Made by a program: the position numbers and the translations under genes
Virus record (IMG/VR): IMGVR_UViG_3300048930_000242
Location: 89,341-153,340 of that record
Reading direction: 5' to 3' (one strand)
From: a virus
Length of the DNA stretch: 64,000 nucleotides
In this document: piece by piece, positions 1-64,000 of the stretch
Position numbering within the stretch: the stretch's first letter is position 1
How the letters are laid out: every line of letters begins with the position of its first letter
The notes under the pieces: model-generated
What the model was told of the DNA's origin: nothing
What the model saw: the letters and a program-made list of their open reading frames with translations, nothing else
Databases searched by the model: none

Positions 1-302
1 GCCCATACTTTCAAGGATTTCCTCTTCAAAGCATGAATGAGAAATCGCTTCTTCTTCTCCATTATGGATTGACACAGTGTATCCACGCACCAAAATTTCA
101 TGAATAAGTGCTTGAGCAATACGAGATTCGATCTGCATAGGAAGATTGAAAATGCTCATTTGGACTTCTCTTTGCGGTTGGTAGAAGTAAATCATACCAT
201 AGTGGCTTGACCTTGTACAGCTTTCTTTTCCGTAATGACCAATTGTTTACAATCTCTTGCTGCACAACTTTTCTAGCTTGTGCAGCAAGAGCGCTTCTCC
301 TT

Positions 303-1133
303 TTAGCGACTGATGATCGAAAGTGACGGATGGGCAATTGGCTCGTTGTACATGGCCAAGACATCCGAAACCACTCGTGAACGAACAACGTCTCTTTCGT
401 CAAGCTGGTCGACCGAGATCAACTTGGTCCGTGATTTGGCTAGACGGTTTCTAAGGTCGACCAGGCCGTTCTCAGAGGCCTTCAGGTCTGATTGATTTGG
501 GTCTCCAAGGATGACCGTCTTGGAGTTCTCACCGGCTCGGGTGGTCAAGCATTTCATCTGGGAGATGGTCGAGTTGCTCATCTCGTCGGCCAGAACAAAG
601 GCATCCGAGAAGGTGCTACCACGCATGAAGGCGAACGGACGAATCTGAATGACACCTTTCTCAATCAGATGGTTTGTCATTCGACCACCAACAAGTGTAA
701 CAAAGCAGTCCAAGATCGGAAGCACATAAGGGAGCATCTTCGAATCGACGCCACCAGGCAAGAAGCCTAGTTGCTCGTCGGACTCAACAGCTGGCCTTGT
801 GATAATCACTCTTTCAATTCGCTCGTCTCGAAGAAACTCAAGAGCGGTAAGAACTGAAAGGAAAGTCTTTCCTGAACCAGCTGGACCAATGATGACCGAC
901 ATTGGAAGCTCGGATCGGAGGTTATGAAGAACCTCTGCTTGGCCTTGTGTTTTCGGCTCAATCAACTTATGGATCTTGATCTCGGAACCACGTATTGGCT
1001 CGAAATATCCCATCCGAATAGCATCGGACTTTGTTTGGTTGATTGAACCTAGCAGCGGTTCCTCTTCGCGGCGCGTTTCTGACCGAGAGTACTTTTGCTG
1101 CTTTTTCTCATAATTAGAGTTTCTTCTGCCCAA
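303..1133 (-). CDS. phoH: PhoH-like ATPase
   Basis: Walker A GPAGSGKT, TRPAVE, LGFLPG, RGSTF, LGDPNQSD motifs. Confidence 0.93.
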   Translation of the reverse strand: MGRRNSNYEKKQQKYSRSETRREEEPLLGSINQTKSDAIRMGYFEPIRGSEIKIHKLIEPKTQGQAEVLHNLRSELPMSVIIGPAGSGKTFLSVLTALEFLRDERIERVIITRPAVESDEQLGFLPGGVDSKMLPYVLPILDCFVTLVGGRMTNHLIEKGVIQIRPFAFMRGSTFSDAFVLADEMSNSTISQMKCLTTRAGENSKTVILGDPNQSDLKASENGLVDLRNRLAKSRTKLISVDQLDERDVVRSRVVSDVLAMYNEPIAHPSLSIISR

Positions 1134-1261
1134 AAGAGAAGCTCCTGTAGTGATAAATGAGTTTTGAGTACAGCGAGGAAAAGACGTCCGAAATTTGATT
1201 GGGCTTCAGCAGTATACTGCTCGAATAACTAGATTATTTCTTTCTGTCTTTTCCTACAAAC

Positions 1262-1468
1262 TTATCTATCTGATTCCAGGCAGACTTCCTTCAAGAGTCG
1301 AATCTCGTTTTCAATATGCTCGAAGAGATCCACTCCGTAGGTCTCTTTCTTTTCGGCGAAGTAATTGCGGCCTCTGGTGCATATCCGCTCAAGGATCTCG
1401 AATCTACTCTCTAGGATTGATTTCATTTCACCAGGTTCGCGAAATATGGCTGCTCCCATTCTCGGCAA
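1262..1468 (-). CDS. hypothetical protein
   Basis: ORF in tightly packed - strand run; start uncertain. Confidence 0.45.
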   Translation of the reverse strand: MPRMGAAIFREPGEMKSILESRFEILERICTRGRNYFAEKKETYGVDLFEHIENEIRLLKEVCLESDR

Positions 1469-1824
1469 TATTTGTCAGTGCAATAGATCCTGTACCAAGC
1501 CTTTGAAAGAGGTCGACTAATTTCATCGATAATTCTACCGGCCCATGATGGATGAACGGTTTGATCTTCGATAGATTGCTTAAACCATTCATGATCGTTA
1601 ATGCTACGAGCGATATTCAAAAGATCTCGGCGCACATCGAAGAAAATAGTTGGATCTTGTTGAATGAAGTCGGTTTCATTATTCTTGAAACAAGAATCTG
1701 CTCTTGGCTTCAGGCGTAGCATAATAAGATTGATTTCTTCGCAAAGAGATTCATGAGCTAAACACGAAGCAACATCATGAAACATTGACCCATCATTTGC
1801 TTCAAATCGAATAATTTCTTTCAT
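1423..1824 (-). CDS. hypothetical phage protein
   Basis: 133-aa ORF in co-oriented run. Confidence 0.7.
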   Translation of the reverse strand: MKEIIRFEANDGSMFHDVASCLAHESLCEEINLIMLRLKPRADSCFKNNETDFIQQDPTIFFDVRRDLLNIARSINDHEWFKQSIEDQTVHPSWAGRIIDEISRPLSKAWYRIYCTDKYCREWEQPYFANLVK

Positions 1825-1834
1825 TTTGAGATTC

Positions 1835-2164
1835 CTATTTCACCAGGTAGAAAGCAATTGAAGAACCGACAAGAGCACCAAATGCCGCACCTAACGCGTA
1901 GAGAAACCTATCAATGGCTCCACCGAATACAACCTTTCGGATATTGTGAGTCCAGATAATAGAGATCATGAAGCTCGTCAGAAAGATTCCAAGAGGAACA
2001 TATTTGGCGACCAAATAGGAATTTGCTCCAACGAATGCTACTTGAATGAATCCAGTAGAGAACAGCATCACTCGATCCTTGGTCGAACTAATAACAATGC
2101 TTGTCCGACGGTCCACTCGCTTGACCTCTTCTTCAGTGCTCAATCGCCACCACCAGAGCTGCAT
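1835..2164 (-). CDS. small membrane protein
   Basis: three hydrophobic segments; true start probably the internal Met (MLFSTG). Confidence 0.65.
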   Translation of the reverse strand: MQLWWWRLSTEEEVKRVDRRTSIVISSTKDRVMLFSTGFIQVAFVGANSYLVAKYVPLGIFLTSFMISIIWTHNIRKVVFGGAIDRFLYALGAAFGALVGSSIAFYLVK

Positions 2165-2466
2165 GAAGAAGAACCAGAGTCAGAAGAAGACGAGCATGAA
2201 TCATTTGAAGAGTACGACAAATCAATTGCCGCATACGAAGACAATTTTGGTGGGCTCACTCCAAAATCAGCAAGAGTTCGATTATTTGCGCTTGGATATT
2301 CTGGCGCAAGCGGAGTAGTATATCGACGGGTCTCTGGGATCTCCAGGTCAATATCGATTTCTGGAAATTCAATAGCCGACTTTCTATTAGATCGCCGAAT
2401 CAAATAATACAGCACAACCACTGCAATCAATGCGATAATAATGAAGACAACAAATTCGGTGCTCAT
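2140..2466 (-). CDS. single-TM protein with Ser/Gly-rich C-terminal tail
   Basis: N-terminal TM helix; SSSSDSGSSSCSSGGGD tail typical of a widespread phage family. Confidence 0.7.
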   Translation of the reverse strand: MSTEFVVFIIIALIAVVVLYYLIRRSNRKSAIEFPEIDIDLEIPETRRYTTPLAPEYPSANNRTLADFGVSPPKLSSYAAIDLSYSSNDSCSSSSDSGSSSCSSGGGD

Positions 2467-2477
2467 TTCGGTTTTCC

Positions 2478-2789
2478 TTAATTGGTCACATCACTAGAAA
2501 CTGGATCGATGTAAACATGCCAAACCAGTCCGTTATTCATCAGAGCGGTTCCGACATATTCAAGACTATAGTCGTCAAATTCATTTCCGGTGCCGGCGAT
2601 ATGAACATTAACAATACATGGCTTTGCTCGATCATCGGTCATCATCCATAGACACAAAACTCCATTCTGCTCATGGACAGAGAGAGGCTTGAAACCACGG
2701 AAAGAATGAATCTTCTGCTCGTCGGTGATCTTCAGCTGATACTTCAGGATGCGCTTCATGTCATTTACTCCGGTTGCCAGTTCAAACAA
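2478..2789 (-). CDS. conserved hypothetical phage protein
   Basis: ILKYQL...GTG...YVGT...LVWHVY pattern; start probably MKRILK. Confidence 0.7.
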   Translation of the reverse strand: MFELATGVNDMKRILKYQLKITDEQKIHSFRGFKPLSVHEQNGVLCLWMMTDDRAKPCIVNVHIAGTGNEFDDYSLEYVGTALMNNGLVWHVYIDPVSSDVTN

Positions 2790-3127
2790 CGGTTAGATTC
2801 TTCACGAATGTCATCTTCGTATTTGCAAGCCCATTCCATATAGTCCCAGATCGCCTTGGCGCCAATAGGATTCTGAGAGTGAACATCGATCTCAGGAAAC
2901 TCGGCATTGTGCCAAACGCAAAACCGGATCAACTGCTTGAGACAATCCAGGCCGGTCCGTGCTTCACCCAGGTCATGGTCAAAAGAGACCTTGACCGGAG
3001 GACCGTACTCTTGGAGGACATTATTGAACTCAGCCCAAGAACGGACAATAATCGGTGCACCATCCTCGAAGAAAGTCGAATGAGCTGGAGGAAAGCGTTC
3101 GTCATCAAGAAAGAGATTGTAGCTCAT
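2765..3127 (-). CDS. cyclic-phosphate-processing receiver-domain protein
   Basis: LFLDDER, SFDHDLG, TGLDC and VHSQNPIG motifs. Confidence 0.8.
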   Translation of the reverse strand: MSYNLFLDDERFPPAHSTFFEDGAPIIVRSWAEFNNVLQEYGPPVKVSFDHDLGEARTGLDCLKQLIRFCVWHNAEFPEIDVHSQNPIGAKAIWDYMEWACKYEDDIREESNRCLNWQPE

Positions 3128-3239
3128 TTCGAATTCCTTGCCTTGGCTCGAAGGACCCTTGCCAGATAGTGCTTCGATCGGTAAATTTGCTGACTCCACT
3201 TATGAAGAAGGTAAATGTTCATCGATAGTCCAATTGACT

Positions 3240-3458
3240 TTAGTCGTCAAACTCATCACTGTCGCAAGTGACGGTTTCCATCGCCACTTGAAGAAGATGC
3301 TCGTAGTTGCTGGATGTCATGTTGTCCATGACGGCCTTGATCTCTTCCTGAGAGACTCCACCACGACGAAGAACTCGAGTAAGCCGACCCATGATCGAGT
3401 AGGCATTTCCGTCTTCGCCGGCAAGCCTCATATGGAGTTGCGGATACTTGATGCTCAT
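3240..3458 (-). CDS. hypothetical protein
   Basis: GEDGNAYSIMG motif common in small phage proteins; follows a promoter copy. Confidence 0.7.
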   Translation of the reverse strand: MSIKYPQLHMRLAGEDGNAYSIMGRLTRVLRRGGVSQEEIKAVMDNMTSSNYEHLLQVAMETVTCDSDEFDD

Positions 3459-3540
3459 GATAAATCTCCAATTGGTAGAGTTAGATTCTAACACTTCGGA
3501 GCCAGATTGTCCAGCTCCGAAGTGTTAACTTTAGAACCTA

Positions 3541-4545
3541 TCAGACCAGCGCCAACGCCTCGGTGAAGGCCTTGTTCTTCAAGCGCTCACCGGCTCCGAA
3601 CCATGCTTCCGAGAGACGAGTGTCCAGATTTCGACGACCAGCATCGAAGTCCACATCGTGGGTGACCGCGTTCAGCAGGCCCCAAACGGTTCCCAGAGCG
3701 GTCGGCATATCAGAGCCAGGAGCGGTCCGAAGGATCTTCGCCATGTGCTGGATGGTCCGCTCATGCTTCCGAACGACCGGCTCGCCTTCCTTCAGATTGT
3801 GGTAGACCTTCAGGAGGTACTTCGCCTGCATCTCTTCGGTGACCGGAGTCGAGGCCATCTTCAGCATCTGACCCTTGAAGGTTTCCCAGGCCTCGCCGAT
3901 CTTGAGATCGATCTTTGCCTGCTGAGCATCAAACTTCCGAGAGTGAGGAATCACCAGGCTCGATGCCGACTGCTCGGAGTTGCTCATGGTCAGAGTGTTG
4001 TTACAAACGACTCGGACCGAAGTGAACTTTGCCTGGGTGGCGACCGAACGATCGAAGGAAGTGGAGAGGAGCAGATAGGCCTTGACTTCATCGACGTCCT
4101 CCAGAGAGATCGCCATGTTGGTCGAAGCAAGCGCCCAGATCACTCGGCCGCTCTTGAGCACTCCGGCGGTCTCCATCTTGAATCCGTAGCTTTCGGTCAG
4201 ATCTCCGAAGAAGCCCATGACTTCGGCCGGCTGCACGATGTTGTATCGCGGAGAGACCATGCCAAGGAAGCCACCAGTATCCGAGCGGACCAAAGCGTTG
4301 AGCTCCTCGATCGGACTGAAGCCAGTCTCGGCATAGATGCCGCCAGCTTCCTCGATCTGCTCGATCGTGTTGTTCGGATCGAATCCAAGTCGATAGCGAT
4401 TCGCCTGCCACCCCATGCCGGACAGCTGAAGCCATTCCTCGAGGGTCTCATTGCCGGTCATCGGAGTACCGAGACCATGCCAAGGCGGAAGACCAACCCA
4501 AGCAGTTGCTGCGCGACCAGTGGTCATATCGATCTCGTGGCTCAT
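3541..4545 (-). CDS. DUF932/DUF945 family protein
   Basis: PWHGLG, ETAGVL, VRVVCNNTL, GTVWGLLNAVT motifs. Confidence 0.88.
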   Translation of the reverse strand: MSHEIDMTTGRAATAWVGLPPWHGLGTPMTGNETLEEWLQLSGMGWQANRYRLGFDPNNTIEQIEEAGGIYAETGFSPIEELNALVRSDTGGFLGMVSPRYNIVQPAEVMGFFGDLTESYGFKMETAGVLKSGRVIWALASTNMAISLEDVDEVKAYLLLSTSFDRSVATQAKFTSVRVVCNNTLTMSNSEQSASSLVIPHSRKFDAQQAKIDLKIGEAWETFKGQMLKMASTPVTEEMQAKYLLKVYHNLKEGEPVVRKHERTIQHMAKILRTAPGSDMPTALGTVWGLLNAVTHDVDFDAGRRNLDTRLSEAWFGAGERLKNKAFTEALALV

Positions 4546-4639
4546 TTTGAAGCTCCTTGTTGATTGGTTGATTGTAGAATTATTCTACCGCAATGGAGAC
4601 CAGGTGTCCAGTCATTGTGGACACCTGGTACAATTCTGT

Positions 4640-4993
4640 TCAATCGATCCGGTAGCCGTAGGAGACGTCTTCGACGTTCTCGACCAGGCCAACGAGGATC
4701 AGAGCTTCGTTGAAGGCTCGAGCTCCGGCGATCTTGGCGTACATCGCCTGAGTGTTGAGGTTCGCCGGGTCCCAAACCTGGACGCCACGCTCACCGTAGG
4801 CCTTGTTGGCACCAAAGTGCTCTTTGAGGACCTTGGCCAGCGCCGAACGGCCATCCTTCACGATGCACCAGGCGAAACCACACGGGTACCAATCGTTCGG
4901 ATTGCGATCGAGGTACCGCTGAGTTGCCATCCGAGCCGCCATGAAGCACTCGTTGAGCTTCTGGATGATCTCGTTTTTGGTGAACTTGCTCAT
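4640..4993 (-). CDS. hypothetical protein
   Basis: PCGFAW motif; directly downstream of promoter copy. Confidence 0.7.
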   Translation of the reverse strand: MSKFTKNEIIQKLNECFMAARMATQRYLDRNPNDWYPCGFAWCIVKDGRSALAKVLKEHFGANKAYGERGVQVWDPANLNTQAMYAKIAGARAFNEALILVGLVENVEDVSYGYRID

Positions 4994-5025
4994 TGTGAAT
5001 TTCCTGGTTGGTTGACTATGATAGA

Positions 5026-5070
5026 ATTCTACCACAACGGAGACCGCTTGTCCAGCAATGAATTGTAAAC
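5026..5070 (-). promoter_or_regulatory. early-type promoter copy
   Basis: GTTTACAATT..TGCTGGACA-N17-TAGAAT. Confidence 0.85.
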
Positions 5071-5075
5071 TTGAG

Positions 5076-5441
5076 TTACGAAACCTGAGCGGCCAGGATG
5101 AACTCTTCGTAGGTGAACGGAGTGCTCGGCTTGATCAGCTCGATGAGCTTCTCGAAGAGAGCACGAGCGGCCTTGTCGCCGATCTCGCTCCGCCACGCTT
5201 CTTCGGCCATGCTGCGGATGTTCGGATTCGCCGCCATTGCGGAAGCGACCGACGGCTCAAAGAGACCGAGGTACCATGAGATCAGTTCGGAGCTCTTCGG
5301 AATCGGAGTGCCTGCGATAGCGGCATCAAGAACCTCGTGGATCTCTTCTTCGGTGCATCGACCTTCATCGACACTCGCTTGGATGGCGCCTTCGATGCGA
5401 AAGGCAAGGGCACGGGCGTGAAGCATTTGGGTGGCATTCAT
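5076..5441 (-). CDS. hypothetical protein
   Basis: ORF in operon. Confidence 0.6.
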   Translation of the reverse strand: MNATQMLHARALAFRIEGAIQASVDEGRCTEEEIHEVLDAAIAGTPIPKSSELISWYLGLFEPSVASAMAANPNIRSMAEEAWRSEIGDKAARALFEKLIELIKPSTPFTYEEFILAAQVS

Positions 5442-5444
5442 GTG

Positions 5445-5780
5445 TTAGTCTCCTGAGTCTACTTGACGGGTTGCGCCGCACTTGGCGCATGTGTGGAGGT
5501 AGAGACAATTGCCGATCTTGGCGGTCTCTACCCATTCATGGATGCATTCTTTGGCACGAGAGGCCGGCACATAGCCATGGCCACCGCACTGGTTGCAAGA
5601 TCCGGACATGTTGGCGAACAATCGCCACTGTCCGTGACCTTTGCAGACCGGGCAGTCGACCGGATCTTTCATGTAGGTCGGAACCTCTCGACGGAAGAGT
5701 CCATCGAACATCCGAGGGTCCGGGTTGTGGATCGGGTGCCAGTAGTTCGATTTGATCCAGAGGTTGCTCATGTCGTCCAC
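5445..5780 (-). CDS. zinc-finger protein (DnaJ-type CxxCxGxG repeats)
   Basis: CPVCKGHG, CNQCGGHG, CAKCG. Confidence 0.65.
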   Translation of the reverse strand: MDDMSNLWIKSNYWHPIHNPDPRMFDGLFRREVPTYMKDPVDCPVCKGHGQWRLFANMSGSCNQCGGHGYVPASRAKECIHEWVETAKIGNCLYLHTCAKCGATRQVDSGD

Positions 5781-6118
5781 ACTCGTCCAGTTGCTACGTT
5801 CACCAACGTAACGCCAGGTCCAAACTCAGCACGAGCCTCGGCGTCGTTCTTATCGCTCACGGTCGCTTGCTTACCGCAAAGAGTCAAAAATGCAGCCAGA
5901 TCTTCCGCTGCCGCCCGTTTACACGCCAGTAGATCAACCGCCAATCCAATATGGACGGCCAGTTCAAGACAGTCGGTCGGAGGGACAGCATTATTTGAGT
6001 CCCACCTGATGATGCCGTTGGTGATGGTCGCTTCGTTGCGAAGCTGATTAGCCACTCGCTCGGCGTCCTTGCGGAAGAATTCGTTGGTGGACTGGAGATC
6101 TTTGACCAAGTTTGCCAT
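5768..6118 (-). CDS. hypothetical protein
   Basis: AGGAG RBS and promoter copy immediately upstream. Confidence 0.65.
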   Translation of the reverse strand: MANLVKDLQSTNEFFRKDAERVANQLRNEATITNGIIRWDSNNAVPPTDCLELAVHIGLAVDLLACKRAAAEDLAAFLTLCGKQATVSDKNDAEARAEFGPGVTLVNVATGRVWTT

Positions 6119-6143
6119 GTTGCTTCTCCTAGACTATGATAGA

Positions 6144-6188
6144 ATTCTACCACAATGGAGAGGCCTTGTCCAGTGTTCAATTGTAAAC
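6144..6188 (-). promoter_or_regulatory. early-type promoter copy
   Basis: GTTTACAA...TGGACA-N17-TAGAAT. Confidence 0.85.
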
Positions 6189-6550
6189 TATAATGCACTC
6201 GGTAGAAGGTTCGAGAAGCTCTTTGGAAGAAGCACGTTCGGAGTGTGACCCTTGAAGAACGGAGCGATGTCACCAGGCTTGTAGCCGGCCAAGCCGCAGC
6301 CGATCTTCACAACCTCGAATTCTAACTCCGGATGCTCCTTTGCGTAGACCAAGAACCTGGAGACCGCCGCCTGGATGTATGAAAGCGGAAGAGTCCGAAG
6401 GAACTTGTCCTTGGTTGGGATCCCATAAGCGTCTCCGGTCCGGCCTTCTCCTACCTTAAGTTGAGCACCATAGGCCTGACGAGCATGAAGAGCCGAGCCA
6501 GCTCCGTGAATGCCGGCCAGATTAGAACCAAAGACAAAGATCCGCTTCAT
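6188..6550 (-). CDS. A1S_2505-family (Macro-like) phage protein
   Basis: IFVFGSNLAGIHGAG, YGIPT, KIGCGLAG motifs. Confidence 0.8.
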   Translation of the reverse strand: MKRIFVFGSNLAGIHGAGSALHARQAYGAQLKVGEGRTGDAYGIPTKDKFLRTLPLSYIQAAVSRFLVYAKEHPELEFEVVKIGCGLAGYKPGDIAPFFKGHTPNVLLPKSFSNLLPSAL

Positions 6551-6762
6551 GGCAACTTCACCTTCCCAAAGAATCCATCGATGCGTTCATAAAGTCCGGC
6601 CTTCTTCAAGACCGACAGGTGACCGGACAATTCGGCCTTGGTCCATCCAGTCTCTTGGACGGCGGCCTCAATGTAGACACCTCCCCATCCGAGATCCTCC
6701 CAGCAGACCTTGCCGCGGAGGATTCCAAGAAGTTTCTCGGTGTCCTCATCCAATCCGTTCAA
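6547..6762 (-). CDS. small winged-helix-like protein
   Basis: ELSGHLSVLKKAGL pattern; coupled to neighbours. Confidence 0.5.
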   Translation of the reverse strand: MNGLDEDTEKLLGILRGKVCWEDLGWGGVYIEAAVQETGWTKAELSGHLSVLKKAGLYERIDGFFGKVKLP

Positions 6763-7357
6763 GTTCTTTCTTCGCTTTTGTCAAGCGTTCCTCGATGGCC
6801 TCAATCTCGCGGAGCTTTGCATTCTTCAGATTGGAAGACTTGACCTTGTTATCCTGAGCCACCTTTTTATCAAACTCCTCGGCGGTCATAAAAAGGTACA
6901 CTCCGGGAAAGGTATGCTCGCTCTCTTCATCCGATCCACCGCGGCATCCGTAGATCAAACAGGTCATCGTCAAGGCACCGGAAATCGTGCTATCGCGAAG
7001 ACCAATGATGCGGTCAAATTGAAATCCAAGATGATAAGCAATGTCCTTGAGTCGAGGAATAAGTGAACCAAGAAGATCGCCACGCTTATTCTCAAGCATA
7101 TCGATCTCATGTCCGAGTTTATCGTATTCTTGCCATGCAGTTTGGTTGTCGTTCATTGCTGATTCTCCGTTCATTGTCGTTAGGCCTTTAAAGGCCTTTC
7201 TGATCTCTATTGCGAAGACACCGTGACATTTGTCGGCAATAGTGTTCCAAGCATTCTGGTGGATCGTCCAGACTTGGCGAGCCTTGTCCCAGTATCCACC
7301 AACCTTCTTGATGAGATGCCGGTGGGCGTAAGTCGCTCCGTGAAGTGTGAGTCTCAT
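6746..7357 (-). CDS. hypothetical protein
   Basis: 203-aa ORF; may be two small genes fused in frame (internal MNDNQT). Confidence 0.55.
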   Translation of the reverse strand: MRLTLHGATYAHRHLIKKVGGYWDKARQVWTIHQNAWNTIADKCHGVFAIEIRKAFKGLTTMNGESAMNDNQTAWQEYDKLGHEIDMLENKRGDLLGSLIPRLKDIAYHLGFQFDRIIGLRDSTISGALTMTCLIYGCRGGSDEESEHTFPGVYLFMTAEEFDKKVAQDNKVKSSNLKNAKLREIEAIEERLTKAKKELERIG

Positions 7358-7403
7358 GGGCTTTCGCTCTCGTCAATCCAGCAAATGCAGTTCCACACCG
7401 AGT

Positions 7404-7715
7404 TCATTCGCATTCCACTCCTACCATTGATTGGTTGCCATTGCCAGTGTGAACCTTGAAAACCGGAGTGAGCGTTCGATGGAAGTAGAGAAGTCCTTGT
7501 ACACAGATAGTTGGGACCAAGTCCTTGTAGACCAATTTGGCAGCCGGAGGAGGCAACATGGTCTCATCGCAGAACTTCGGCCGCTCGGTCGGAACTTCAA
7601 GAGCAACCGCGTCGGTCAAGCATCCAACTCGTTGTCCGCAGACGTCATGACAAATCTTGATCGGATTTGAACTGATGATTCCAGCAAAGAGAACTGATGC
7701 AATTAGAGTGTTCAT
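7404..7715 (-). CDS. putative secreted Cys-rich protein
   Basis: N-terminal hydrophobic signal. Confidence 0.55.
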   Translation of the reverse strand: MNTLIASVLFAGIISSNPIKICHDVCGQRVGCLTDAVALEVPTERPKFCDETMLPPPAAKLVYKDLVPTICVQGLLYFHRTLTPVFKVHTGNGNQSMVGVECE

Positions 7716-7724
7716 GTTGATTCC

Positions 7725-7967
7725 TTAGGAGACTCGAACGAGACCAGAGAGATGTTCACTGAATGTGCGCGCCCACTTCTTGAAGAAGTACTTCGTCAAC
7801 CAGCCAAATTCCAGAGTAGCGTTCGGAGTCAACTTGGCGACTCGAGAAATCCTCCAACTATCTGAGAACGCCCACCGAGTGGCCGAGAAAGCCGCTTTCC
7901 AGATTGGCATGAAGAAGACAATTGCAAAGCAGACGGCGAAACCAAGCCAAAATTCGTAACTCATCAC
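7725..7967 (-). CDS. small membrane protein
   Basis: N-terminal TM. Confidence 0.55.
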   Translation of the reverse strand: MMSYEFWLGFAVCFAIVFFMPIWKAAFSATRWAFSDSWRISRVAKLTPNATLEFGWLTKYFFKKWARTFSEHLSGLVRVS

Positions 7968-8254
7968 ACCGATTCCTCTTGGATGTAGTTGTCGCCAACC
8001 GTCTCGTCCATCTCGAAGTGATCCATCCGGAGCAACTTGAGGAAGAGACTGTAGGAGATGTCATGGTAGACGCGACCGCAGTTGGCCGAGCCAGCACGAC
8101 CAGAGATGATGATCCGCTCACAACCGATAGAACCGTCGGCATAAGTCCAGAAAGCCTTCGGGTAGACTCGGCCGGTCACTCGGACTCGCTTGCCGGCAAA
8201 GAAGGCGATGAAGTGGATGTAGCGGACCTTGTACTCGTTCATGACCATCTCCAT
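7964..8254 (-). CDS. hypothetical protein
   Basis: downstream of promoter copy. Confidence 0.55.
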   Translation of the reverse strand: MEMVMNEYKVRYIHFIAFFAGKRVRVTGRVYPKAFWTYADGSIGCERIIISGRAGSANCGRVYHDISYSLFLKLLRMDHFEMDETVGDNYIQEESV

Positions 8255-8321
8255 TTGTTAGGATGATTCTAACACAATGGAGAGAGCATGTCCAGTGCCT
8301 TGAGTCACTTGTTCCGAAAGT

Positions 8322-8522
8322 TTACAATTCGCAGCCGCCGATGCCGATGTCCACGATTTTGATCATTTCGCCGTCTTGGCCAAAGTCCATGGTCTCGTAG
8401 ACATCGAAGTCGGTTCCGTCCGCCTGGCGACCCCAGAAGCGAGCATTGAAGCCGTCTGTGATGGTGACTTCCAGGTCTTGGTTGAGCGCCTGGAGCTTCT
8501 CAATGAGTTCTTTGACTTTCAT
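8322..8522 (-). CDS. hypothetical protein
   Basis: MKVKELIEKLQ start typical of small phage proteins. Confidence 0.6.
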   Translation of the reverse strand: MKVKELIEKLQALNQDLEVTITDGFNARFWGRQADGTDFDVYETMDFGQDGEMIKIVDIGIGGCEL

Positions 8523-8612
8523 TGCCTTCTTTTCTATCCTATGCTGGATTAGATAGATCATACCACATCCGTGATCGCTTGTCCACATCCAAGGATAGAA
8601 GTTTACAATCTC

Positions 8613-9227
8613 ATGAGTTCAATCCCTCAGCGTCAGATCTCCTTCACGGCCGGGCAGACATTCTTTGACCAAGTCATCTGGTGTCAAGGCGCCAGAGTTT
8701 ACAAGCAGGTCGCTTCGGTCACCACTGGTCTGCCAACAAAAATTCGAGTGCCAGGCCACGGCATCCCATTGGAATTGACCATCGCCGTGTGGTTCGACAA
8801 TTTCGTGACGGCCAAAGGTTCATTCTCTTCCGGCAAGCATTACTTTGCTTTCGCCGAAGATGAGAACACTATCGTCTTGATCGACGACAATACGACCAAT
8901 GAAACGATCAGTCAATACGGCACGATGTTCTATATTCCTCCGGTTGACCTGTTACAAACCACGGTCTATGCGGATTTCAAATACAAAGCTTCAGATACGA
9001 CGGCGCTGATTGATGCTTCTTCGTTGGCTCCTAACGCTATTTTCGAAATCGTTTCTCCTGGGCTTATCAGAATGGAACTTACTCCGGCTCATACAAAGAC
9101 TCTGATCGGGTCTTCAAGAAAGGCCGTTTCCGGTGTGGCTCAAATCGAACTCCATAACGAAGCCGGCCAGGTATTCAGGCCTTGGGACTACGCCTGGGAA
9201 GTGCATCCAGAAGGAACCAGAGAATGA
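8613..9227 (+). CDS. putative virion/baseplate-associated beta-rich protein
   Basis: first gene of a coupled + strand cassette; ATG at 8613. Confidence 0.65.
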   Translation: MSSIPQRQISFTAGQTFFDQVIWCQGARVYKQVASVTTGLPTKIRVPGHGIPLELTIAVWFDNFVTAKGSFSSGKHYFAFAEDENTIVLIDDNTTNETISQYGTMFYIPPVDLLQTTVYADFKYKASDTTALIDASSLAPNAIFEIVSPGLIRMELTPAHTKTLIGSSRKAVSGVAQIELHNEAGQVFRPWDYAWEVHPEGTRE

Positions 9228-9652
9228 GTAATGTAGCTTTGGTTTGGCCTGAGCACCAGGTTCTTATCTTCGGAGCTTCTCAGCCGTTTCCAGGAGTCTC
9301 TGGAGGTGGGTTTGTCGTTGATGTTCAAGAGTTCTTTGAGTCCGGAGAATGGACCAAGCCGGAAGACGCTCAGGAGATTGAAATTCACCTTTGGTCGGCC
9401 GGCTCTGGTGGTGGCGGCGGTGCGTATTCAACAATTACCCAATCTGGTGGTGGAGGCGGCGCGGCCGGAGGAGTTTATCAAACAGCTAAGATTCCCGCTT
9501 CGGCGGCTGGTTTAACCGAACTAGTGATAGTTGGTCTTGGAGGAATTGGTGGACTCGGAGCGACCACACCCGGAGGCTCTGGAGGAAATGGCGAAGCCGC
9601 CGATCGACACCACTGGTTTAACATTCGTGGCTCAGTTCAAAAAGAGCGCTAG
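9224..9652 (+). CDS. truncated glycine-rich tail-fibre domain protein
   Basis: FFESGEWTKP...WSAGSGGGGG...VGLGGIGG Gly-rich domain that ends abruptly. Confidence 0.6.
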   Translation: MSNVALVWPEHQVLIFGASQPFPGVSGGGFVVDVQEFFESGEWTKPEDAQEIEIHLWSAGSGGGGGAYSTITQSGGGGGAAGGVYQTAKIPASAAGLTELVIVGLGGIGGLGATTPGGSGGNGEAADRHHWFNIRGSVQKER

Positions 9653-9881
9653 TTCTCCAACTCTTCTGGAGATTCGCTCGGATGGAGTCTCTCCTGGATT
9701 CACTCTCCCGGGTAACGGCATTATCTCTATGGAGCTCACTCCAGATCAAACCAGAAGCCTTCTTGGATTCAGCAAGAGTTCCATCAGTGGAATCGCCCAG
9801 GTAGAGGCTATTAATGGAACTCTTCAGGTGTCTCGTCCTTGGGATTATGTATGGACCGTGTCCTATGAAGGAACTCAGTGA
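9588..9881 (+). CDS. paralog of the C-terminal half of ORF 8613-9227
   Basis: shared PPxD...MELTP...SGxAQxE...RPWDYxWxV..EGT. Confidence 0.6.
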   Translation: MAKPPIDTTGLTFVAQFKKSASSPTLLEIRSDGVSPGFTLPGNGIISMELTPDQTRSLLGFSKSSISGIAQVEAINGTLQVSRPWDYVWTVSYEGTQ

Positions 9882-10315
9882 TGCTTCAATCCATTGTCTT
9901 GTTCCCAGACACAAACTCGATAATCATAGAGCAACCGAAGGAAGAGAATAGCGCCGTCATCATTTTCGGGCCTTCGGTCTATCCGGCGAACCAACGAGGC
10001 CCTCAGGGAATCCAAGGAGAAACTGGCCCACAAGGAGCTCAAGGCATTCAGGGAGAGACCGGTCCACAAGGTCCTCAGGGAATCCAAGGAGAGACAGGCC
10101 CTCAGGGACTTCCTGGAGTAGACGCGACGGTTCATGCAAGAAGGCAGGAGCATTCTACTCCATATCTCTACGCCGGCACAGCGCCGACCAATAGCTTAGA
10201 AAGCGATCCGGTCTGGAGAATCACTAGATTGACATACACAAACGGATCTTTGACGGCCACTCAATTGGCCGAAAATGTCACTTGGACCGGCCGAGCCGGT
10301 CATACCTACATCTGA
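9878..10315 (+). CDS. collagen-like repeat protein (tail fibre-like)
   Basis: (GPQ/GIQ/GET)n Gly-X-Y repeats; C-terminal VWRITR motif. Confidence 0.8.
   Translation: MMLQSIVLFPDTNSIIIEQPKEENSAVIIFGPSVYPANQRGPQGIQGETGPQGAQGIQGETGPQGPQGIQGETGPQGLPGVDATVHARRQEHSTPYLYAGTAPTNSLESDPVWRITRLTYTNGSLTATQLAENVTWTGRAGHTYI
9998..10117 (+). repeat. collagen-coding tandem repeat (approximately 36-nt units)
   Basis: ggccctcagggaatccaaggaga-type units recur. Confidence 0.75.
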
Positions 10316-10325
10316 GGATCGAGCG

Positions 10326-10646
10326 ATGGCATTCACCGGCAACACCCCCGACTTCCCTTTCCGTGGCGTGAGCCTGATCACGTCGCCGGCGTTCGGCCCG
10401 ACGTCAGTCGAGGGCCGTGTCGTGATCCAGTGCCAGCCGTATGGCGTGGTCGACGGGCAGATCGTGCGGCCGATGACAACCGTCGACGTCGACGGGGTGC
10501 CGACCGAGGTCGTGGACACGTCGCGCAACACGTCGCGGAGCTTTGTTGACGCCTACGCGGCGGCGGCGGGGAATCCGGCCTATGCGCAGGCGCTGGCGCT
10601 GATCTCGCAGGGGATTCAACTCCTGATCGACGCCGAGGGTCTTTGA
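10326..10646 (+). CDS. hypothetical protein (possible fibre assembly factor)
   Basis: GAGG RBS before MAFTGN; GC-rich codons. Confidence 0.6.
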   Translation: MAFTGNTPDFPFRGVSLITSPAFGPTSVEGRVVIQCQPYGVVDGQIVRPMTTVDVDGVPTEVVDTSRNTSRSFVDAYAAAAGNPAYAQALALISQGIQLLIDAEGL

Positions 10647-10647
10647 T

Positions 10648-11721
10648 ATGGCAGATAAATGGCCGCTTGCCGACGGTGTCTGGTCGAACGCTGCAAACTG
10701 GAACGGCGGCACAAAACCAATAACCGGCGACGTCGTTTATGCGGACAACCGGATCGTCGCGATTGACGAGACGCCGGCAAGCGGCATCACGCTGCGGAAT
10801 AGCGCGCGGTCCGGCGGGACAGCCGGCGGGCAGTTCACTATCGCCATTAACTTGACGCTGACGCTTAATGTCGAGGGGTGGACACAAACGACTGCTGGTG
10901 GATTTTTGAATACTAGCGGAACCGCCAATGTCACAATTATTGGGAATGTAACATGGGCGGTCAGTCAATCGCTGGATGCCAGATATGCGATAAACCATGC
11001 CAGCACCGGGAGTCTTGTCGTTGTTGGAGCTGTCGTTAGCACTTCGACGCGCTCATCTGGCGGGGCAATCGCGGTTAATGCAGGCGGTCCAGTTTCCATT
11101 GTTGGCAACGTATCAAGCACGGCAGGATCGCCCGCTGTATCTTATTTCGCTTCATCCACTTTAACTATTACCGGCAATGTAACAAACAGTGGAAGCAGCG
11201 CCACGGTTTCGTCGGTTGTGGCTCAAACGGTAAACGTCATCGGGAACTTAATCGGCGGCGCAAGTTATGCCGTTGGTAACGGTAACACGTCGCAAGTGTT
11301 TATTGTCGACGTTGTTGGGAATGTAAGCGCGGGTGCTTCGCCGGCCGTATTAATGGCTTCGCCTTCTGGCTCGGTGACTGTCACCGGCAACTTAACGAAT
11401 AATGTTGCTGTCATGGCAATATATTCACCAAGACTGCGTTTGGGAGCCACTCAGCCGACGTACTGGCAGCTCTACACGCCGACTGGCGTCGACCGCCGCC
11501 TCTACACCGCAGACAGCGTCGGCGGCAACCCGGCGACGTCCAACGTGCGCCTCGGCACGACCTACGGGCCGGCATCGGAGTTGACCGGCACGTTGGCGGT
11601 GCCGCCTGCGTCGGCGGTCGGTGCGGGGGTGCCGGTCGACAATACGGTCGGAACTGCGGTCTGGACGGCGGAGCAGATCAGCGCTGCGCTGGCGCCGTTG
11701 TTTGCCGCCTACGGCTCTTAA
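10648..11721 (+). CDS. beta-solenoid adhesin/tail-spike-like protein
   Basis: WSNAANWNGG N-terminus, repeated (I/V)xGNV rungs, NVRLGTTYG...TGTL C-terminus. Confidence 0.7.
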   Translation: MADKWPLADGVWSNAANWNGGTKPITGDVVYADNRIVAIDETPASGITLRNSARSGGTAGGQFTIAINLTLTLNVEGWTQTTAGGFLNTSGTANVTIIGNVTWAVSQSLDARYAINHASTGSLVVVGAVVSTSTRSSGGAIAVNAGGPVSIVGNVSSTAGSPAVSYFASSTLTITGNVTNSGSSATVSSVVAQTVNVIGNLIGGASYAVGNGNTSQVFIVDVVGNVSAGASPAVLMASPSGSVTVTGNLTNNVAVMAIYSPRLRLGATQPTYWQLYTPTGVDRRLYTADSVGGNPATSNVRLGTTYGPASELTGTLAVPPASAVGAGVPVDNTVGTAVWTAEQISAALAPLFAAYGS

Positions 11722-11943
11722 TCACCGGTCTCCTGGAGTGTATCCGAGGAACTCTTCCTCGGTCATTCCATTCCAAGTATGGCCATCGCCTTCAACATCG
11801 AAGATATAGCTCATAAAATGCCTTTGCTTGGTCTGACGAATCGTGAAGGTGGCGACTCCGTATCGATTCCGGCCGGTCGCCTTTTCTCCTAGTCGGACCT
11901 GACGTCCGGCTTCTCGCCATTCCAGGTAGGTCTTACTTTCCAT
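11722..11943 (-). CDS. small ArdC-like ssDNA-binding motif protein
   Basis: TYLEWREAGRQVRLGEKA. Confidence 0.55.
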   Translation of the reverse strand: MESKTYLEWREAGRQVRLGEKATGRNRYGVATFTIRQTKQRHFMSYIFDVEGDGHTWNGMTEEEFLGYTPGDR

Positions 11944-12123
11944 ATCAAGCCGCCTTGATTGACTTCACGAACTCGTTGGCCCAATAGACCGTCAAGATCA
12001 AATCCAGACCGACCAGCCACGGATTCTGACTGAGAGCTCCGGCCGAAACTGCGAAGAATAAACAGATCAGAAGAGAGATCTGAGACCAATTGCGCTTCAA
12101 GAAATCCATTGCGATTCTCCTTC

Positions 12124-12816
12124 TCAGACGATGATGGTGTTCACGAGCTTCAGCACGTTTGTCATGAAGACATGTTTGCCGAGGACCGGATTGTCGTAGA
12201 ACTGGTTGACCAGAGTGAAGTCGACCAGATTCCGTGAGATCTGAGCCTCCGAGGCGTGACTTCGGAACTCCTCTTTGCTGGTCGCTCCGATCGAACTCCC
12301 AAGAGCCTCGACCTGGATGATCACTCCGCCCATCTGGCGGATTGCCTCGGCCTCGTTATCGAAGCGCACGTCGGTGATCACCGTGAAGTAGCCATTGGCC
12401 TTGTTCTTCTGGACGTTCCGACGGACAATGTCCAGCCAGATTGAGTCCGAGATCATGTTTCGGCCCCAGTCTGTGCCGAGAGTCTGGAGCATGAACCGCA
12501 ATGACTTGCCTCCGAACTCCGGTATAGGGTCGTTCTTGCCGACTCCACCGTGCTCTTTGTAGATCTTGTCTACGTCGATTCCGAGACACTTGATCATCTT
12601 GCGGATCGGCTCGGCGAAGGACTCTCGCTTGACACGGATACCGGAAGACTCGATCGCATCTCCGGCCGAGTCCTTGCCGGAGCCGGCTTTTCCGGCGAAA
12701 CCAATCACCGGAATCTTGATATCTTGGAAACCTTCGGACTTCTTGAAGATCTGCTGGTAGAAGGCATTCGCGACCTTCTCAAAATCAATGATGGCCGCTT
12801 GGCCCAACTTAGACAT
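12124..12816 (-). CDS. deoxynucleoside monophosphate kinase (T4 gp1-like)
   Basis: GKAGSGKD, FAEPI, LQTLGTDWGR, ITDVRFDNE, HASE. Confidence 0.92.
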   Translation of the reverse strand: MSKLGQAAIIDFEKVANAFYQQIFKKSEGFQDIKIPVIGFAGKAGSGKDSAGDAIESSGIRVKRESFAEPIRKMIKCLGIDVDKIYKEHGGVGKNDPIPEFGGKSLRFMLQTLGTDWGRNMISDSIWLDIVRRNVQKNKANGYFTVITDVRFDNEAEAIRQMGGVIIQVEALGSSIGATSKEEFRSHASEAQISRNLVDFTLVNQFYDNPVLGKHVFMTNVLKLVNTIIV

Positions 12817-12827
12817 TCACATTCTCC

Positions 12828-13241
12828 TTATTCTGTTAACATCCTGTAGGCGCGAGCATTCAGCCTGATGCCTTGGACTCCGTGCACTTTCAGAAGCTCT
12901 TGTAGAAACTTCTTGCGTTGAACAAGCCACCCCTGGAGCAATTCAACTCGTTGAAAGTGAATGTCGTCGCTGTAATAGAATTCCTCGTACGGCATTTTTC
13001 CACTACAGACGAGGTTGATTGCGGCCGCGTAGGCTTCTTGGTGAGTTCCGTATCGCGGCCTCTTCCACCAAAGCCAACCGACGATTTTCTTCTTCAGAAT
13101 CTCGGTGCATTCATCGATCAGCGCCAGGCGCTTATTGGAAATCAATACATCGGCCTCAAAGATCTTTTCTTCGGCCTTTTTATGCACCCATTCAAGGCTG
13201 CATTCAATCTGGAAGTCAGGAGTTGGTTCGCATTTGCTCAT
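12828..13241 (-). CDS. hypothetical protein
   Basis: ORF in operon. Confidence 0.6.
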   Translation of the reverse strand: MSKCEPTPDFQIECSLEWVHKKAEEKIFEADVLISNKRLALIDECTEILKKKIVGWLWWKRPRYGTHQEAYAAAINLVCSGKMPYEEFYYSDDIHFQRVELLQGWLVQRKKFLQELLKVHGVQGIRLNARAYRMLTE

Positions 13242-13443
13242 TTTGATTTCTCTCTTTCAGAAGTTGTCCGTGTAGTTGGGCAATCACCGCCGCATACACA
13301 TCCAGGCTTTGCTTTGGCGGCCCTACTTGGAAATAGTGGAGCCACCAATGTCTGGAGTTTGGTTGGCGGATTCGAATCCCGACAACCTCTTCGTATTTGT
13401 CGTCGAGCATATACTCGACTTCGTACTCATTTGGCTTCGTCAT
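13216..13443 (-). CDS. hypothetical protein
   Basis: ORF overlapping both neighbours. Confidence 0.5.
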   Translation of the reverse strand: MTKPNEYEVEYMLDDKYEEVVGIRIRQPNSRHWWLHYFQVGPPKQSLDVYAAVIAQLHGQLLKERNQNEQMRTNS

Positions 13444-14569
13444 AAACCTTGTTCATCACCTTGAAAGAGCGGACCTTTCCGTTCTCGTCGACGTATTGGC
13501 AGACCACGCCTTCGAACATCTCGAAGTTATACTCCGGAGCCAAGAGCTCTTCTTCCTTTGTCGCAGACAGCGCCTCGGCCAGAGTCTTCGAAGTCTCGAT
13601 CTTCCGAAGGAACTCTGCGGTGATCACAGTGTTGCACGAGAGGTATGGCACAGTTCGGATGTCTTCGATGTCCAGAAGAGACTCGAACGGAAGGTACTCA
13701 AGAGTCCGAAGGTCGAGCAGCGAGAACCAAGAGACACTCTTCTCTCGTTGACTCCAAGGATTGTACTTGCCGGACTGGATGCCTGGTCCATGGACTTCGC
13801 CGCGGATGGCCAGTGATTTGCCGGTCTTGACGCAGTAGTCCTCGAGCATCTTGAAGATGTTCGAAGACTTCACGGCATCCCAGTACCGATTGGTCTCACC
13901 GACTCCAGGAATCTTCAGCTCGTTGTTCCTGGCGCAGTAGCCAAGGATTGGTCGATCTTCAGTTCCGCCTTCGGCAAGGACATATCCACGATGGCCAGGA
14001 AGGACGCAGTAGACGGTCAATGATGTACCGTCGATCTTTTCGGTGACCGTACACACTTGTCCAAGAACCTGGGCTTCTCCAAGGTTCTGGTAGCGGTCCT
14101 CGTCGGTCGGCATCAAGCAAAACGGAAGCGGACCCTTGACGGTGAGGTCGGTCGGAAGAGGCGCTTCATACTTGGTGACACCGAAAGACGCTGAGACTTC
14201 GGTCCCAGCTTTCGGGTATTTGGGGTCCGTGCTCCACCAATGATCTGTGAACAGAGCATAGCAAGATGGATCGGAAGAAACTTTGTTGAACGGAACAACC
14301 AGGCCAAAACTCCACTCTCCACGGATGTTCTTGGCCTTCACTCGCCGGGTGGTCGAGGAGACAAACGAAAGGTACTCTTGAGCCCACTCTCGGTCAGCCG
14401 GAAGAGACGCGTCAGGATGGACCAAGAAGCATTTCGAGCCGACCTGGTACACGCCACGGCCAACGATCGCCTCGTAGCCAGCGACTCGGACGATGTCCAG
14501 GCGGTCAGCATTCGGATGCGGTCGGACGGACTCGACACACTCAAAGGTCATCAACTTGTTACTCATCAT
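13427..14569 (-). CDS. RNA ligase, DRB0094/Rnl5 family
   Basis: N-terminal OB domain (HPNADRL), TEKIDGTS, RGE, FEGVV, SFKV motifs. Confidence 0.88.
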   Translation of the reverse strand: MMSNKLMTFECVESVRPHPNADRLDIVRVAGYEAIVGRGVYQVGSKCFLVHPDASLPADREWAQEYLSFVSSTTRRVKAKNIRGEWSFGLVVPFNKVSSDPSCYALFTDHWWSTDPKYPKAGTEVSASFGVTKYEAPLPTDLTVKGPLPFCLMPTDEDRYQNLGEAQVLGQVCTVTEKIDGTSLTVYCVLPGHRGYVLAEGGTEDRPILGYCARNNELKIPGVGETNRYWDAVKSSNIFKMLEDYCVKTGKSLAIRGEVHGPGIQSGKYNPWSQREKSVSWFSLLDLRTLEYLPFESLLDIEDIRTVPYLSCNTVITAEFLRKIETSKTLAEALSATKEEELLAPEYNFEMFEGVVCQYVDENGKVRSFKVMNKVYDEAK

Positions 14570-14609
14570 TGGTCTCCATGCTAAAAGGCCTTCTCGATCT
14601 GTTAGATTG

Positions 14610-14654
14610 ATTCTAACACAAAGAGAAGGCCTTGTCCAGCGTTCAATTGTAAAA
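14610..14654 (-). promoter_or_regulatory. early-type promoter copy
   Basis: TTTACAA...TGGACA-N17-TAGAAT. Confidence 0.85.
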
Positions 14655-14658
14655 TTTG

Positions 14659-14904
14659 TTACTCGTCGGCTCCGTTCGTTGCCTGGATCTCCAGAGCGAG
14701 CTTTCGCATGTCATGCGTCAAGCGGCTCATCGCATTGGACTTTGCATTGGCCTCGCGGTGACGCTCGCGGCCATGAGCCTTCGACTTCTCGATGAAGCCA
14801 CGGAAAGCAACTCGCTGCTCCTCCGGAGTGTCAATCCTCCGCGCGAGCTCGTCCATCCGCTTGCAGACCTTCGTGTACCCGATGATGCAGGTTCGCTTTT
14901 TCAT
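14659..14904 (-). CDS. hypothetical basic protein
   Basis: MKKRTC start after AGGA. Confidence 0.55.
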   Translation of the reverse strand: MKKRTCIIGYTKVCKRMDELARRIDTPEEQRVAFRGFIEKSKAHGRERHREANAKSNAMSRLTHDMRKLALEIQATNGADE

Positions 14905-15061
14905 TTTCAATGATCCTCTTGATGGATTCGGAAACTTCGGACTCAACTCGATCGTACCAGTCTTCCCACTCTACGTTGCGTTCGGTGAGCATTTCCCTGG
15001 AGCTCCTCGGTAGTTGGTAGGATCATTCTACCACTTTCCGAGGAGCTTGTCCAGCGTCAGA

Positions 15062-16063
15062 TCACTTGATTACAATCACCTTGGTGCCACTCACCAGCTT
15101 ACGATTGAGGCTGGTGCTCTGGACGAAGACGTCCCAGACATTGCCCGGAGTCTTGTCGACCGAGATCCGCACCGTACCGGCCGGGATCCCAAGGATTGCG
15201 CGAGCGTTCGGACCGTGGTAGGCCTTGCCGGAAACTCGGTGGACGATCAAGAGGTTCTTCATCGGACCAAGCTGTTCGGACTTCGTGAGCTGGTAGTAGG
15301 CCGAGCCCTTCACATAGCGGCCAAGTTTGCTCTCGACGAACGGAGCGATCTCCACACCGTCGAAGTTCACATCCAGGAACTGGAGAGGCTGAGTGAACGC
15401 GGCCACCGTTCCTTCCGCAACGGCCTTCTGAACAGCCGCTGTGTTCGGACGGAAGAGGCTGCTCGAAGTGGTCTGACCGGACGAACGAGTGGTTGCGTAT
15501 TCACGCATCGAGGAAGTGACGGTCGCCTTGACCTCAGAGAAGTCTCGGTTGATGTCCCAAATCTGGATGTTGCCGTGAGGGATTCCAAGGCTCTTCGCGT
15601 AGGTCTCGCCGTATTGGTTCGGCACGAAGGCAGCCACGGTCACCAGGTTCGCCAACTTGGCGTGCTGAGACTTCAGCGTCGAGATAGGAACCCGCGAGCT
15701 GTTGTCCTCACCATCGGTAACCAGATAGACCAAGAACGTGCGATCACGAGAATCGCAGCGCTGGCGAAGAGCGGCGATGTCTTCATAGACCGTCGACAGT
15801 GCATCCACGATGGCTGTGTTGCCAAACGGACGGTAGTCATCGAACTTCGCGAACCGAGGATCGCCATCGGTCAGAGCACGGGAGCAGCGCTCGTTGAATG
15901 TGTAAACGCTCACTCGATTTTCAACACCCGGAATAAGGTCTCCGGTCTCCGAGATCAAGGCGTTACAAACATTCTTCACCTGGTTGGTATGGCGCATCAT
16001 CGAACCAGATTGGTCGACCACGAAATAGACATGATTGACCTGAGACGAATTGATTTTCTGCAT
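15062..16063 (-). CDS. von Willebrand factor A domain protein
   Basis: MIDAS DQSGSM, T, and VTDGEDNSS. Confidence 0.85.
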   Translation of the reverse strand: MQKINSSQVNHVYFVVDQSGSMMRHTNQVKNVCNALISETGDLIPGVENRVSVYTFNERCSRALTDGDPRFAKFDDYRPFGNTAIVDALSTVYEDIAALRQRCDSRDRTFLVYLVTDGEDNSSRVPISTLKSQHAKLANLVTVAAFVPNQYGETYAKSLGIPHGNIQIWDINRDFSEVKATVTSSMREYATTRSSGQTTSSSLFRPNTAAVQKAVAEGTVAAFTQPLQFLDVNFDGVEIAPFVESKLGRYVKGSAYYQLTKSEQLGPMKNLLIVHRVSGKAYHGPNARAILGIPAGTVRISVDKTPGNVWDVFVQSTSLNRKLVSGTKVIVIK

Positions 16064-16141
16064 TTTAGATCTCCTTTGATTGGGACTTTGCCCTAAGTTT
16101 GGTTTCTTTTTTGGTGTGGCTTTCACCACAAACTATCTATA

Positions 16142-17587
16142 TCAGTCGAAACTAGCCTCAAGGTCGCGGTACATTTTCACTCGAGCTCGAATCGACTCTA
16201 CATTCTGGTCAATCGCGTCTTCCAACGAATGCATCGCGCCGGCCACTCCAACAGGAAGACGCTCGACCAGATTGTTCTTGCGGAACGCAACCGGCTCTCC
16301 TTTCTCGGAGAACACGGTGGTCACAATACCGGCCTTCGACTTCTTGCTGGTCTGGCCAATAGGACTCTTGAAAACCGGATCCCAATGGTCGGAATAGATG
16401 TTGTTGGTTTTGGCCGAGCATTTCATGGCAAACGAAAAAGTGTCTCGGTCGAGCTTCTGAAGAAGTGCTCCGCCCATACCAAAGGCGATATTATCGGCAG
16501 AGAAACCATTATCATGGATCTCTTGAAGAATCTCTCCAATACTAACAGGATTAACTCCATCTCCTTGGATAATTCGGACACGGTTCAAAACCTTGAACCC
16601 TTTTGTGTTAATTGTGTAACCAAATTTCTTTGCCAAAATCCAAAGACACTGAATGACAGTCTCCTTTGGATCTCCTGAATCTGGCCGAATCACCAGAGTT
16701 CCAGGCGCAGCGAGCACCTCGTCTTTCAGCACTCCGCCCCAGATGTTCTCACAGGCGTTGAAGATGTCGTAAGAGTCCGAGACAACAGCAAAGAGTCCTC
16801 CGCCGAACTGCTTGATCATGTTCCGATAGGCGTCGACCTCGTTGTCCTTGCCCCAGGAGGTGATCGTCGAATGCTCGGCTGCCGGGATCGAGAATCCGAC
16901 CATCTCGGAATCATAGACCTCTTCGGCGAAAGCCAGAGCCTCCATCGTGTCGGTACCCATGAAGCCAACGCAAAGGTGAGCGAAGCCACCAAGTTCGGCC
17001 GACTCATGAGAACTGACGCCTCGAGCTCCGAAGTCATGGAGCATGAATGGGAGCTTAGACTTGTCGTCGCAAGTTAGGTCCATATAGTACTCGATCATCT
17101 CATAGCAGTAGTTCGAGATCGAGGCCACAGTGGACGGATACCAGATGCACCGCTGGATCAGCGTCTCGAGGAACCCAGGCAGCCAGAAGAAGTCCGGATC
17201 GGTGTTCACGACGGTGAGGATCGGAACGCCTGGGTTGACGATCGTGCCTTCCTTGACCGTATTGATCTTGACGGCGCCAAGGAGACGACCACCATACCGC
17301 TCGACCAGAGTGTTCCAACCTTCCTCGTTGAACGGCTCTCCGGCGGCTGTTACAATCCGCTTCGCCTGTTCAACATGAGCGGAAGTCACTCGAAGGCTCT
17401 CCAGGAGAGCCAGAAGGTAACGCTGTCCGACGCAGACTACTTTGGTGATTGCATCTTCTCCACTGAGCGTCTTGATCGAACGAGCCTCAATGTACTCGTA
17501 GACATAGTTGGTGTCCGGCGGATACTGGAGATAGTGACTGTGCTTATAGGCATCGGTCATGAGAATTGGGTTATTGCTGCGGTTCAT
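16142..17587 (-). CDS. nadV: nicotinamide phosphoribosyltransferase (NAMPT)
   Basis: TDAYKHSH, HDFGARG, PAAEHS, VSDSYD, IRPDSGD, IQGDG, FGMGGALLQ. Confidence 0.96.
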   Translation of the reverse strand: MNRSNNPILMTDAYKHSHYLQYPPDTNYVYEYIEARSIKTLSGEDAITKVVCVGQRYLLALLESLRVTSAHVEQAKRIVTAAGEPFNEEGWNTLVERYGGRLLGAVKINTVKEGTIVNPGVPILTVVNTDPDFFWLPGFLETLIQRCIWYPSTVASISNYCYEMIEYYMDLTCDDKSKLPFMLHDFGARGVSSHESAELGGFAHLCVGFMGTDTMEALAFAEEVYDSEMVGFSIPAAEHSTITSWGKDNEVDAYRNMIKQFGGGLFAVVSDSYDIFNACENIWGGVLKDEVLAAPGTLVIRPDSGDPKETVIQCLWILAKKFGYTINTKGFKVLNRVRIIQGDGVNPVSIGEILQEIHDNGFSADNIAFGMGGALLQKLDRDTFSFAMKCSAKTNNIYSDHWDPVFKSPIGQTSKKSKAGIVTTVFSEKGEPVAFRKNNLVERLPVGVAGAMHSLEDAIDQNVESIRARVKMYRDLEASFD

Positions 17588-17632
17588 TGTGTTTCTCCTT
17601 TAACGTTTAACAAGGATTGGTGTTGTTATACT

Positions 17633-18574
17633 TTAGACGACTGGGTCTTTCCACATCAGGTGCCGAGAGAGCATCTCCATCAATGGACGATGATTCGGAA
17701 CCAGATCGGAATAGTTCGGCCACTTTGTCAGTTCGATGGTCTTGAGTTCGAAGAGATCGTCACCCGGCTCCATTCTGCCTTTCGGATTCCGACCGATGAA
17801 GAACAGAGTCTTGATCTTGTCGACTTCCTTCCGGTACCGCCAGTCGTCGATCAGCATCGAGCCGATGTACTCGACATGGCTAAGGATCAGACCGGTCTCT
17901 TCACGGACTTCGCGCTTGGCATCGTCCTCAAAGGAAGGAGAGTTCGGCTCGGAGAATCCTCCTGGGAAGCGCCAAAGCTCCTCGTTCTTCTTCCGACCAA
18001 GGACCAACAAACCAGACTCGTTGAAAACCGCTACATCCACCGTGGTGAACGTTGTTGGGTAGCGGTGATAGGCAGACCAAACTGCGCCGGCTCGGAACTC
18101 TGCGGTGGCCTGAGGGTTCTCAGCAATGCTTTCTCGGACCGCCGTACCGGATGGATTCTGGCGAACAATCTTCGGCTCAAGAATCTCGGTCTTGAAGTCG
18201 CCGGTGTAATGCGGAATGAACGAATCACGGGACCCGTAGAGAACGGTCTCGATGCTCGCCTGACCCATGAACTGGCGATACCTCACGATCAACTCGTCGA
18301 GATTCTTAGACCAGACATGGTCGAGCATTTCGTCTTGGATGTAGCGGTAGTTGACCCGATCGGACACGCCGATGTACTTGAAGTGATCTTCAAGCATGCG
18401 CTTACGAGATTGGAAGTCCAGAGGATTCGCCCGAGTTGCTCGGACCGAAGAGTTGCCAAGGACTACTAGAAGATGGTCGTGTTTCGAGAGGACTTCATTG
18501 AAGAGCTCGATGTGACCCGGATGAAGAGTCGGAACCTGGAAACGTCCGACAATGACGCCTAGCGAGTTGCTCAT
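17633..18574 (-). CDS. bifunctional NMN adenylyltransferase / Nudix ADP-ribose hydrolase (NadM-Nudix)
   Basis: GRFQ..HPGH nucleotidyltransferase motif, SGTAVR, Nudix box PGGF...AKREVREETG. Confidence 0.93.
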   Translation of the reverse strand: MSNSLGVIVGRFQVPTLHPGHIELFNEVLSKHDHLLVVLGNSSVRATRANPLDFQSRKRMLEDHFKYIGVSDRVNYRYIQDEMLDHVWSKNLDELIVRYRQFMGQASIETVLYGSRDSFIPHYTGDFKTEILEPKIVRQNPSGTAVRESIAENPQATAEFRAGAVWSAYHRYPTTFTTVDVAVFNESGLLVLGRKKNEELWRFPGGFSEPNSPSFEDDAKREVREETGLILSHVEYIGSMLIDDWRYRKEVDKIKTLFFIGRNPKGRMEPGDDLFELKTIELTKWPNYSDLVPNHRPLMEMLSRHLMWKDPVV

Positions 18575-18688
18575 TTTTCACTCCTTCTTGGCGGTCAACG
18601 ATTACACCGCTTTTGTTAGGAACCATTCTATCAGCTAGGCAGGCACTTGTCCATACCTAGCTGATAGTGTTTACAACATTGTTACAAC

Positions 18689-19324
18689 TTACCGAGTACC
18701 GACTGGCTCGTAGCCTTCAGCAAACAAGAAGTCAGCATTTCCGATCAACGCGACCGATGGGGCTGGAGTCGTGTAGGTCGAAGCACCAGTGCGGCTAAGG
18801 ACTTCCAGACCGTCCAAGAAATAGCTTCCCTTCACGAAGGTATCGGTTCCGTTGGAGCCAGAATACTCTGCGTAGGCGAAACCATCGGCGTCATGGAGCT
18901 TGTCATTCGAGAACTGGCAGTCAAAGGTGATGTCGTTGCGCTTGGTAATGTAACGACCGGTCTTGACGCCGTTCACATAGAAAGCCTGGTCCGGCGTGTA
19001 GGCATAGGTGAAGCCAGCGGTTCCGTCAGTCAATTCAGCTTCGGCTGGATTACGGAGAGCCGCGCCGGTTGCGAAACCAGCAGCTGGGGTAGCCGCATGA
19101 GTGGTTCCGGCCGTGGTGCACTCGTAGACGTGATAGATCGCGGTGGCGCCGTCTGCCAAGACCTTGATGACTAGGTCACCGAGTTCATAGGCGGTGTTGC
19201 GTGCTAGTTCACGAGCCTTGCCACAAGCAATGTATGCTGGACGGGCACCGGCGTCGTAGTGAAGACGGCCCTGGGTGTCCAGGTGGAAAATGCCGTCACG
19301 GTTGGTGTGCTTGGTTTGTGCCAT
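18689..19324 (-). CDS. hypothetical, probably virion protein
   Basis: strongly biased codons; GAGG RBS; ATAGATA motif upstream. Confidence 0.65.
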   Translation of the reverse strand: MAQTKHTNRDGIFHLDTQGRLHYDAGARPAYIACGKARELARNTAYELGDLVIKVLADGATAIYHVYECTTAGTTHAATPAAGFATGAALRNPAEAELTDGTAGFTYAYTPDQAFYVNGVKTGRYITKRNDITFDCQFSNDKLHDADGFAYAEYSGSNGTDTFVKGSYFLDGLEVLSRTGASTYTTPAPSVALIGNADFLFAEGYEPVGTR

Positions 19325-19370
19325 TTTAGTTCCTCAGTTTGTGGTCAGAGATCGAGCTTTGTAGCCTTAT

Positions 19371-19802
19371 CTATTCGTTTATGACTTCTCGGATAATCCG
19401 AATCATTCTGGTTACGGACTCCGGAGTGTCAGCCAAATCATCGTATTGCCCCATATGATAGATCAGGCCATTGATTTCGGCTTCTTGAAAATCATGGAAC
19501 TTCTCGATCTCACGGTACCAGAAGCTGACTTTCACTTCTTCCAGGATTTCATAGGTCCAAGCATATTGGTCAAGTCTACAAAATCGACCTTTCGAAAGAA
19601 ACCGAATCACTCTGCGAATCCATTCATGCTTCTTATAGGATTCGCGGAACTCATTCACGAGTTGTGTGATACAGTTTTGCTTATAGATCCGATTCTGGAT
19701 CTTCAGCACTTCTAAGTCTTTTTTGGTTTCCCAAGCTTTCATTATGCATGGCCTCAAAATAGATTCTGGCGAAAGAAAATAGGCCAAGTACGGCCAAAAC
19801 AA
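19371..19802 (-). CDS. hypothetical protein
   Basis: ORF in operon. Confidence 0.55.
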   Translation of the reverse strand: MFWPYLAYFLSPESILRPCIMKAWETKKDLEVLKIQNRIYKQNCITQLVNEFRESYKKHEWIRRVIRFLSKGRFCRLDQYAWTYEILEEVKVSFWYREIEKFHDFQEAEINGLIYHMGQYDDLADTPESVTRMIRIIREVINE

Positions 19803-19832
19803 TCAAGAGAAACATAATAAACAACCACGTGA

Positions 19833-20045
19833 TCATGCCGAAATCAGGTGACTGCTATCCCAAAGTTTGAATCCGCAGATTGGTGTGTCGAGCAGACACG
19901 TGTTTGGATGGCCTTGCGCTTCGTCGTATCCAACGACGGTTGCCACCTTTCCATCCGGCTTGACCGGAAACTGGCCCTTGGCCCCGATGGCCGCTCCATC
20001 GCGGACCTTCACTTTGGCTCCGATAGGAAACCGTTGAATGTTCAT
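19833..20045 (-). CDS. small SH3/KOW-like protein
   Basis: FPIGAKVKV...GKVATVVG. Confidence 0.55.
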   Translation of the reverse strand: MNIQRFPIGAKVKVRDGAAIGAKGQFPVKPDGKVATVVGYDEAQGHPNTCLLDTPICGFKLWDSSHLISA

Positions 20046-20281
20046 TCTGTGACTCTCCTTACATTATCAGTTGCTGAATTCTTGAAATCGCTTTCGTACC
20101 ATCCCTTTCCCTTCAGCCGAAACTCCGGAGCGGTCAAAATGGTCTTCTCCAGAAGGCAGATCTTTTCAACCTGATCCGTCTGGAGACATTCCGAAGGCAT
20201 CCGATCTTCGGCCGCCGAAATAGAAAGGAACTTCTCTGTCACTAGCCCGCATTTCGGGCACACATAATCAAATGTCGGCAT
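20042..20281 (-). CDS. FmdB-family zinc-ribbon protein
   Basis: MPTFDYVCPKCG...FRLKGKGWYESD. Confidence 0.85.
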   Translation of the reverse strand: MPTFDYVCPKCGLVTEKFLSISAAEDRMPSECLQTDQVEKICLLEKTILTAPEFRLKGKGWYESDFKNSATDNVRRVTE

Positions 20282-20619
20282 TACTTGACCTCGATTCTCT
20301 TGGAGACGGAACAGAGAGTGTTTGGCTCCACTGGAACCAACTCATAGGATTTCCGGTCATCAGAGAAGAACAATGTGAAAACCACATCGCCGTTATCAGA
20401 TGAAGTTGTGAAGTCCAGAATATCATAGCGTGTATACACCGTCTTGTAGTTGCCATCCTTGTCGGTTGCGACGCACTTCATGTCGAAGACGACGTCTGGC
20501 TCCTTGTTAGAGGACTGGCTGATTGCTGGCTGAGTTGCAACCCAAAGCCCGGCGGCCAGAAAGAACGCACCGACCATAATGGATAGGCGCTTGGTCAAAG
20601 GATTTGAGTTTACCTTCAT
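20281..20619 (-). CDS. putative exported protein
   Basis: signal-peptide-like N-terminus. Confidence 0.6.
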   Translation of the reverse strand: MKVNSNPLTKRLSIMVGAFFLAAGLWVATQPAISQSSNKEPDVVFDMKCVATDKDGNYKTVYTRYDILDFTTSSDNGDVVFTLFFSDDRKSYELVPVEPNTLCSVSKRIEVK

Positions 20620-20654
20620 TGCTACTTTCCTTGTTGTTTCTAATGGTTATCTAT

Positions 20655-22004
20655 TCAGGCTATCTTTGCGAGATCGGCGGCGAACTCTTTCTCCGGCTTC
20701 AAACCAGAAATCCGCTTGATCTCCTTCTCGAGCTCCTTGATTTTCTTCTCGGTCTCTTGGAGGACTTCGTTGGTGAACTGGTAGACCGGAAGGTTCACCA
20801 GTCGATCCATGTTGGACTCGATTTCCTCGGTCTGGAATCCTTCACTTCGGAGAGTTCCACCGAATTGATCACGAAGTTTAGCCTTTGTGGTCCGCAGATT
20901 GAAGTAATCATGCGGACTAAGTCCGACAGCCTCTACCAAACGGCGCTTCATTTTCAAGAAAATGAAGTCTTGATTAAGTGCCGCTAGTTCCCTTGCAAAT
21001 CGCTTTGGGTATACGGTCAGACGGTACTGAACGAAATCCCATACAAGTGAACCTATGGTCGGGTAGGTATTGACCTTGCCGTCCGGACTGATGACCACGA
21101 TATTCTCGGTCATCTTGACTACAAGCTTCAGATCGGCCAGAATCTGGCCGTCGTCCTTCTTCTCCAGAGAGGACGGAACCTTCAAGGAGAAGCGGAAGCG
21201 GCCGCCGGAGGTCTCGTCGGTGTAGTCATTGATGACACCCTTCTCGATCAACTTCTCGAGCTTCTCGATGTAGCCTTCACGGTCATAGCCGTATGGCAGT
21301 TCAGTCACAATGATCCGCTTCTTGTCTCGCTCGATCTTGCCGGAGACAATCCATGAAGTCCGGCCGTTCTCTTCAAACGGTTTCACCGATCCGAAGAACT
21401 GCGGAAACGAAGGCTTGATATGAGTCGCCCTGGCCTTCTCTTCCGAGAGTCCGCCAAGGATCTCCAAGACGAAGTCCTTGATCGAGGAGATGGACCGTGG
21501 GAAGATGTCGGTGGCGAAGCCGACGGCCATGCCCGACGCGCCATTGATCGCCACGACAGGAAGGATCGGGAGGAAGAAAGATGGCTCGTTGCCGTCCGGA
21601 GACTGGCGACAGTCCTCGGAGTCCAAGAAGATCGGCAATGCGGCCGGATTGACTCGGACCGAAGTGTATCGAGCGGCTGCTGGGACCTGGACGATCCTGG
21701 AGCCGAAGTTGCCTTCACCCTCTAGAAGCGGAAGGTTGTTGGCCCATGGAGCGGCCATCAAAGATGCGGCGTCTTGGAGTGAGGAATCGCCGTGGTGGTA
21801 GTCGGCCTCGACAATCACCTGACCGCAGAGAGCAGCGGTCTTGGTGAACTTCTTGGCGTGGTTCGTTGCGGTCCAGAAGATCTTCCGTTGGGAAGGCTTC
21901 ATCCCATCAATCAATGATGGGATGGCTCGTGAGAAAACCACATACCGGGCGTAATCCCGGTGCGGTCCATTGATGAGATCAGTGATTGTGGTCAAACGAA
22001 CCAT
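20655..22004 (-). CDS. DNA topoisomerase II medium subunit (T4 gp52, GyrA/ParC-like)
   Basis: RAIPSLIDGMKPSQRK, YHHGDSS, GNFGSR, AAARYT catalytic Tyr. Confidence 0.95.
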   Translation of the reverse strand: MVRLTTITDLINGPHRDYARYVVFSRAIPSLIDGMKPSQRKIFWTATNHAKKFTKTAALCGQVIVEADYHHGDSSLQDAASLMAAPWANNLPLLEGEGNFGSRIVQVPAAARYTSVRVNPAALPIFLDSEDCRQSPDGNEPSFFLPILPVVAINGASGMAVGFATDIFPRSISSIKDFVLEILGGLSEEKARATHIKPSFPQFFGSVKPFEENGRTSWIVSGKIERDKKRIIVTELPYGYDREGYIEKLEKLIEKGVINDYTDETSGGRFRFSLKVPSSLEKKDDGQILADLKLVVKMTENIVVISPDGKVNTYPTIGSLVWDFVQYRLTVYPKRFARELAALNQDFIFLKMKRRLVEAVGLSPHDYFNLRTTKAKLRDQFGGTLRSEGFQTEEIESNMDRLVNLPVYQFTNEVLQETEKKIKELEKEIKRISGLKPEKEFAADLAKIA

Positions 22005-22209
22005 CCCATGATGGCGCCAAGCGGCGCGATGAAGATTCCAACCACTCGGAGGATCGTCTCACCGTCGAGGATGAACGGACTCTCGGTGGCGAGCTTGTAA
22101 ATGTTCATGATCCAACCGATGCCGGCCAGGATAAGAAAAGCGAACATGCCAAGCAAAGTAGAAGTTCCGAAATTCCACGACCGCTGGATCGACTCATTGT
22201 GTTCTCCTT

Positions 22210-22581
22210 TTAGATTTCTTGTGAGGCCAAAAAGGCCAGGTGTTCAACTTCGGCTTCTGTTGGAGCGAAAAGCAGAACTCGCTTCCCATTGATTTCGTCC
22301 TCGAACGGATCATGGGTGCAATACACTTGCCCATAGGCCTTGACCAATTTCCGAATGAACCTCTTATCGGTCTCCGGAGAAACTGAATCTGGAGAGTGAT
22401 CTTCGAAAAGTCGTTCCAACGAGTGCTTCCATTTGACTCTGTTGAGGAAGATCATACGCACCTCACCATAGCGAAGATGACGCAGAGAACGGCGATCACG
22501 ATGATCACATTGTCCATCTTGTTCGAGAGTTCGGGTTGGATTTTCATGCCATTTCTCCAGTTGGTAGATGAATTTTACCAC
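22210..22581 (-). CDS. hypothetical protein
   Basis: real start probably the internal MIFLNR. Confidence 0.45.
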   Translation of the reverse strand: MVKFIYQLEKWHENPTRTLEQDGQCDHRDRRSLRHLRYGEVRMIFLNRVKWKHSLERLFEDHSPDSVSPETDKRFIRKLVKAYGQVYCTHDPFEDEINGKRVLLFAPTEAEVEHLAFLASQEI

Positions 22582-22616
22582 AAAGAAGAGCGGATGTCCA
22601 ACACTGAATTGTAAAC
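22572..22616 (-). promoter_or_regulatory. early-type promoter copy
   Basis: GTTTACAATTCAGTG.TGGACA-N17-TAAAAT. Confidence 0.82.
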
Positions 22617-22620
22617 AATG

Positions 22621-23046
22621 TTACTTCGAGACCCATGGACACTCGACGAAGCACAGGTTTGGACGAGTCACTTTGATCGTCTCTTGAGTTCCATATGGAC
22701 TGAAGCTCGCGGTCTTCATTGGACCAAACACCGTGTCTAATTCCTTCGCTATTACTGCGAATTGCTGTGGGTCATCTTCAAAGATGGTTTCGATTTGGTG
22801 ACCAGACTGAAGCAGCTGGAGAATCGTCTTGGCCTTGTGCCGGCCGGAGTCTTCACGCGTTCGCCCTTGGCTTTTGAGTTTCATGTTGAAGTAGATCGGA
22901 GGCCAATTCGCCGGCTCGCCGAGAAGATTCTGTAGCTTGTTGTAGACGATTTCGCACTCGTCGAACCCTCGGCCTGTGATGATCACATCGAAGGCCGTCG
23001 GACAAAGTCCGATAGACACCACACCATCAAAGTCAAACACGTTCAT
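22621..23046 (-). CDS. HAD-family phosphatase (PseT-phosphatase-like)
   Basis: DFDGV motif I, ITGR, K, FEDD. Confidence 0.75.
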   Translation of the reverse strand: MNVFDFDGVVSIGLCPTAFDVIITGRGFDECEIVYNKLQNLLGEPANWPPIYFNMKLKSQGRTREDSGRHKAKTILQLLQSGHQIETIFEDDPQQFAVIAKELDTVFGPMKTASFSPYGTQETIKVTRPNLCFVECPWVSK

Positions 23047-23057
23047 TCATAGTCTCC

Positions 23058-24932
23058 TTAGGACAACCAAACTTTCCGAGCGTCGGCCGAAGGCCCAAAG
23101 GCGATCATCAAGGACTTCTCGGCATCTTCATCTTTCTCGATCTTGGTCCAGCGCGGATTGCGGATCATCTCGGCGTAATCGGTCTCATTCATCGAACCAA
23201 GACCTTTCAGGTAGGTCGCCTTGGCCTTGGCCGGAATCGCCTTCAGAGCCTCCTCATCTTGGCCGTAGATGAAGCCAACCTTGGTTCCGTCGGTCCATCG
23301 GTAAGAAGGCGGCTCCACAGCCCAGAGGTGACCACCGGCAACCAGGTTAGGCCAGAGGCGCATGAAGAGGTTCACCAGAAGAGCCTTGATCGAGGCACCG
23401 TCATGATCGGCGTCGGCCATGATTGCGATTCGTCCGTACTCCAGGTCCTTTGGATCGACTTCCTCTCCAGGGCGGATCCCGAGCACGGCGGCGATCTCCT
23501 TAACCTCCTTGTTCTCGAAGATCTCGTTCAGAGTCATCCCGTGAGCGTTGATGATCTTTCCGCGGAGCGGAAAGCCACCATGCCGCTGAGGATCACGGAC
23601 GTTCGAGAGCTGGCCGATTGCCGAGTCGCCTTCTGTCAAGAAGAGGATTCGCTGAGCCGGATCAGGATGGTTGGCCGGAAGATGCTTGGCCACTCGGAGT
23701 TTCTTCATGTCCTTGCCAAGGCGCTTCACCTCGGCTCGCTCCTTCGCTTCCTTCTTCAGGATGAAGGCCTCGACGATCTGGTCGCAGATATGAGACGAGC
23801 CGATCATCTTCTTGGCAACAGCCTCTCCGTCGAAGTCCTTGATCAGATGAGTCCAAGAACCCGGCGGAGAGCTCAGGTACTCCTTGGTCTGTGACCGGAA
23901 CTGAGGATCGACCACACCATCGAGCATCACAACGAAACAAGTCTTCGCTCGGATGTCGTTCGGCTTGATGTCGACCTTGTGTTTCTTGGACAGCTTGGCG
24001 GCGACCACATCGATGATCTTGTTGCGGACGTACTCCAGATGAGTGCCGCCTTCGTAGGTGTCAATTCCGTTCACGAAGCTCAGGTTGATGTTGTCATCCG
24101 ATGAGAGGATCGCCAGGCGAAGGTTCTCGTACTCGAAGACCAGTGGGTCTGGACCGATTCCACAAAGAGGACTCGAAGAGATCGCTCCGGCGTACCGCTT
24201 GAAGGTTCGGCTCTGGACAACCAGGCCGTCCAACTTGAACGTGATGGCTGGGAAGCATGCCGCCAGGTCGAAGATTCGACGCCGAATGATCCGGACCGCG
24301 GTCTCCACGCTGTCAAGGTCAAAGATCGAACGATCCGGCATATATGAGATCTTGGTGTATGGGTCGCCTTTCTTCGGAGACAAGGCGCGCTTCCTCTGGA
24401 TTCCACGACAAGACTTGAGGCTGTAGAAAAGCTCGCCGTCCTCGATCTCTGCCTGGAAGTCCTCGGACAAGATGTTGACCAATGTAACGCCAAGGCCGTG
24501 AGTTCCGATAGAGACCGCACGGTCGGCATCGAAGTTGCTGCCGGCTCGGAGGTGCTGAAGAGCCAGGTCGGCCATCAGATGCTCTGAGTCCTTGGCCTTC
24601 CGCAATGGAATGCCGCGGCCATTGTCCCGAACGGTGAACCGGTAGTTGCCGAAGTCCTTCTCGGTGTTTACCCAGATGGTAAAGGTTCCGCCTTTGGCCG
24701 ACTTATGGCCAAGTCGATAGGACTCATCGATGGCATTCGAGACAACCTCGTCGAAGAGCTTCACCAGCGCCGGCGAGTACGAAACCTCTTCCCACTTCAG
24801 CTCCGGAAGGTTCTTGCTCTCGTCCAAGACCCAACAGGTCTTCACCTGCGGCGCAACTGCGCCGACATACATTGAACTACGTAACCTGACATGTTCAATA
24901 TCAGTTAATGCTACAATGTTATTGTCGTTCAT
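23058..24932 (-). CDS. DNA topoisomerase II large subunit (gp39+gp60, GyrB-like)
   Basis: EVVSNAIDE, DNGRGIP, EGDSA, PLRGK, DADHDG, KGLG. Confidence 0.96.
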   Translation of the reverse strand: MNDNNIVALTDIEHVRLRSSMYVGAVAPQVKTCWVLDESKNLPELKWEEVSYSPALVKLFDEVVSNAIDESYRLGHKSAKGGTFTIWVNTEKDFGNYRFTVRDNGRGIPLRKAKDSEHLMADLALQHLRAGSNFDADRAVSIGTHGLGVTLVNILSEDFQAEIEDGELFYSLKSCRGIQRKRALSPKKGDPYTKISYMPDRSIFDLDSVETAVRIIRRRIFDLAACFPAITFKLDGLVVQSRTFKRYAGAISSSPLCGIGPDPLVFEYENLRLAILSSDDNINLSFVNGIDTYEGGTHLEYVRNKIIDVVAAKLSKKHKVDIKPNDIRAKTCFVVMLDGVVDPQFRSQTKEYLSSPPGSWTHLIKDFDGEAVAKKMIGSSHICDQIVEAFILKKEAKERAEVKRLGKDMKKLRVAKHLPANHPDPAQRILFLTEGDSAIGQLSNVRDPQRHGGFPLRGKIINAHGMTLNEIFENKEVKEIAAVLGIRPGEEVDPKDLEYGRIAIMADADHDGASIKALLVNLFMRLWPNLVAGGHLWAVEPPSYRWTDGTKVGFIYGQDEEALKAIPAKAKATYLKGLGSMNETDYAEMIRNPRWTKIEKDEDAEKSLMIAFGPSADARKVWLS

Positions 24933-25674
24933 TCATTTTCCTGATTGTTGTTCTGACGCATCTTTTCCTAATTTCACTATAGCCTTTTTGATTCATATAG
25001 GTTTCTAATTCATCATTTTGCAGCTTTGAGATTTTCTCATAATGAACTTTACTGGCTTTATTTTTGAATATATGCGGTCTTTCTTTTGAATCGCCTGTGA
25101 AAGATTTCGGAAGATTGATTCTACCGGCTGTCCATCCTGGCTGAATGTTGTTTGGTTTCACTCTAGAATTTTTGATTCCATTGTTCACCCATACTAGCCC
25201 AGTTGTTGGACATCTAATTCTACCTAATTCCCATCCATTTGGAATTTCAATTCTATCGGTTGGCCAAGTGATTTCAGTAATTTGATTGTTTATCCATTTC
25301 CAACCGCATACCGAAGAATCGCCATTTATTTTCCTAAATCCAGATCCAGAAGTTCCATTTAAGAATTTCTTATTCTTTCCGGCCATAACTTTTCTTAGAA
25401 ATCTATGTTCCCAATTGAAGCATTTCATCGGTTGGGTGTAGAATCTTTCTCTAATTTGGTATGAGAAAGATTCTACACCATCTTGGTGGATCAAGGCCTT
25501 AACGACATTTGAAGATGTGAAATATGTCACAAACAAATCTAATTCTGGTTCAACTGTTGACAATCTTGCTCCATAATATAGCAGGCCACTCTTGTGTCTT
25601 AAAAGATAGCAATATCCAATCATTGAAGCCTCCAATGTACATGATGCTATACTATGTATATTGGAGAATGCCAA
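24919..25674 (-). mobile_element. freestanding Seg-like (GIY-YIG type) homing endonuclease
   Basis: YCY...YYGAR...YFTSS motif, KWINN/GW..GR repeats; AT-rich relative to flanks. Confidence 0.75.
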
Positions 25675-25841
25675 TATGTAAATTAGACGAGCATCTCTCC
25701 TACTTCCTAAGGTTGTATCTTACCACACTTCGACGGCCTTGTACAGCTTTATTTTGGTGGAGTCTGGTGGGCTGACAGACTGGCCACTAGAAAGAATTCA
25801 CCTAGATCACCCGTTGTGTCTCTAAGTGACTGATCTTCAGC

Positions 25842-25872
25842 AAAAGAAAAGGGGCCTTGCGGCCCCTCTCTT
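25842..25872. terminator. rho-independent terminator
   Basis: GGGGCC-TTGC-GGCCCC hairpin with U-rich tail on - strand. Confidence 0.8.
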
Positions 25873-25890
25873 GTTTATACAGCTAGACCA

Positions 25891-26430
25891 TCATTCCCAG
25901 ACTTCGGACTTCGCGGTCACCGAGGTCTTGATGGTGAACACCGAGAACTTGGTGCCTGGGTACTCCTTGGCCAGACGAAGAGCTTCGACCTTGCCGGAAT
26001 GAAGGCTCGTGTGGACCTTCGGAGAACTCGAGAAGACCGGAGCGCCGTTCACGATCTTGGCGATCACGCAGAACTCAATCGGTTGGGCGGAGCACGGCTT
26101 GACTTCTACAGTCGCCGGAGCCGAGTTTCCGAACTTCCAGGCGTTCGGATTGCGAACCGCGAAGCTTTCTCGGTTTCGCTTCAGGATGCTCTCATGGTAG
26201 GTGAGGCGGCAGCCACTGTGGGTTGGTTCGAATGAGAAATAACGTCCACTGACGGTCTTGGTCCCACGGAGCTGGGCCAAATAGGCCACACCGCCGCCGG
26301 CGAAACTCACCAAGACCTTTGGTCCAAGAGACGAAATCTTGGAGAAGAGCAGGCCAGTCTCGGAAATGAAATAAGAGCCGCGGCGCACGGAACTCAAAAC
26401 CAAAGCAAGATCAATCACGTTCATCTTCAC
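25891..26430 (-). CDS. hypothetical protein
   Basis: GAGGAG RBS before GTG. Confidence 0.65.
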   Translation of the reverse strand: MKMNVIDLALVLSSVRRGSYFISETGLLFSKISSLGPKVLVSFAGGGVAYLAQLRGTKTVSGRYFSFEPTHSGCRLTYHESILKRNRESFAVRNPNAWKFGNSAPATVEVKPCSAQPIEFCVIAKIVNGAPVFSSSPKVHTSLHSGKVEALRLAKEYPGTKFSVFTIKTSVTAKSEVWE

Positions 26431-26444
26431 AGCTCCTCATAGTT

Positions 26445-26830
26445 AGACATCGTAAGAATTCTTGTCGGATTTTCTTCCCGCTTTGCGCAGGCTAGTGGAT
26501 GGCTACGAGACTGGTCGATCCGACAACCTCCAGCCAAGAAGGGTTCCTTTTGGTAAGAACCTCTATCTTAAGACCCTCTCTGTTCCGGTGGTAGCTAACC
26601 AACACAGTGGTAGAGAAAACCAACAGAGCGTTAACGATTGCTGCAAAACGAGTGGACACATACCACTACACGCCGGCTAGTTTGAATTGTTAGCCGGGCC
26701 AATGTCTCCAAGATGCCACTCTCGGAGATGTTCCTCAATTTGCGCCGTTCGCGGACTTGCAAATCCCAACGGCTTTCATTGGCTCTTAACCGTCTAGCTA
26801 TGTCTTGCAAAACACAACTAGAATGAACTT
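26445..26830 (-). ncRNA. unassigned structured ncRNA (~390 nt)
   Basis: no credible ORF; nested helices GCCAATG/CATTGGC, CCGGCTA/TAGCCGG, CTCTGTT/AACAGAG, TTGTCGGAT/ATCCGACAA. Confidence 0.55.
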
Positions 26831-26832
26831 TC

Positions 26833-26919
26833 TGGCGGAAAGCAGAGGTCCCGATCCCCAGCCCTTTCGGACCCATTCGCTTTCGAGGCGATGCCGACTC
26901 CCTGGTCGGTTTACTTTCC
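26833..26919 (-). tRNA. tRNA-Ser(CGA)
   Basis: cloverleaf, long V-arm, CCA; atypical T-loop ATCGGGA. Confidence 0.85.
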
Positions 26920-26923
26920 ATGT

Positions 26924-26998
26924 TGGTCGCGCTGGGCGGACTCGAACCGCCTACTTCGGCTTATGAGGCCGGTGTGTTTCCCGTTAAACCACAGCGCA
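26924..26998 (-). tRNA. tRNA-Met/Ile2(CAT)
   Basis: CTCATAA loop, GTTCGA, CCA. Confidence 0.85.
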
Positions 26999-27007
26999 TC
27001 AATTTTC

Positions 27008-27074
27008 GACTGGTCCCAGGTTCGACCTGGATCTCCTCTTAGAGGGAGGCGACTTTGCCTTAGTCCAACCAGTC
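27008..27074 (-). ncRNA. tRNA-like cloverleaf with CTA in the anticodon-equivalent loop, no CCA
   Basis: GACTGGT/ACCAGTC, GACT/AGTC, CTCC/GGAG, CCAGG/CCTGG stems. Confidence 0.55.
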
Positions 27075-27189
27075 TTGCGCACTCCGCTCCTAGCTAGGTC
27101 GCGATCTTAGCGTACGTTGGAGTGTCTACGTACGAGCATCTGGCTTTGGTGATGCCGCAACGGACCAGCCAGAGAATCCGTCTTGGATC

Positions 27190-27489
27190 TTATGCAGCCG
27201 CCTTCAACTTGGCGATTCCGAGCAACTGCCCAGCGTACTTCACCATTGCCTTCCTAGCGACCGCGAGCTGCTTCGGAGTCAAGAAGCCACGAGCCTTAAG
27301 CTGCTTCGAGAAGCTCGAAAGGATCGGAGCATCGACACCGTTGAAGCCAACACCGTTGTTCTTGTTGGTCGACTCGGACGCTTGTTCGTCCTGAGTCTGG
27401 TAGTCGAAGATTGCCAGAAGACCGCGGTACAGCCACCGGTCGGAGGCGATCAACTTCTCAACAATGAACTCTTTCGTCAAGGTCGTCAT
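27190..27489 (-). CDS. conserved hypothetical phage protein
   Basis: QTQDEQ...NGVGF..DA..LSS...KYAGQL. Confidence 0.75.
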   Translation of the reverse strand: MTTLTKEFIVEKLIASDRWLYRGLLAIFDYQTQDEQASESTNKNNGVGFNGVDAPILSSFSKQLKARGFLTPKQLAVARKAMVKYAGQLLGIAKLKAAA

Positions 27490-27493
27490 GGCT

Positions 27494-27718
27494 TCAGCCC
27501 TTGTTCTTGCGGATGGCGGATTCGATCACCGACTTCATCGAGCGGCATTTCCATTCCGGGATCATCGCCCAGACCATGCCTTTCTTCGTGTTGCGCTCGA
27601 CCTTGTACATGACGCATTCGAAACCACTTCCGTCGACGTAGTTCTGGCGGCAATAACGAGTTCCGCTGATCTCAACGATCGTTTCGGTCTGGTTCGGCTT
27701 TGTCATCATGATCTTCAT
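27494..27718 (-). CDS. hypothetical protein
   Basis: directly downstream of promoter copy. Confidence 0.55.
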   Translation of the reverse strand: MKIMMTKPNQTETIVEISGTRYCRQNYVDGSGFECVMYKVERNTKKGMVWAMIPEWKCRSMKSVIESAIRKNKG

Positions 27719-27735
27719 CTCCAGTTGTTAGAATG

Positions 27736-27780
27736 ATTCTAACACAACGGAGAGGCCTTGTCCAGCACTGAATTGTAAAC
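27736..27780 (-). promoter_or_regulatory. early-type promoter copy
   Basis: exact GTTTACAATTCAGTGCTGGACA, then N17-TAGAAT. Confidence 0.88.
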
Positions 27781-27969
27781 TTTACTGCAGAGAAGGATCA
27801 TCGTAGTCGAAGACGTTGATGAACCGATCCTTGTCTGGGAAGAGTCGATGCTCTTCCTTGAACGGAACGAAAAACATGTAGAAGGCATAGACGGCGTAGC
27901 CGATGAACACAAAGAGCATCAATGCCGACATCACGATCGTATCGAGGTACATTTCTCATCTCCGTAGAT

Positions 27970-28046
27970 TGGAGCTCGAGACGGGAATCGAACCCGCATC
28001 TTCCTGGCTGAGAACCAGGCATCCTAAGCCTTTAGACGACTCGAGC
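27970..28046 (-). tRNA. tRNA-Glu(CTC)
   Basis: cloverleaf, CCA. Confidence 0.9.
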
Positions 28047-28051
28047 GTTTC

Positions 28052-28124
28052 GGCGGTCTTCCGGATTCGAACCGGAGTCTCTGCTACCAAAGAGCAGTAT
28101 CCTAAGCCTCTAGACGAAGCCCGC
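28052..28124 (-). tRNA. tRNA-Gln(TTG), no encoded CCA
   Basis: CTTTGGT loop; one acceptor mismatch. Confidence 0.7.
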
Positions 28125-28135
28125 ACAGTAAAACT

Positions 28136-28209
28136 TGGTGGCCCTGTCAGGAATCGAACCTGCGTCTCCACCTTATCAGGGTGGAGCTCTACCATTGAGC
28201 TACAGGGCC
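28136..28209 (-). tRNA. tRNA-Ile(GAT)
   Basis: cloverleaf, CCA. Confidence 0.92.
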
Positions 28210-28500
28210 TTACTTTCTCATGTACTTAGCAAACAATTCGATGGTTCGCTGAGAGTGGATATGCCGACCGGACTCTTCATCCCAGACCTTTCGCCACTCA
28301 TCTTTCGCCCACCAACTCTTCCCATCTTTTGGACCACCCCAAGGGTTTCCGAACTTCTTCGGTTGCGGCATGTCTTCCTTTCCGATCAGAAGGAGCATCC
28401 TGACGAGCCTACGCTCTCTTCTGTGCTCAAACGCCTTGTACAACTTCTCTGATCCGCTAGCATTCCCAAAGATCGGGGTCTTCTTTCTTGATCTGCTCAT
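28210..28500 (-). CDS. basic hypothetical protein
   Basis: MSRSRKKTPI...GPKDGK...MRK conserved phage pattern. Confidence 0.7.
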   Translation of the reverse strand: MSRSRKKTPIFGNASGSEKLYKAFEHRRERRLVRMLLLIGKEDMPQPKKFGNPWGGPKDGKSWWAKDEWRKVWDEESGRHIHSQRTIELFAKYMRK

Positions 28501-28522
28501 GTGTCACCATAGGTTAGGGTAC

Positions 28523-28708
28523 CTACATGACTTTCACCTGAGTCTTCTTGACCTGTTCTTGGAGGTCGCGAAGCTCAGCAGCGAGCTTCGCGCGTTCGTT
28601 GTAGTCTTTCGGAGAAGCGTATGGGTCAAGATTGGCCAACTCAACACGGATCTCATCCATGCGAGCCTTCACTTTCTGAATCCTCTTGAACTCCAACAGC
28701 GTGTTCAC
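28523..28708 (-). CDS. small coiled-coil protein
   Basis: GGAG RBS. Confidence 0.5.
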   Translation of the reverse strand: MNTLLEFKRIQKVKARMDEIRVELANLDPYASPKDYNERAKLAAELRDLQEQVKKTQVKVM

Positions 28709-28720
28709 ATTGCTTCTCCG

Positions 28721-28975
28721 TTATGACTCCCTCGCCAAGGAGGTGAGTCGAAATGTCTTGATCGGTCGACCTGGAAGGTCCATCTTAACCTTGGCATGCA
28801 TCGTTCCACCGTGAGGCTTCTGTCGCTGATGGTCCCATTCTTGATCTTGAGGAGTCTTGAAGACCTCAAGAACAACTCCGGTCATGCCAGCCTTTGCGTA
28901 GTTGGCGTCCTCGTTACGAGAAATGTCTCGGAGGACAGACACAACATCTTTCGGTCGAATTCCGGGATGACTCAT
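28721..28975 (-). CDS. SH3-like hypothetical protein
   Basis: AAGGAG RBS before MSHPG. Confidence 0.55.
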   Translation of the reverse strand: MSHPGIRPKDVVSVLRDISRNEDANYAKAGMTGVVLEVFKTPQDQEWDHQRQKPHGGTMHAKVKMDLPGRPIKTFRLTSLARES

Positions 28976-29084
28976 GATCAACTCCTTCAAAATGGCGGAA
29001 GCAGGACGTCTCGATCGCCATACCCTTTCAGGTACCCAACGCTTTCCAGGCGTGGCCGACTCCCCGGTCGGTTCAGCTTCCTTA

Positions 29085-29357
29085 CTATATCTTTCCAAGC
29101 GCTTCCATCAGTGCGGATTCGTTCTTGTAGACTTCGGAGCCGGTTCGGCTGCTGCGCACCAGAATAAAGTTTCGATTGAAGACCTGGACAGTGCAATCAA
29201 GAGTTCGTGCTCGCCCAAAGGTCACGCATTCATACTTCCTTCCAGCAGTCGACTTTCCGGTTCCGCGGATCACACCATACGGAGCAGACAAAGTCGTGTT
29301 GCTCTTCGCCCATTCTTCAACTGCGTCGGCAATCCGGCAACTCTCGGACATCGCCAT
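29085..29357 (-). CDS. hypothetical protein
   Basis: GAGGAG RBS. Confidence 0.55.
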   Translation of the reverse strand: MAMSESCRIADAVEEWAKSNTTLSAPYGVIRGTGKSTAGRKYECVTFGRARTLDCTVQVFNRNFILVRSSRTGSEVYKNESALMEALGKI

Positions 29358-29359
29358 GA

Positions 29360-29716
29360 TCAGATCTCCTCTTTGAAGCCGATCGGAGCAACTCGCCACC
29401 AGCCGATGTTTCCACCGTTCGCGGCAATCAAGTGAATCCAATCGCCAACCATCATGCTTCGGTGTCCAAGAACGTCTCCCCAGAAGTCCTTCACCAACGG
29501 TTCAATGACATCGATCGCCTCATTGAAGTCTGGGTTGCGTTCACCGTTCTCGAAGAACTCTCCCTTGCTCCAAGAGCCTTGGATGTTCTGAGTCACTCGG
29601 TAGACATACTCAAGAGCATCTTCGATTCCGTGGTCTCCACCGAGGTCAACCACAGCCATCATAGTAGTAGTCGGCACTCCACCTTCCAGGTCGGCAAAGA
29701 AGACTTCAGCTTTCAT
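29360..29716 (-). CDS. hypothetical protein
   Basis: LEYVYRVTQNI.GSWS...RSMMVGD; promoter and AAGGAG RBS upstream. Confidence 0.7.
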   Translation of the reverse strand: MKAEVFFADLEGGVPTTTMMAVVDLGGDHGIEDALEYVYRVTQNIQGSWSKGEFFENGERNPDFNEAIDVIEPLVKDFWGDVLGHRSMMVGDWIHLIAANGGNIGWWRVAPIGFKEEI

Positions 29717-29790
29717 GATCTACTCCTTGAATGTGAGATCATTCTAACCTAACTCCGGAGCTTTGTCCAGCTCCGGAGTGTAACTCTTCG

Positions 29791-30198
29791 TTACGCCGCC
29801 TTCACAGCGGTCTTGATGCTCAGCTCCGGAGCCTTGAAGGTCTTACCGGTCTTCACGTCCTGGATGATGAACGGACGAGCGTAGCAGCGAGCATTGTAGC
29901 CGATGACCTTGTAGCCGCGGCCACCCATCATGAAGGTCTCGTTGACAGTGTCCTTGGTCAGATTGCCGAAGGAAGTGTACTGAAGCATCTTCTTCAGCGA
30001 GACCGACTCACGAGTGACCACTTCTCCGGTGGAGGCGATTGGGCAGAGATCGATACCGATCTGAGCCGTGCCGGTGAAGCTATTGTAGCGGAACTTCTTC
30101 ACCGAGAACTGGACGCCGAACTTCGTACCAACGGTCATCAGAGCGGCCTGGATGGCTTCGTCGATGGCTTTGGCTTGGGTGGCGGTCATTGCGGTCAT
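29791..30198 (-). CDS. hypothetical protein
   Basis: biased codons; promoter copy upstream. Confidence 0.7.
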   Translation of the reverse strand: MTAMTATQAKAIDEAIQAALMTVGTKFGVQFSVKKFRYNSFTGTAQIGIDLCPIASTGEVVTRESVSLKKMLQYTSFGNLTKDTVNETFMMGGRGYKVIGYNARCYARPFIIQDVKTGKTFKAPELSIKTAVKAA

Positions 30199-30234
30199 GA
30201 TGTTCTTCCTTACTGGTTGATTGACTGTAGGTGT

Positions 30235-30279
30235 ATAGTACAACATCCTAAGCGTCTTGTCCAGCACTGAATTGTAAAC
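30235..30279 (-). promoter_or_regulatory. early-type promoter copy
   Basis: exact 22-mer, then N17-TACTAT. Confidence 0.85.
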
Positions 30280-30360
30280 AATGTGCATCTTCCGGAGGGC
30301 AATCTAGGTGAAATCTGAGAGACTTCGCCGATCCAACTACTGGAACATGCTTCTAAATTC

Positions 30361-30432
30361 GCCAGAGTCATGGGATTCGAACCCAACCTGCCGCTCAACG
30401 CGGAGTGCCAACCAAATACACCTCACTCTGAC
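30361..30432 (-). ncRNA. tRNA-like RNA with 5-nt anticodon-equivalent loop, no CCA
   Basis: GTCAGAGT/ACTCTGGC stem, D-like arm, TGGG-TTCGAAT-CCCA T arm. Confidence 0.6.
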
Positions 30433-30499
30433 TCAACACCCGAGGTTCATGAGGCCTCGTGTCGGGCGATACCGTCGACTGTATGCCCAGTTGTGTTCT

Positions 30500-30575
30500 T
30501 GGCGCGCCTGGAGAGACTTGAACTCCCAACCTTCTCCTTAGGACGGAGCGGCTCTATCCGTTGAGCTACAGGCGC
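30500..30575 (-). tRNA. tRNA-Arg(CCT)
   Basis: cloverleaf, CCA. Confidence 0.9.
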
Positions 30576-30581
30576 ATATTT

Positions 30582-30656
30582 TGGAGGTCAGGGTGGGAGT
30601 CGAACCCACCTACAACGGGTTTGCAATCCGAGGCATAGCCGCTCTGCCACCTGACC
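30582..30656 (-). tRNA. tRNA-Cys(GCA)
   Basis: cloverleaf, U73, CCA. Confidence 0.9.
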
Positions 30657-30659
30657 GGA

Positions 30660-31040
30660 AATTCTTGCACCGTATCGGCGGTGCCACCCGGATAGACTTG
30701 GTCAGCCAACGTCTATCAGATCAGCCTCAAGCAGCCATAGCTACCGGAGCAAAGTACTCGTCATTTGCGGTTACTTTAGGTTTGGACTCTTTAGGACGGA
30801 CTTGCCGACTTAAGCAAGCTACCCGATCCACGCGAGCTACCATCTCGGATCGCCAACAGGTTAGTATGACATCAGTCGAAGCCAGGGCAGGCCCATCAAA
30901 AGCTCTTTAGGTGGCTCCGGGTCTTGATACGGAGCACTTACATCCCCTTTCGTACCTAAAGGGCTTATGGTGGACCTGGCGGGAATCGAACCCGCGTGTT
31001 GCTGCCTTTTCGCTGTCAGTTTACGATCATTCAAGCCCTA
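30660..31040 (-). ncRNA. ssrA: circularly permuted (two-piece) tmRNA
   Basis: acceptor piece ...GCGGGTTCGATTCCCGC-CAGGTCC-A-CCA (ends 30968) precedes coding piece GGGCCTGCCCTGGCTTCGAC (starts 30894); G3:U70; tag ORF 30768-30727 ANDEYFAPVAMAA*. Confidence 0.92.
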
Positions 31041-31066
31041 ATCGCGCGAACGACTTCGGGAATCCG

Positions 31067-31360
31067 TTACGTGTTCAACAAGTGGAGCATCGGAAGGTTA
31101 TTGATTCGGCGCTTATCATCGTAGCACGGCTCGAACACAAAGGCAACAACCTCTCCATGTTCTACGATGTCGCGGTCTTCGGCATGAAAGTACCGAACCT
31201 TGTGGTGCTTGCCTTGGATCTCAAGGCCGGTGTCGTAGGCGTCGTCATAAAGTCGACCGATGTTCCGCTCCGCCATCGACATCTCACCGATCAACAGATT
31301 GGAAGCCTTGTAGAAGGTGAACATCGAAATCGGCATGGTCTTCATAGCGAGCTTTGCCAT
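31067..31360 (-). CDS. hypothetical protein
   Basis: promoter copy and GGAG RBS. Confidence 0.65.
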   Translation of the reverse strand: MAKLAMKTMPISMFTFYKASNLLIGEMSMAERNIGRLYDDAYDTGLEIQGKHHKVRYFHAEDRDIVEHGEVVAFVFEPCYDDKRRINNLPMLHLLNT

Positions 31361-31385
31361 TTCTGTATCTCCAGTTGGTAGAACC

Positions 31386-31430
31386 ATTCTACCAACTTCC
31401 GACCCTCATGTCCAGCACTGAATTGTAAAC
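31386..31430 (-). promoter_or_regulatory. early-type promoter copy (upstream of ORF and tmRNA)
   Basis: exact 22-mer, then N17-TAGAAT. Confidence 0.88.
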
Positions 31431-31438
31431 TTTAGTCC

Positions 31439-31837
31439 TCAGCTCCAGGTCTTACCACCGTCGCGACTGATCACACGCGGCCCAGTGGTTCCGTTACGAC
31501 CACCGGAGGTCATGTTGTAGTCACAATGAAACCGAACCGAGAAGCCATCTTCTTTCAAGTAGTAGTCGACTTCGGCCTCGACAATCATCTTAGAGAAAAA
31601 GGCCGATAGAAACTTTGGAAGAAGTGCGGTCACATCGCCTTCGTAGTATTCAGATTGAACGTTGGCGCTTTGCTTTTGCTTAACTCGCTTCAGTGAGACG
31701 GCGCCAAACAGACCAACAAGTCCAGCCGCTTTCATTGCCGAAAGAATCTGCGATTCGTCAAGCAATGCTCCGGGAATTGCCTCTTTCTTCAGAGTCTTGC
31801 CGGATTCAACATTCTCAAAAATCTTTTCAATGGACAT
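31439..31837 (-). CDS. hypothetical protein
   Basis: ATAGATA motif upstream. Confidence 0.6.
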   Translation of the reverse strand: MSIEKIFENVESGKTLKKEAIPGALLDESQILSAMKAAGLVGLFGAVSLKRVKQKQSANVQSEYYEGDVTALLPKFLSAFFSKMIVEAEVDYYLKEDGFSVRFHCDYNMTSGGRNGTTGPRVISRDGGKTWS

Positions 31838-31971
31838 CTTATCTCTCTCTCTCTGTTAGTGAATTGCGAAGTCCATTATCTATTAGGCTGGTATGAGTTC
31901 CGAAGTCATACCGTATGAGCTTTGCTTCAGGCGCAAGCTCTTAAGCCACTCCGATCTTCGGAATCAGAAAT

Positions 31972-32045
31972 TGGTACCTCTGACAAGAATCGAACTTGTG
32001 TAGCTGGCATGTCATACCAGAGCTCTACCATTGAGCTACAGAGGC
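31972..32045 (-). tRNA. tRNA-Val(GAC)
   Basis: cloverleaf, CCA. Confidence 0.88.
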
Positions 32046-32051
32046 ATTGAA

Positions 32052-32645
32052 TCAAATCGCGACGACGATCTTCTTTCCAGGAGTGCCGAACATCGCCTTG
32101 GTGTGAAGCTCTCCTCCGATGTCTCTTCGATAGAAGTACTCGGAGAAGTAAGGATGCTGGACCAACTCTGGGTCGTCCGGTTCTACATCATGAAGAGTAT
32201 CAGGCGCCAACAGAGCGGCCGCTTGGTCTCGAGGAATAGCGTACTTCTTCATGAAGTCCAGGCCAACCTCTTTGATCATGAACCGGAGCATCGGTCCAGA
32301 AGTCTCGTTGAAAGCTCTTCCGAAGTCCTCTCTGATCTGCATCGCCAGAGCGGCTTTTCCTTCGGCGGTTCCATCGGTGAAGACGGCAACTCGCTTTCGA
32401 CCACCCTTGTCCTTGTAGAAAGCGCCTGAGACGATCGACTCTCCTCGGCGGATCAACTTCCACATTGGAAGGTTCCGAACCATGTCATCAGGAGAGCGGA
32501 ATCCAGAACCATGGATTCCGCCGATCTTCGCATAGGCCTTCTTCAGCTTCTCAAAGACCTCCTCAGCGTACTTCTCTCGGATCGCTCGATCGTCGGTAAA
32601 AAGGTTCAGAACCCTCTCGGCGAGGAACTGTTCAAAGAGTAGCAT
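32052..32645 (-). CDS. conserved hypothetical protein (possible head-packaged protein)
   Basis: MLLFEQFLAE N-terminus resembling T4-type capsid-targeting leaders; AYAKIGG motif. Confidence 0.7.
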   Translation of the reverse strand: MLLFEQFLAERVLNLFTDDRAIREKYAEEVFEKLKKAYAKIGGIHGSGFRSPDDMVRNLPMWKLIRRGESIVSGAFYKDKGGRKRVAVFTDGTAEGKAALAMQIREDFGRAFNETSGPMLRFMIKEVGLDFMKKYAIPRDQAAALLAPDTLHDVEPDDPELVQHPYFSEYFYRRDIGGELHTKAMFGTPGKKIVVAI

Positions 32646-32684
32646 GGTTGGTTTCCGTGTTGGTCAGAGTCCAACTATCTATTC

Positions 32685-33257
32685 TCAGTCACTCCGCTCC
32701 GCAAAGGAGTTCCGAAGCTCATTGACGAACTTCGGAAGCAGATGGACTCGCTGGAACCGGTGATGGCCTTTGTCATAGACCTCGACATCCATGTACTTCG
32801 TCAAGAGTTCGATGTTCGGCCGCTGGTCGATGATCTCGTCACCGAGTTCGATCAGAGCGACGCCGTGGACTCCAGAAGCGAACTTGAATGCTCCTTGGTA
32901 CATCGCTTCGTAGCGAGCCTTCAGGTGGAGAGGAGCATCAGGTCCGAAGTACCGATCAGGACGAAACGAAGGATTGATCAGAAGACACTTGCCGGAACTA
33001 GCGCCGGCCGCCGCCAGAGCCCAGAGAGCACCGAAAGAGTGTCCAACGAAGATGTCGTCCGGCCGAGTGCAGTCAAGGACAATGTCGACCATCTGGTCCG
33101 GCTGGCTGAAGTCCATGTTGATGCATGCCTTCGGAGCCTGAAGCGCCTTGTACTTCGAAGACTCATGAGATGAGTCAAGACCATGGAAGAAGAAATTCAC
33201 CGACTCAGGTCGGCTTTGGTTCGTTCCATAGTCAGTCACAAGAAGTCGGCTCATCAT
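32685..33257 (-). CDS. alpha/beta hydrolase (YqiA/YcfP-like esterase)
   Basis: HGLDSS, GHSFG nucleophile elbow, LINP, DE, GHHRF. Confidence 0.82.
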   Translation of the reverse strand: MMSRLLVTDYGTNQSRPESVNFFFHGLDSSHESSKYKALQAPKACINMDFSQPDQMVDIVLDCTRPDDIFVGHSFGALWALAAAGASSGKCLLINPSFRPDRYFGPDAPLHLKARYEAMYQGAFKFASGVHGVALIELGDEIIDQRPNIELLTKYMDVEVYDKGHHRFQRVHLLPKFVNELRNSFAERSD

Positions 33258-33270
33258 GATCTCCTAAAAG

Positions 33271-33360
33271 TGGCGGATGGCACAGGTATCGATCCCGATG
33301 GCTCTGTGGCCACGTATGGGTTAGCAACCCACCCTGACAACCCCGGTCAGTTTACCATCC
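33271..33360 (-). tRNA. tRNA-Ser(GCT)
   Basis: long V-arm, CCA, T-loop ATCGATA. Confidence 0.85.
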
Positions 33361-33363
33361 ATG

Positions 33364-33585
33364 TTAGTCGTAGTAGCCTTCTTCGAGAGCCCATCCGTAG
33401 AGAATCAGCTCGAGATCTTCAAGCGGCGCTTGATAGAACTCATTGGCGATCTCAAGATACGGATGGCCACCGGTCGGAGAAGTGAAGATCGCCAGATTAC
33501 CTGCGTAGAGGTAGCACTCGCGATCCGAAAAGTCGTCATTGTTAGTCGGCGACCGTGTGGCTTGGAACTCTGCGAAGGTCATCAT
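33364..33585 (-). CDS. hypothetical protein
   Basis: promoter plus AGGAG RBS. Confidence 0.65.
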   Translation of the reverse strand: MMTFAEFQATRSPTNNDDFSDRECYLYAGNLAIFTSPTGGHPYLEIANEFYQAPLEDLELILYGWALEEGYYD

Positions 33586-33611
33586 TGCTGCTTCTCCTAG
33601 ACTATGATAGA

Positions 33612-33656
33612 ATTCTACCACAACGGAGATGAGATGTACAGCACTGAATTGTAAAC
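33612..33656 (-). promoter_or_regulatory. early-type promoter copy
   Basis: TGTACA variant, N17-TAGAAT. Confidence 0.85.
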
Positions 33657-33757
33657 AATGTTGCTTCCGAAGGTTGGGACTGGATTACCCAACTTGCAAG
33701 AGTCCTTGGTAGAACTCGTTGCCACTCATTACTTACTTGCCGTAAGCCTTCGGAAAA

Positions 33758-33845
33758 TGGCGGAAAGCCGAGGTCTCGATCCCCAGTCCTCTCGGACCGA
33801 TTCGCTTTCAAGGCGGTCCCGGCGCGCCTGTCCGGTTGACTTTCC
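33758..33845 (-). tRNA. tRNA-Ser(TGA)
   Basis: long V-arm, CCA, T-loop ATCGAGA. Confidence 0.85.
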
Positions 33846-33849
33846 ATAT

Positions 33850-33937
33850 TGGTACTCTCGATGGGACTCGAACCCACAACCCAGTTTCCCAGGTACGGCA
33901 CCTCAAGCCGTTGCGTATGCCATTCCGCCACGAGAGC
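33850..33937 (-). tRNA. tRNA-Leu(GAG)
   Basis: class II cloverleaf, CCA. Confidence 0.9.
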
Positions 33938-33947
33938 ATTGAAACTT

Positions 33948-34022
33948 TGGTGCCCCAACAGAGAATCGAACTCCGATCTAACCCTTACCAAGGGCTTGTA
34001 CTAACCGTTGTACTATAGGGGC
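33948..34022 (-). tRNA. tRNA-Thr(GGT)
   Basis: cloverleaf, CCA. Confidence 0.88.
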
Positions 34023-34028
34023 GAAACT

Positions 34029-34105
34029 TGGAGCCGTCGGCGAGGACTTAAACCCGCACTATCCTTCTTACGAGGAAGGTTGCACTATCATTATGCTACG
34101 ACGGC
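34029..34105 (-). tRNA. tRNA-Thr(CGT)
   Basis: cloverleaf, CCA. Confidence 0.85.
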
Positions 34106-34207
34106 ATTGTAAATTACACGCACCGTCCAAAAGGCCCATTTCTTTTGAACTAGCTCTTCTTTCTTCATAGAGCTGGATGCTATTAGGCTAAATGCGTGCA
34201 ACTTGAT

Positions 34208-34283
34208 TGGCGCGGCTACCAGGACTCGAACCTGGACCCCATGGCTTCGTAGGCCAGGACATTCTCCATTGTGCTATAGCCGC
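34208..34283 (-). tRNA. tRNA-Arg(ACG)
   Basis: cloverleaf, CCA. Confidence 0.9.
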
Positions 34284-34378
34284 ATTGAACTAAAGAGTCG
34301 CCCTGGTTCTGAGCCAGCGTATAGAAGCTTGATTCTACAAGACATTCTATGGGTTCCGCACCAGCAACTCATTGAAAT

Positions 34379-34455
34379 TGGCGACCCCGGAGAGACTCGA
34401 ACTCCCAACATCCTGGTTCGAAGCCAGGTGCAACTATCCATTGTGCTACGGGGTC
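34379..34455 (-). tRNA. tRNA-Arg(TCG)
   Basis: cloverleaf, CCA. Confidence 0.9.
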
Positions 34456-34462
34456 ATGTGAT

Positions 34463-34536
34463 TGGTAGCGGGCCCTGAGTTGAACTAGGCTCTTCAGCGT
34501 ATGAAACTGACGAGGTCGCCGGACCTCCTACCCGCT
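34463..34536 (-). tRNA. tRNA-Met/Ile2(CAT), atypical D arm
   Basis: TTCATAC loop, CCA. Confidence 0.75.
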
Positions 34537-34549
34537 ATTGAATGTTTAG

Positions 34550-34625
34550 TGGTGTGACCGATGGGAATCGAACCCATATCGGAGCATTCACAGTGCTCCA
34601 CTCTGGCCATTGAGCTACGGCCACA
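34550..34625 (-). tRNA. tRNA-His(GTG)
   Basis: cloverleaf, CCA; U-1 and A73. Confidence 0.88.
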
Positions 34626-34639
34626 CCACTAAACACTTC

Positions 34640-35263
34640 TTAAATTTCAAATTCTTTGCATTCTCTAAGAGTTTCAATTATCTTGAGATTCGGAACAGTC
34701 TCGCGAATTACTTTCAACTTTTCCGCTTGAACTCTTACCGCATGCTGATTTTTAGGATCAAGATACAAATTGAACTTCGGAAGGTAGAAATCAGGAAAAT
34801 AATTATGAATCACGCCATCATTATCTTTCCATTCAACTGGACCAGGACGAATCCATTCTATTTCAAGAAAATCGAGTCTCTTAGCTAGTTCCAATTCCCA
34901 ACTAGAATCAAGAGTAACTCCGTTGTAGTCAATTGGATTCTTGCGCAATCTTCTGTGTTTTGATTTTAGCGCAGCTTCACTTATTTTCTTTTTCGATTCT
35001 TGCGTGTGCTTCTTTCCTGGCTTCCCTTTTAGGGCTGCGTTTTTGTCTTTGTACTTACCAAGTTTTGCGTTGGCTGATACTGTTCTCTTTCTCTTTTCTT
35101 CGGCTTCTTTCGAATGGACATTTTCCCAAATTCGACTTTTCAAATTTTCTACGTATTGGCTAATTTTAGGATTTGATTCACACCATCTAGAATGATTAGC
35201 CATCCATCCTTTTGGCTTATCAACAGTTTCGAAAATTTGGCCACAATGCTTACAGGTTGGCAT
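34640..35263 (-). mobile_element. putative homing endonuclease (Zn finger + NUMOD3 + PD-(D/E)XK-like domain)
   Basis: CKHC..H..WC, HTQESKKKIS, DSSWE...YFPDFYL...DPK; AT-rich insert in the tRNA array. Confidence 0.75.
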
Positions 35264-35283
35264 AACTCTCTTCTAATAGAAAT

Positions 35284-35363
35284 TGGCGCGCCTGGCAGGA
35301 TTCGAACCCGCGTGTATCCAGCTAACCTTTCAAGGAGTTAGAAGCTCCAGGGTATACAGGCGC
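35284..35363 (-). tRNA. atypical tRNA-Arg(TCT)-like RNA lacking a normal D arm
   Basis: GCGCCTG/CAGGCGC-G-CCA, T arm, GGAG-CTTCTAA-CTCC. Confidence 0.6.
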
Positions 35364-35574
35364 GTATTATCTATACGGAAGACAGTTACTTTATCCACTT
35401 AGGCGCGTGCCTAATCCATTCGAGCCACGAGGCGATTTGTATCAGAACCGACCAGACCAGAAGATCGAAACAATAAGAGCCGTAATCAAGACATCGCGAA
35501 TCATCTTCGCGTAGTGCAATCGAGCTTCAAGCTGCTTGTTCGTCATCATGTCTTCATCTCCATTTGTTAGAAGT

Positions 35575-35619
35575 ATTCTAACACCTTTCGATGCGCTTGT
35601 CCAGCACTGAATTGTAAAC
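35575..35619 (-). promoter_or_regulatory. early-type promoter copy
   Basis: exact 22-mer, then N17-TAGAAT. Confidence 0.88.
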
Positions 35620-35621
35620 TT

Positions 35622-35715
35622 TGGTACTCCTATCAGGACTCGAACCTGAACTGACCGCTAATCTGGCGGAAATCGGGTTTATAAGGCCCGCCGTGCTACC
35701 TTACACTATAGGAGC
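35622..35715 (-). tRNA. tRNA-Ile(TAT) with long variable arm
   Basis: CTTATAA loop; V-arm CCGC-CAGATTA-GCGG; CCA. Confidence 0.8.
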
Positions 35716-35719
35716 AAAG

Positions 35720-35797
35720 TGGTACCACGAGTGGGAATCGAACCCGACCTGATCTGTCTTGTAAGGACAGTGTTCTCACCAGAAAAGCGATCGTGGC
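35720..35797 (-). tRNA. tRNA-Val(TAC)
   Basis: cloverleaf, CCA. Confidence 0.85.
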
Positions 35798-35805
35798 ATT
35801 GAATT

Positions 35806-35876
35806 TGGCGGAAGCTATCGATGCGGGCTGCGCAACCCGATCCTCCCTTGCAAGAAAGATCTACACCGTAACCTCC
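35806..35876 (-). ncRNA. CCA-terminated non-cloverleaf RNA
   Basis: 8-bp GGAGGTTA/TAGCTTCC stem + G-CCA, two internal tetraloop hairpins. Confidence 0.6.
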
Positions 35877-36024
35877 ATTGAACTTGTTGCTTAGTAGTTC
35901 ATGCCTGATGGTGCAGACGCCATCACATTGTGATCTAGCCCCTGAACCAAACCTTTCGGCTACTCGCTTGACGCTTTGCCCATCGATATGATGAGGTTCT
36001 ACGTACATGAGCTACTAAGCATTC

Positions 36025-36101
36025 TGGTACCCTTAGTCGGATTCGAACCGACATCCACCGGATTTTAAGTCCAGCCGCGCTGCCAGTTAGCGTACAAGGG
36101 C
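36025..36101 (-). tRNA. tRNA-Leu(TAA), short variable loop
   Basis: CTTAAAA loop, CCA. Confidence 0.85.
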
Positions 36102-36106
36102 AAATC

Positions 36107-36310
36107 TTATTTCTTGATGATCATCTGGGCCAAGTCCTCAAGGCTATTGGCCGAGAACTTAGCTACTCCTTGGTCTCCATCCATCAACACGTCAATGGTA
36201 AACCCGTGCTGCCCTTTCTTGACACCGATGATAGTCGCTCTAGTGTTGCCTCGACGATCCCGAGTGTTCTTGAACCTAATGATCTTTCCGATCAGGTCGC
36301 TCTCGTCCAT
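36107..36310 (-). CDS. small hypothetical protein
   Basis: ORF between tRNAs. Confidence 0.5.
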   Translation of the reverse strand: MDESDLIGKIIRFKNTRDRRGNTRATIIGVKKGQHGFTIDVLMDGDQGVAKFSANSLEDLAQMIIKK

Positions 36311-36386
36311 TATCATCTCTGTTAGTTAGATGGCTATCTAAGAACCCTCTCGTGCCCTCTAAGGCAGAGGAGAAGGCCATGTTGAT

Positions 36387-36463
36387 TGGTACCCCAGAGG
36401 AGATTCGAACTCCCAACCACGAACTTTTGAGGATCGCCGCACTGCCAGTTAGCGTACCGGGGC
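36387..36463 (-). tRNA. tRNA-Leu(CAA), short variable loop
   Basis: CTCAAAA loop, CCA. Confidence 0.85.
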
Positions 36464-36471
36464 ATTGAATT

Positions 36472-36546
36472 TGGAGCGGGTAGTGGGAATCGAACCCACC
36501 TAATCTTCCTTGGCAAGGAAGCAATCAACCACTGACTCATACCCGC
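36472..36546 (-). tRNA. tRNA-Gly(GCC)
   Basis: cloverleaf, CCA. Confidence 0.9.
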
Positions 36547-36555
36547 ATAACTCAC

Positions 36556-36646
36556 TGGTGGGACGAGTGGGATTTGAACCCACGATGAGGATTTCTCCTG
36601 TCGGATTAAAAGTCCGATGTCTTCGACCAGACTTGACGACCGTCCC
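36556..36646 (-). tRNA. tRNA-Lys(TTT) with long variable arm
   Basis: CTTTTAA loop; V-arm AGGA-GAAA-TCCT; CCA. Confidence 0.85.
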
Positions 36647-36725
36647 GTATCTGTCACTATAGGAATTCATCTCCTATAGAGGCCTCTTCTCAAGAGGACT
36701 TCAGCCCGATTGACCGGGAACAAAA

Positions 36726-36800
36726 TGGTAGCGAGAGAGGGATTTGAACCCACACCGCCGGCTTATGAGGCCAGCAATCTGCCAGTTAATATATCTCGCG
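36726..36800 (-). tRNA. tRNA-Met(CAT), C1:U72 mismatch (initiator-like)
   Basis: CTCATAA loop, CCA. Confidence 0.8.
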
Positions 36801-36936
36801 TCAAACTTTATCGTACCTGCCACCCCGCAGACCTCAGCCGTAGGCTCTTCCTTAAGAAGCGTACCTATTTGCCCGGTAGGGACTTCGTACTTCGATTAGG
36901 ATTTCTCCGTTGAGCGGTACGAAGACACGATAAACT

Positions 36937-37012
36937 TGGCGCCTCCTCCAGGTTTCGAACCTGACTCTCCTGCTTTTCAAGCAGGCGCTTTCACCAGATT
37001 AGCTTAGAAGGC
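36937..37012 (-). tRNA. tRNA-Phe(GAA)
   Basis: cloverleaf, CCA. Confidence 0.88.
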
Positions 37013-37088
37013 ATTGTGATAGTTGGCTCCTTGGTTTGAGGATTTGGCGACTTCCATCGTCGTCATTAGCCTTAAGGAGCTCGTTGAT

Positions 37089-37164
37089 TGGCAGCGAAGG
37101 TTGGTTTCGATCCAACTGCAATACTTTCAGAGAGTATCGGCTCAGCCACTTGCTCTTCTTCGCT
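37089..37164 (-). tRNA. tRNA-Gln(CTG)
   Basis: CTCTGAA loop, CCA, T-loop ATCGAAA. Confidence 0.78.
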
Positions 37165-37170
37165 ATTGTT

Positions 37171-37246
37171 TGGCAGCCCAGTACGGGATCGAACCGTATC
37201 CTCAGCGCTTCAAAGGCGCGGATGCAAGCCATTACACCACTGGGCA
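37171..37246 (-). tRNA. tRNA-Gln(TTG)
   Basis: cloverleaf, CCA. Confidence 0.85.
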
Positions 37247-37255
37247 ACAATTGTT

Positions 37256-37332
37256 TGGCTCCTGAGGTACGACTCGAACGTACAGCCTCCGAATTAACAG
37301 TCCGGTGAATCTACCATTGATCCTACTCAGGA
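37256..37332 (-). tRNA. tRNA-Asn(GTT)
   Basis: cloverleaf, CCA. Confidence 0.88.
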
Positions 37333-37341
37333 ATTGAATTT

Positions 37342-37432
37342 TGGTGCGCGCAGATGGACTCGAACCACCACAGACTTATTTGGATGCGGCTGCTTTACAG
37401 GCAGCGGAGCTCAACCAGTGCTCAGTACGCGC
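37342..37432 (-). tRNA. tRNA-Tyr(GTA)
   Basis: class II cloverleaf, CCA. Confidence 0.88.
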
Positions 37433-37441
37433 GTTGAAACT

Positions 37442-37517
37442 TGGTCTCTGAGAGAGGACTCGAACCTCCAACCCCTGCGCCCCAAACGCAAAGCTCTACC
37501 AATTGAGCTACTCAGAG
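37442..37517 (-). tRNA. tRNA-Pro(TGG)
   Basis: cloverleaf, CCA. Confidence 0.9.
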
Positions 37518-37589
37518 AGAAAACTTTACAAGTAGATGGTTCATTCTACCACCAAACCATCTGCTTGTACAGCTTTGAAGTGTAACAAG

Positions 37590-38490
37590 GTAGCCTGAGA
37601 ATACGGCTTCCGGTGGTTGCCTTTCGGAGCATTATCACCATGTTGCGACACGGCGTTCTCTCCTTATCCACCTCCAGCAAGGAGGTATCAACCGTAGCGG
37701 CCTTTTTAGACTGGTGGCGTTTCCAGTGTCGTCATGTTCTATTCCAGGCCTTGTCTACCGCCTACCTTGCGACGAGCAGTACGGGCTGCTACACCCTACG
37801 TGCGACTCTTCCTGAACAACCTTTGACTTTGCGATTCTTAGGTTGACTTGATTCACCCGAAGGTGTCAAGTATTACGCTACTTTCAAACATGACCGGCAA
37901 CGACTTTGCGTTTTAGTTGATGTGGGATTTGAACCGCACGCCAATTCCTTTAGATGGAATTGCTCTACCAATGAGCTAATCGTAACCTCCTGAAGACGAG
38001 CGTTGCCGTGACTTCATGGACTTTTGGTCCACAAAATACCACCCGCCTAGTATCCTTTCGACCGCTAAGTCTAGTCAGATCAGTTGTACCTTCTCGGCTC
38101 TTGCGAAGCCGAAACCTTACAACCTGGTGAACCGCTCTTGGCCGCTAAACCTCGAACTTTGATCACCTTCATGTTCAGCTTTGCTACTCGGTCTGTTTCG
38201 CTATGATATGCGAGTGCGAATCGCCAGGAGTCTTTCTACCAGTTGGCCTTGGACTCTTTTCTCATCAAACCTTCGCGGCTATCTCCGTCACCGAAGAGGC
38301 GCTTGTGGCGCCAGCGTTGCATGATTGTTTAGATGGACCTTTCGGCGGTGGTCGGGGAGGCCTTCCACCTTTCTGCACCTTGCGGTACAACATCCTTTCA
38401 TCTTTTCACTTTCGATCAAGATGTGCTAAACCAGACGGATTTCTCCGTTTCGTCCTTTTTGAAGGGAGGACTCTTCAGTAGTTCCCTTTG
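37590..38490 (-). ncRNA. large structured ncRNA, GOLLD-like
   Basis: ~900 nt without a credible ORF inside a phage tRNA array; many GNRA/UUCG hairpins; embedded tRNA-like domain; 3' end ...CCGAAAGG...GTATTCTCAGGC. Confidence 0.7.
37914..37987 (-). tRNA. degenerate tRNA-like domain, anticodon CTA, embedded in the large ncRNA
   Basis: TAGCTCATTGGTAGAGC D arm, AATTCC-ATCTAAA-GGAATT, GGTTCAAATCC; bulged acceptor, no CCA. Confidence 0.65.
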
Positions 38491-38495
38491 AAGCT

Positions 38496-38570
38496 TGGCG
38501 CGCCGCGTAGGACTCGAACCCACATCTTTCGGCTTTGGAGGCCGACATCTTGCCATTAGACGAACGACGC
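38496..38570 (-). tRNA. tRNA-Trp(CCA)
   Basis: cloverleaf, CCA. Confidence 0.88.
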
Positions 38571-38576
38571 AACGAG

Positions 38577-38650
38577 TGGCGGGATGGAAGGGAATCGAAC
38601 CCTCATTCTCTCGTAGACAGCGAGGCATCTTACCACTAGATGACCACCCC
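38577..38650 (-). tRNA. tRNA-Asp(GTC)
   Basis: cloverleaf, CCA. Confidence 0.88.
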
Positions 38651-38742
38651 TTAAACTTGGACTGCGGTATCGGCGCAGCCTCCGGCGGAATTTTACCGCT
38701 CGGTCCGCTTTGGTCTTCGACCTGCGCTTCCGCTTTCCTCTC

Positions 38743-38819
38743 TGGTGGACACATATGGGGATCGAACCCATGACATTCTGCTTGCAAGGCAGACGCTCTC
38801 CCAGCTGAGCTAATGGCCC
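38743..38819 (-). tRNA. tRNA-Ala(TGC)
   Basis: cloverleaf, CCA. Confidence 0.88.
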
Positions 38820-38901
38820 GTAAAATGGTGTACGCTATCGCGGCACGGTCGCCGGATTTCTACCGGTGGTTAGGACTCTAATCATAACCATTGTCGATTT
38901 A

Positions 38902-38976
38902 TGGTGGACCAACGGGGAATCGAACCCCGAACTCAAGCTTGCAAGGCTAGTGTGTTCCCAGTTATACCATCGGCCC
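38902..38976 (-). tRNA. tRNA-Ala(TGC), second copy
   Basis: cloverleaf, G3:U70, CCA. Confidence 0.85.
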
Positions 38977-39329
38977 GTAAATTTCGGTTCACGGACTGAC
39001 CAGGCTCATGTCCCGCGTCCAAACCGTCTCTAGGCTGCTACCGCCATTGAGCTCCACGTGGTGAAATTTGCTCTTGAGCCTCTATCAGAGCTACCCGACG
39101 GCTGCGGCCATTTGCTGGTCCGAGAAGCGTGCGCCGCCAAGATCATTGGTTACGTCTTCGCTTCCGTTCTTTGTCGGTTTCTACATTTGTAATTCGTCCC
39201 TTTATGGCGGACGGCCTCCAGATGGTTCTATCAAATGGCTAGAACCAACAACATGCCCAATTGGCGCTCCGTCTAGCCGGAACAACGCTGAAGGTTCTTG
39301 ATTGACCAGTACCTACACCTGTCATTGTT

Positions 39330-39405
39330 TGGTACACCTAGAAGGACTCGAACCCTCATTCCCCGGTAATCGGCCGGACGTCCTACGCAATTGGACGATA
39401 GGTGC
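39330..39405 (-). tRNA. tRNA with GAT anticodon and atypical loop (CCGATTA)
   Basis: intact cloverleaf and CCA, but C33 and U37. Confidence 0.7.
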
Positions 39406-39411
39406 ATTGTT

Positions 39412-39485
39412 TGGAGCGGGTAACGAGGATCGAACTCGTCTCTCAAGCTTGGAAGGCTAGGGCACAACCACTATACCATACCCGC
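39412..39485 (-). tRNA. tRNA-Gly(TCC)
   Basis: cloverleaf, CCA. Confidence 0.9.
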
Positions 39486-39496
39486 ATTTGTAACTT

Positions 39497-39572
39497 TGGA
39501 GCCCTAAGACGGATTTGAACCGCCATCTGAGTCCTTACAAGGGACCTATGTTACCGTTAACACCATCAGGGC
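39497..39572 (-). tRNA. tRNA-Thr(TGT)
   Basis: cloverleaf, CCA. Confidence 0.88.
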
Positions 39573-40211
39573 TTATTTTCTTCCGCTTCTCCATCCTTCT
39601 GGAATCTCTTGATCTTTCTTAATCTTCTTATTCAGGATTCCATCTGTAATCCATTTAGTTCCGAATTGTGAATTTTTAGAACCTTCTCGTGCACCTTTTA
39701 ATGTTTGACTAATTTTTCTTTTAGTTTCATCGGAATGTGTTTTTCCATTCCAATCAAATCGTTCATCACCTAAAAAGTATTTTCCATAAATCTTAAACCG
39801 AGTTTTCGCTGTGTTTGCGGCTCTAAGACTTCGACGAATTGGATCAATTTCGTCGTTTTTACTAATCTTTTCATTTCCAATAAGAGAAAGATTTTTTCTC
39901 TTATGTGAATCATACGATTGATTCGCAAAATCCCAACCACCTTCTCCGCCAATCTTTAAATTGTAACATTTGCCGGAATCGAGAACTTCTTCAGTCACCA
40001 ATTCTTTCTCTTTTGAGAAAGCCTCTTCTTTCGTTTCAAAGGAGTAAAGAACTTCTTTCACAAAATTCTCTACTCCGTACTTCTTGATTGCGTACTTAAG
40101 CCTCTTACCTGAACCCAGATAGTCATCATTGGGGTCAGTGGTCTTATGTACGCCTATATAGAACATTCCGTTAATCTTATTGGTTGTCCTATAGACTGTA
40201 TAGACTAACAT
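39573..40211 (-). mobile_element. GIY-YIG homing endonuclease with NUMOD3
   Basis: VYRTTN...YIGVH...YLGSG...YNLKIGGEGG, HSDETKRKIS. Confidence 0.9.
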
Positions 40212-40252
40212 ATGGTTCCTTTGGAAGGTTCACGATATGTTATCTATACTGA

Positions 40253-40328
40253 GGGTGGGTTGCCGAGGACTCGAACCTCGTTCTCACCGCTTAAGAGGCG
40301 GGACTCTAACCTGTTGAGTTAGCAAGGC
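40253..40328 (-). pseudogene. tRNA-Lys(CTT) with broken acceptor stem
   Basis: intact D/AC/T arms; two C:C mismatches in acceptor; ends ACCC. Confidence 0.65.
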
Positions 40329-40423
40329 GTAACTTTTCTCATTCTTGAAACTTCTCGGCATTACTAGGCACAACTCCGTAGAGAATTACGCACCGTTTCA
40401 AACCAAGAAGCCTCAAGGATGAG

Positions 40424-40497
40424 GGACCGGGGTTGGATTTGAACCAACGTCCTTCGGCACATAAGCCGCTGCTCTTCCAGACTGAGCTACCCGATCC
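40424..40497 (-). pseudogene. tRNA-like gene with 6-nt anticodon loop, no CCA
   Basis: TAGCTCAG..GG.AGAGC D arm, GGTTCAAATCC, loop TTATGT. Confidence 0.6.
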
Positions 40498-40675
40498 ATT
40501 GCGAGTCGGCGGGACCATTTAAGGACACAACCGACTTCTTTGTGTTACATCTCTAAGTTTTGTGTACCACTGAAGAGCTTGTTGCTTGAAGCGGAGGCAT
40601 TTCGCTTTCCGTCATCTGTTGAAACTATTCTACCACCAATTCTTCGCGATGTCCAGCAGAGAATTGTAACAATTT

Positions 40676-40861
40676 CTACTCTACTACTCGTTCCGTCACA
40701 ACCACGTAATCATAGCCGCAATCAACCCAGCGACCATCCGACAACAAGAACTGCTCATAAACCCGAGCATCTTCTTCGCGGAAGAACAATCGCAACGAAC
40801 CTTCCGATTCGCCTTCGTAATCGCAACCACCGATCACCGACCATACAGACAAACGTTCCAT
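40676..40861 (-). CDS. small hypothetical protein
   Basis: AGGAG RBS; DYEGE motif. Confidence 0.55.
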   Translation of the reverse strand: MERLSVWSVIGGCDYEGESEGSLRLFFREEDARVYEQFLLSDGRWVDCGYDYVVVTERVVE

Positions 40862-41099
40862 TTCGATCTCCTAGGCAGTCAAGACAAATCATCATTGACT
40901 TTCCTACTGCGCTTGGAGCCTCTTGAACCGTTCCTCCATCTGATGGAACAATTCTACCACCTTCGAACCTGGATGTCCACAACTATTTCACCTGAGATTG
41001 TAAACAATTCTGCATGGTGACCGAGGATCATCTAGGTGAAAGTTCCAGTGGTTCAGTCCACCACACTTTGCAACTTTCACCTAGACGGTCTTCTAAAGC

Positions 41100-41126
41100 A
41101 AGAAAGGTCCTTTCGGACCTTTCTTT
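41100..41126. terminator. bidirectional rho-independent terminator
   Basis: AAGAAAGGTCC-TTTC-GGACCTTTCTT. Confidence 0.8.
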
Positions 41127-41375
41127 GTAACTAAGAGGTAGCGGTGTCCGAACCGTCTACTCCATGAACCCTTCTTCTGCCTTGCCTTCTACCTGCCAAC
41201 CATCTACTGCGCCTTTATCCAGTCCGTTCCCGGTGCCATTAGCTGGAAAGAGGGAAATTCTGGCCGAAGCATGCTTGACGATGCCGCGAGGATAGGATTG
41301 AGTTGTCGGTGAGTTCTTTTTCATATGTTATCTATCTCCAAAAGTGGCACTTTCGTGCCACTGAATTGTAAATTT

Positions 41376-41996
41376 TCACTGCTTCGGCTTATGATGATCG
41401 TGCCAAGCAATAGGACGAGCCATCAGGTAAGCCGCTACCTCATCCAGACGGAAGATCCGGTTGGCCGGCTCTCCGGTCACATGAGGAGAGTCGAATCCAA
41501 CGTCACAACGCCGACCGTAACCTTCGTTGCTCAGCGAACCATGGGTGTGACCATGAACATGCATCACTCCATAATGGCTCTTGTTCCAGACCTGGAGAGC
41601 GAAGTGGTCACAGACCATCTCTTCGTTCTTGCCGAACTTCAGAGTCAAGCGTTCACCATGCATCCACCACTTAGTGTAACCGACCGAGGAGAGCCGACGG
41701 CACATGTTGAACATATGTTGATCGTCGTCATGGTTGCCAAGAATCGAGTGGACTTCCTTGACCTTGATGCCGCTCAGCAGTTCGACGGTCTCGTCATAGC
41801 GACCGAATGTCAGGTCACCCAGATGGATGAACACGCCATTCGGACCAACAGTCTCGTTGATATGGTTCACGATCCATGCGTTCATCTCATCGGCGTTCGC
41901 CCACCGGTTTCCACGGTTCGGCTGGAACTTCAAGATGTTCTTATGGAAGAAGTGGAGATCCGACGAGATCCACGTGTTGGTTGCATCTACTCTCAT
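41376..41996 (-). CDS. calcineurin-like metallophosphoesterase
   Basis: SDLHFFH, HLGD, GNHD, HVHGHTH, DVGFD. Confidence 0.9.
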   Translation of the reverse strand: MRVDATNTWISSDLHFFHKNILKFQPNRGNRWANADEMNAWIVNHINETVGPNGVFIHLGDLTFGRYDETVELLSGIKVKEVHSILGNHDDDQHMFNMCRRLSSVGYTKWWMHGERLTLKFGKNEEMVCDHFALQVWNKSHYGVMHVHGHTHGSLSNEGYGRRCDVGFDSPHVTGEPANRIFRLDEVAAYLMARPIAWHDHHKPKQ

Positions 41997-42187
41997 ACAA
42001 TCACTCGCAGTCCGTAATGGGTGATGTGGAACTTATTAGCCTTGCTGAAGTTGCTCAAGCCGGCCCAAGCATCTTTTACTTGCTCGTTGATCGTTCCCCA
42101 AGGGAAAAGATCAAGAACCTTTTTGACTTCGGCGTAAGCCGCATCGTAAAGGGCTTTTTCTGCTTGGGTCGGCTTCCGTGTTTTCAT
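41993..42187 (-). CDS. small hypothetical protein
   Basis: promoter copy and GGAG RBS. Confidence 0.55.
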   Translation of the reverse strand: MKTRKPTQAEKALYDAAYAEVKKVLDLFPWGTINEQVKDAWAGLSNFSKANKFHITHYGLRVIV

Positions 42188-42212
42188 TGCTGTATCTCCA
42201 GTTGGTAGGTGA

Positions 42213-42257
42213 ATTCTACCATAACTAAGAGATCTTGTCCAGCACTGAATTGTAAAC
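42213..42257 (-). promoter_or_regulatory. early-type promoter copy
   Basis: exact 22-mer, then N17-TAGAAT. Confidence 0.88.
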
Positions 42258-42505
42258 TATGCTGCATCCACTGTGATCAGCAGAGTGCCACCTGGAAGCT
42301 GCTGCTCGAAGGTGATGCCCATCCGCGGGAAGTTCGTGTAGGCCAAACGATCCACGTAGTAAAGGAAGTCGACCGCTCGCTCTGGAAGCTTGGAAACGTC
42401 CACTGAGTCGAGGCAGTCATGGATCGTCGGCCCGACGACAATTCGCTCAGCTACCGGCTCGCCAAGCAGGTCAACTATTGCAAGGGTGATCATTGCGGAA
42501 CTCAT
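42257..42505 (-). CDS. hypothetical protein
   Basis: ATGA overlap with def. Confidence 0.55.
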   Translation of the reverse strand: MSSAMITLAIVDLLGEPVAERIVVGPTIHDCLDSVDVSKLPERAVDFLYYVDRLAYTNFPRMGITFEQQLPGGTLLITVDAA

Positions 42506-43182
42506 GCTGCTTCTCCTTTTTCCTTGGCCATTTCTTTGAACTTTCGGCGGTACTTCTTCTCGCGGCGCTTCCCGTCTTCCTTGGCGTATTCCCAATGGAG
42601 AGAAGTCACTCGATCCTGCATGGTAATGCCCATCAGATGATCGAACTCATGCTGCCACACGGTTGCCGCGAAGCCATCGACCGATCCAGACCGAGGGTTG
42701 CCCTTGATGTCCAAGAAGTCCACATCGATCCTGGCCAATCGAGACACGGTGACCTGGACGAACGGGTAGGACAAACAGCCCTCGATTCCGGTCGACTTTT
42801 TGGTATAGCTCGATGGCTCGGTGTTCTCGAAGATCTTCGGATTGCATGCCACCAGAAACTCAGTGGCGTCGTCCTTGGTCGGAACTACGATCATCGCATA
42901 CGGCAAACCCATCTGAGGAGCGGCGATGCCAACGGCCTTCATGGCCATCAGCTGAGCGACCAGAACTTGAGCCGCCCTGGAGACCAATTCGGTCTCGGTG
43001 AACATCCTCGGATGGATCTCGGCGGTCAGAGTATGGAGCACCGGGTCGTCGCAATGGATCAGCTTCGGGCCAGAATCCAACCAAGATTCGAAATCACTCT
43101 TAGTCTTAATGAACACATCATCGTCTAATGAATGAGTTTTGTAAGTTTCGTTAAAAAATTCAACGCTATTATCTTGGTTCAT
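42502..43182 (-). CDS. def: peptide deformylase
   Basis: GIAAPQMG, EGCLS, QHEFDHLMG. Confidence 0.92.
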   Translation of the reverse strand: MNQDNSVEFFNETYKTHSLDDDVFIKTKSDFESWLDSGPKLIHCDDPVLHTLTAEIHPRMFTETELVSRAAQVLVAQLMAMKAVGIAAPQMGLPYAMIVVPTKDDATEFLVACNPKIFENTEPSSYTKKSTGIEGCLSYPFVQVTVSRLARIDVDFLDIKGNPRSGSVDGFAATVWQHEFDHLMGITMQDRVTSLHWEYAKEDGKRREKKYRRKFKEMAKEKGEAA

Positions 43183-43813
43183 AATCGGCGGCCTTTAATT
43201 TTCTTGCGTTAGTGTTGCCTATTCTTGATTTTGCCATGTTCTCTTTTGCTTCTTTTGAAAATCTAACTCTTCCATATTGCCACCCAGCCGGAAGATTTTC
43301 AGATTTGCTTATTTGCTTTTCTTCAATGCCGTTAGAAATCCATTTTGTTCCGTATCCTTTACTTTTCTCGCCGACGTATTTGCCTTTTAAAGCAAGGCTC
43401 ATTTTCATTTTCGTTTCTTCAGTAGCAATTAAGCCGGTTCTAGAATTACTAATCCTAGATTTTGTTTCTTTCGAATGAGTTCTTCCATATTGAACTCCGT
43501 TCGGAAATTTATCTAAGAGAGACTTCCTAGCAAAATCCCAACCACCTTCTCCACCGATTTTCAAATTATAGCATGATCCAGAATTAAGAACTTCTTCAGT
43601 GACCAGCTGTTTCTCTTTGGTGTAGGCTTCTTCTTTAGAATCAAAGGAATAGAGAACTTCTTTTACAAAATTCTCTGCTCCATATTTCTTGATTGCTCGC
43701 CTAATCCATTTTCCAGACCCAAGATAATGATCGTCCTGATTTGAAGTTTGGTGAACTCCAATATAGAATTTCCCGTCAATTAGATTAGTGGTTCGGTAAA
43801 CAGTGAATTTCAT
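43169..43813 (-). mobile_element. GIY-YIG homing endonuclease with NUMOD3 repeats
   Basis: VYRTTN...YIGVH...YLGSG; close paralog of 39573-40211. Confidence 0.9.
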
Positions 43814-44877
43814 TCACTCTCTACCTCATCTAGTTGGGATTCTGCGAAAGCGGCCATCGAAGCGTCGTAGGAATCCTTCTCACGCTGAGCCATTGTGAGG
43901 AACCCAATCCGCTGTTGCTCGTCCATCTCGACGAACATCTTCACATGACCGCGCTGGAACAAGAACTCGACCAGATGGAACATCGGAGCGGTGAAGTGAT
44001 TCGTCCAGGCCGAATGCTCGATAGGATGCGGGTTGCCATCCTTGTCGACCAAACGCTTCGACCGACCGAGGTACTTCAGGATCTTGTAGAACGGAGTCTT
44101 GAACTTCGCCAAAGGCTGTCCAGTCGGTGAGAGGATCATGTAGCCCTCGTGCCGATAGGAAAGGCTCAACTCCAGGATTTCGTCAACGGTGGTCCGGAGG
44201 AAATGCGGACGAAACACGGTCGCTCCATTCGCCGCCAACCAGTACTCGATGTCGTCCAGAGACTCAGGGCAAAGCAGACCAACCGGCTCTGAGATCACTC
44301 GAGCTCCGATCAACCAGGCTGAATGCCCACGACCAGTCTTCTGCTCCGAGATGATATGCGGATCACGGTCATGCACGATCTCGAAGAGGTAGGTGTAGTC
44401 ATCGTAGGTCTCATCTATCGACTGCATCCGCTTCTGGCCAGTGAGTCGGCCAAGAGCCTCAAGCACTCGGTTCTCGGTCAGAACAGTTCGAGCCATGTCG
44501 ACAAAGTCCGACTCCAAGGAACCGGTGGTCGAGACACGCCACTCACCGTTGTAGAACCAGACCGCGGCCATGAAGCCATTGACCTTGTATTCGGCGATCA
44601 CGTCATGGACACCAGCATCCGCCAAGGACTCGACATCTACTTCCTCCAGACGGAAGAACGGACGGCACACAACGGTCTTGGTCTCGATGTCGAAGACAAT
44701 GCCACGAGCATGGATCAAAAACTCCAGGTCACGATTCTCGTCCAACCAGGAGCGGCTGAAGAAAGCATCGCGACTGTACTTGAAGAGACGAAGACCATCC
44801 TTGTCACGGAAGTTCACCTGGCGCTTCTGTCCGACAGACACTTCCATCAATCGGTCAAACAACTCTGAGTCGTTCAT
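43810..44877 (-). CDS. RNA ligase 1 (T4 RnlA-like)
   Basis: ARGIVFD, PFF, EYKVNG adenylation motif, TYLFE, HEGYMI, KFKT. Confidence 0.85.
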   Translation of the reverse strand: MNDSELFDRLMEVSVGQKRQVNFRDKDGLRLFKYSRDAFFSRSWLDENRDLEFLIHARGIVFDIETKTVVCRPFFRLEEVDVESLADAGVHDVIAEYKVNGFMAAVWFYNGEWRVSTTGSLESDFVDMARTVLTENRVLEALGRLTGQKRMQSIDETYDDYTYLFEIVHDRDPHIISEQKTGRGHSAWLIGARVISEPVGLLCPESLDDIEYWLAANGATVFRPHFLRTTVDEILELSLSYRHEGYMILSPTGQPLAKFKTPFYKILKYLGRSKRLVDKDGNPHPIEHSAWTNHFTAPMFHLVEFLFQRGHVKMFVEMDEQQRIGFLTMAQREKDSYDASMAAFAESQLDEVESE

Positions 44878-44880
44878 TTT

Positions 44881-45153
44881 CTACTCCGCCTTGGCGACAG
44901 CTTCTTTGATCTTCTGGATCGCCTCGTCGAGCATGGCGATCAACTTGATCGGAGGAGCTGTTTCGGTCACATTGATGAGAAATTTGCAGGCCGCAAGAAG
45001 ATCCGGAGCAGCCGCGAAGATTTTAGCCTCTTCTTCTTCGAAGCCGCCGTCGGTGCTGCCAATCTCATGGCCGTCGGCGTCATGAATCACGAACCAGTCA
45101 TTGGTGTCTTCACCGGAATATGCGGTCCACGGAGTTGGGTGACGTTCGCTCAT
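44881..45153 (-). CDS. hypothetical phage protein
   Basis: HPTPW...AAAPDLLAAC motif. Confidence 0.7.
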   Translation of the reverse strand: MSERHPTPWTAYSGEDTNDWFVIHDADGHEIGSTDGGFEEEEAKIFAAAPDLLAACKFLINVTETAPPIKLIAMLDEAIQKIKEAVAKAE

Positions 45154-45190
45154 AACAAATCTCCAGTTAGTAGATGTATTCTACCAGAAC

Positions 45191-45400
45191 TCAGCCACCT
45201 TGTCCAGCGTCGGATTGTACATAAGTGGAAACAATGTACTTCTCCGCTCTGGTCGATCCGGCCATGTAGAACAGCACCGAGTCCTCCACGTTGAACTTCT
45301 GGCAGAACGCCTGACCCATTCGCTTCGGAGCGAACTTGCCGAGGTGGAAGTCGGTCAACCAGGTCTCGGCTTCTTCTCTGCTTAGGAACTTACCTTTCAT
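45191..45400 (-). CDS. hypothetical protein
   Basis: RMGQAFC..FN motif. Confidence 0.6.
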   Translation of the reverse strand: MKGKFLSREEAETWLTDFHLGKFAPKRMGQAFCQKFNVEDSVLFYMAGSTRAEKYIVSTYVQSDAGQGG

Positions 45401-46001
45401 AATGCCTCCAGAATGTCCTTGATGTCGAGACCAATTTCAGCCTCCGTTCTATCTCTTTCTTAGTGTGCTTCTTCTCGAAATCATCCAGGAAATCCAACCC
45501 TTCTTTCTTCCGGTCGGTCTGGCGCCAGAGCTTTCCGTTTGACCAGAATTTGACTCCTTTCGCTCCTTTACCGTCGGCTCCGAGAAATTTGAACTCTCCG
45601 TCATTCTCGTAGCACCAGAATCGGTCCATGTTGTTCATGATGAACGGAGCTATAGGATAGAAATGAAAAGCCAGTGGGAAAGCCCCAATCGACTTCGCCA
45701 CTGACTTCCATTCCTTTCCGTGCACTTGGTACTTCACATCCGAGGTGAAGTGGATCGAGTCCATGATATGGTGAGCCAACTCATGAGCCAGAATCTCTTT
45801 CACGAATGGCTCTGGCACATCTTTCATGATTCCTCGGTTCACGTAGATCATGCTCGGATAACAAATGCCGGCCCATGTCTCATACGAGGTCTTCATTTTC
45901 ACCAGAGTCCGAGGGACTCTCTTCTTGGTCTTCTTAGAGAAGTCCTCGGTCAGGTGGTCTACGAATTCTTGGGCTTCAGCCGTCGTTAGTCGATTTGGCA
46001 T
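45390..46001 (-). CDS. SprT-like zinc metalloprotease domain protein
   Basis: HELAH plus HGKEWK. Confidence 0.8.
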   Translation of the reverse strand: MPNRLTTAEAQEFVDHLTEDFSKKTKKRVPRTLVKMKTSYETWAGICYPSMIYVNRGIMKDVPEPFVKEILAHELAHHIMDSIHFTSDVKYQVHGKEWKSVAKSIGAFPLAFHFYPIAPFIMNNMDRFWCYENDGEFKFLGADGKGAKGVKFWSNGKLWRQTDRKKEGLDFLDDFEKKHTKKEIERRLKLVSTSRTFWRHYER

Positions 46002-46545
46002 CTCCTATGAACCCATTCCCTTCTTGATTTGGCCACCATGCAGGAACCGGAGAATGATTCCACTTGGCGAAGCGTGCTTTCGCTCCGATGTAGTATCTAC
46101 GGTAGGCCTCGACTGAATTTCCGGGAACCTTGAACTCATCAGGCATGCATTGCGGAGGATCAAGGAAACAACCGGAAGGGGTGAGTCGTGGATCAGCAGT
46201 CAATGGATCAAGAAACTGCTGGTAGAAATGAGTCTTCTTGTACCGGCGAGTGTATTCGCGAAGCATTTCATCAAAGTGCGTCAATAGCCAATCATAATGC
46301 TGGTGACTCTGGCGGACCCAAATCGCCGATGGATGATTGTGATGAGTGGCCTGCGGAATCTGAGTGTCTAGGTCGCCTTCAACAGCATACCTGGTCTTCG
46401 AACCAACAGCAACCGGCCAACCATCCAAGATTCGATGCGCCGTTGCCAGAAGCTGAGCGGACTCACGGATCATCTGGACGACATGTCGGTCACAGAGTGA
46501 CCGAGCGGCGGTGAACGGGTCCTTATCGAGGTAGAAGATGTTCAT
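45976..46545 (-). CDS. pyrimidine-dimer DNA glycosylase/DenV-like family protein
   Basis: MNIFYLD, CDRHVV.M..ESAQLL, THHNHP..IW, AYRRYY. Confidence 0.8.
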   Translation of the reverse strand: MNIFYLDKDPFTAARSLCDRHVVQMIRESAQLLATAHRILDGWPVAVGSKTRYAVEGDLDTQIPQATHHNHPSAIWVRQSHQHYDWLLTHFDEMLREYTRRYKKTHFYQQFLDPLTADPRLTPSGCFLDPPQCMPDEFKVPGNSVEAYRRYYIGAKARFAKWNHSPVPAWWPNQEGNGFIGDAKSTNDG

Positions 46546-46619
46546 TGCGAAACTCCTGGCTGGAAGAACAACGGCTAGGATGTCCTAGCCGTTGGAAGAC
46601 ATCATGATGATATTATACC

Positions 46620-46940
46620 TCAAACGCCGGTCTTCAGTCCATAGCCGGCCAGCACATCTGCGGAGCTTGACAGCACATCGGTCTCGGCCTCAAATTCCTT
46701 GAGATTCGACTTGTACTGGTGCTTCGCCAGATTCTTCGTGAACTTCTTCGGAACGTCCAACTCTTCCTGCATCCGATTCGCGACCTCGTTGATGAAATCC
46801 GACTCGGCCTGACGACGAATCAAAGAGTCCACAATTTCGTTCACTGCGTTCGCGATCGCCGTCCTGGACGATGGATCGGATGGAAGGACGAAGTCCTCAA
46901 GCTTGGTAGGGACCTTCTTTTCCTTTTTCTGTCGTGCCAT
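46620..46940 (-). CDS. dsDNA-binding protein (T4 DsbA-like)
   Basis: size, helical pattern ESDFINEV...PKKFTKNLAK. Confidence 0.65.
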   Translation of the reverse strand: MARQKKEKKVPTKLEDFVLPSDPSSRTAIANAVNEIVDSLIRRQAESDFINEVANRMQEELDVPKKFTKNLAKHQYKSNLKEFEAETDVLSSSADVLAGYGLKTGV

Positions 46941-46954
46941 AATCATCTCCTGTT

Positions 46955-47809
46955 CTAGAGTACCCGCTTCATTTGAAACGGATTGGTGAGTCCTCGTTTT
47001 GTTGCCTCTCGCAAGTAGCCAATCTGATTGGTGACTATTCTTCCGCCATAGGTTGACTCCGTTTCATCGTTGATGTGTGAGTGACCGTAGCACCAAATGA
47101 GTTCTCCGCCGGTCTTCGCATGGAAATTGAAGCACTCGTTGAGAAACTCATGGTTGATCGGAGGGTCGAAGTAAGGGTTGATGCTCGGGTAGATCGCTCG
47201 CTGCGATGGGTTCTCGACTGTGGCGAAATGTGTTCCGACCACCAGGTTCTTGGCGATATGATCTACAGCTTTCAGGCGTCCAGCTGCATTGATCATGCTC
47301 TCGGCGGACACCTCTCCGAGGAGTTCCATGTCGGACGCCGTCATTGGTAGTGCCAGATCTTCGCGCTCGGTCATGAAGGCCGGCAGATCGGTCTGATGCA
47401 TCAAGTAGTCGCCGGCGGACATCCTAGGCCAATTCGTAGCCAAGATAAAGGCAGTGTCGCCATGGAGGAAGGTCTCGGCCATATGGATCACTCTGGCGCA
47501 ATGACCAAGAAGATTCTCGAACCGCCAAGCTGAGTCTTCAAAGACGCCTCGGTAACACTCATGGTTCCCGATCACGAAATACACATGCCCGTATCGAGAC
47601 AGCCTCTCACAGACCGTCAGAAGCCACTCTTGTGACTTTTCGTTAGCTCGGTGTATGCCATTCAACGAATCACCTAGAATCAAGTAGACGTTCGCTCGGT
47701 CGGGATCCCAGAAATCCTGGACCTCAGGAAGCTCGTGACGCCATCCTTGAGCGGCCCAGAGGTCAACATGGATGTCCGAGATGATCCAAACGGCTGGGGT
47801 CTTGTTCAT
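46955..47809 (-). CDS. metallophosphoesterase
   Basis: SDIHVD, LGD, GNHE, TH, GHSH, NQIGY. Confidence 0.85.
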   Translation of the reverse strand: MNKTPAVWIISDIHVDLWAAQGWRHELPEVQDFWDPDRANVYLILGDSLNGIHRANEKSQEWLLTVCERLSRYGHVYFVIGNHECYRGVFEDSAWRFENLLGHCARVIHMAETFLHGDTAFILATNWPRMSAGDYLMHQTDLPAFMTEREDLALPMTASDMELLGEVSAESMINAAGRLKAVDHIAKNLVVGTHFATVENPSQRAIYPSINPYFDPPINHEFLNECFNFHAKTGGELIWCYGHSHINDETESTYGGRIVTNQIGYLREATKRGLTNPFQMKRVL

Positions 47810-47973
47810 TTAGGTGGCTCCATGTCGTGGACAGTCGCCGACATGTACCAGCTGCTTATCCTCTTCGTCTCGGCCTCGGCGCAAGCTTCGGCCTTCGTGA
47901 TGTCCGAGAACGGCCCAATGATACCGTCGATGAATTTGTCATGATTGTCAAAAATCACTACGCACCACATGAT

Positions 47974-48432
47974 CTACTTCCTCTTTGAGGGAACACCGGC
48001 CTTCGTGAGAGTCGCTTGGAACTCAAGCGCCGCCTTGACCTGAACGGCCTTCTCTTCGGCGGTGAAGCCAAGACGCATCTTGTGGCCGTATCCATAGGTG
48101 ATAGTCCATGCGACGTCTTTACGGCCGACAAACGACAGAATCCAGTTCTCGCGACTGATGTTCAGCTCGTCGCGGCGCATCGACTCGATCACCAGGAAAC
48201 ACGGCTTCATGAAAGACATATCGACATACACCATATCGCCGACCTTCAGCTCTTCAACCGGCTTGGAGCGAAGAGCGTTAAGGAACGCCTGAGCAGCTGC
48301 GCCGCGCTTGGTCAGCACATAGCCGGCGCCGTTACAGCCGTAGCATCGGGTCCCGTCCATCATGTTGAAGGAATACTTACCGCTTCCACCACAGCGACCG
48401 CAGGTTGCGTGTTCGAAGATCGGGGTACCCAT
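47974..48432 (-). CDS. zinc-finger hypothetical protein
   Basis: CGRCGGSG...CYGCNGAG. Confidence 0.7.
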   Translation of the reverse strand: MGTPIFEHATCGRCGGSGKYSFNMMDGTRCYGCNGAGYVLTKRGAAAQAFLNALRSKPVEELKVGDMVYVDMSFMKPCFLVIESMRRDELNISRENWILSFVGRKDVAWTITYGYGHKMRLGFTAEEKAVQVKAALEFQATLTKAGVPSKRK

Positions 48433-48460
48433 GACTTCCTCTCCTTCATCCTATGGTAGA

Positions 48461-48505
48461 ATTCTAACACAAGATGAAGGAGATGTCCAGCACTGAATTG
48501 TAAAC
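48461..48505 (-). promoter_or_regulatory. early-type promoter copy
   Basis: exact 22-mer, then N17-TAGAAT. Confidence 0.88.
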
Positions 48506-48509
48506 AATG

Positions 48510-49307
48510 TTACACCGCGATCGGAGCCTTGATGGCCGGATGAGGATCGTAACCGGCGATCAAGAAGTCCTCGAAGACGAAGTCGTCGATGTTCTTCCGC
48601 TCTGGGTTGATGATGAGTTGAGGAAGTGGCTTTGGATCACGCTCGAGTTGTGTCTTCACTTGATCGAAATGGTTCTTGTAGATGTGGACATCGCCGAAAG
48701 AAAGAACGAAGTCGCCAACATCAAGACCGCAGACCTGGGCGACCATATGTGTCAACAGCGCGTAAGATGCGATGTTAAACGGCACACCAAGAAACACATC
48801 AGCGCTACGCTGATACAGATGGCAAGAAAGCTTGCCGTTAGCCACATAGAACTGAAACAAGCAGTGGCAAGGAGCGAGAGCCATGTCATCAAGTTCATCG
48901 ACATTCCAAGCGGAAACGATCAATCGACGACAGTCCGGATTCGTTTTGATTCGTTCAATGACATTTTCGAGCTGATCGGTGTCTCCATACAATCCGCTCC
49001 AATTTCTCCATTGCTTTCCGTAAACTGGACCAAGTTCGCCATTCTCATCAGCCCATTCATCCCAGATATGAACTCCATTATCATTCAGGTACTTGATATT
49101 GGTGTCACCGGCGATGAACCAGAGAAGTTCATGAATCACACCCTTCATGAACATTTTCTTGGTGGTCACCAATGGAAACCCATCGCTCAAATTGAATCGA
49201 AGTTGCCGACCAAAGACAGAACGAGTTCCGGTTCCAGTTCGGTCACTCTTATCGACGCCATTTGTCATGATGTCTTGAAGCAACTCAAGATACTGATGCA
49301 TCTTCAA
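48510..49307 (-). CDS. thyA: thymidylate synthase
   Basis: [36 protein letters not shown]. Confidence 0.98.
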
Positions 49308-50070
49308 GTCTCCTAATCACTTTGATTGTCTCGGCCAAGGCCAAAGATTTGATCTTCTTGAATTCACCTGGGTCAACGAAGAATAACTGAGCGTCTTCTC
49401 CGGATTCGTTGGTCGCTATAATCAAGGCTCCGTCGGTGATCACTCCAGCGGTCTCTTCTATCGCAATGGAATACAGCGCGGTCTGGAAGAAAGCTTGGAG
49501 CATGTCCTCACGGTCTTTCGGACGACCGTAGTTCTTGAAGTCGATAACCGACCTCGAGATTGGACCGGAAGGGAACTTCACATAACCAATGGCGTCAGCA
49601 GTTCCAGCGAATCCGAGAGAAGATTTGACCTGAATCTCGGCGGCGATGAATGAATACACATGCTTCTGGATTGCTCTGGTCGCCTGAAGGAAGAGATTTT
49701 GATAGAGTCGATTGTCGGCCAAACCGGTGATCTCTTCTTTCTTGATCCATTGCTCTAAAGCCAGATGAACTGCGGTGCCGCGGATAGCACCTTTGTTTGT
49801 AGCTGTCTTGGCCGCCGCTTCACCCATATAGGCGGTCCAGCCGGCCAAGAAATCGGCCTTATTGAATCGCTCCATCTCGGAGAGAAGCGAAGTGACGGAG
49901 ATGTAGGCTTTTCCGTTCGAGTCCAAGTATCTCCGTGGACCAGTCTCTGAATCCACACGAGTGATCTTCGCAATGGTCGATTGGTTGACCCAGTTCTTAT
50001 CGATAGGTGGTGCTGGAGGAGCTTTGAACTCCTCCAGCATTTTCCGCTTCATGGCAAGGAACGAACTCAC
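49285..50070 (-). CDS. PD-(D/E)XK exonuclease
   Basis: SVTSLL, RGTAVH, AGTAD, IDFK, Q..LY. Confidence 0.82.
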
Positions 50071-50519
50071 AGAGGAGACGGTTCCAACAACGATGGATCG
50101 ACTTTCACGGCTCTTCGAGCGGCTTCTTCAAGGACTCCGGCGATATCTGGGCCTCTCCAACCCGGTGGCTTGATGACGTCGCCGACATATCCACGCTTGG
50201 ACTCGGCGGCTGTCTTGGCTCTCTCCTTGGTCATGTTCGAGCGCTGGACTTCGGCCCAACCCTCTTCCCACGGGAATCCTTGAAGATCGGCCGTTCCGAT
50301 GGCCACGTAGACGAGGTCCAGCAGAGCGTCGAATTGCTTCTCCAGATCGCCAGTCTCTACCGCATGCTTGTACTCGTCGAGCTCTTCCTGGAGGAACTTG
50401 ATTCGGAAATCATAGAGCTCCTTGTTCAAACTCGATGGAGCATCTGGGCGTGGATGGCCGAACTTTGCATGGAACATCCGAAGATCGAACACCATTTGAT
50501 TATGATCTTGCTTTTGCAT
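50067..50519 (-). CDS. MazG-like/PRA-PH NTP pyrophosphohydrolase
   Basis: EELDE, DALLDLVYV, EVQRSNMTK, KPPGW. Confidence 0.88.
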   Translation of the reverse strand: MQKQDHNQMVFDLRMFHAKFGHPRPDAPSSLNKELYDFRIKFLQEELDEYKHAVETGDLEKQFDALLDLVYVAIGTADLQGFPWEEGWAEVQRSNMTKERAKTAAESKRGYVGDVIKPPGWRGPDIAGVLEEAARRAVKVDPSLLEPSPL

Positions 50520-50532
50520 TATGTCTCCTTGA

Positions 50533-50787
50533 TTACCAACTCACGAAAAATTGCTCGTCGAACTCTTCCCAGAGCCAATTGATCAACTCAGCTTCTTCTT
50601 TGGTGAAATTGTCATTATCCTCCGGATCAGGCAACCAAAAGACTGATCCGTTAGAAGGAGGATCGATATTACAAATGGTTGACCAGAGATCCTCGACAAC
50701 CTTTCGCTTAAATCCTCCTACTTCAATAGCGTACTCAGTGCAATCACGCCAATCAAAATAGCCTGGACGACGAATCGGCTTTTTCAT
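50533..50787 (-). CDS. hypothetical protein
   Basis: ORF in operon. Confidence 0.6.
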   Translation of the reverse strand: MKKPIRRPGYFDWRDCTEYAIEVGGFKRKVVEDLWSTICNIDPPSNGSVFWLPDPEDNDNFTKEEAELINWLWEEFDEQFFVSW

Positions 50788-50789
50788 GG

Positions 50790-51164
50790 TCAGTTCACCA
50801 GAATCTTCGGCTCTCCACGAGCACCAGCCGGAGCAAGCACCCGGCGTTGACCGGTGTTTTCCATGTAGGCTTGAACCAGGTTGTCCGGCACCGATGCCAC
50901 TGTGATGGTATGCGGCATCAATTCGGCGAGTTCATAGTTGTCATCCGACGAGATCACCCATGGGAGGAAATGAACTCCGCCTTGAGGAGCGATCGCCAGC
51001 ATGATCGGCTTGGTCAGCCATTGCGGTTGACCGGAGAGTCCAGAGTTCGTCACCACGCCCATAATGAATTCACCGGTGACCAACTTCAGGCCGACCACCG
51101 AGTCCGAGTTCTTGTCGGACACTTCCTTGACACGCTCTAACAAGTTCACTTTGCGCTCCTTCAT
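50790..51164 (-). CDS. conserved T4-like hypothetical (Sm-like) protein
   Basis: LKLVTGE.I, PW, Y..NTG pattern. Confidence 0.7.
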   Translation of the reverse strand: MKERKVNLLERVKEVSDKNSDSVVGLKLVTGEFIMGVVTNSGLSGQPQWLTKPIMLAIAPQGGVHFLPWVISSDDNYELAELMPHTITVASVPDNLVQAYMENTGQRRVLAPAGARGEPKILVN

Positions 51165-51211
51165 AGCTAGATGTTACATTATACCACTTTCAAAAGACGG
51201 AGTCCACTAGT

Positions 51212-51577
51212 TTACCACCGGCGACCCCAATAGAGCTCAACCTGAACTCGGTCATGACTTCGATAACCTCGTCCGTAGCCATTGTAGTAACCGAAGCGAA
51301 CTCCTCGATTGTACCGAGGAGCGTAGTAAGGATTCGGACGGTAGCCGTTCACGCAGCAGTATCCGTCTCGAGCATAAGGACCGACTTCATACCTTCGCCC
51401 GGTGTACACTCGATCACAGACGGTTTCTACCTGCTGGTAGCGTGGATTCCAAACCTGCTCGCAACGAGTTTCATACTCGGCGAACTCATTTTGGTAATGC
51501 TCTGCGAAAGCGGGCTGAGCGAACATGCTCAGAACGAAAACAACCACCGCCAACATCTTAGAAAGGGCCGACATCAC
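51212..51577 (-). CDS. putative secreted protein
   Basis: signal peptide ending AFA; Arg/Tyr/Gly-rich. Confidence 0.6.
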   Translation of the reverse strand: MMSALSKMLAVVVFVLSMFAQPAFAEHYQNEFAEYETRCEQVWNPRYQQVETVCDRVYTGRRYEVGPYARDGYCCVNGYRPNPYYAPRYNRGVRFGYYNGYGRGYRSHDRVQVELYWGRRW

Positions 51578-52955
51578 TTCTCACCTCCACGAAAATCGGA
51601 AGAAACAGGGAACGAGGTCCATCACCCTTTGAGGAGATGATCTCGTTGTACTTGACGTTCACTACCTGACCGATCGGTTGGTTCTTCCAGAACTCTTCTC
51701 GCTCGGCGTCATCGAATCCAGAACCGACATTAAACTCGATCGGACCATCTTTGTCTTCTGCTCGACAGATGAGGGCTCCGAGCTTTCCTTCATACTTGCC
51801 GGTGCCTTCCTGGACTCCGACGATGACGGCATCCATCTCGAGTTCGGCCTTCATCTTGAGCTGCCACTTCGGACGAGCATTCTTCCAGATGCCGTTCACC
51901 GACTTCAAGATGATGCCTTCGTTTCCGTTCGCCAGCTCTTCGTTGAAGAGGGTCATGGCATCGCGGTGATTGTTCACCAGCTCGGTCTTCACAACGGTGA
52001 CCAAGTCAAGACCGGAGGCGTCGTTGGCCGCTTGGACAGCGGTCTTCAAGAAGGATAGCCGGTCGGCATAGCGAGCCTTCCATTCGCCTTCCCAGAAACT
52101 CTGGAGGAGAATGATGTCCCAGACCACGAATCGAACTCGGTTCCGCTCTTCCGGAGTAGAGGTGCCGCGGATCAGACGGGTGAGGACACCATTACCTTCC
52201 TTTCGAGTGACTGGCTTGCCGTCCTTGTTGACAACCAGCATCTCGCCGTCCAACACGAAACCTCCACCTTGAGCTGGACACTTTGCTCCGACGTCGAACA
52301 GAATGTAGTTCGACAGAGCGGCCGGATCGTCCTCAAAAGAGTTTCCGTTCCGAGTGAAGTAGTTGACGGTTCCGTTGCCGACCACTGCGGCGACTCGCAT
52401 GCCATCCATCTTGGTCTGGGCGATCGCCGGGAACTCGAAGTTCTCGAGTTTCTCTTTGTCGAAGGCAGAGCAAAGCATGACTGGGAACTCAGGGATGATT
52501 TCTCCGAGCTTCACCGCCTTTGCCGCCTTGTTGATCAGGCCGCCGGAGACTCCACAGCCAAGGTCGCGCTGGACGATCCTGGAGATGAACTCGGCATCCT
52601 GCGGCTCGGCGATCTCCAAGATGTTCCGGAGCTTCTCGACGGCCGCCGATCCGGTGACAAGCCGGTTGTAGAAAAGCTTGAGGTCGTCCAAGATCCGAAC
52701 GCAATGGTAGGCGCTCGCCTTGGCCGGAATGTAGTCAGGAATCTGGCGGATGTAGAACTTGATCCGTGGAGAGTAGCAGAGTTCAACTCCCTTACGGAAG
52801 CCGGCATTCTCGACCAGAGCCTTCTTGAGGATCTCGACTTTGTCGTTGCTCGAAGGAGTCGCCTCAAGCTCATCCACGATCTCGATTGGGAAGCGCTTGC
52901 CGTAGCTCAACTTTCCGTAGACGGATGGGTCGAGCGTGATGTGCTTATAGTTCAT
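51558..52955 (-). CDS. ATP-dependent DNA ligase (T4 gp30-like)
   Basis: KMDGMR, LDGE, VWD, EGIILK, KMK, SLFLPIF. Confidence 0.95.
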   Translation of the reverse strand: MNYKHITLDPSVYGKLSYGKRFPIEIVDELEATPSSNDKVEILKKALVENAGFRKGVELCYSPRIKFYIRQIPDYIPAKASAYHCVRILDDLKLFYNRLVTGSAAVEKLRNILEIAEPQDAEFISRIVQRDLGCGVSGGLINKAAKAVKLGEIIPEFPVMLCSAFDKEKLENFEFPAIAQTKMDGMRVAAVVGNGTVNYFTRNGNSFEDDPAALSNYILFDVGAKCPAQGGGFVLDGEMLVVNKDGKPVTRKEGNGVLTRLIRGTSTPEERNRVRFVVWDIILLQSFWEGEWKARYADRLSFLKTAVQAANDASGLDLVTVVKTELVNNHRDAMTLFNEELANGNEGIILKSVNGIWKNARPKWQLKMKAELEMDAVIVGVQEGTGKYEGKLGALICRAEDKDGPIEFNVGSGFDDAEREEFWKNQPIGQVVNVKYNEIISSKGDGPRSLFLPIFVEVRSDVGPF

Positions 52956-52965
52956 TCTGAGGACC

Positions 52966-53967
52966 TCACTTGATGAAGAGTTCAATGTTCTGAAGGTGGC
53001 GGTTCATGCCGTTCTGCGCAAAATATCTATAGAGTGACTCTTTCCGGCTCTGGAGGGTCGTTAACGAGTCGTTAACAGCCTCGGCGATCTTCGGAGAAAG
53101 CACCGGAGGAAGGTTCCGACAGCCACGGAGGTCGATCAACTCCATGTTCAGAGCGAACCGAGCACCAGCTTGAGTCTTGATGATGCCAGTGAAGAGATGA
53201 TCGCCAGGAGTCACAGCTGCATGAAGAATCCCGAGCTGCTTCTCGGTCATCGGCTTCTGGCGCTTCTCCTTGACGGCAAAGGTGTCTTCGGCCGAGAGCA
53301 CATTCGGGATGCCATCTCCGCCATCTCCACGGAGAACCAGGTCGAGGACATAGGCCGACTGCTGCTCGACGGTCTTGAATTGGAACCACTTCTTCTCGGC
53401 CGAGCCATGGACCGGAGCCAAGGAATGAACTCGACCGATCGCCAGCTGCTTGATGTCCTTGTCGGCCGAGACCAAGACCACATCGGTGAACTGGCCATAC
53501 TCGGCGGCAAACCAGGCGCAGATGTCGTCGGCCTCACAACGTGGAACCTTGACCGAGATGAACGGATAATGAGCGGACGCCTCGGAGGTCAATTGATCAA
53601 AGCACTCGTAACAACGAGACTTGAACGCAACTTCTTGCTCAGAGGCGTCTGGGTCTTTCTGCTTCCGTGACCACTTGTAATAGTCGAAGATCTCGTTTCG
53701 CCAAGATCCGGCGTCATGAGCCAAGACGGTCGTCACCTTCCTGTCTGGGAACTTCGCACGGACCTTCTTCAGGTAGTCCATGATGGAGTTCAAGGCGACA
53801 TGACGGAGCAAGTCGATCGAGACGTCCTCGGCTCGCTTGATGGAACTGTCGGAATAGATGGTCCGGAACAAGATGTTACTCAGGTCCACCACCATGTAGA
53901 CTGGCAGGTCTTCGACCTGCTGCTCCGCAGTCTGTTTGCTTGCTCCAAACCATTCTTCTAGGCTCAT
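52966..53967 (-). CDS. rnh: T4-type RNase H / 5'-3' exonuclease
   Basis: DLSN, SWR, YK, EADD, SADKD, GDGGDGIPN. Confidence 0.9.
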   Translation of the reverse strand: MSLEEWFGASKQTAEQQVEDLPVYMVVDLSNILFRTIYSDSSIKRAEDVSIDLLRHVALNSIMDYLKKVRAKFPDRKVTTVLAHDAGSWRNEIFDYYKWSRKQKDPDASEQEVAFKSRCYECFDQLTSEASAHYPFISVKVPRCEADDICAWFAAEYGQFTDVVLVSADKDIKQLAIGRVHSLAPVHGSAEKKWFQFKTVEQQSAYVLDLVLRGDGGDGIPNVLSAEDTFAVKEKRQKPMTEKQLGILHAAVTPGDHLFTGIIKTQAGARFALNMELIDLRGCRNLPPVLSPKIAEAVNDSLTTLQSRKESLYRYFAQNGMNRHLQNIELFIK

Positions 53968-54037
53968 GATTAGGTATGTTACTCCGGTCTGTAGTGTACT
54001 CTTTTATTGTACCCTAGATGAGGGCCCTTGTCCAGCT

Positions 54038-54259
54038 TTATTTTGTAACAGTGTGTAACCGTTCGTTTTGGCGCTTCTCAATGAACGCCTCAAGATCGTC
54101 GAGGACTGAAGTCCCGATGGTTGTGGCGGCATCGGTTCGGCTGAGGCCATAAATTCGAAATGAGTCAAATGCCTCGAGCGGAATAGCCATAGTGATTTGA
54201 TACATCGGCTCATACGTCACTTCGTTTGTAACAATGTCAATTTTAGCTCGATTGTTCAT
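54038..54259 (-). CDS. hypothetical protein
   Basis: ORF in operon. Confidence 0.5.
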   Translation of the reverse strand: MNNRAKIDIVTNEVTYEPMYQITMAIPLEAFDSFRIYGLSRTDAATTIGTSVLDDLEAFIEKRQNERLHTVTK

Positions 54260-54266
54260 GATGATC

Positions 54267-54803
54267 CTAACGGTAGAAGATGTGGTTGTCGATGCGTGCC
54301 GTTCGCTCGAACTTCCAATTAGGATTCACCGCAACTGAGTGGAAGTAGATGGCTCCGTCGGTGATGTCGTCAATTCGGTCGTTCATCAAGAAAAGCCGAG
54401 CCTCTCGTTCCATCTTGTCGTAGAGTTTCATGTCCTTCGGAATGTCCGATCGACCATCGCATGTCCAAGAGAAGGCGCATTTCCGGCTTCGATTGTTCGC
54501 GCCGGACATCACGACCTCGCAGATCGTGTGGCCTGGGAACTCTGTGGACTCGGCTCGATTCTTGACAACGTTCATCACGGCCAAGCGGCCGACACGAGAC
54601 TCGCCACGAGCCTCATGGTACAGATTGAGAGCCAGACACATCACTTCGCGATCGTCTGGGTATTGGATTGGGTTCTCCACAACGAGAACTGTTGATGCTT
54701 CGGCCGGTTCGATGATCTTTGGAACAAGTGCTGACTTCATCAGAATCGGGGTTAGGAGGCCGGCTAGAAGCCCGCCTAGGAACACGAGAGTATGTTTGGT
54801 CAT
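54267..54803 (-). CDS. cell wall hydrolase (SleB/Hydrolase_2)
   Basis: CLALNLYHEARGE, FSW, TDGAIYFH, IDNHIFY; N-terminal TM. Confidence 0.92.
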   Translation of the reverse strand: MTKHTLVFLGGLLAGLLTPILMKSALVPKIIEPAEASTVLVVENPIQYPDDREVMCLALNLYHEARGESRVGRLAVMNVVKNRAESTEFPGHTICEVVMSGANNRSRKCAFSWTCDGRSDIPKDMKLYDKMEREARLFLMNDRIDDITDGAIYFHSVAVNPNWKFERTARIDNHIFYR

Positions 54804-54880
54804 TGGCCTATTCCCTAAATGAAGAACGGCCTAGGTGTGATCCTAAGCCGTTCTAGAACGGTCTACATGGCGTAGAGGCG

Positions 54881-55114
54881 TTATGCCGAGACGAGAGTGC
54901 CGTCGGCTGCCGGAACAACTCCGCAACGACGGATCTCATTGCGAGCCGTCTTCCATGCGGACTTGAGCAAAGTCTGCTGCTTCACAGTGCGTGCATCTTC
55001 ATCGGTGGCGTTCCACTCTTCGAGCAGACCGGCGAGAACTCCGAGGACCGGGACCGCATTGGTCTCGAACTTACGGACCTGCTTCTCGCTGACGCCAAAG
55101 GTTGCTTCGCTCAT
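54881..55114 (-). CDS. hypothetical protein
   Basis: promoter copy and GAGG RBS. Confidence 0.6.
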   Translation of the reverse strand: MSEATFGVSEKQVRKFETNAVPVLGVLAGLLEEWNATDEDARTVKQQTLLKSAWKTARNEIRRCGVVPAADGTLVSA

Positions 55115-55157
55115 GATCATTTCCTCTTCAGTGTGGTTGGTAGTTGGTACATTGACA

Positions 55158-55202
55158 ATATTACCATCATGGACGATGGATGTCCAGCACTGAATTGTAA
55201 AC
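55158..55202 (-). promoter_or_regulatory. early-type promoter copy
   Basis: exact 22-mer, then N17-TAATAT. Confidence 0.85.
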
Positions 55203-55206
55203 TATG

Positions 55207-55551
55207 TTACACTTGAGCTCGCTTGAAGGCCGCCCACTCTTCATAGAGCTTCCTGTGAGCGTCGGTCTTGAAGATCGCGATGGCATCTCCATGGGTGATC
55301 CGCTGTCCGGTCAGCTCGGATTTCATTGCCGAGACCGAGTGAAGCTTGTCCTTGATCTGTTCCCAGGTGGCCACAAATGGCTTTGGCTTCACTACTGTGA
55401 CTGGGGCCGCAGCGGTCTCATCTTCCCTTTCAGCAACTTTCAAAAGTTCGCTAATGATCTCTTGATCAATTTCATTGATAATCTGCTGTTGCTGAAACGC
55501 GGCAGCCTGAACCTCTTTTTCGTCAAAGTACTTCTTCTTTGCCATTCTCAA
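55207..55551 (-). CDS. hypothetical protein
   Basis: ORF in operon. Confidence 0.6.
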   Translation of the reverse strand: MRMAKKKYFDEKEVQAAAFQQQQIINEIDQEIISELLKVAEREDETAAAPVTVVKPKPFVATWEQIKDKLHSVSAMKSELTGQRITHGDAIAIFKTDAHRKLYEEWAAFKRAQV

Positions 55552-56177
55552 TTCTCCATTTGGTTAAGACTATCTATGTGATTCTGCATCCAGACTGCGC
55601 AAGCCCAGGAGTCGCAGATGTCAGTGATTGGTCCGTCAAGTTTCTTCCTGCCAAGGACTTCCATCAGATTGACGCCGAACTCCTTCGAAAAAGCGTCATA
55701 GACGCCTTGCTTGCCATCTTTTTGTTTCGCTCCAACAGCTTTCTTTACAGAAGGCGGACTCGGCCTAAAAAAGTTTACAGCCAGTGGCAACTCTCTGACC
55801 AAGGTGGCAATCAAGCAGCCGGTGGCTTCTCCGATCTTGTGCGCGAACGTGTTCTTCGAGCCGAAAGAGTAGCCCTCGATGGCGATATAGAAACCGTCGA
55901 CGTTTCTCGGAGACATCTCAAAAGCGTCCACAACCGCGTCGGTGATTTGGTTCGCAATGAAGATCTCTCGATACTCTTGTTTGTCTTCCCAGCTATCTGC
56001 TGAAATCGCCTTTGGATCGGAGAAGAGCTGATTGAAAGACGGTCGGCAGACCCCGAATAGGAGATCGCAATCCTTCTTTTTCAATGCTGCGTGAAACGAA
56101 ACATCCTTACCGGAGATAATGGTGACCGCTGGTGAAGTGATTGAGAAGTCTATTCCAACAATTATGTGATTCTTCAT
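55548..56177 (-). CDS. RuvC-like endonuclease
   Basis: GIDFS, IEGYSFG, PPSVKK, DICDSW. Confidence 0.82.
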   Translation of the reverse strand: MKNHIIVGIDFSITSPAVTIISGKDVSFHAALKKKDCDLLFGVCRPSFNQLFSDPKAISADSWEDKQEYREIFIANQITDAVVDAFEMSPRNVDGFYIAIEGYSFGSKNTFAHKIGEATGCLIATLVRELPLAVNFFRPSPPSVKKAVGAKQKDGKQGVYDAFSKEFGVNLMEVLGRKKLDGPITDICDSWACAVWMQNHIDSLNQMEN

Positions 56178-56325
56178 AGATAATGAGTACTCAAAAGGAG
56201 GTGTCTTGTGTTGTCTTTTATTTTCGGCGCGTTCGTTGGTGTTCTTTCCGCCTGGGTATTTATCCCTGCTCCTGAGTCACTTAGCGACCTCATCCATCGT
56301 CTGAAGACGAAACTTGGATTGTAAC

Positions 56326-56359
56326 AAAAAGAAAGGGCCTCGCGGCCCTTTCTTCTTTT
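56326..56359. terminator. bidirectional rho-independent terminator
   Basis: AAGAAAGGGCC-TCGC-GGCCCTTTCTT. Confidence 0.82.
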
Positions 56360-56400
56360 AGTGAACTTCAAAGTCTGCGAAGTTCGGAATGTCAAACCAG

Positions 56401-56640
56401 CTAACTATTGTCAGGATCAACAGTAGCGCCAGCGCCAAAATCGGTGTTCTCATACTTCTCTCCTAGTTGTGTGATTGCTTGTTTCAAACGAATGTCGAAT
56501 TCCTTGGCCATTACGTCGCCGATCTCTTCCAGGGGTTCTGGAATCAGCTGCTCAAACACCTCGGCGAACTCATCGCGGTTCTCCTTGACATCTCGCAGCC
56601 AAAGAGTGAAGGCCAACGCAAAAGCTTTTGTGTTCATCAT
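56401..56640 (-). CDS. hypothetical protein
   Basis: ORF in operon. Confidence 0.55.
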   Translation of the reverse strand: MMNTKAFALAFTLWLRDVKENRDEFAEVFEQLIPEPLEEIGDVMAKEFDIRLKQAITQLGEKYENTDFGAGATVDPDNS

Positions 56641-56984
56641 TATCCCCTTGGCTTAGCCGCCCGCTGAAGAACGGCGCGGTAAAGACGTGTGCTCATCGCC
56701 TCTGGAACGTTCGTGACGACCAGAAGATCCTTGAACTGGAGAGCCACTCCATCGGAAGTCGCAACAATCTCTCCTCGGACTCGACAGGAGATCACGGTGT
56801 CTTCTCCGGTCGGCTTCCTCAGGTGGTTCGTTTCCTTGATTGGCTTCAGAATCCGAACCTGGTCGGAGTTCACGACTTTCGCCACGATCGCGTAGTTCCT
56901 GATCGGGTCGATGTGCCACCTTCTTCCCCAGAGAACGATGCTTCCAATTCCGATTGGGTTGCCAACTCTATCGACTGCTTTCAT
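56640..56984 (-). CDS. hypothetical protein
   Basis: D..G..I.IG..V motif; promoter copy upstream. Confidence 0.6.
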   Translation of the reverse strand: MKAVDRVGNPIGIGSIVLWGRRWHIDPIRNYAIVAKVVNSDQVRILKPIKETNHLRKPTGEDTVISCRVRGEIVATSDGVALQFKDLLVVTNVPEAMSTRLYRAVLQRAAKPRG

Positions 56985-57052
56985 GTTGTCCTCTCCTCAT
57001 TTAGATGTATTGTACCAGAGCCGGACGTCCTTGTCCAGCACTTTTCACTGTG

Positions 57053-58948
57053 TCATCGAACTGGGCATGCGCCTCCGGCGCAATCGTCAAGCTGGTCAAA
57101 GTCGGCCGTCGCGATCGACATGATCACTCTGGTGCCGGCCACTCGACGATCGTACTCTTCCTTGGTGATCTCTTCCAACGGAGCTTGGGTGAACCCGTGT
57201 TCGGAATGGAGCAAGAAGCTGAGCGACTTGCAGTTCTTGTTGTAGTTCTTGGCCAACCACTCACGGATCTCATCGAGCTCTTCCGGTCTGTAGTAGACGG
57301 TACAAGAGACCGAGTTGTCCGACCAGACAGTCTGGGCCTTCTTCACCCATTCAAGTTGATCGATCGCCGTCATGTCCTTGGCGAGGATCGTGCCTTCCGG
57401 ATGGGCAAACGGAAACTCGACCACAACAGTGCCGTAGTCCAACGAACCGTCGAACCCGATCTGGTACTCTGTTGGGTACCCATGGGCGCGGCAGGTCTCG
57501 ACCAACGGATGGTTCGAGGCGATTCGGATACGTCGGATCATGTACTGAGCGTAGGCTGGGTGAATTCCAGGAGAGACGCCAGGGAGAAGAGAAAGCGTAC
57601 CGGATGGCTTCAACGTGGTTAGTTTGATAGAAACTGGCCAGCCATGGGCCTTCGAGTATTCAACATCGTATTCACGAAGGCTCTTATAGACATAGTCGCA
57701 CCACTCAAGCTTTTCTGGAGCCTGGAGCACACCAGTGATGCCGATGCCCATTCTCATATTCTCATGGACGATCTTCTCGGTCTCTTTGTGGTGGCATGGG
57801 AGAGCCAACGAATGCTTGTTGATCCGGTAAAGCAGCTTGGCGATGTCCAAGAATTCTTCCTTGGATTCAATGTTCGGCAAGAAGGCCTCGGCCAAGCAGC
57901 AGGTCTCGAAGTCCGCAAGGCCCTGTTCGGCGCATGGATTGTAACCGCGGACCTTCGGGTCCTTGTACTGAGTGTCTCCGATTCTGCCGGTGGCCTTCGA
58001 GAGCTTCAGATTGATCAAGCCATACGGCTCGGACTTGCCGTCGTAGGTGTCCCAGAATGCCTGAGGAAGCAGTTTGATGTCGTTACAGACCACTGAGTTG
58101 TTCGAGAAGGCTCGCCAGTTCGGAATGTTTCCGTCAGACCAGCGCTTCGCATTGAGGTACTGTACGTCGTCGCAGTCGCCGATGGCGATCTGAGCCGATC
58201 GACGAACATTGCCGGACACAACCACTCGGCCAAGGATATTCATCACGTCCAAACAGTCGATTGGACGAAGCTGCTTGCCGGCTCGTGCTTCCAAGACCTT
58301 CGAAATGTCAGCGATGCCTTCGCAAAGATCCTCTGGACCAGATGCCACGCCGCCGAATCCCTTGATCAGAGTGCCCTTGCCGCGAATCACCTGAGTGGAA
58401 TAGGTGAAGCCGGCATGGATCTCGTTTTGGTAGAAAGCCGAATCAAGGAGCAGATTCAGAAGCTTCACCCAGCCCTCTCTGGAATCCGGCACAATGAAAT
58501 CAGCTCCGGCATCGTCTTTACGGATTGGAGCCTTGAAATCCTCCTTGACCGGAGGCAACTTGTAAACAAACTCGCGTTGGAGATTGTAACCGACTCCGGC
58601 TCCAAGCATCAACATGTCAAAGGCCCAGGTGAACGGCCGGATTGGGTGATCGATCGTGGTGAAGGCGCAATTCTGAAGGCTCGGAAGTCCGAGTCGATCA
58701 ACCGTGGACGTTCCGAGCTGCCAGAGGAATCGGCCGGCGACCGTGCCTTTAAGGCTCATCATGTAGTCGAAAAGGCGCAACTCTTCATCTTGAGTGAAAC
58801 CGACATTCAATTGATCTCGGCAAGCCCGAATGACTCTGGAGACCACATCACTCCATTCTTCTGTCTCGGAATTCTTGTCCGTTTCATCATGGCGTCTGGC
58901 ATATGTGCGTTTCATCACCAGATAACCAACTGTACTCCAAGGTGTCAT
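57053..58948 (-). CDS. nrdJ: class II (adenosylcobalamin) ribonucleotide reductase
   Basis: AGRFLW, QNC, GNVRRSA, NPCAE, TTLKPSGT, C-terminal CAGGACPVR. Confidence 0.95.
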   Translation of the reverse strand: MTPWSTVGYLVMKRTYARRHDETDKNSETEEWSDVVSRVIRACRDQLNVGFTQDEELRLFDYMMSLKGTVAGRFLWQLGTSTVDRLGLPSLQNCAFTTIDHPIRPFTWAFDMLMLGAGVGYNLQREFVYKLPPVKEDFKAPIRKDDAGADFIVPDSREGWVKLLNLLLDSAFYQNEIHAGFTYSTQVIRGKGTLIKGFGGVASGPEDLCEGIADISKVLEARAGKQLRPIDCLDVMNILGRVVVSGNVRRSAQIAIGDCDDVQYLNAKRWSDGNIPNWRAFSNNSVVCNDIKLLPQAFWDTYDGKSEPYGLINLKLSKATGRIGDTQYKDPKVRGYNPCAEQGLADFETCCLAEAFLPNIESKEEFLDIAKLLYRINKHSLALPCHHKETEKIVHENMRMGIGITGVLQAPEKLEWCDYVYKSLREYDVEYSKAHGWPVSIKLTTLKPSGTLSLLPGVSPGIHPAYAQYMIRRIRIASNHPLVETCRAHGYPTEYQIGFDGSLDYGTVVVEFPFAHPEGTILAKDMTAIDQLEWVKKAQTVWSDNSVSCTVYYRPEELDEIREWLAKNYNKNCKSLSFLLHSEHGFTQAPLEEITKEEYDRRVAGTRVIMSIATADFDQLDDCAGGACPVR

Positions 58949-60027
58949 TTTCTCTCCTTTTTAGGGCAAAGCCGCATCCATTCCGCAAGCTTTAACTTTG
59001 CTCGAAGACCGGACTTGGTATGGGTTAGAACAAACTCTTTGAACTCTTGGCGTGACCAGCCTTTGATCTTGAAGATGTCGTTGGCGTCCAGATCGAAGAA
59101 CTCATCTGGGAGCATCACCATACGTTCGCCTTGGTCGATCAATGACTTGTACCGCTCCATAATGTGGGGATTCCTAGGCTCTTGGTCCAGATAGAAGACA
59201 CGGTCTTCTGGGATTCCTTCTGGATTCTTCGACGCTCCGCAAAGAGCGATAGAATTATCCACAAAGAATGAGTCGACCGGCCCCTCCAGAACAATGACTG
59301 TGGAGTGTCTATTTATCCGCTCTTGACCGAAGAGTCTAGGCTCTCCTTTGATGATCTGGCAGTCGACATAGCGGAGTTTGGCCTCTGGGTCAAGCGCTCG
59401 CCCCTGGAGCCCGACCATGTAGGTGTTGGTCGTGTCCATGATCGGGAAAATCACTCGTGGTTCGTCATGTCCTTCGCGGATCTTCTGCTCCGGCTTGAGC
59501 TGATGGAGTTTCTCCCAGAAGACTGGAGTGAACCAAATGTACTTCAATTGACTCTCATGGATTTGCCGGCCAGAGATATAGAGCCTGGCCGGATGATCGG
59601 TCGGGAGATCCAGAAGAGGTGTGAAGAAATTCTCAGGTCGGAGAACTGTCTTCTTGGAATCCATCGGAGGCGGAACCTCGGCGATGGTTGGCCCGGAGAA
59701 AGAGAAAGTATTCGCACTGAAGAGAGCCTTTCGGTACTCCCTATAGATACTTTCGTCAATATGCTTCAGCATTCCTGATAATGAATCTGAATGACCGCAT
59801 TTGAAGCATTTGAAACTAAGCTTATTCAAGCTTTTAGGATTCGGAAACACGTAAGCATGAGCGGCCGACGGATTCTTAGTTGAATCCCCACAGAAAGGGC
59901 ATCTAAAGTTCCATTTAGATGTTTGATACTGACGGAATCGGCCAAGCGAACCAGAAACCCTCAGGAGATACTCTCGGTCAATGAAATTTCCCAGACTCAC
60001 AGACGAAAACTTCCTTATGTATGCCAT
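58945..60027 (-). CDS. DNA primase (T4 gp61-like)
   Basis: RCPFCGDS...CFKC zinc finger, QGR, EGPVDSFF, DQEPRN, DAND; start may be GTG at 60000. Confidence 0.93.
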   Translation of the reverse strand: MAYIRKFSSVSLGNFIDREYLLRVSGSLGRFRQYQTSKWNFRCPFCGDSTKNPSAAHAYVFPNPKSLNKLSFKCFKCGHSDSLSGMLKHIDESIYREYRKALFSANTFSFSGPTIAEVPPPMDSKKTVLRPENFFTPLLDLPTDHPARLYISGRQIHESQLKYIWFTPVFWEKLHQLKPEQKIREGHDEPRVIFPIMDTTNTYMVGLQGRALDPEAKLRYVDCQIIKGEPRLFGQERINRHSTVIVLEGPVDSFFVDNSIALCGASKNPEGIPEDRVFYLDQEPRNPHIMERYKSLIDQGERMVMLPDEFFDLDANDIFKIKGWSRQEFKEFVLTHTKSGLRAKLKLAEWMRLCPKKERK

Positions 60028-60391
60028 TAAGTGCTACAACAACCCGAACTGTCTTTCGTCGGATGACTTCAAGCGGGACATGAAGGCCTTCGCCTACATC
60101 TCAAAGGCCCTCTCGAAGATCGCAATGACTCAGTCTCCGAGTGCCCAGAACGTTCGCCAGCTCCTTAACCACATTATATCACTTTGCAACCTGTTTGGAA
60201 ATAGCCAAACGGCACGAATGATGTTTTTTTACTACCCAGAGAAGCATCATCCATGCATCAAGACCGCAATGGACTTCCTTGGTCGCCTCCCAGACACCAA
60301 AGCGACCGTCCATCCCGAGATCCGAGACATTGAGAAGATTCCTTGGGATGAGAAGATGGTGAAACTACTGGAGAATTTCAATGCAAGCTGA
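59981..60391 (+). CDS. conserved T4-like hypothetical protein
   Basis: LTDENFLMYAIK.Y.NP.C...DF..D, LLNHII.L.N.FG. Confidence 0.8.
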   Translation: MKFPRLTDENFLMYAIKCYNNPNCLSSDDFKRDMKAFAYISKALSKIAMTQSPSAQNVRQLLNHIISLCNLFGNSQTARMMFFYYPEKHHPCIKTAMDFLGRLPDTKATVHPEIRDIEKIPWDEKMVKLLENFNAS

Positions 60392-60938
60392 CGGCATTTC
60401 CATCGTCATTGCGATCAAGTTCGTTTCTCAGCTGGCGAAGCCATTTGAGGAATGGAAGGCCTATCAACTCGGCCTGATCGACGCCGACGGCAACAAGATC
60501 CGAGATCCGCAGACCGCCGAAGAGAAGCGGCAGTTCACCGCCTGGTTGAATCTGATCCGGAACCTGAAGAGAATGCTAGTGAAGCTTCCTGGAGGCCGTT
60601 CTCAGATCGCCTCGTTGGCCGTCGCATTCATGATGTTGAAAGACAGCATCGAAAGAAAGGCCGGTGAAAAGATTACAGTTGAAGCGCTGAAGAATGTGCT
60701 TGAAACATATGCTCCTCAAATGAAGTTAGCGGAGGCCTCTGTTAGATATAGGCCAGTCAGATTTTCAGAAAGCTATTATCTGACCGATGACTTGGCGTTG
60801 GACTACGACAGCCATGGTTGTATGGACTGCCGGATTATTGGAGAATCGCTCATTGATCAAGAGTTGGTTCTTGTCAAAACAAAAACCGGATCGGAGATAA
60901 TGACATGCAGAAAAAGCCTACTTCCCAAGGCTTCATGA
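60381..60938 (+). CDS. conserved T4-like hypothetical protein
   Basis: PFEEWKAYQLGLIDADG, NLKR. Confidence 0.8.
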   Translation: MQADGISIVIAIKFVSQLAKPFEEWKAYQLGLIDADGNKIRDPQTAEEKRQFTAWLNLIRNLKRMLVKLPGGRSQIASLAVAFMMLKDSIERKAGEKITVEALKNVLETYAPQMKLAEASVRYRPVRFSESYYLTDDLALDYDSHGCMDCRIIGESLIDQELVLVKTKTGSEIMTCRKSLLPKAS

Positions 60939-61042
60939 AACCGAGACGAGAAGAAACGACCACGGCCGCAATTCCTATCGTTCCAGTCCCAATGATGAAG
61001 CCTTTAAAGCGCACGGTACCGTCCAAGAAGACAGAAAAATGA
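60935..61042 (+). CDS. 35-aa small ORF
   Basis: ATGA overlaps at both ends; not in the ORF track. Confidence 0.6.
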   Translation: MKPRREETTTAAIPIVPVPMMKPLKRTVPSKKTEK

Positions 61043-61497
61043 GCATCATCGAACTCACTAAGGAGTGTGAGAAGTCGCCAATGGTAGAAAGAGCGATGTG
61101 CTTACTTGATCGAGTGCAGAATATGATCGGTGAACATTTGACCGCTTTGGACTCGATGCTGTTCTTCGAAGGACTTCCATTTCCAGCCTGGGTGAAAGAC
61201 ATAGATGGAAAGATGATCGTTGTGAATTCAGCCTATAAGGCCGTCTATCCGGCGATCAACAGAAACAAAGACGAAGTTCATCTTGGGTTCCCAGAAGTGA
61301 TTCTGAATCAATACGCGGTGAATGATCTTTGGGTGCTTAAGTACCGTCGCCCAAGAGTGTTCGTGGAAAATGCACCAAGAGAAAATGAGCCAGACAGAAC
61401 CACTAACTGTCTAAAGTTTCCGGTGTTCTCGAGCGATGGGTCACTAGCTGGGGTAGCCGGACTTGAAATAACAACTATCAAACAAGAGAACCCATAA
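61039..61497 (+). CDS. stand-alone PAS-domain protein
   Basis: LPFPAWVKDIDGK...VNSAY...D..VL...KFPV.S.DG...GVAG (PAS_4-like). Confidence 0.8.
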   Translation: MSIIELTKECEKSPMVERAMCLLDRVQNMIGEHLTALDSMLFFEGLPFPAWVKDIDGKMIVVNSAYKAVYPAINRNKDEVHLGFPEVILNQYAVNDLWVLKYRRPRVFVENAPRENEPDRTTNCLKFPVFSSDGSLAGVAGLEITTIKQENP

Positions 61498-61907
61498 TGG
61501 TAAATGATCAAAGCGGGAACATCACGCCGGTTTCGCTGCTTATTGAAGCGCAGCGCCAGTTGGCTGGTGAATTAGTAGAACAGCGAAGAGTGAATGGGGC
61601 TCTTAACGAAGCTCTATATAAGCTTTCTGCCGAGATTAAGCTTCTTTCAAACCAGATTGGTCGTCACGATCAAATTGAAAGCAAGGTCGCCGAATTATCC
61701 AGAGAGATTCACTCACTAAGAGGTGATTTCAAGGCTGACATTCATTCAGCCTTGGAAAGTAGGACGGAGCCTAAAATCGAAGCTCTTGATGAGCGAGTGA
61801 AAACCTTGGAGAAGAACATGTACCGATTCGCCGGGGCCGTGATGCTATTCACATTCTTGGTCGGAGCCTACAGAACATTCTTTCCGCTACCGGGAGCAGG
61901 CGGCTAG
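61497..61907 (+). CDS. coiled-coil protein with C-terminal TM helix (holin/XhlA-like architecture)
   Basis: heptad pattern, RVKTLEK followed by a hydrophobic helix. Confidence 0.65.
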   Translation: MVNDQSGNITPVSLLIEAQRQLAGELVEQRRVNGALNEALYKLSAEIKLLSNQIGRHDQIESKVAELSREIHSLRGDFKADIHSALESRTEPKIEALDERVKTLEKNMYRFAGAVMLFTFLVGAYRTFFPLPGAGG

Positions 61908-63577
61908 CTCTCCAAAATAGACTTCATCTTCTCGTACTCCGAGTGGAGCGCAGAAGGCATTAGCTTCTTGAATGTCTCCTGGTCTCCACTTTTTATTGCG
62001 TCTCTTACGGTAGTCGCAGATGCAAATCGCTGAGCCAGGCTGAACTTGATTTGATTGTTTAGTGGGGTCTTGGCGACCTGGCGTCTATAATCGTCCACTC
62101 GGTCGTCTCCGGCGATCACCTCAATGACCTTTCCGCCCATCTCGGCTTCGACTTGCTCGACCAACGCCGGGATATAAGCCGAGGTCGCAACCATCACTCC
62201 GGCTCGGGAGCCCATCGCCTTCTTGATGAACCGCTTCTGGTCTTCGACCGAAAACGGATTCTTGTCCTTGTCCGACGAGGACTTCGCTCCTTTGATGATC
62301 ACATAGACCGGATAGCCATCGGTGCCTCCGCTCATCTTCTGATGACCGAGGTGGAACGGCTGGAATCTTCCAGGGATGATCGTCAGATGGTCTCTGGTGA
62401 CCTCGTTCAAAATCCTAGTGGCCTCGGCCGTCAAACTCGACTTTGCCGCAATGCCGGCATCTTGGAGGCTCTGGATAATCTTGTTCATCAAATCTTTCCT
62501 TGAAGCGTCGAGCCCGGTCTTTGGATTCACTCTGGTCTTCATATTCCGAAGGCCATTCACCAGGATAGAGAAAATGTCCTGGGCGAACCAGAACCGATTA
62601 GAGAGGGTCATCATTCCTTTCGGAACCAGATTTGGAGCAAGCTGGAAGAATCTCGAGCCGATAACCTCGTCTTGATGAGAGGAAAGCTTAGCCGAAATCT
62701 GATGACCATATTGGTTGACGATCTGGCCGGACAGCGCGGCGCAGAACTGAAGGAATGCCGTCGCCCCTGAGACTTTCTTCTTACCGGAAGCAATTTCTCC
62801 GATTGTCTTCTCGATCCACGGCATCAGTGGACGAGTGAGAGCCCAGATCTCATTCGAGAGCTGGAGGTAATATGAGTCTTCATCGGCGCCGGCGGCCTTC
62901 TTATCCTTGATCTGAGAGGTGAAGTTCGGATCGACCAGCTTGGCCATTACTGGCGCTTCATCGTCTCCGAAATAGAGAACCACGCCCTCGAATCCATCCT
63001 TCACCAGCCATTCAAGATCTTTAGGAGGAGTGAATAGCGAGAAGACGAATTCCAAGAATGTTGGGTAGCCGTGTTCTCCGGTCTGAGTGTACTCTCGGAG
63101 CTTGGCCTTGGCCGCGGTTGGAAGAGTTCCAGAGAAAATGACCGGAGAGGGCGCAATTTGAAGGACTTTTGCAGCTTCGGCGACCATTGGGTGATCCGGC
63201 TTCAGAATCTTCCCACTGGCGTCGGTGATATACGAGATTATCAGATTGTTCTTCGGCTTCTTGGTGTACTTGATAATCGATGGAAGATTATTCAAGAAGA
63301 GCTCGGTATAGATTTTGCACCGATGCGGAAGCTTTCTCCAGTCGGTCGATTCGACATGCGAAATGAAGCTTTCATACATCGCATTAACGGCGCGCTTGTT
63401 CGGATCGATTTCCTCTCGGCCTTCACGACCGAAGAACTTGAGAAACCGGCCATCTCGCATAATCACGAAGGCCGATGTGTCGATCTTGATTGAAGCAGTA
63501 ACCGGACCGGAAAGTAACTTGTCTACGATTCCGGACTCAAATGCCGAAAGGTGCTTGAGCTCGTTATAGAGTTTCAC
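61904..63577 (-). CDS. fusion: ligase-type nucleotidyltransferase domain + C-terminal cytidyltransferase-like (HxGH) domain
   Basis: KIDTS, YTE, FEGVV, AKLV in N-terminal part; PGRFQPFHLGH, NPF, GDDR, SATTVR in C-terminal part. Confidence 0.75.
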   Translation of the reverse strand: MKLYNELKHLSAFESGIVDKLLSGPVTASIKIDTSAFVIMRDGRFLKFFGREGREEIDPNKRAVNAMYESFISHVESTDWRKLPHRCKIYTELFLNNLPSIIKYTKKPKNNLIISYITDASGKILKPDHPMVAEAAKVLQIAPSPVIFSGTLPTAAKAKLREYTQTGEHGYPTFLEFVFSLFTPPKDLEWLVKDGFEGVVLYFGDDEAPVMAKLVDPNFTSQIKDKKAAGADEDSYYLQLSNEIWALTRPLMPWIEKTIGEIASGKKKVSGATAFLQFCAALSGQIVNQYGHQISAKLSSHQDEVIGSRFFQLAPNLVPKGMMTLSNRFWFAQDIFSILVNGLRNMKTRVNPKTGLDASRKDLMNKIIQSLQDAGIAAKSSLTAEATRILNEVTRDHLTIIPGRFQPFHLGHQKMSGGTDGYPVYVIIKGAKSSSDKDKNPFSVEDQKRFIKKAMGSRAGVMVATSAYIPALVEQVEAEMGGKVIEVIAGDDRVDDYRRQVAKTPLNNQIKFSLAQRFASATTVRDAIKSGDQETFKKLMPSALHSEYEKMKSILES

Positions 63578-63999
63578 TGAAGTTCATCCGGAAGAGGAAG
63601 GCCCTCTTTCTCTAGATTTGCGGCCAGTTTGGCCAGAATCTGTCGCTTGAATGGCTTATGAGCGAAGGCGTTGGAATTCACCGCTCGGTAGATCTTCTCA
63701 AACGAATCCACATCGGTCAGATCAAATGTCGGTCCAAGAAGGAACCTAACGACTTCCAGAGGAACTCTGGTGATTGGCTCTTTCGACACGACCTTTGGAT
63801 TCTTCAGAAGGCCCTTGGCGCCACGGATGGACTGAATGCCCTTCATCACGCCGTTCTTCATGTCAAACCAATAGCGACTCCAGGTCTCCGGAATCTCACA
63901 GCCATTTTCATCGGAGCAGGTGGTGATTACCTTCTTCTGAATCTCTCCGGCGATGGCGAAAAGGAAAAAGTTCCGGTAGATTCCCTTGTACCGACTGTC
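63574..63999 (-). CDS. partial CDS (5' end outside window), putative nucleotidyltransferase-fold protein
   Basis: frame open to the window edge: DSRYKGIYRNFFLFAIA... Confidence 0.6.
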   Translation of the reverse strand, partial: DSRYKGIYRNFFLFAIAGEIQKKVITTCSDENGCEIPETWSRYWFDMKNGVMKGIQSIRGAKGLLKNPKVVSKEPITRVPLEVVRFLLGPTFDLTDVDSFEKIYRAVNSNAFAHKPFKRQILAKLAANLEKEGLPLPDELQ

Positions 64000-64000
64000 T

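Follow-up and report, generated by a model that had tools for sequence, protein, structure and literature searches.

The annotation of phage T4 places two small stable RNAs within its own tRNA cluster, RNA C (species 1, rnaC) and RNA D (species 2, rnaD), for which, to our knowledge, no function has been known for fifty years. Two further described RNAs share features with the elements analyzed here. YrlA (RF02553), a Y RNA-like mimic of tRNA known from bacteria and phages and bound by Ro/Rsr, is non-decoding and carries a tRNA-like module with a T arm. The stem to which Ro binds is made by the ends of YrlA, whose acceptor end is closed, whereas in the phage elements the RNA ends form an acceptor-like stem. 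No TROVE/Ro domain was found in the complete phage genome, and the sole RF02553 hit (20 bits) lies inside ordinary tRNAs, with nothing meaningful on the elements. In the eukaryotic MALAT1-mascRNA type, a tRNA-like handle recruits RNase P and makes the 3' end of the upstream RNA. One of our elements, denoted TL-1, similarly consists of an independent structured domain followed at once on its 3' side by a tRNA-like domain, although the precedent is eukaryotic and TL-1 is known here from sequence and predicted fold.

The roles of T4 RNA C and RNA D are stated as unknown (PMC3014915). Both T4 RNAs (119-139 nt) immediately follow a tRNA on the same strand, with few-base linkers, and the elements described here are likewise located inside a tRNA cluster, on the same strand and with tRNA-type linkers. 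The canonical T arm and closing acceptor-like stem surrounding a large insert in RNA C correspond to the architecture of TL-1 and of the 34295-34370 family, and the ACCA end of RNA D is comparable to the ends of 35806-35876 and 37024-37082. A search of the T4 locus (L252; rnaC, rnaD) with the covariance model of TL-1 (R1), the family covered by this comparison, gave no match at E <= 1, so what connects these elements with T4 is architecture and position rather than homology. Moreover, T4 has two such RNAs, whereas at least 10 elements from several unrelated families are present here, and a GOLLD RNA, a hammerhead and a tmRNA lie among them. The first-pass annotation had proposed this ensemble as a candidate for an undescribed system, a proposal that did not survive, because T4 has two such RNAs in its tRNA cluster (PMC3014915) and GOLLD RNAs adjoining phage tRNA islands are already known (PMC12286853). 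RNAs of this kind are no peculiarity of T4: they make up a large, fast-turning-over class of conserved genes within the tRNA operons of phages, and one family at least (TL-1) occurs across unrelated uncultured phages.

Organization of the tRNA island

The window, that is, the whole 64,000-nt stretch of DNA analyzed, is the end of the complete 153-kb genome of an uncultured T4-like phage. All tRNAs, a permuted tmRNA and the GOLLD RNA are carried on the minus strand and preceded by repeated early promoters (Table 1), and every inter-tRNA element lies on that same strand. The uppermost promoter heads operon 1, which comprises an odd tRNA, the long-stalk hairpin RNA, tRNAs, the 353-nt block, the hammerhead and GOLLD. 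No minus-strand terminators were found between elements and tRNAs in the units headed by the promoters at 40655, 37571, 35603 and 33640. Most tRNAs of the array are only 4-12 nt apart, and the linkers of the elements match those of the tRNAs: the junction xCAAT/G (stroke, boundary) is found before 11 of 41 tRNAs and also before 34370, 35876 and 39323. Of the 14 gaps between 33600 and 40700 that exceed 55 nt and contain no ORF, 10 have a closing terminal stem of their own, and two closed gaps (35806-35876 and 37024-37082) have a GCCA 3' end. The initial observation of structured gaps interleaved with tRNAs was thus confirmed, with coordinates right to within a few bases. The best explanation of the locus, which taken as a whole we consider likely, is that it comprises at least three polycistronic RNA operons driven by early promoters, with about 45 tRNAs, a permuted tmRNA, a hammerhead-headed GOLLD and at least 10 distinct small structured RNA genes.

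Table 1. Promoters and RNA features of the tRNA island (window positions).
Feature	Position	Strand	Length	Remarks
Early promoter	40627..40655	(-)		TGGACA-17-TG-TAGAAT; member of repeat family
Further early promoter copies	37543-37571, 35575-35603, 33612-33640	(-)		Each heads next unit
Long-stalk hairpin RNA	40339..40422	(-)	84 nt	4+12-bp stem; z -5.3
Non-coding block	38977..39329	(-)	353 nt	Between tRNA-Ile(GAU) and tRNA-Ala(UGC); several conserved hairpin modules
82-nt element	38820..38901	(-)	82 nt	Between two tRNA-Ala genes; z -1.5
Branched RNA	38664..38742	(-)	79 nt	Between tRNA-Ala and tRNA-Asp
Type I hammerhead ribozyme	38428..38484	(-)		Hammerhead_1 24.1 bits, below 34-bit cut-off
Full GOLLD RNA	37592..38433	(-)	about 840 nt	RF02032 200.3 bits (full model), cut-off 150
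Rod-shaped RNA	37024..37082	(-)	59 nt	GCCA end; between tRNA-Gln(CUG) and tRNA-Phe; z -2.5
Multi-branch RNA	36808..36931	(-)	124 nt	After tRNA-Phe
Cloverleaf-shaped element	36647..36725	(-)	79 nt	This lineage only; z -1.6
RNA closed by 15-bp stem	35889..36020	(-)	132 nt	z -5.0
Coaxial-stem RNA	35806..35876	(-)	71 nt	13-bp stem, two hairpins; z -3.3
tRNA-like RNA	34295..34370	(-)	76 nt	7-bp acceptor stem, T-arm-like hairpin
Four-way-junction RNA	34114..34201	(-)	88 nt	Lineage-specific; z -3.1
Four-way-junction RNA	33660..33757	(-)	98 nt	After tRNA-Ser(UGA); lineage-specific; z -4.9; absent from first-pass list
Conserved structured element	31885..31971	(-)		After tRNA-Val(GAC)
TL-1, two-domain RNA	30356..30499	(-)	144 nt	Directly after tRNA-Arg(CCU)
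tRNA-shaped RNA	27007..27074	(-)	68 nt	Non-canonical loops, no CCA; relaxed ARAGORN only; z -3.4
Non-coding block	26445..26830	(-)	~390 nt	After tRNA-Ser(CGA); weakly resembles equivalent lineage C block

Nine further tRNAs had been overlooked by default detection. The gaps 37089-37164 and 37346-37433, together with four tRNA-Ser genes, are real, atypical tRNAs called by ARAGORN at relaxed settings, and 37346-37432 is a weak tRNA-Sec match (34.5 bits). None of the ten short examples on the first-pass list matched the tRNA covariance model RF00005 (criterion, >=29 bits), even at E <= 10, and an Rfam search of the elements returned no match down to E = 10. The list of 12 unassigned structured RNAs required amendment in two cases, both aberrant or tRNA-like: the gap given as 27008-27074 is a tRNA-shaped molecule, and 30361-30432 is only the tRNA-like 3' half of the longer TL-1. 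The remaining examples stand as RNAs with no Rfam family match.

The GOLLD RNA lies within the tRNA island and contains an embedded tRNA-like structure (37919-37981), as the literature describes (PMC12286853); the small inter-tRNA elements, in contrast, are not GOLLD. Its halves, the variable 5' one (38050-38433) and the 3' one modelled by Rfam (37592-38049), are each 81% identical to the related locus L243:7726-8592. The 446-nt "gap" before GOLLD (38050-38495) is not a separate spacer, but the GOLLD 5' half with the hammerhead at its start. The hammerhead core CUGANGA...GAAA...UH and stems I-III are present both here and at L243:7700-7757, with covariation between the two phages in stems I and II, and the same site in lineage B (see below) has a perfect core, with scores of 23.4 and 19 bits that are also below the 34-bit cut-off. 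Cleavage between 38434 and 38433 is predicted to generate the GOLLD 5' end. Our literature search found no paper describing GOLLD as bordered by a hammerhead on its 5' side, and this ribozyme offers a concrete processing link for an RNA of open biology.

Conservation and predicted forms of the inter-tRNA elements

Compared with shuffled sequences, 13 elements have a mean folding z of -2.89, versus -0.28 for 39 size-matched coding windows (Mann-Whitney p = 4e-6 against the elements) and -1.78 for 12 tRNAs. Two related phage lineages, B and C, which are ~70% identical overall, retain 8 of the 12 listed examples at syntenic positions and with 80-90% identity; for syntenic homologs in the two lineages the range is 80-96%, versus about 67-70% for adjacent ORFs. 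The conserved elements are kept at least as well as true tRNAs, their substitutions cluster in compensatory or wobble-compatible pairs, and their conserved G-U pairs are sensible on the minus strand only. Compensatory pairs numbered 15, 7, 4, 3 and 2 in five families, compared with 0-5 in slid-partner controls, where each family consists of only 2-4 distinct sequences and the alignments used for counting had also yielded the structures, so that the apparent covariation is inflated. The proposal that these are discrete structured RNA genes, rather than spacers or decaying tRNA pseudogenes, is borne out by folding, synteny and compensatory changes, with structural covariation found for 8 of the 12 examples: the conserved elements are real and maintained by RNA-level selection. 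At the same time, island content turns over rapidly between lineages. No homologs were found in relatives for 34114-34201, 36647-36725, 33660-33757 or the interior of 35889-36020; for 34114-34201, this interior and 38826-38900, which have little or no counterpart in relatives, the evidence is folding energy.

Judging from the predicted folds, the elements probably take three main forms: anticodon-less tRNA-like chimeras, CCA-ending rods and terminally closed multi-branch RNAs. An anticodon arm (7-nt loop, 5-bp stem) is absent from the folds of 30356-30499, 34295-34370, 35806-35876 and 37024-37082. The putative chimeras, namely TL-1, 34295-34370 and 27007-27074, appear to retain the acceptor/T-arm 'top half' of a tRNA. 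TL-1 folds into a 5' three-way junction followed by a tRNA-like domain (acceptor stem, D-like hairpin, canonical T arm, no anticodon), the latter directly 3' of a separate 68-nt domain. It has 39 pairs, 15 of them compensatory, a count equalled in 0 of 500 shuffles. Its covariance model scores 145 bits here, 143-166 bits in lineages B and C, and 38-45 bits in unrelated metagenomic phages, where the matches also adjoin tRNAs. The 34295-34370 element is a form, shortened by deletion, of a 143-nt RNA present in lineages B and C, and comparison of three lineages shows covariation in the acceptor, D-like and T stems of this family. In the homolog of 27007-27074 in L001, the stems are preserved and the loops differ.

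The two candidate rods, 35806-35876 and 37024-37082, are found in both lineages B and C. The end of 35806-35876 is tRNA-Ser-like (GGA...UCC-G-CCA), copying the acceptor end and discriminator of the phage tRNA-Ser genes, and the molecule lacks D and T arms as well as an anticodon. Seven of its 28 pairs are compensatory, which was equalled by 2 of 500 shuffles (slid controls, 0-1). The 37024-37082 rod is 84-89% identical at the same position in the two lineages (18 pairs, 2 compensatory); its central hairpin covaries, whereas its flanks, loops and single-stranded stretches are invariant.

The closed multi-branch RNAs would include 36808-36931, 38664-38742 and others. The former is 90% identical to its lineage C counterpart, with 36 pairs, 99% of cells paired and 3 compensatory pairs (none in slid controls); the latter is 81% identical to L245:918-997 (16 pairs, 4 compensatory). 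The termini of 35889-36020 are conserved around an interior that differs entirely in lineage C, and a CCGG-7nt-CCGG hairpin is the sole part of 38820-38901 that recurs in that lineage. The 353-nt block belongs to a set of three, of 353, 372 and 379 nt, found at the same position in three lineages, with parts 75-92% identical; the alignment (A6) contains 54 pairs, 17 changed on both sides, but is poor. It has no match in Rfam. We rejected the possibility that the block is a tmRNA paralogue: one 28-nt hairpin is all that it has in common with the tmRNA of the relatives, at the 3' end of the latter, and indels disrupt any reading frame. The element at 31885-31971 is 86-87% identical in lineages B and C (24 pairs, 3 compensatory) and may be the leader of a 132-aa ORF. 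With families, boundaries and structures defined, these RNAs can serve as a starting point for direct assays.

Processing and possible functions

Given that the elements and the tRNAs have strand, promoters and linkers in common, with no terminator in between, their release by the tRNA-processing machinery is plausible, and we infer that they are co-transcribed with the tRNAs and excised by the same enzymes. RNase P would cut at xCAAU/G junctions and acceptor-like stems, 3' trimming would proceed back to the closing stem or CCA, and the hammerhead would free the GOLLD 5' end. The products would then accumulate as stable small RNAs, like T4 RNA C and RNA D.

An alternative, which we regard as unlikely, is that the elements are mainly cis-acting modules for processing or insulation that recruit RNase P, RNase III or RNase E and have no function in trans, with hairpins and tRNA-like handles setting the ends of adjacent tRNAs, GOLLD and mRNAs. 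The GOLLD 5' end defined by a hammerhead, the position of 31885-31971 ahead of an ORF, and the TL-1 tRNA-like domain 3' of the 68-nt domain, as in RNase P-dependent 3'-end formation, all agree with it. So does the long hairpin 40339-40422, which resembles an RNase III site and is possibly either such a processing site or a stable RNA (its homolog at L243:3684-3770 shows 24 pairs, 2 compensatory, and 8 wobble-compatible changes). However, most array tRNAs do without such modules, and the invariance of loops and single strands across lineages (e.g. in 37024-37082) is unexpected for a mere spacer or cleavage site.

As to function, our least bad guess is that the elements engage proteins that handle tRNA ends or shape, be it processing, CCA and aminoacylation factors or defence toxins. 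A decoy function, an idea of the first-pass annotation applied here to acceptor ends instead of anticodon loops, is quite improbable: the elements would be sponges for host defence or stress proteins acting on tRNA, such that CCA rods and acceptor/T-arm mimics soak up enzymes cutting or modifying tRNA ends and bodies and spare the phage tRNAs. Several elements keep precisely the top half or CCA end of a tRNA and no anticodon, 35806-35876 imitates the tRNA-Ser end, the island shows the quick turnover that counter-defence loci have, and the same phage encodes Rnl1- and Rnl2-like RNA ligases. Conversely, no element mimics an anticodon loop or stem-loop, no defence gene or target was identified, and the multi-branch RNAs (36808-36931, 38664-38742 and the 353-nt block) bear no resemblance to tRNA. 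Very doubtful, and offered as speculation, is a fuller scheme in which a kit of non-decoding tRNA-end mimics (CCA rods, one of them tRNA-Ser-like, and anticodon-less chimeras), released by tRNA processing, would titrate defence toxins or host enzymes whose target is the 3' end or the shape of tRNA and so protect phage translation, possibly with the GOLLD cage of the same operon.

Finally, it is most improbable that the elements are decaying tRNA genes or neutral spacers with leftover stems: some are cloverleaf-shaped and called by ARAGORN at relaxed thresholds, four are lineage-specific and 34295-34370 is a deletion derivative, but the Rfam tRNA model had no match in the elements at E <= 10, and for the eight conserved families this reading is contradicted by conservation equal to or above that of true tRNAs and by the concentration of substitutions in compensatory or wobble-compatible pairs.

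Conserved structures in the gaps between tRNA genes

The small structured RNAs lying in gaps between the phage tRNA genes (hereafter, elements) are conserved structures selected at the RNA level, on the tRNA strand and inside predicted tRNA operons. The phage is T4-like by gene content, encoding topoisomerase II subunits, Rnl1- and Rnl2-like RNA ligases, DNA ligase, thymidylate synthase, ribonucleotide reductase and peptide deformylase; the window covers the final 64 kb of its 153,340-bp record, which has direct terminal repeats and is estimated to be complete. Searches of GenBank phages with megablast and blastn returned single tRNAs or nothing, and protein-seeded and motif scans of IMG/VR yielded no relative. 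Relatives were instead traced in Logan, ENA and NCBI assemblies, starting from two island ORFs and their homologs; the ORF sequences of these relatives share about 67-70% DNA identity with the window. They form lineage B (L243/L244, 20 kb from an 84.6-kb contig that had been binned with a Rhodoferax MAG and was the only recovery in a GTDB scan) and lineage C (L001-L003 and L245-L250), both with an island of the same kind and partly shuffled gene order.

None of the gap RNAs listed as examples in the first-pass annotation matched any of 4227 Rfam families in a permissive scan of 26000-41000 (E <= 10), and no rRNA family, as would be expected of rRNA-site mimics, was matched in that scan. Apart from a promoter repeat, no paralogy of elements was found inside the island. 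The mean folding z-score of 13 elements relative to dinucleotide shuffles was -2.89, compared with -0.28 for 39 coding windows of matching size from this genome (Mann-Whitney p = 4e-6) and -1.78 for 12 bona fide tRNAs. A terminal stem closes almost every element; four-way junctions are frequent, and two elements have GCCA ends. The xCAAT|G junction that precedes 11 of 41 tRNAs likewise occurs ahead of 34370, 35876 and 39323.

Compensatory pairs were counted in families of 2-4 distinct sequences, the structures being predicted from the same alignments. Covariation, proposed in the first-pass annotation as a check, was indeed found in the relatives' counterparts, for example in 36808-36931 (3 pairs), 35806-35876 (7) and, against lineage C, 38664-38742 (4). 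The first of these is 90% identical to its lineage C homolog, with 99% of cells paired; its 15 variable columns include 6 that make up the three compensatory pairs, 3 with wobble-compatible changes and 1 with a disruptive change, and slid controls gave 0 compensatory pairs. Element 35806-35876, present in B and C, has 28 pairs, and its compensatory count was matched by 2 of 500 shuffles and compared with 0-1 in slid controls; its end (GGA...UCC, G, CCA) is a copy of the phage tRNA-Ser gene ends. The 59-nt rod at 37024-37082, with a GCCA end, occupies the tRNA-Gln(CUG)/tRNA-Phe slot in all three lineages, with invariant flanks and compensatory changes in the central hairpin. Relative to B, the long hairpin 40339-40422 shows 2 compensatory changes together with 8 compatible ones on one side only, and 31885-31971, absent from the first-pass list, is conserved with 3 compensatory pairs. 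Conserved G-U pairs are consistent with the minus strand only. Only the termini of 35889-36020 are kept in relatives, and no homologs of 34114-34201, 36647-36725 or 33660-33757 were found in B and C.

The 353-nt block 38977-39329 lies in the tRNA-Ile(GAU)/tRNA-Ala(UGC) slot in all three lineages and has long conserved stretches. Its identification as a second tmRNA or tmRNA paralogue was rejected, as only a 28-nt hairpin is common to the block and the relatives' tmRNA. This module stands at the block start (39261-39288, minus strand) and recurs at the permuted tmRNA 3' end in L001:5284-5311 and L243:18829-18856, a position at which another hairpin stands in the tmRNA of the window. Lineages B and C also share an 88-nt element after tRNA-Phe (L243:9152-9239, L245:2701-2788) that is absent from the window; its UUUUGG/CCAAAA closing stem encloses, in first position, a canonical T-arm hairpin.

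tRNA-like chimeras

The structured RNA flagged at 30361-30432 in the first-pass annotation forms the 3' domain of TL-1, an RNA of 144 nt (30356-30499, minus strand). The 5' part of TL-1 forms a three-way junction, after which come an acceptor-like stem and a D-like hairpin carrying an invariant 17-nt motif; the position of the anticodon arm is taken by a short variable hairpin, and the T arm after it is canonical. Across four sequences, 15 of 39 pairs are compensatory, a count reached by 0 of 500 shuffles (slid controls, 1-5). A covariance model built from these sequences scored 145 bits in the window and 143-166 bits in B and C, the latter with a second copy. Two unrelated metagenomic phage contigs scored 38-45 bits and a further group, with partial matches, 16-19 bits; in these contigs TL-1 is again placed between tRNAs. 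Of the matches to the 17-nt motif in metagenomes and IMG/VR, most were due to chance or unrelated; a T arm was present at only 7 loci.

Element 34295-34370, of 76 nt, is a deletion form of an RNA that measures 143 nt in B and C; covariation in this family is seen in the acceptor stem, the D-like stem and the T stem. The tRNA-shaped 27007-27074 has non-canonical loops, which differ in lineage C.

tRNA complement and predicted transcription units

With default settings, ARAGORN predicted 34 tRNAs and a permuted tmRNA, every one on the minus strand; relaxed settings gave nine more minus-strand calls within the island, including those tabulated below as well as 27007-27074 and 30361-30436, both among the first-pass examples. 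Thus, the description of the gaps as unassigned structured RNAs holds for most of them, whereas some are atypical tRNAs.

Minus-strand tRNA genes recovered with relaxed ARAGORN settings
Gene	Position	Strand	Remark
tRNA-Gln(CUG)	37089-37164	-	
tRNA-Tyr	37346-37433	-	
Arg-like tRNA	35284-35363	-	body rearranged; 29 bits, at Rfam threshold
tRNA-Ser	26833-26919	-	T loop non-standard
tRNA-Ser	28993-29081	-	T loop non-standard
tRNA-Ser	33271-33360	-	T loop non-standard
tRNA-Ser	33758-33845	-	T loop non-standard

The tRNA-Ser genes escape both default ARAGORN and Rfam at gathering score, and without them the phage would seem to lack tRNA-Ser. The Arg-like tRNA is 96% identical to L243:12397-12473 of lineage B, a conservation above that of almost everything else in the island. 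The tRNA at 40423-40496 (minus strand; Rfam 51 bits), with a counterpart in lineage C (L245:2063-2136), has a 6-nt anticodon loop (ARAGORN anticodon 'at') and ends in CTCA, not CCA. Lineage B carries a putative ochre suppressor, a tRNA with anticodon UUA (L243:10207-10278; Rfam 39 bits), immediately following the homolog of a 69-aa ORF. Two homing-endonuclease-like ORFs, 39573-40211 (resembling the GIY-YIG Seg family) and 34640-35263, both minus strand, lie within the tRNA array and parallel segB of the T4 tRNA cluster; their insertion sites vary across the three lineages. No phage-encoded CCA-adding enzyme was found, and any CCA repair would therefore rely on the host.

Near-identical promoters (TGGACA or TGTACA, 17 nt, TAGAAT, in most with TG ahead of TAGAAT) are found at minus-strand positions 40655, 37571, 35603, 33640, 31414, 29769 and 27764, and no convincing minus-strand terminators were seen between them. 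This layout suggests that the elements belong to polycistronic tRNA operons. An early-promoter-bearing repeat of ~25-45 nt (GTTTACAATTCAGTGCTG...) occurs at 41372, 35622, 33661, 31434, 30284 and 27784 (minus strand) and is also conserved in B and C.

Comparison with T4 RNAs, GOLLD and a hammerhead

In the T4 tRNA cluster, rnaC ('species 1') and rnaD ('species 2') are annotated directly after tRNA-Arg; their roles are unknown (PMC3014915). In the fold of T4 RNA C, a canonical T arm lies beside an acceptor-like closing stem enclosing a large insert; RNA D ends in ACCA. The window elements are RNAs of this kind, in far greater number and diversity. The TL-1 covariance model detected no homology to RNA C at the T4 locus and, as far as testable, the elements and the T4 RNAs appear not to be homologous. 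A reading as Y RNAs acting with Ro was rejected, as no Ro gene is present in the genome.

By analogy with RNA C and RNA D, the elements would be released by RNase P and 3' trimming. No anticodon-arm mimicry was found among them, so that the earlier proposal of decoys for anticodon nucleases has no specific support; our guess is that their role might be directed at proteins recognising tRNA ends or tRNA shape.

A GOLLD RNA was identified at 37592-38049 (Rfam, 200 bits). Over 411 nt, the 446-nt gap upstream of this match shares 81% identity with lineage B, as much as the modelled half does. GOLLD-type RNAs exceed 800 nt and their 5' half is less conserved (PMC12286853); the gap fits a GOLLD 5' half. 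At its start lies a complete type I hammerhead core (38428-38484, minus strand), the site being common to lineage B (L243:7700-7757), where the consensus is perfect; stems I and II covary, and Rfam scores both sites below its threshold (24.1 bits in the window, 19-23.4 in B). A literature search found no publication connecting hammerheads with GOLLD. Cleavage is predicted after GUC, between 38434 and 38433, and the ribozyme would thereby free GOLLD from the upstream tRNA-Trp transcript. Inspected by eye, 36808-36931 and 36647-36725 lack a hammerhead core and were rejected as further hammerheads. The hairpin GGAGAAAUCC, with a GAAA tetraloop, occurs in three minus-strand copies, as hammerhead stem III (38436-38445), inside 36808-36931 (~36897-36906) and within tRNA-Lys(UUU), in its variable region (~36594-36603).

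Follow-up and report, generated by a model that had tools for sequence, protein, structure and literature searches.

A phage GOLLD RNA with a predicted hammerhead ribozyme at its 5′ end and a tethered, probably non-decoding tRNA look-alike in its linker

We analysed a 64,000-nucleotide stretch of phage DNA (henceforth the window; it spans bases 89341-153340 of a virus record that is 153,340 bp long and has direct terminal repeats) and found on its minus strand a genuine GOLLD RNA gene. In the reading that we consider very probable, its transcript is freed at the 5′ end by a hammerhead ribozyme and carries in its linker a tethered tRNA look-alike that does not decode and whose CUA anticodon is incidental. 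GOLLD RNAs are among the largest bacterial and phage RNAs, and their cage structure was solved in 2025; to our knowledge, no function has been established for them. Tethered tRNA look-alikes are an already known feature of the family, while a putative hammerhead at the front of a GOLLD RNA and an anticodon loop that outpaces the rest of the RNA in evolution are new here.

The initial annotation had named the locus GOLLD, and a covariance-model search proved it right. Specifically, cmscan aligned positions 38049-37592 (minus strand) with the whole of RF02032 (model positions 1-416 of 416) at 200.3 bits (E = 4.9e-55), against a gathering score of 150 bits for a model that spans the conserved 3′ domain only; the whole 153,340-bp genome holds one such copy. 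The 3′ domain begins with a hairpin with a CAAAAG loop (37990-38049, minus strand; model positions 1-60 in the cmscan alignment) and, beyond a variable linker, continues in the same alignment as a core with a pseudoknot (37592-37913, minus strand), which opens with AAACGCAAAGUC and closes with GUAUUCUCAGGCU. The remainder is a lineage-specific 5′ domain of 384 nt (38050-38433, minus strand), which starts at a predicted hammerhead cut. This 5′ half folds better than shuffled sequences (z = -2.68) and has numerous GAAA loops, bearing out the GNRA-rich hairpins described earlier.

For comparison within the lineage we had one close relative, L472 (a section of an 84.6-kb phage contig assigned by binning to an uncultured Rhodoferax genome), so that lineage-level conservation throughout refers to two sequences. 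Its GOLLD scores 201.1 bits with RF02032, and both the core and the 5′ domain are 80% identical to those of the window. Indels in the 5′ domain are not multiples of three and break any frame, and a credible open reading frame is absent from the GOLLD region (the longest frames are 92 aa on the plus strand and 123 aa crossing tRNA genes), as had been noted from the start. When compared by BLAST with the 5′ halves of about 120 GOLLD loci, the 5′ domain showed no similarity outside its own lineage.

The cryo-EM structures of GOLLD comprise a 14-mer (env-38) and a 12-mer (Streptococcus agalactiae), and the GOLLD linker faces the cage interior, where it at times holds tRNAs (PMC12286853, PMC12990946). 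The window's GOLLD resembles these RNAs in its full-length, above-cut-off 3′ domain match, its variable 5′ domain of about 400 nt, its setting in a phage tRNA island and its variable linker between the first 3′-domain hairpin and the AAAGCAAAAGUC motif. It departs from other GOLLD lineages in a 5′ domain for which no similarity to theirs could be detected and in the putative hammerhead fused to its 5′ end. Cage assembly has been seen by cryo-EM for other GOLLDs, and by analogy the window's copy would probably assemble likewise.

The host genome of this gene is that of a distant T4-like phage of 153 kb with terminal repeats. It carries a T4-like set of genes, which comprises topoisomerase II (two subunits), two RNA ligases, DNA ligase, primase, ribonucleotide reductase and nicotinamide phosphoribosyltransferase, and its proteins are just 35-37% identical to those of cultured phages. 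Between 26.9 and 40.5 kb ARAGORN called 35 tRNA genes and a permuted tmRNA, every one of them on the minus strand; the phage's tRNA total is roughly 36. The upstream neighbour of the GOLLD gene is a co-directional tRNA-Trp(CCA) (38496-38570, minus strand; ARAGORN; 54.6 bits with the Rfam tRNA model) with an encoded CCA. The window and L472 share the gene order GOLLD, tRNA-Pro, tRNA-Tyr, and their topoisomerase II large subunits are 89% identical. Because the L472 contig was binned with Rhodoferax and the phage tmRNA matches the beta-type model (below threshold), the phage probably infects a betaproteobacterium. Searches of IMG/VR with the phage RNA ligase as query found no relatives, and two lineage-specific DNA patterns gave zero matches there. 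A neighbouring 212-aa ORF was discarded as a synteny probe: it encodes a GIY-YIG homing endonuclease, and the 80 loci that it returned were not kin.

At the 5′ end of the GOLLD gene, a permissive cmscan and a strict descriptor both identified a putative type I hammerhead ribozyme (38428-38484, minus strand), which the initial annotation had overlooked. It comprises an open stem I (GAACUA/UGGUUU), the core CUGAAGA, stem II (GUCCU..AGGAC) followed by GAAA, stem III (CGGA-GAAA-UCCG) and the cleavage triplet GUC, and it is predicted to cut after C38434 (38434|38433). The alignment covers the full Hammerhead_1 model (RF00163) at 24.1 bits, which is below the gathering score of 34. The processing of phage transcripts by hammerheads has precedents (Perreault et al. 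2011, PMC3088659), and the candidate shares with the type I hammerheads of phages and prophages a canonical core, three stems, an open stem I and a placement that suits the processing of a long transcript; it is unlike them in being fused to the first base of a GOLLD, in its long stem II and III loops and in its score below the family cut-off. The core signature occurs in at least 119 loci of IMG/VR, where it seldom adjoins tRNAs. We found no literature linking a hammerhead to GOLLD.

Comparison with L472 argues that this element is real. Every core base is kept in the orthologous hammerhead and only the free position N7 varies; a U-G pair of stem I becomes C-G, and in stem II (GUCCU/AGGAC in the window, GCCUA/UAGGC in L472) three of the five pairs have changed on both sides, so that the putative hammerhead is conserved with covariation in two related phages. 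In L472 it adjoins the GOLLD body rather than a tRNA, and we therefore assign it to GOLLD; the first 60 nt past the predicted cut are nearly identical in the two phages. One could still suppose that the motif is a chance or inactive resemblance and that the GOLLD 5′ end arises by ordinary tRNA 3′-end processing after tRNA-Trp. This would fit the low bit score, the many GOLLDs that directly follow tRNA-Met, the absence of a hammerhead from all of about 120 other GOLLD loci, and the window's lowest-energy fold, an alternative that sequesters part of the hammerhead core. Against it, the strict descriptor matched once in the 153-kb genome and three times in 150 shuffled genomes (about 0.02 each), with 0 matches in 5.3 Mb of other loci; other phage copies of the core pattern score 28-30 bits and likewise fall below the Rfam cut-offs; and in L472, where the core is intact, stems I and II carry compensatory changes and the ribozyme abuts the GOLLD body, the lowest-energy fold is the hammerhead fold (z = -3.0). 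We thus consider a chance or inactive motif improbable and self-cleavage of the GOLLD transcript the better reading of these sequences.

At the other end, a conserved hairpin (37568-37528) together with AAAGUUUU occupies positions 37520-37568 (minus strand), flanked by the 3′ end of GOLLD and by tRNA-Pro. This hairpin folds with z = -4.8 in the window and z = -8.4 in L472, and its arms differ in sequence between the two yet pair in both; we interpret it as an element that resembles a terminator or that serves in processing or protection. A promoter had been proposed here (37543-37586), but the candidate (37571-37543) is a 9-of-12 consensus match whose hexamers lie inside the conserved hairpin, and the one site found in the region compares with 0.9 expected from shuffles. 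We thus rejected the promoter as a chance-level match and consider the hairpin the more likely identity of this segment.

The tRNA-shaped module lies in the variable linker (37914-37987, minus strand), 328-401 nt from the GOLLD 3′ end, which is the position of ARAGORN-called tRNAs in other GOLLDs. The Rfam tRNA model matches 37981-37919 (minus strand) at 44.9 bits over model positions 5-66 only, leaving the acceptor stem unaligned. ARAGORN does not call the module at its default or 90% threshold, and at 80% it calls a malformed 66-nt "CUA" tRNA. Read directly, the module has a D arm of GCUC/GAGC with a canonical loop, an anticodon arm of AUUCC-AUCUAAA-GGAAU (i.e., U33, CUA and A37; loop at 37953-37947) and a T arm of GUG(C)GG-UUCAAAU-CCCAC, in which a C is bulged from the stem. 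Its acceptor helix, GGUU(AC)GAU/AUCAACU, is interrupted by a two-base AC bulge and followed by A and then AAACGC, with no CCA, and the conserved core begins after this A with AAACGCAAAGUC. Both a regular 7-pair acceptor and a regular 5-pair T stem are therefore wanting. As to the CCA, the same parse finds one in 19 of 22 free tRNAs from the window. The embedded domain proposed by the initial annotation, with its canonical D and T loops, AT-CTA-AA loop, bulged acceptor and missing CCA, is accordingly as described.

The module resembles linker tRNAs reported elsewhere. In Mycolicibacterium, a GOLLD carries a tRNA-Phe in the J13/15 linker (Morgado 2020, cited in PMC12990946), and in M. aubagnense a pseudo-tRNA within GOLLD was not seen as a separate transcript by Northern blot (PMC6582537). 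As in these cases, the insert has the shape of a tRNA, occupies the corresponding place in the linker and gives no sign of a separate product; it differs from them in its CUA triplet, its conserved AC interruption of the acceptor and its T-stem bulge. It descends from embedded rather than free-standing tRNAs. Among 943 tRNAs compared with its body, the best three matches were all embedded (with UUU, CUU and one 8-nt loop), and its mean identity was 0.72 to embedded and 0.55 to the 923 free tRNAs (p = 4.6e-6).

How should these irregularities be explained? One possibility is that the module is a dead tRNA gene with no role of its own, decaying neutrally in a permissive linker. The linker is indeed the least conserved part of GOLLD, and a linker tRNA is held by about 8% of GOLLDs in an unbiased sample (about 90% have none); the window's copy has imperfect stems, and several embedded copies have aberrant loops (8 nt, or A34 or C37). 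Decay, however, agrees poorly with the comparison to L472, whose module is 83% identical (against 80% for the core). The AC-interrupted acceptor is kept, with G1-U72 becoming A1-U72, and the T stem stays paired through two double changes; because of this retention and these paired changes, we take the module's odd shape to be maintained by selection.

The same picture was obtained for linker tRNAs as a class. We compared 21 embedded with 129 free tRNAs from the same loci, all with the same T-loop motif and read with one parse. All seven acceptor pairs were present in 2 of the 21 embedded and 113 of the 129 free tRNAs (Fisher p = 1.2e-12), and a CCA was encoded in 2/21 and 109/129, respectively; acceptor G+C was 0.29 against 0.66. 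The T stem was intact in 18/21 embedded and 117/129 free tRNAs. In an alignment of the 21 embedded tRNAs, 87.5% of stem cells were paired (shuffles gave 61%, slid controls 34-46%), and double-sided changes numbered 118, compared with 43 for shuffles. Pairing reached 96% in the D stem, 91% in the anticodon stem and 95% in the T stem, with many double changes, so that these stems are kept by compensatory change; the acceptor was paired in 73%, with pair 2:71 open in 14 of 20. This covariation argues against neutral decay, as does the greater similarity of embedded tRNAs to one another than to free tRNAs, and we give a dead and decaying gene little chance. Instead, we infer that linker tRNAs are tRNA-shaped domains retained for their shape, with an acceptor end that may be disabled so that host processing enzymes leave the GOLLD uncut. 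The literature that we found holds no class-wide measures of an A+U-rich frayed acceptor, a missing CCA or a fast-changing anticodon loop.

We then consider the anticodon. GOLLD loci were drawn from IMG/VR by a motif of the 3′ end (eleven were confirmed by cmscan at 176-227 bits). A second motif, which links a T loop with the GOLLD core, supplied further loci from genomes, metagenomes and IMG/VR. The census of linker tRNAs thus relates to modules with these T-loop motifs (those with other T loops fall outside it), and the pattern used for metagenomes had a minimum gap of 12, so that relatives with the window's exact spacing of 11 fall outside that scan. Across about 30 lineages, UCU, UGU, CUU, UUU, UGA and AUU were each found in several, whereas UAU, AUC, CUG, UAG, GCA, GUG, UGG, AGG and GAU were each found once, as was CUA, in the window only; at least four lineages have an 8-nt anticodon loop instead of a triplet. 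One CUA in 30 lineages is about what chance would give. In the nearest relative, L472, the loop is CCUCUAA, which places C33 and UCU in register between anticodon-stem sequences identical to those of the window. The tabulation of embedded anticodons that the initial annotation had called for thus yielded about 15 triplets or 8-nt loops in about 30 lineages (i.e., a random anticodon), and since this randomness extends to the nearest relative, CUA is best regarded as incidental and as a passing state of a fast-changing loop. We also observed that the window and L472 share the pentamer UCUAA, shifted by one place, which may point to some constraint on the sequence of the loop.

The window's CUA is one substitution away from the CUU of related embedded tRNAs, and the step from CUU to CUA is a classic route to a suppressor. 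A weak amber suppressor might accordingly be stored in the RNA and excised from it, with host RNase P and RNase Z releasing the module, the CCA-adding enzyme completing it and the product reading UAG. The canonical loop (U33, CUA and A37) would suit this role, an "inhibited storage" of embedded tRNAs has been proposed in a review (PMC12990946), and the tRNA islands of six GOLLD-bearing loci (L022, L027, L071, L097, L130 and L141) hold free-standing, well-formed tRNA(CUA) genes with CCA, which suggests that amber suppression is used among such phages. The module shares with these genes a CUA followed by AA, but it has neither their regular, G+C-rich 7-pair acceptor nor their encoded CCA, and its homology is to embedded tRNAs, not to free-standing suppressor genes.

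The phage genome, moreover, gives no sign of a need for suppression. Under the standard code its coding density is 0.92 (crude gene call) and TAG terminates 33 of the 220 genes in this call. Reading on past TAG gave no enrichment of extensions over those after TAA or TGA, and ORF lengths with TAG, TGA or TAA read as sense were unremarkable, TAG as sense leaving the large ORFs no longer. With stop usage, ORF lengths and read-through extensions all ordinary, we rejected TAG recoding: TAG is an ordinary stop in this phage. A 90-aa ORF is closed by a TAG just ahead of the RNA ligase gene and shares the frame of that gene (GAG TAG AAA ATG); as L472 has no counterpart, we attributed this arrangement to chance. 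Considering the 2-nt acceptor bulge and 1-nt T-stem bulge, the rejection by ARAGORN, the lack of a CCA that 19 of 22 free tRNAs possess, the C33 and in-register UCU of L472, the unconserved in-frame TAG at the RNA ligase, the phage's lack of a recoding or read-through signal and the failure of a mycobacterial Northern blot to find a separate pseudo-tRNA (PMC6582537), amber suppression by the module is not supported by these sequences and a stored suppressor is very improbable. Of the two readings of the CUA domain put forward initially, the structural or decoy module fits the evidence, while the excisable weak amber suppressor fails on the random anticodon, the irregular stems, the missing CCA and the normal use of TAG.

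We return to the tethered, non-decoding look-alike and to the speed at which its loop changes. Two loci whose flanks are 98.97% identical across 5.9 kb (L217 and L209) have the loops CUCUUAA and AUUGAAG, and two others that are 98.6% identical (L211 and L239) have the triplets UGG and UGA; the anticodon loop evolves far faster than what surrounds it. No partner loop co-varying with it was found inside GOLLD; clustered changes between L217 and L209 were examined as such a partner and rejected, as they form a compensated hairpin. The rapid change may reflect drift at the sole free spot, single-step replacement or an arms race. Lysine-type loops are the commonest among linker tRNAs. Tentatively, and as an idea that we hold to be rather unlikely, GOLLD-tethered look-alikes could serve as bait for host factors that read anticodon loops (e.g., tRNA-cutting defence nucleases), with their loops under diversifying selection. 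Such a role would explain the change of four of seven loop bases at 99% identity, the prevalence of lysine-type loops and the disabled acceptor. Just as tentatively, a 5′-OH end made by the hammerhead might have a bearing on assembly or on the two RNA ligases of the phage.

Taken together, these observations are consistent with the following course of events. The GOLLD would be transcribed on the minus strand along with the phage's tRNAs, and its own type I hammerhead would free the 5′ end by cutting at 38434|38433. With a 3′ end at 37592, just ahead of the conserved hairpin, the RNA would be about 842 nt long and, by homology with the solved structures, should assemble into a many-copy cage with its variable linker turned inward. 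The module would stay covalently attached within that linker, and since its acceptor is interrupted and it has no CCA, the host enzymes that process and charge tRNAs should make no working tRNA from it. Selection would preserve its elbow, anticodon stem and T stem, and our guess is that it binds a factor that recognises tRNAs.

For this phage, the attractive idea of amber suppression is settled, in that the GOLLD copy adds nothing to the case for it. For the family, the locus offers several handles for work at the bench: a predicted, ribozyme-defined 5′ end that is conserved in two related phages, linker tRNAs that appear to be selected for tRNA shape while lacking the features for processing and charging, and an anticodon loop that evolves much faster than its flanks. 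If the bait reading were true, CUA would be one state in an arms race and GOLLD would gain a testable function. Together, the predicted ribozyme end, the shape-kept linker tRNAs and the fast loop point to the binding of a tRNA-recognising factor rather than to decoding.

Several tRNA genes of the island on the minus strand of the window depart from the usual form. At 35287-35363 (-), a weak tRNA match (29.2 bits) ends in CCA and has a T arm and an acceptor stem that is fully paired and rich in G+C, but its D and anticodon region is aberrant; the 440-nt gap around it also contains a small ORF of about 36 codons. A second irregular tRNA, labelled 'tRNA-???' by ARAGORN, stands at the start of the island (40423-40496, (-)); it folds into a good cloverleaf that scores 51 bits with the Rfam tRNA model, but has an anticodon loop of just 6 nt (UUAUGU) and is without CCA. 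Two further genes, tRNA-Ile(UAU) (35622-35715, (-); 94 nt) and tRNA-Lys(UUU) (36556-36646, (-); 91 nt), are unusually long for their type, with the additional sequence located in the variable region. By default settings, ARAGORN made no call for tRNA-Tyr(GUA) at 37346-37432 (-), a gene that encodes its CCA and whose variable arm is long; it was called once thresholds were relaxed, and the tRNA-Sec model matches it below threshold (34.5 bits); an orthologue is present in the nearest relative (L472). Also within the island, 1.1 kb upstream of the giant RNA GOLLD, lies a GIY-YIG/NUMOD3 homing endonuclease gene (39573-40211, (-)).

The window encodes a permuted tmRNA (30727-31028, (-); tag ANDEYFAPVAMAA), which the beta_tmRNA model also matches at a sub-threshold score. 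In Xanthomonas phage XacN1, a tmRNA that is likewise permuted (L002:65-364) precedes GOLLD by about 1 kb, and the 3' domain of that GOLLD is 71% identical to the window's.

Matches to the core pattern of the hammerhead ribozyme occur several times per contig in other phages (five copies in L290, three in L253), and those at L250:9755-9792 and L293:8399-8442 each directly adjoin one or more tRNA genes.

Tethered within GOLLD in the window is a tRNA look-alike with a CUA triplet. Free-standing tRNA(CUA) genes were found in neither the window nor its relative; six well-formed ones, most with encoded CCA, are located in the tRNA islands of other GOLLD-bearing phages (L022:661-736, L027:10315-10390, L071:11827-11902, L097:1785-1857, L130:11382-11456 and L141:1945-2020). 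On the contig of the related phage, tRNA-Gly(GCC) and tRNA-Leu(CAA) flank a tRNA whose anticodon is UUA, of the ochre type (L500:1341-1412), and ARAGORN detected no tRNA at the corresponding position of the window.

Finally, the embedded tRNA was compared between pairs of near-identical phages (98.6-99% over 6-7.5 kb). Its anticodon loop reads CUCUUAA in L217 vs. AUUGAAG in L209, and its anticodon is UGG in L211 vs. UGA in L239. This loop is a hotspot of change.
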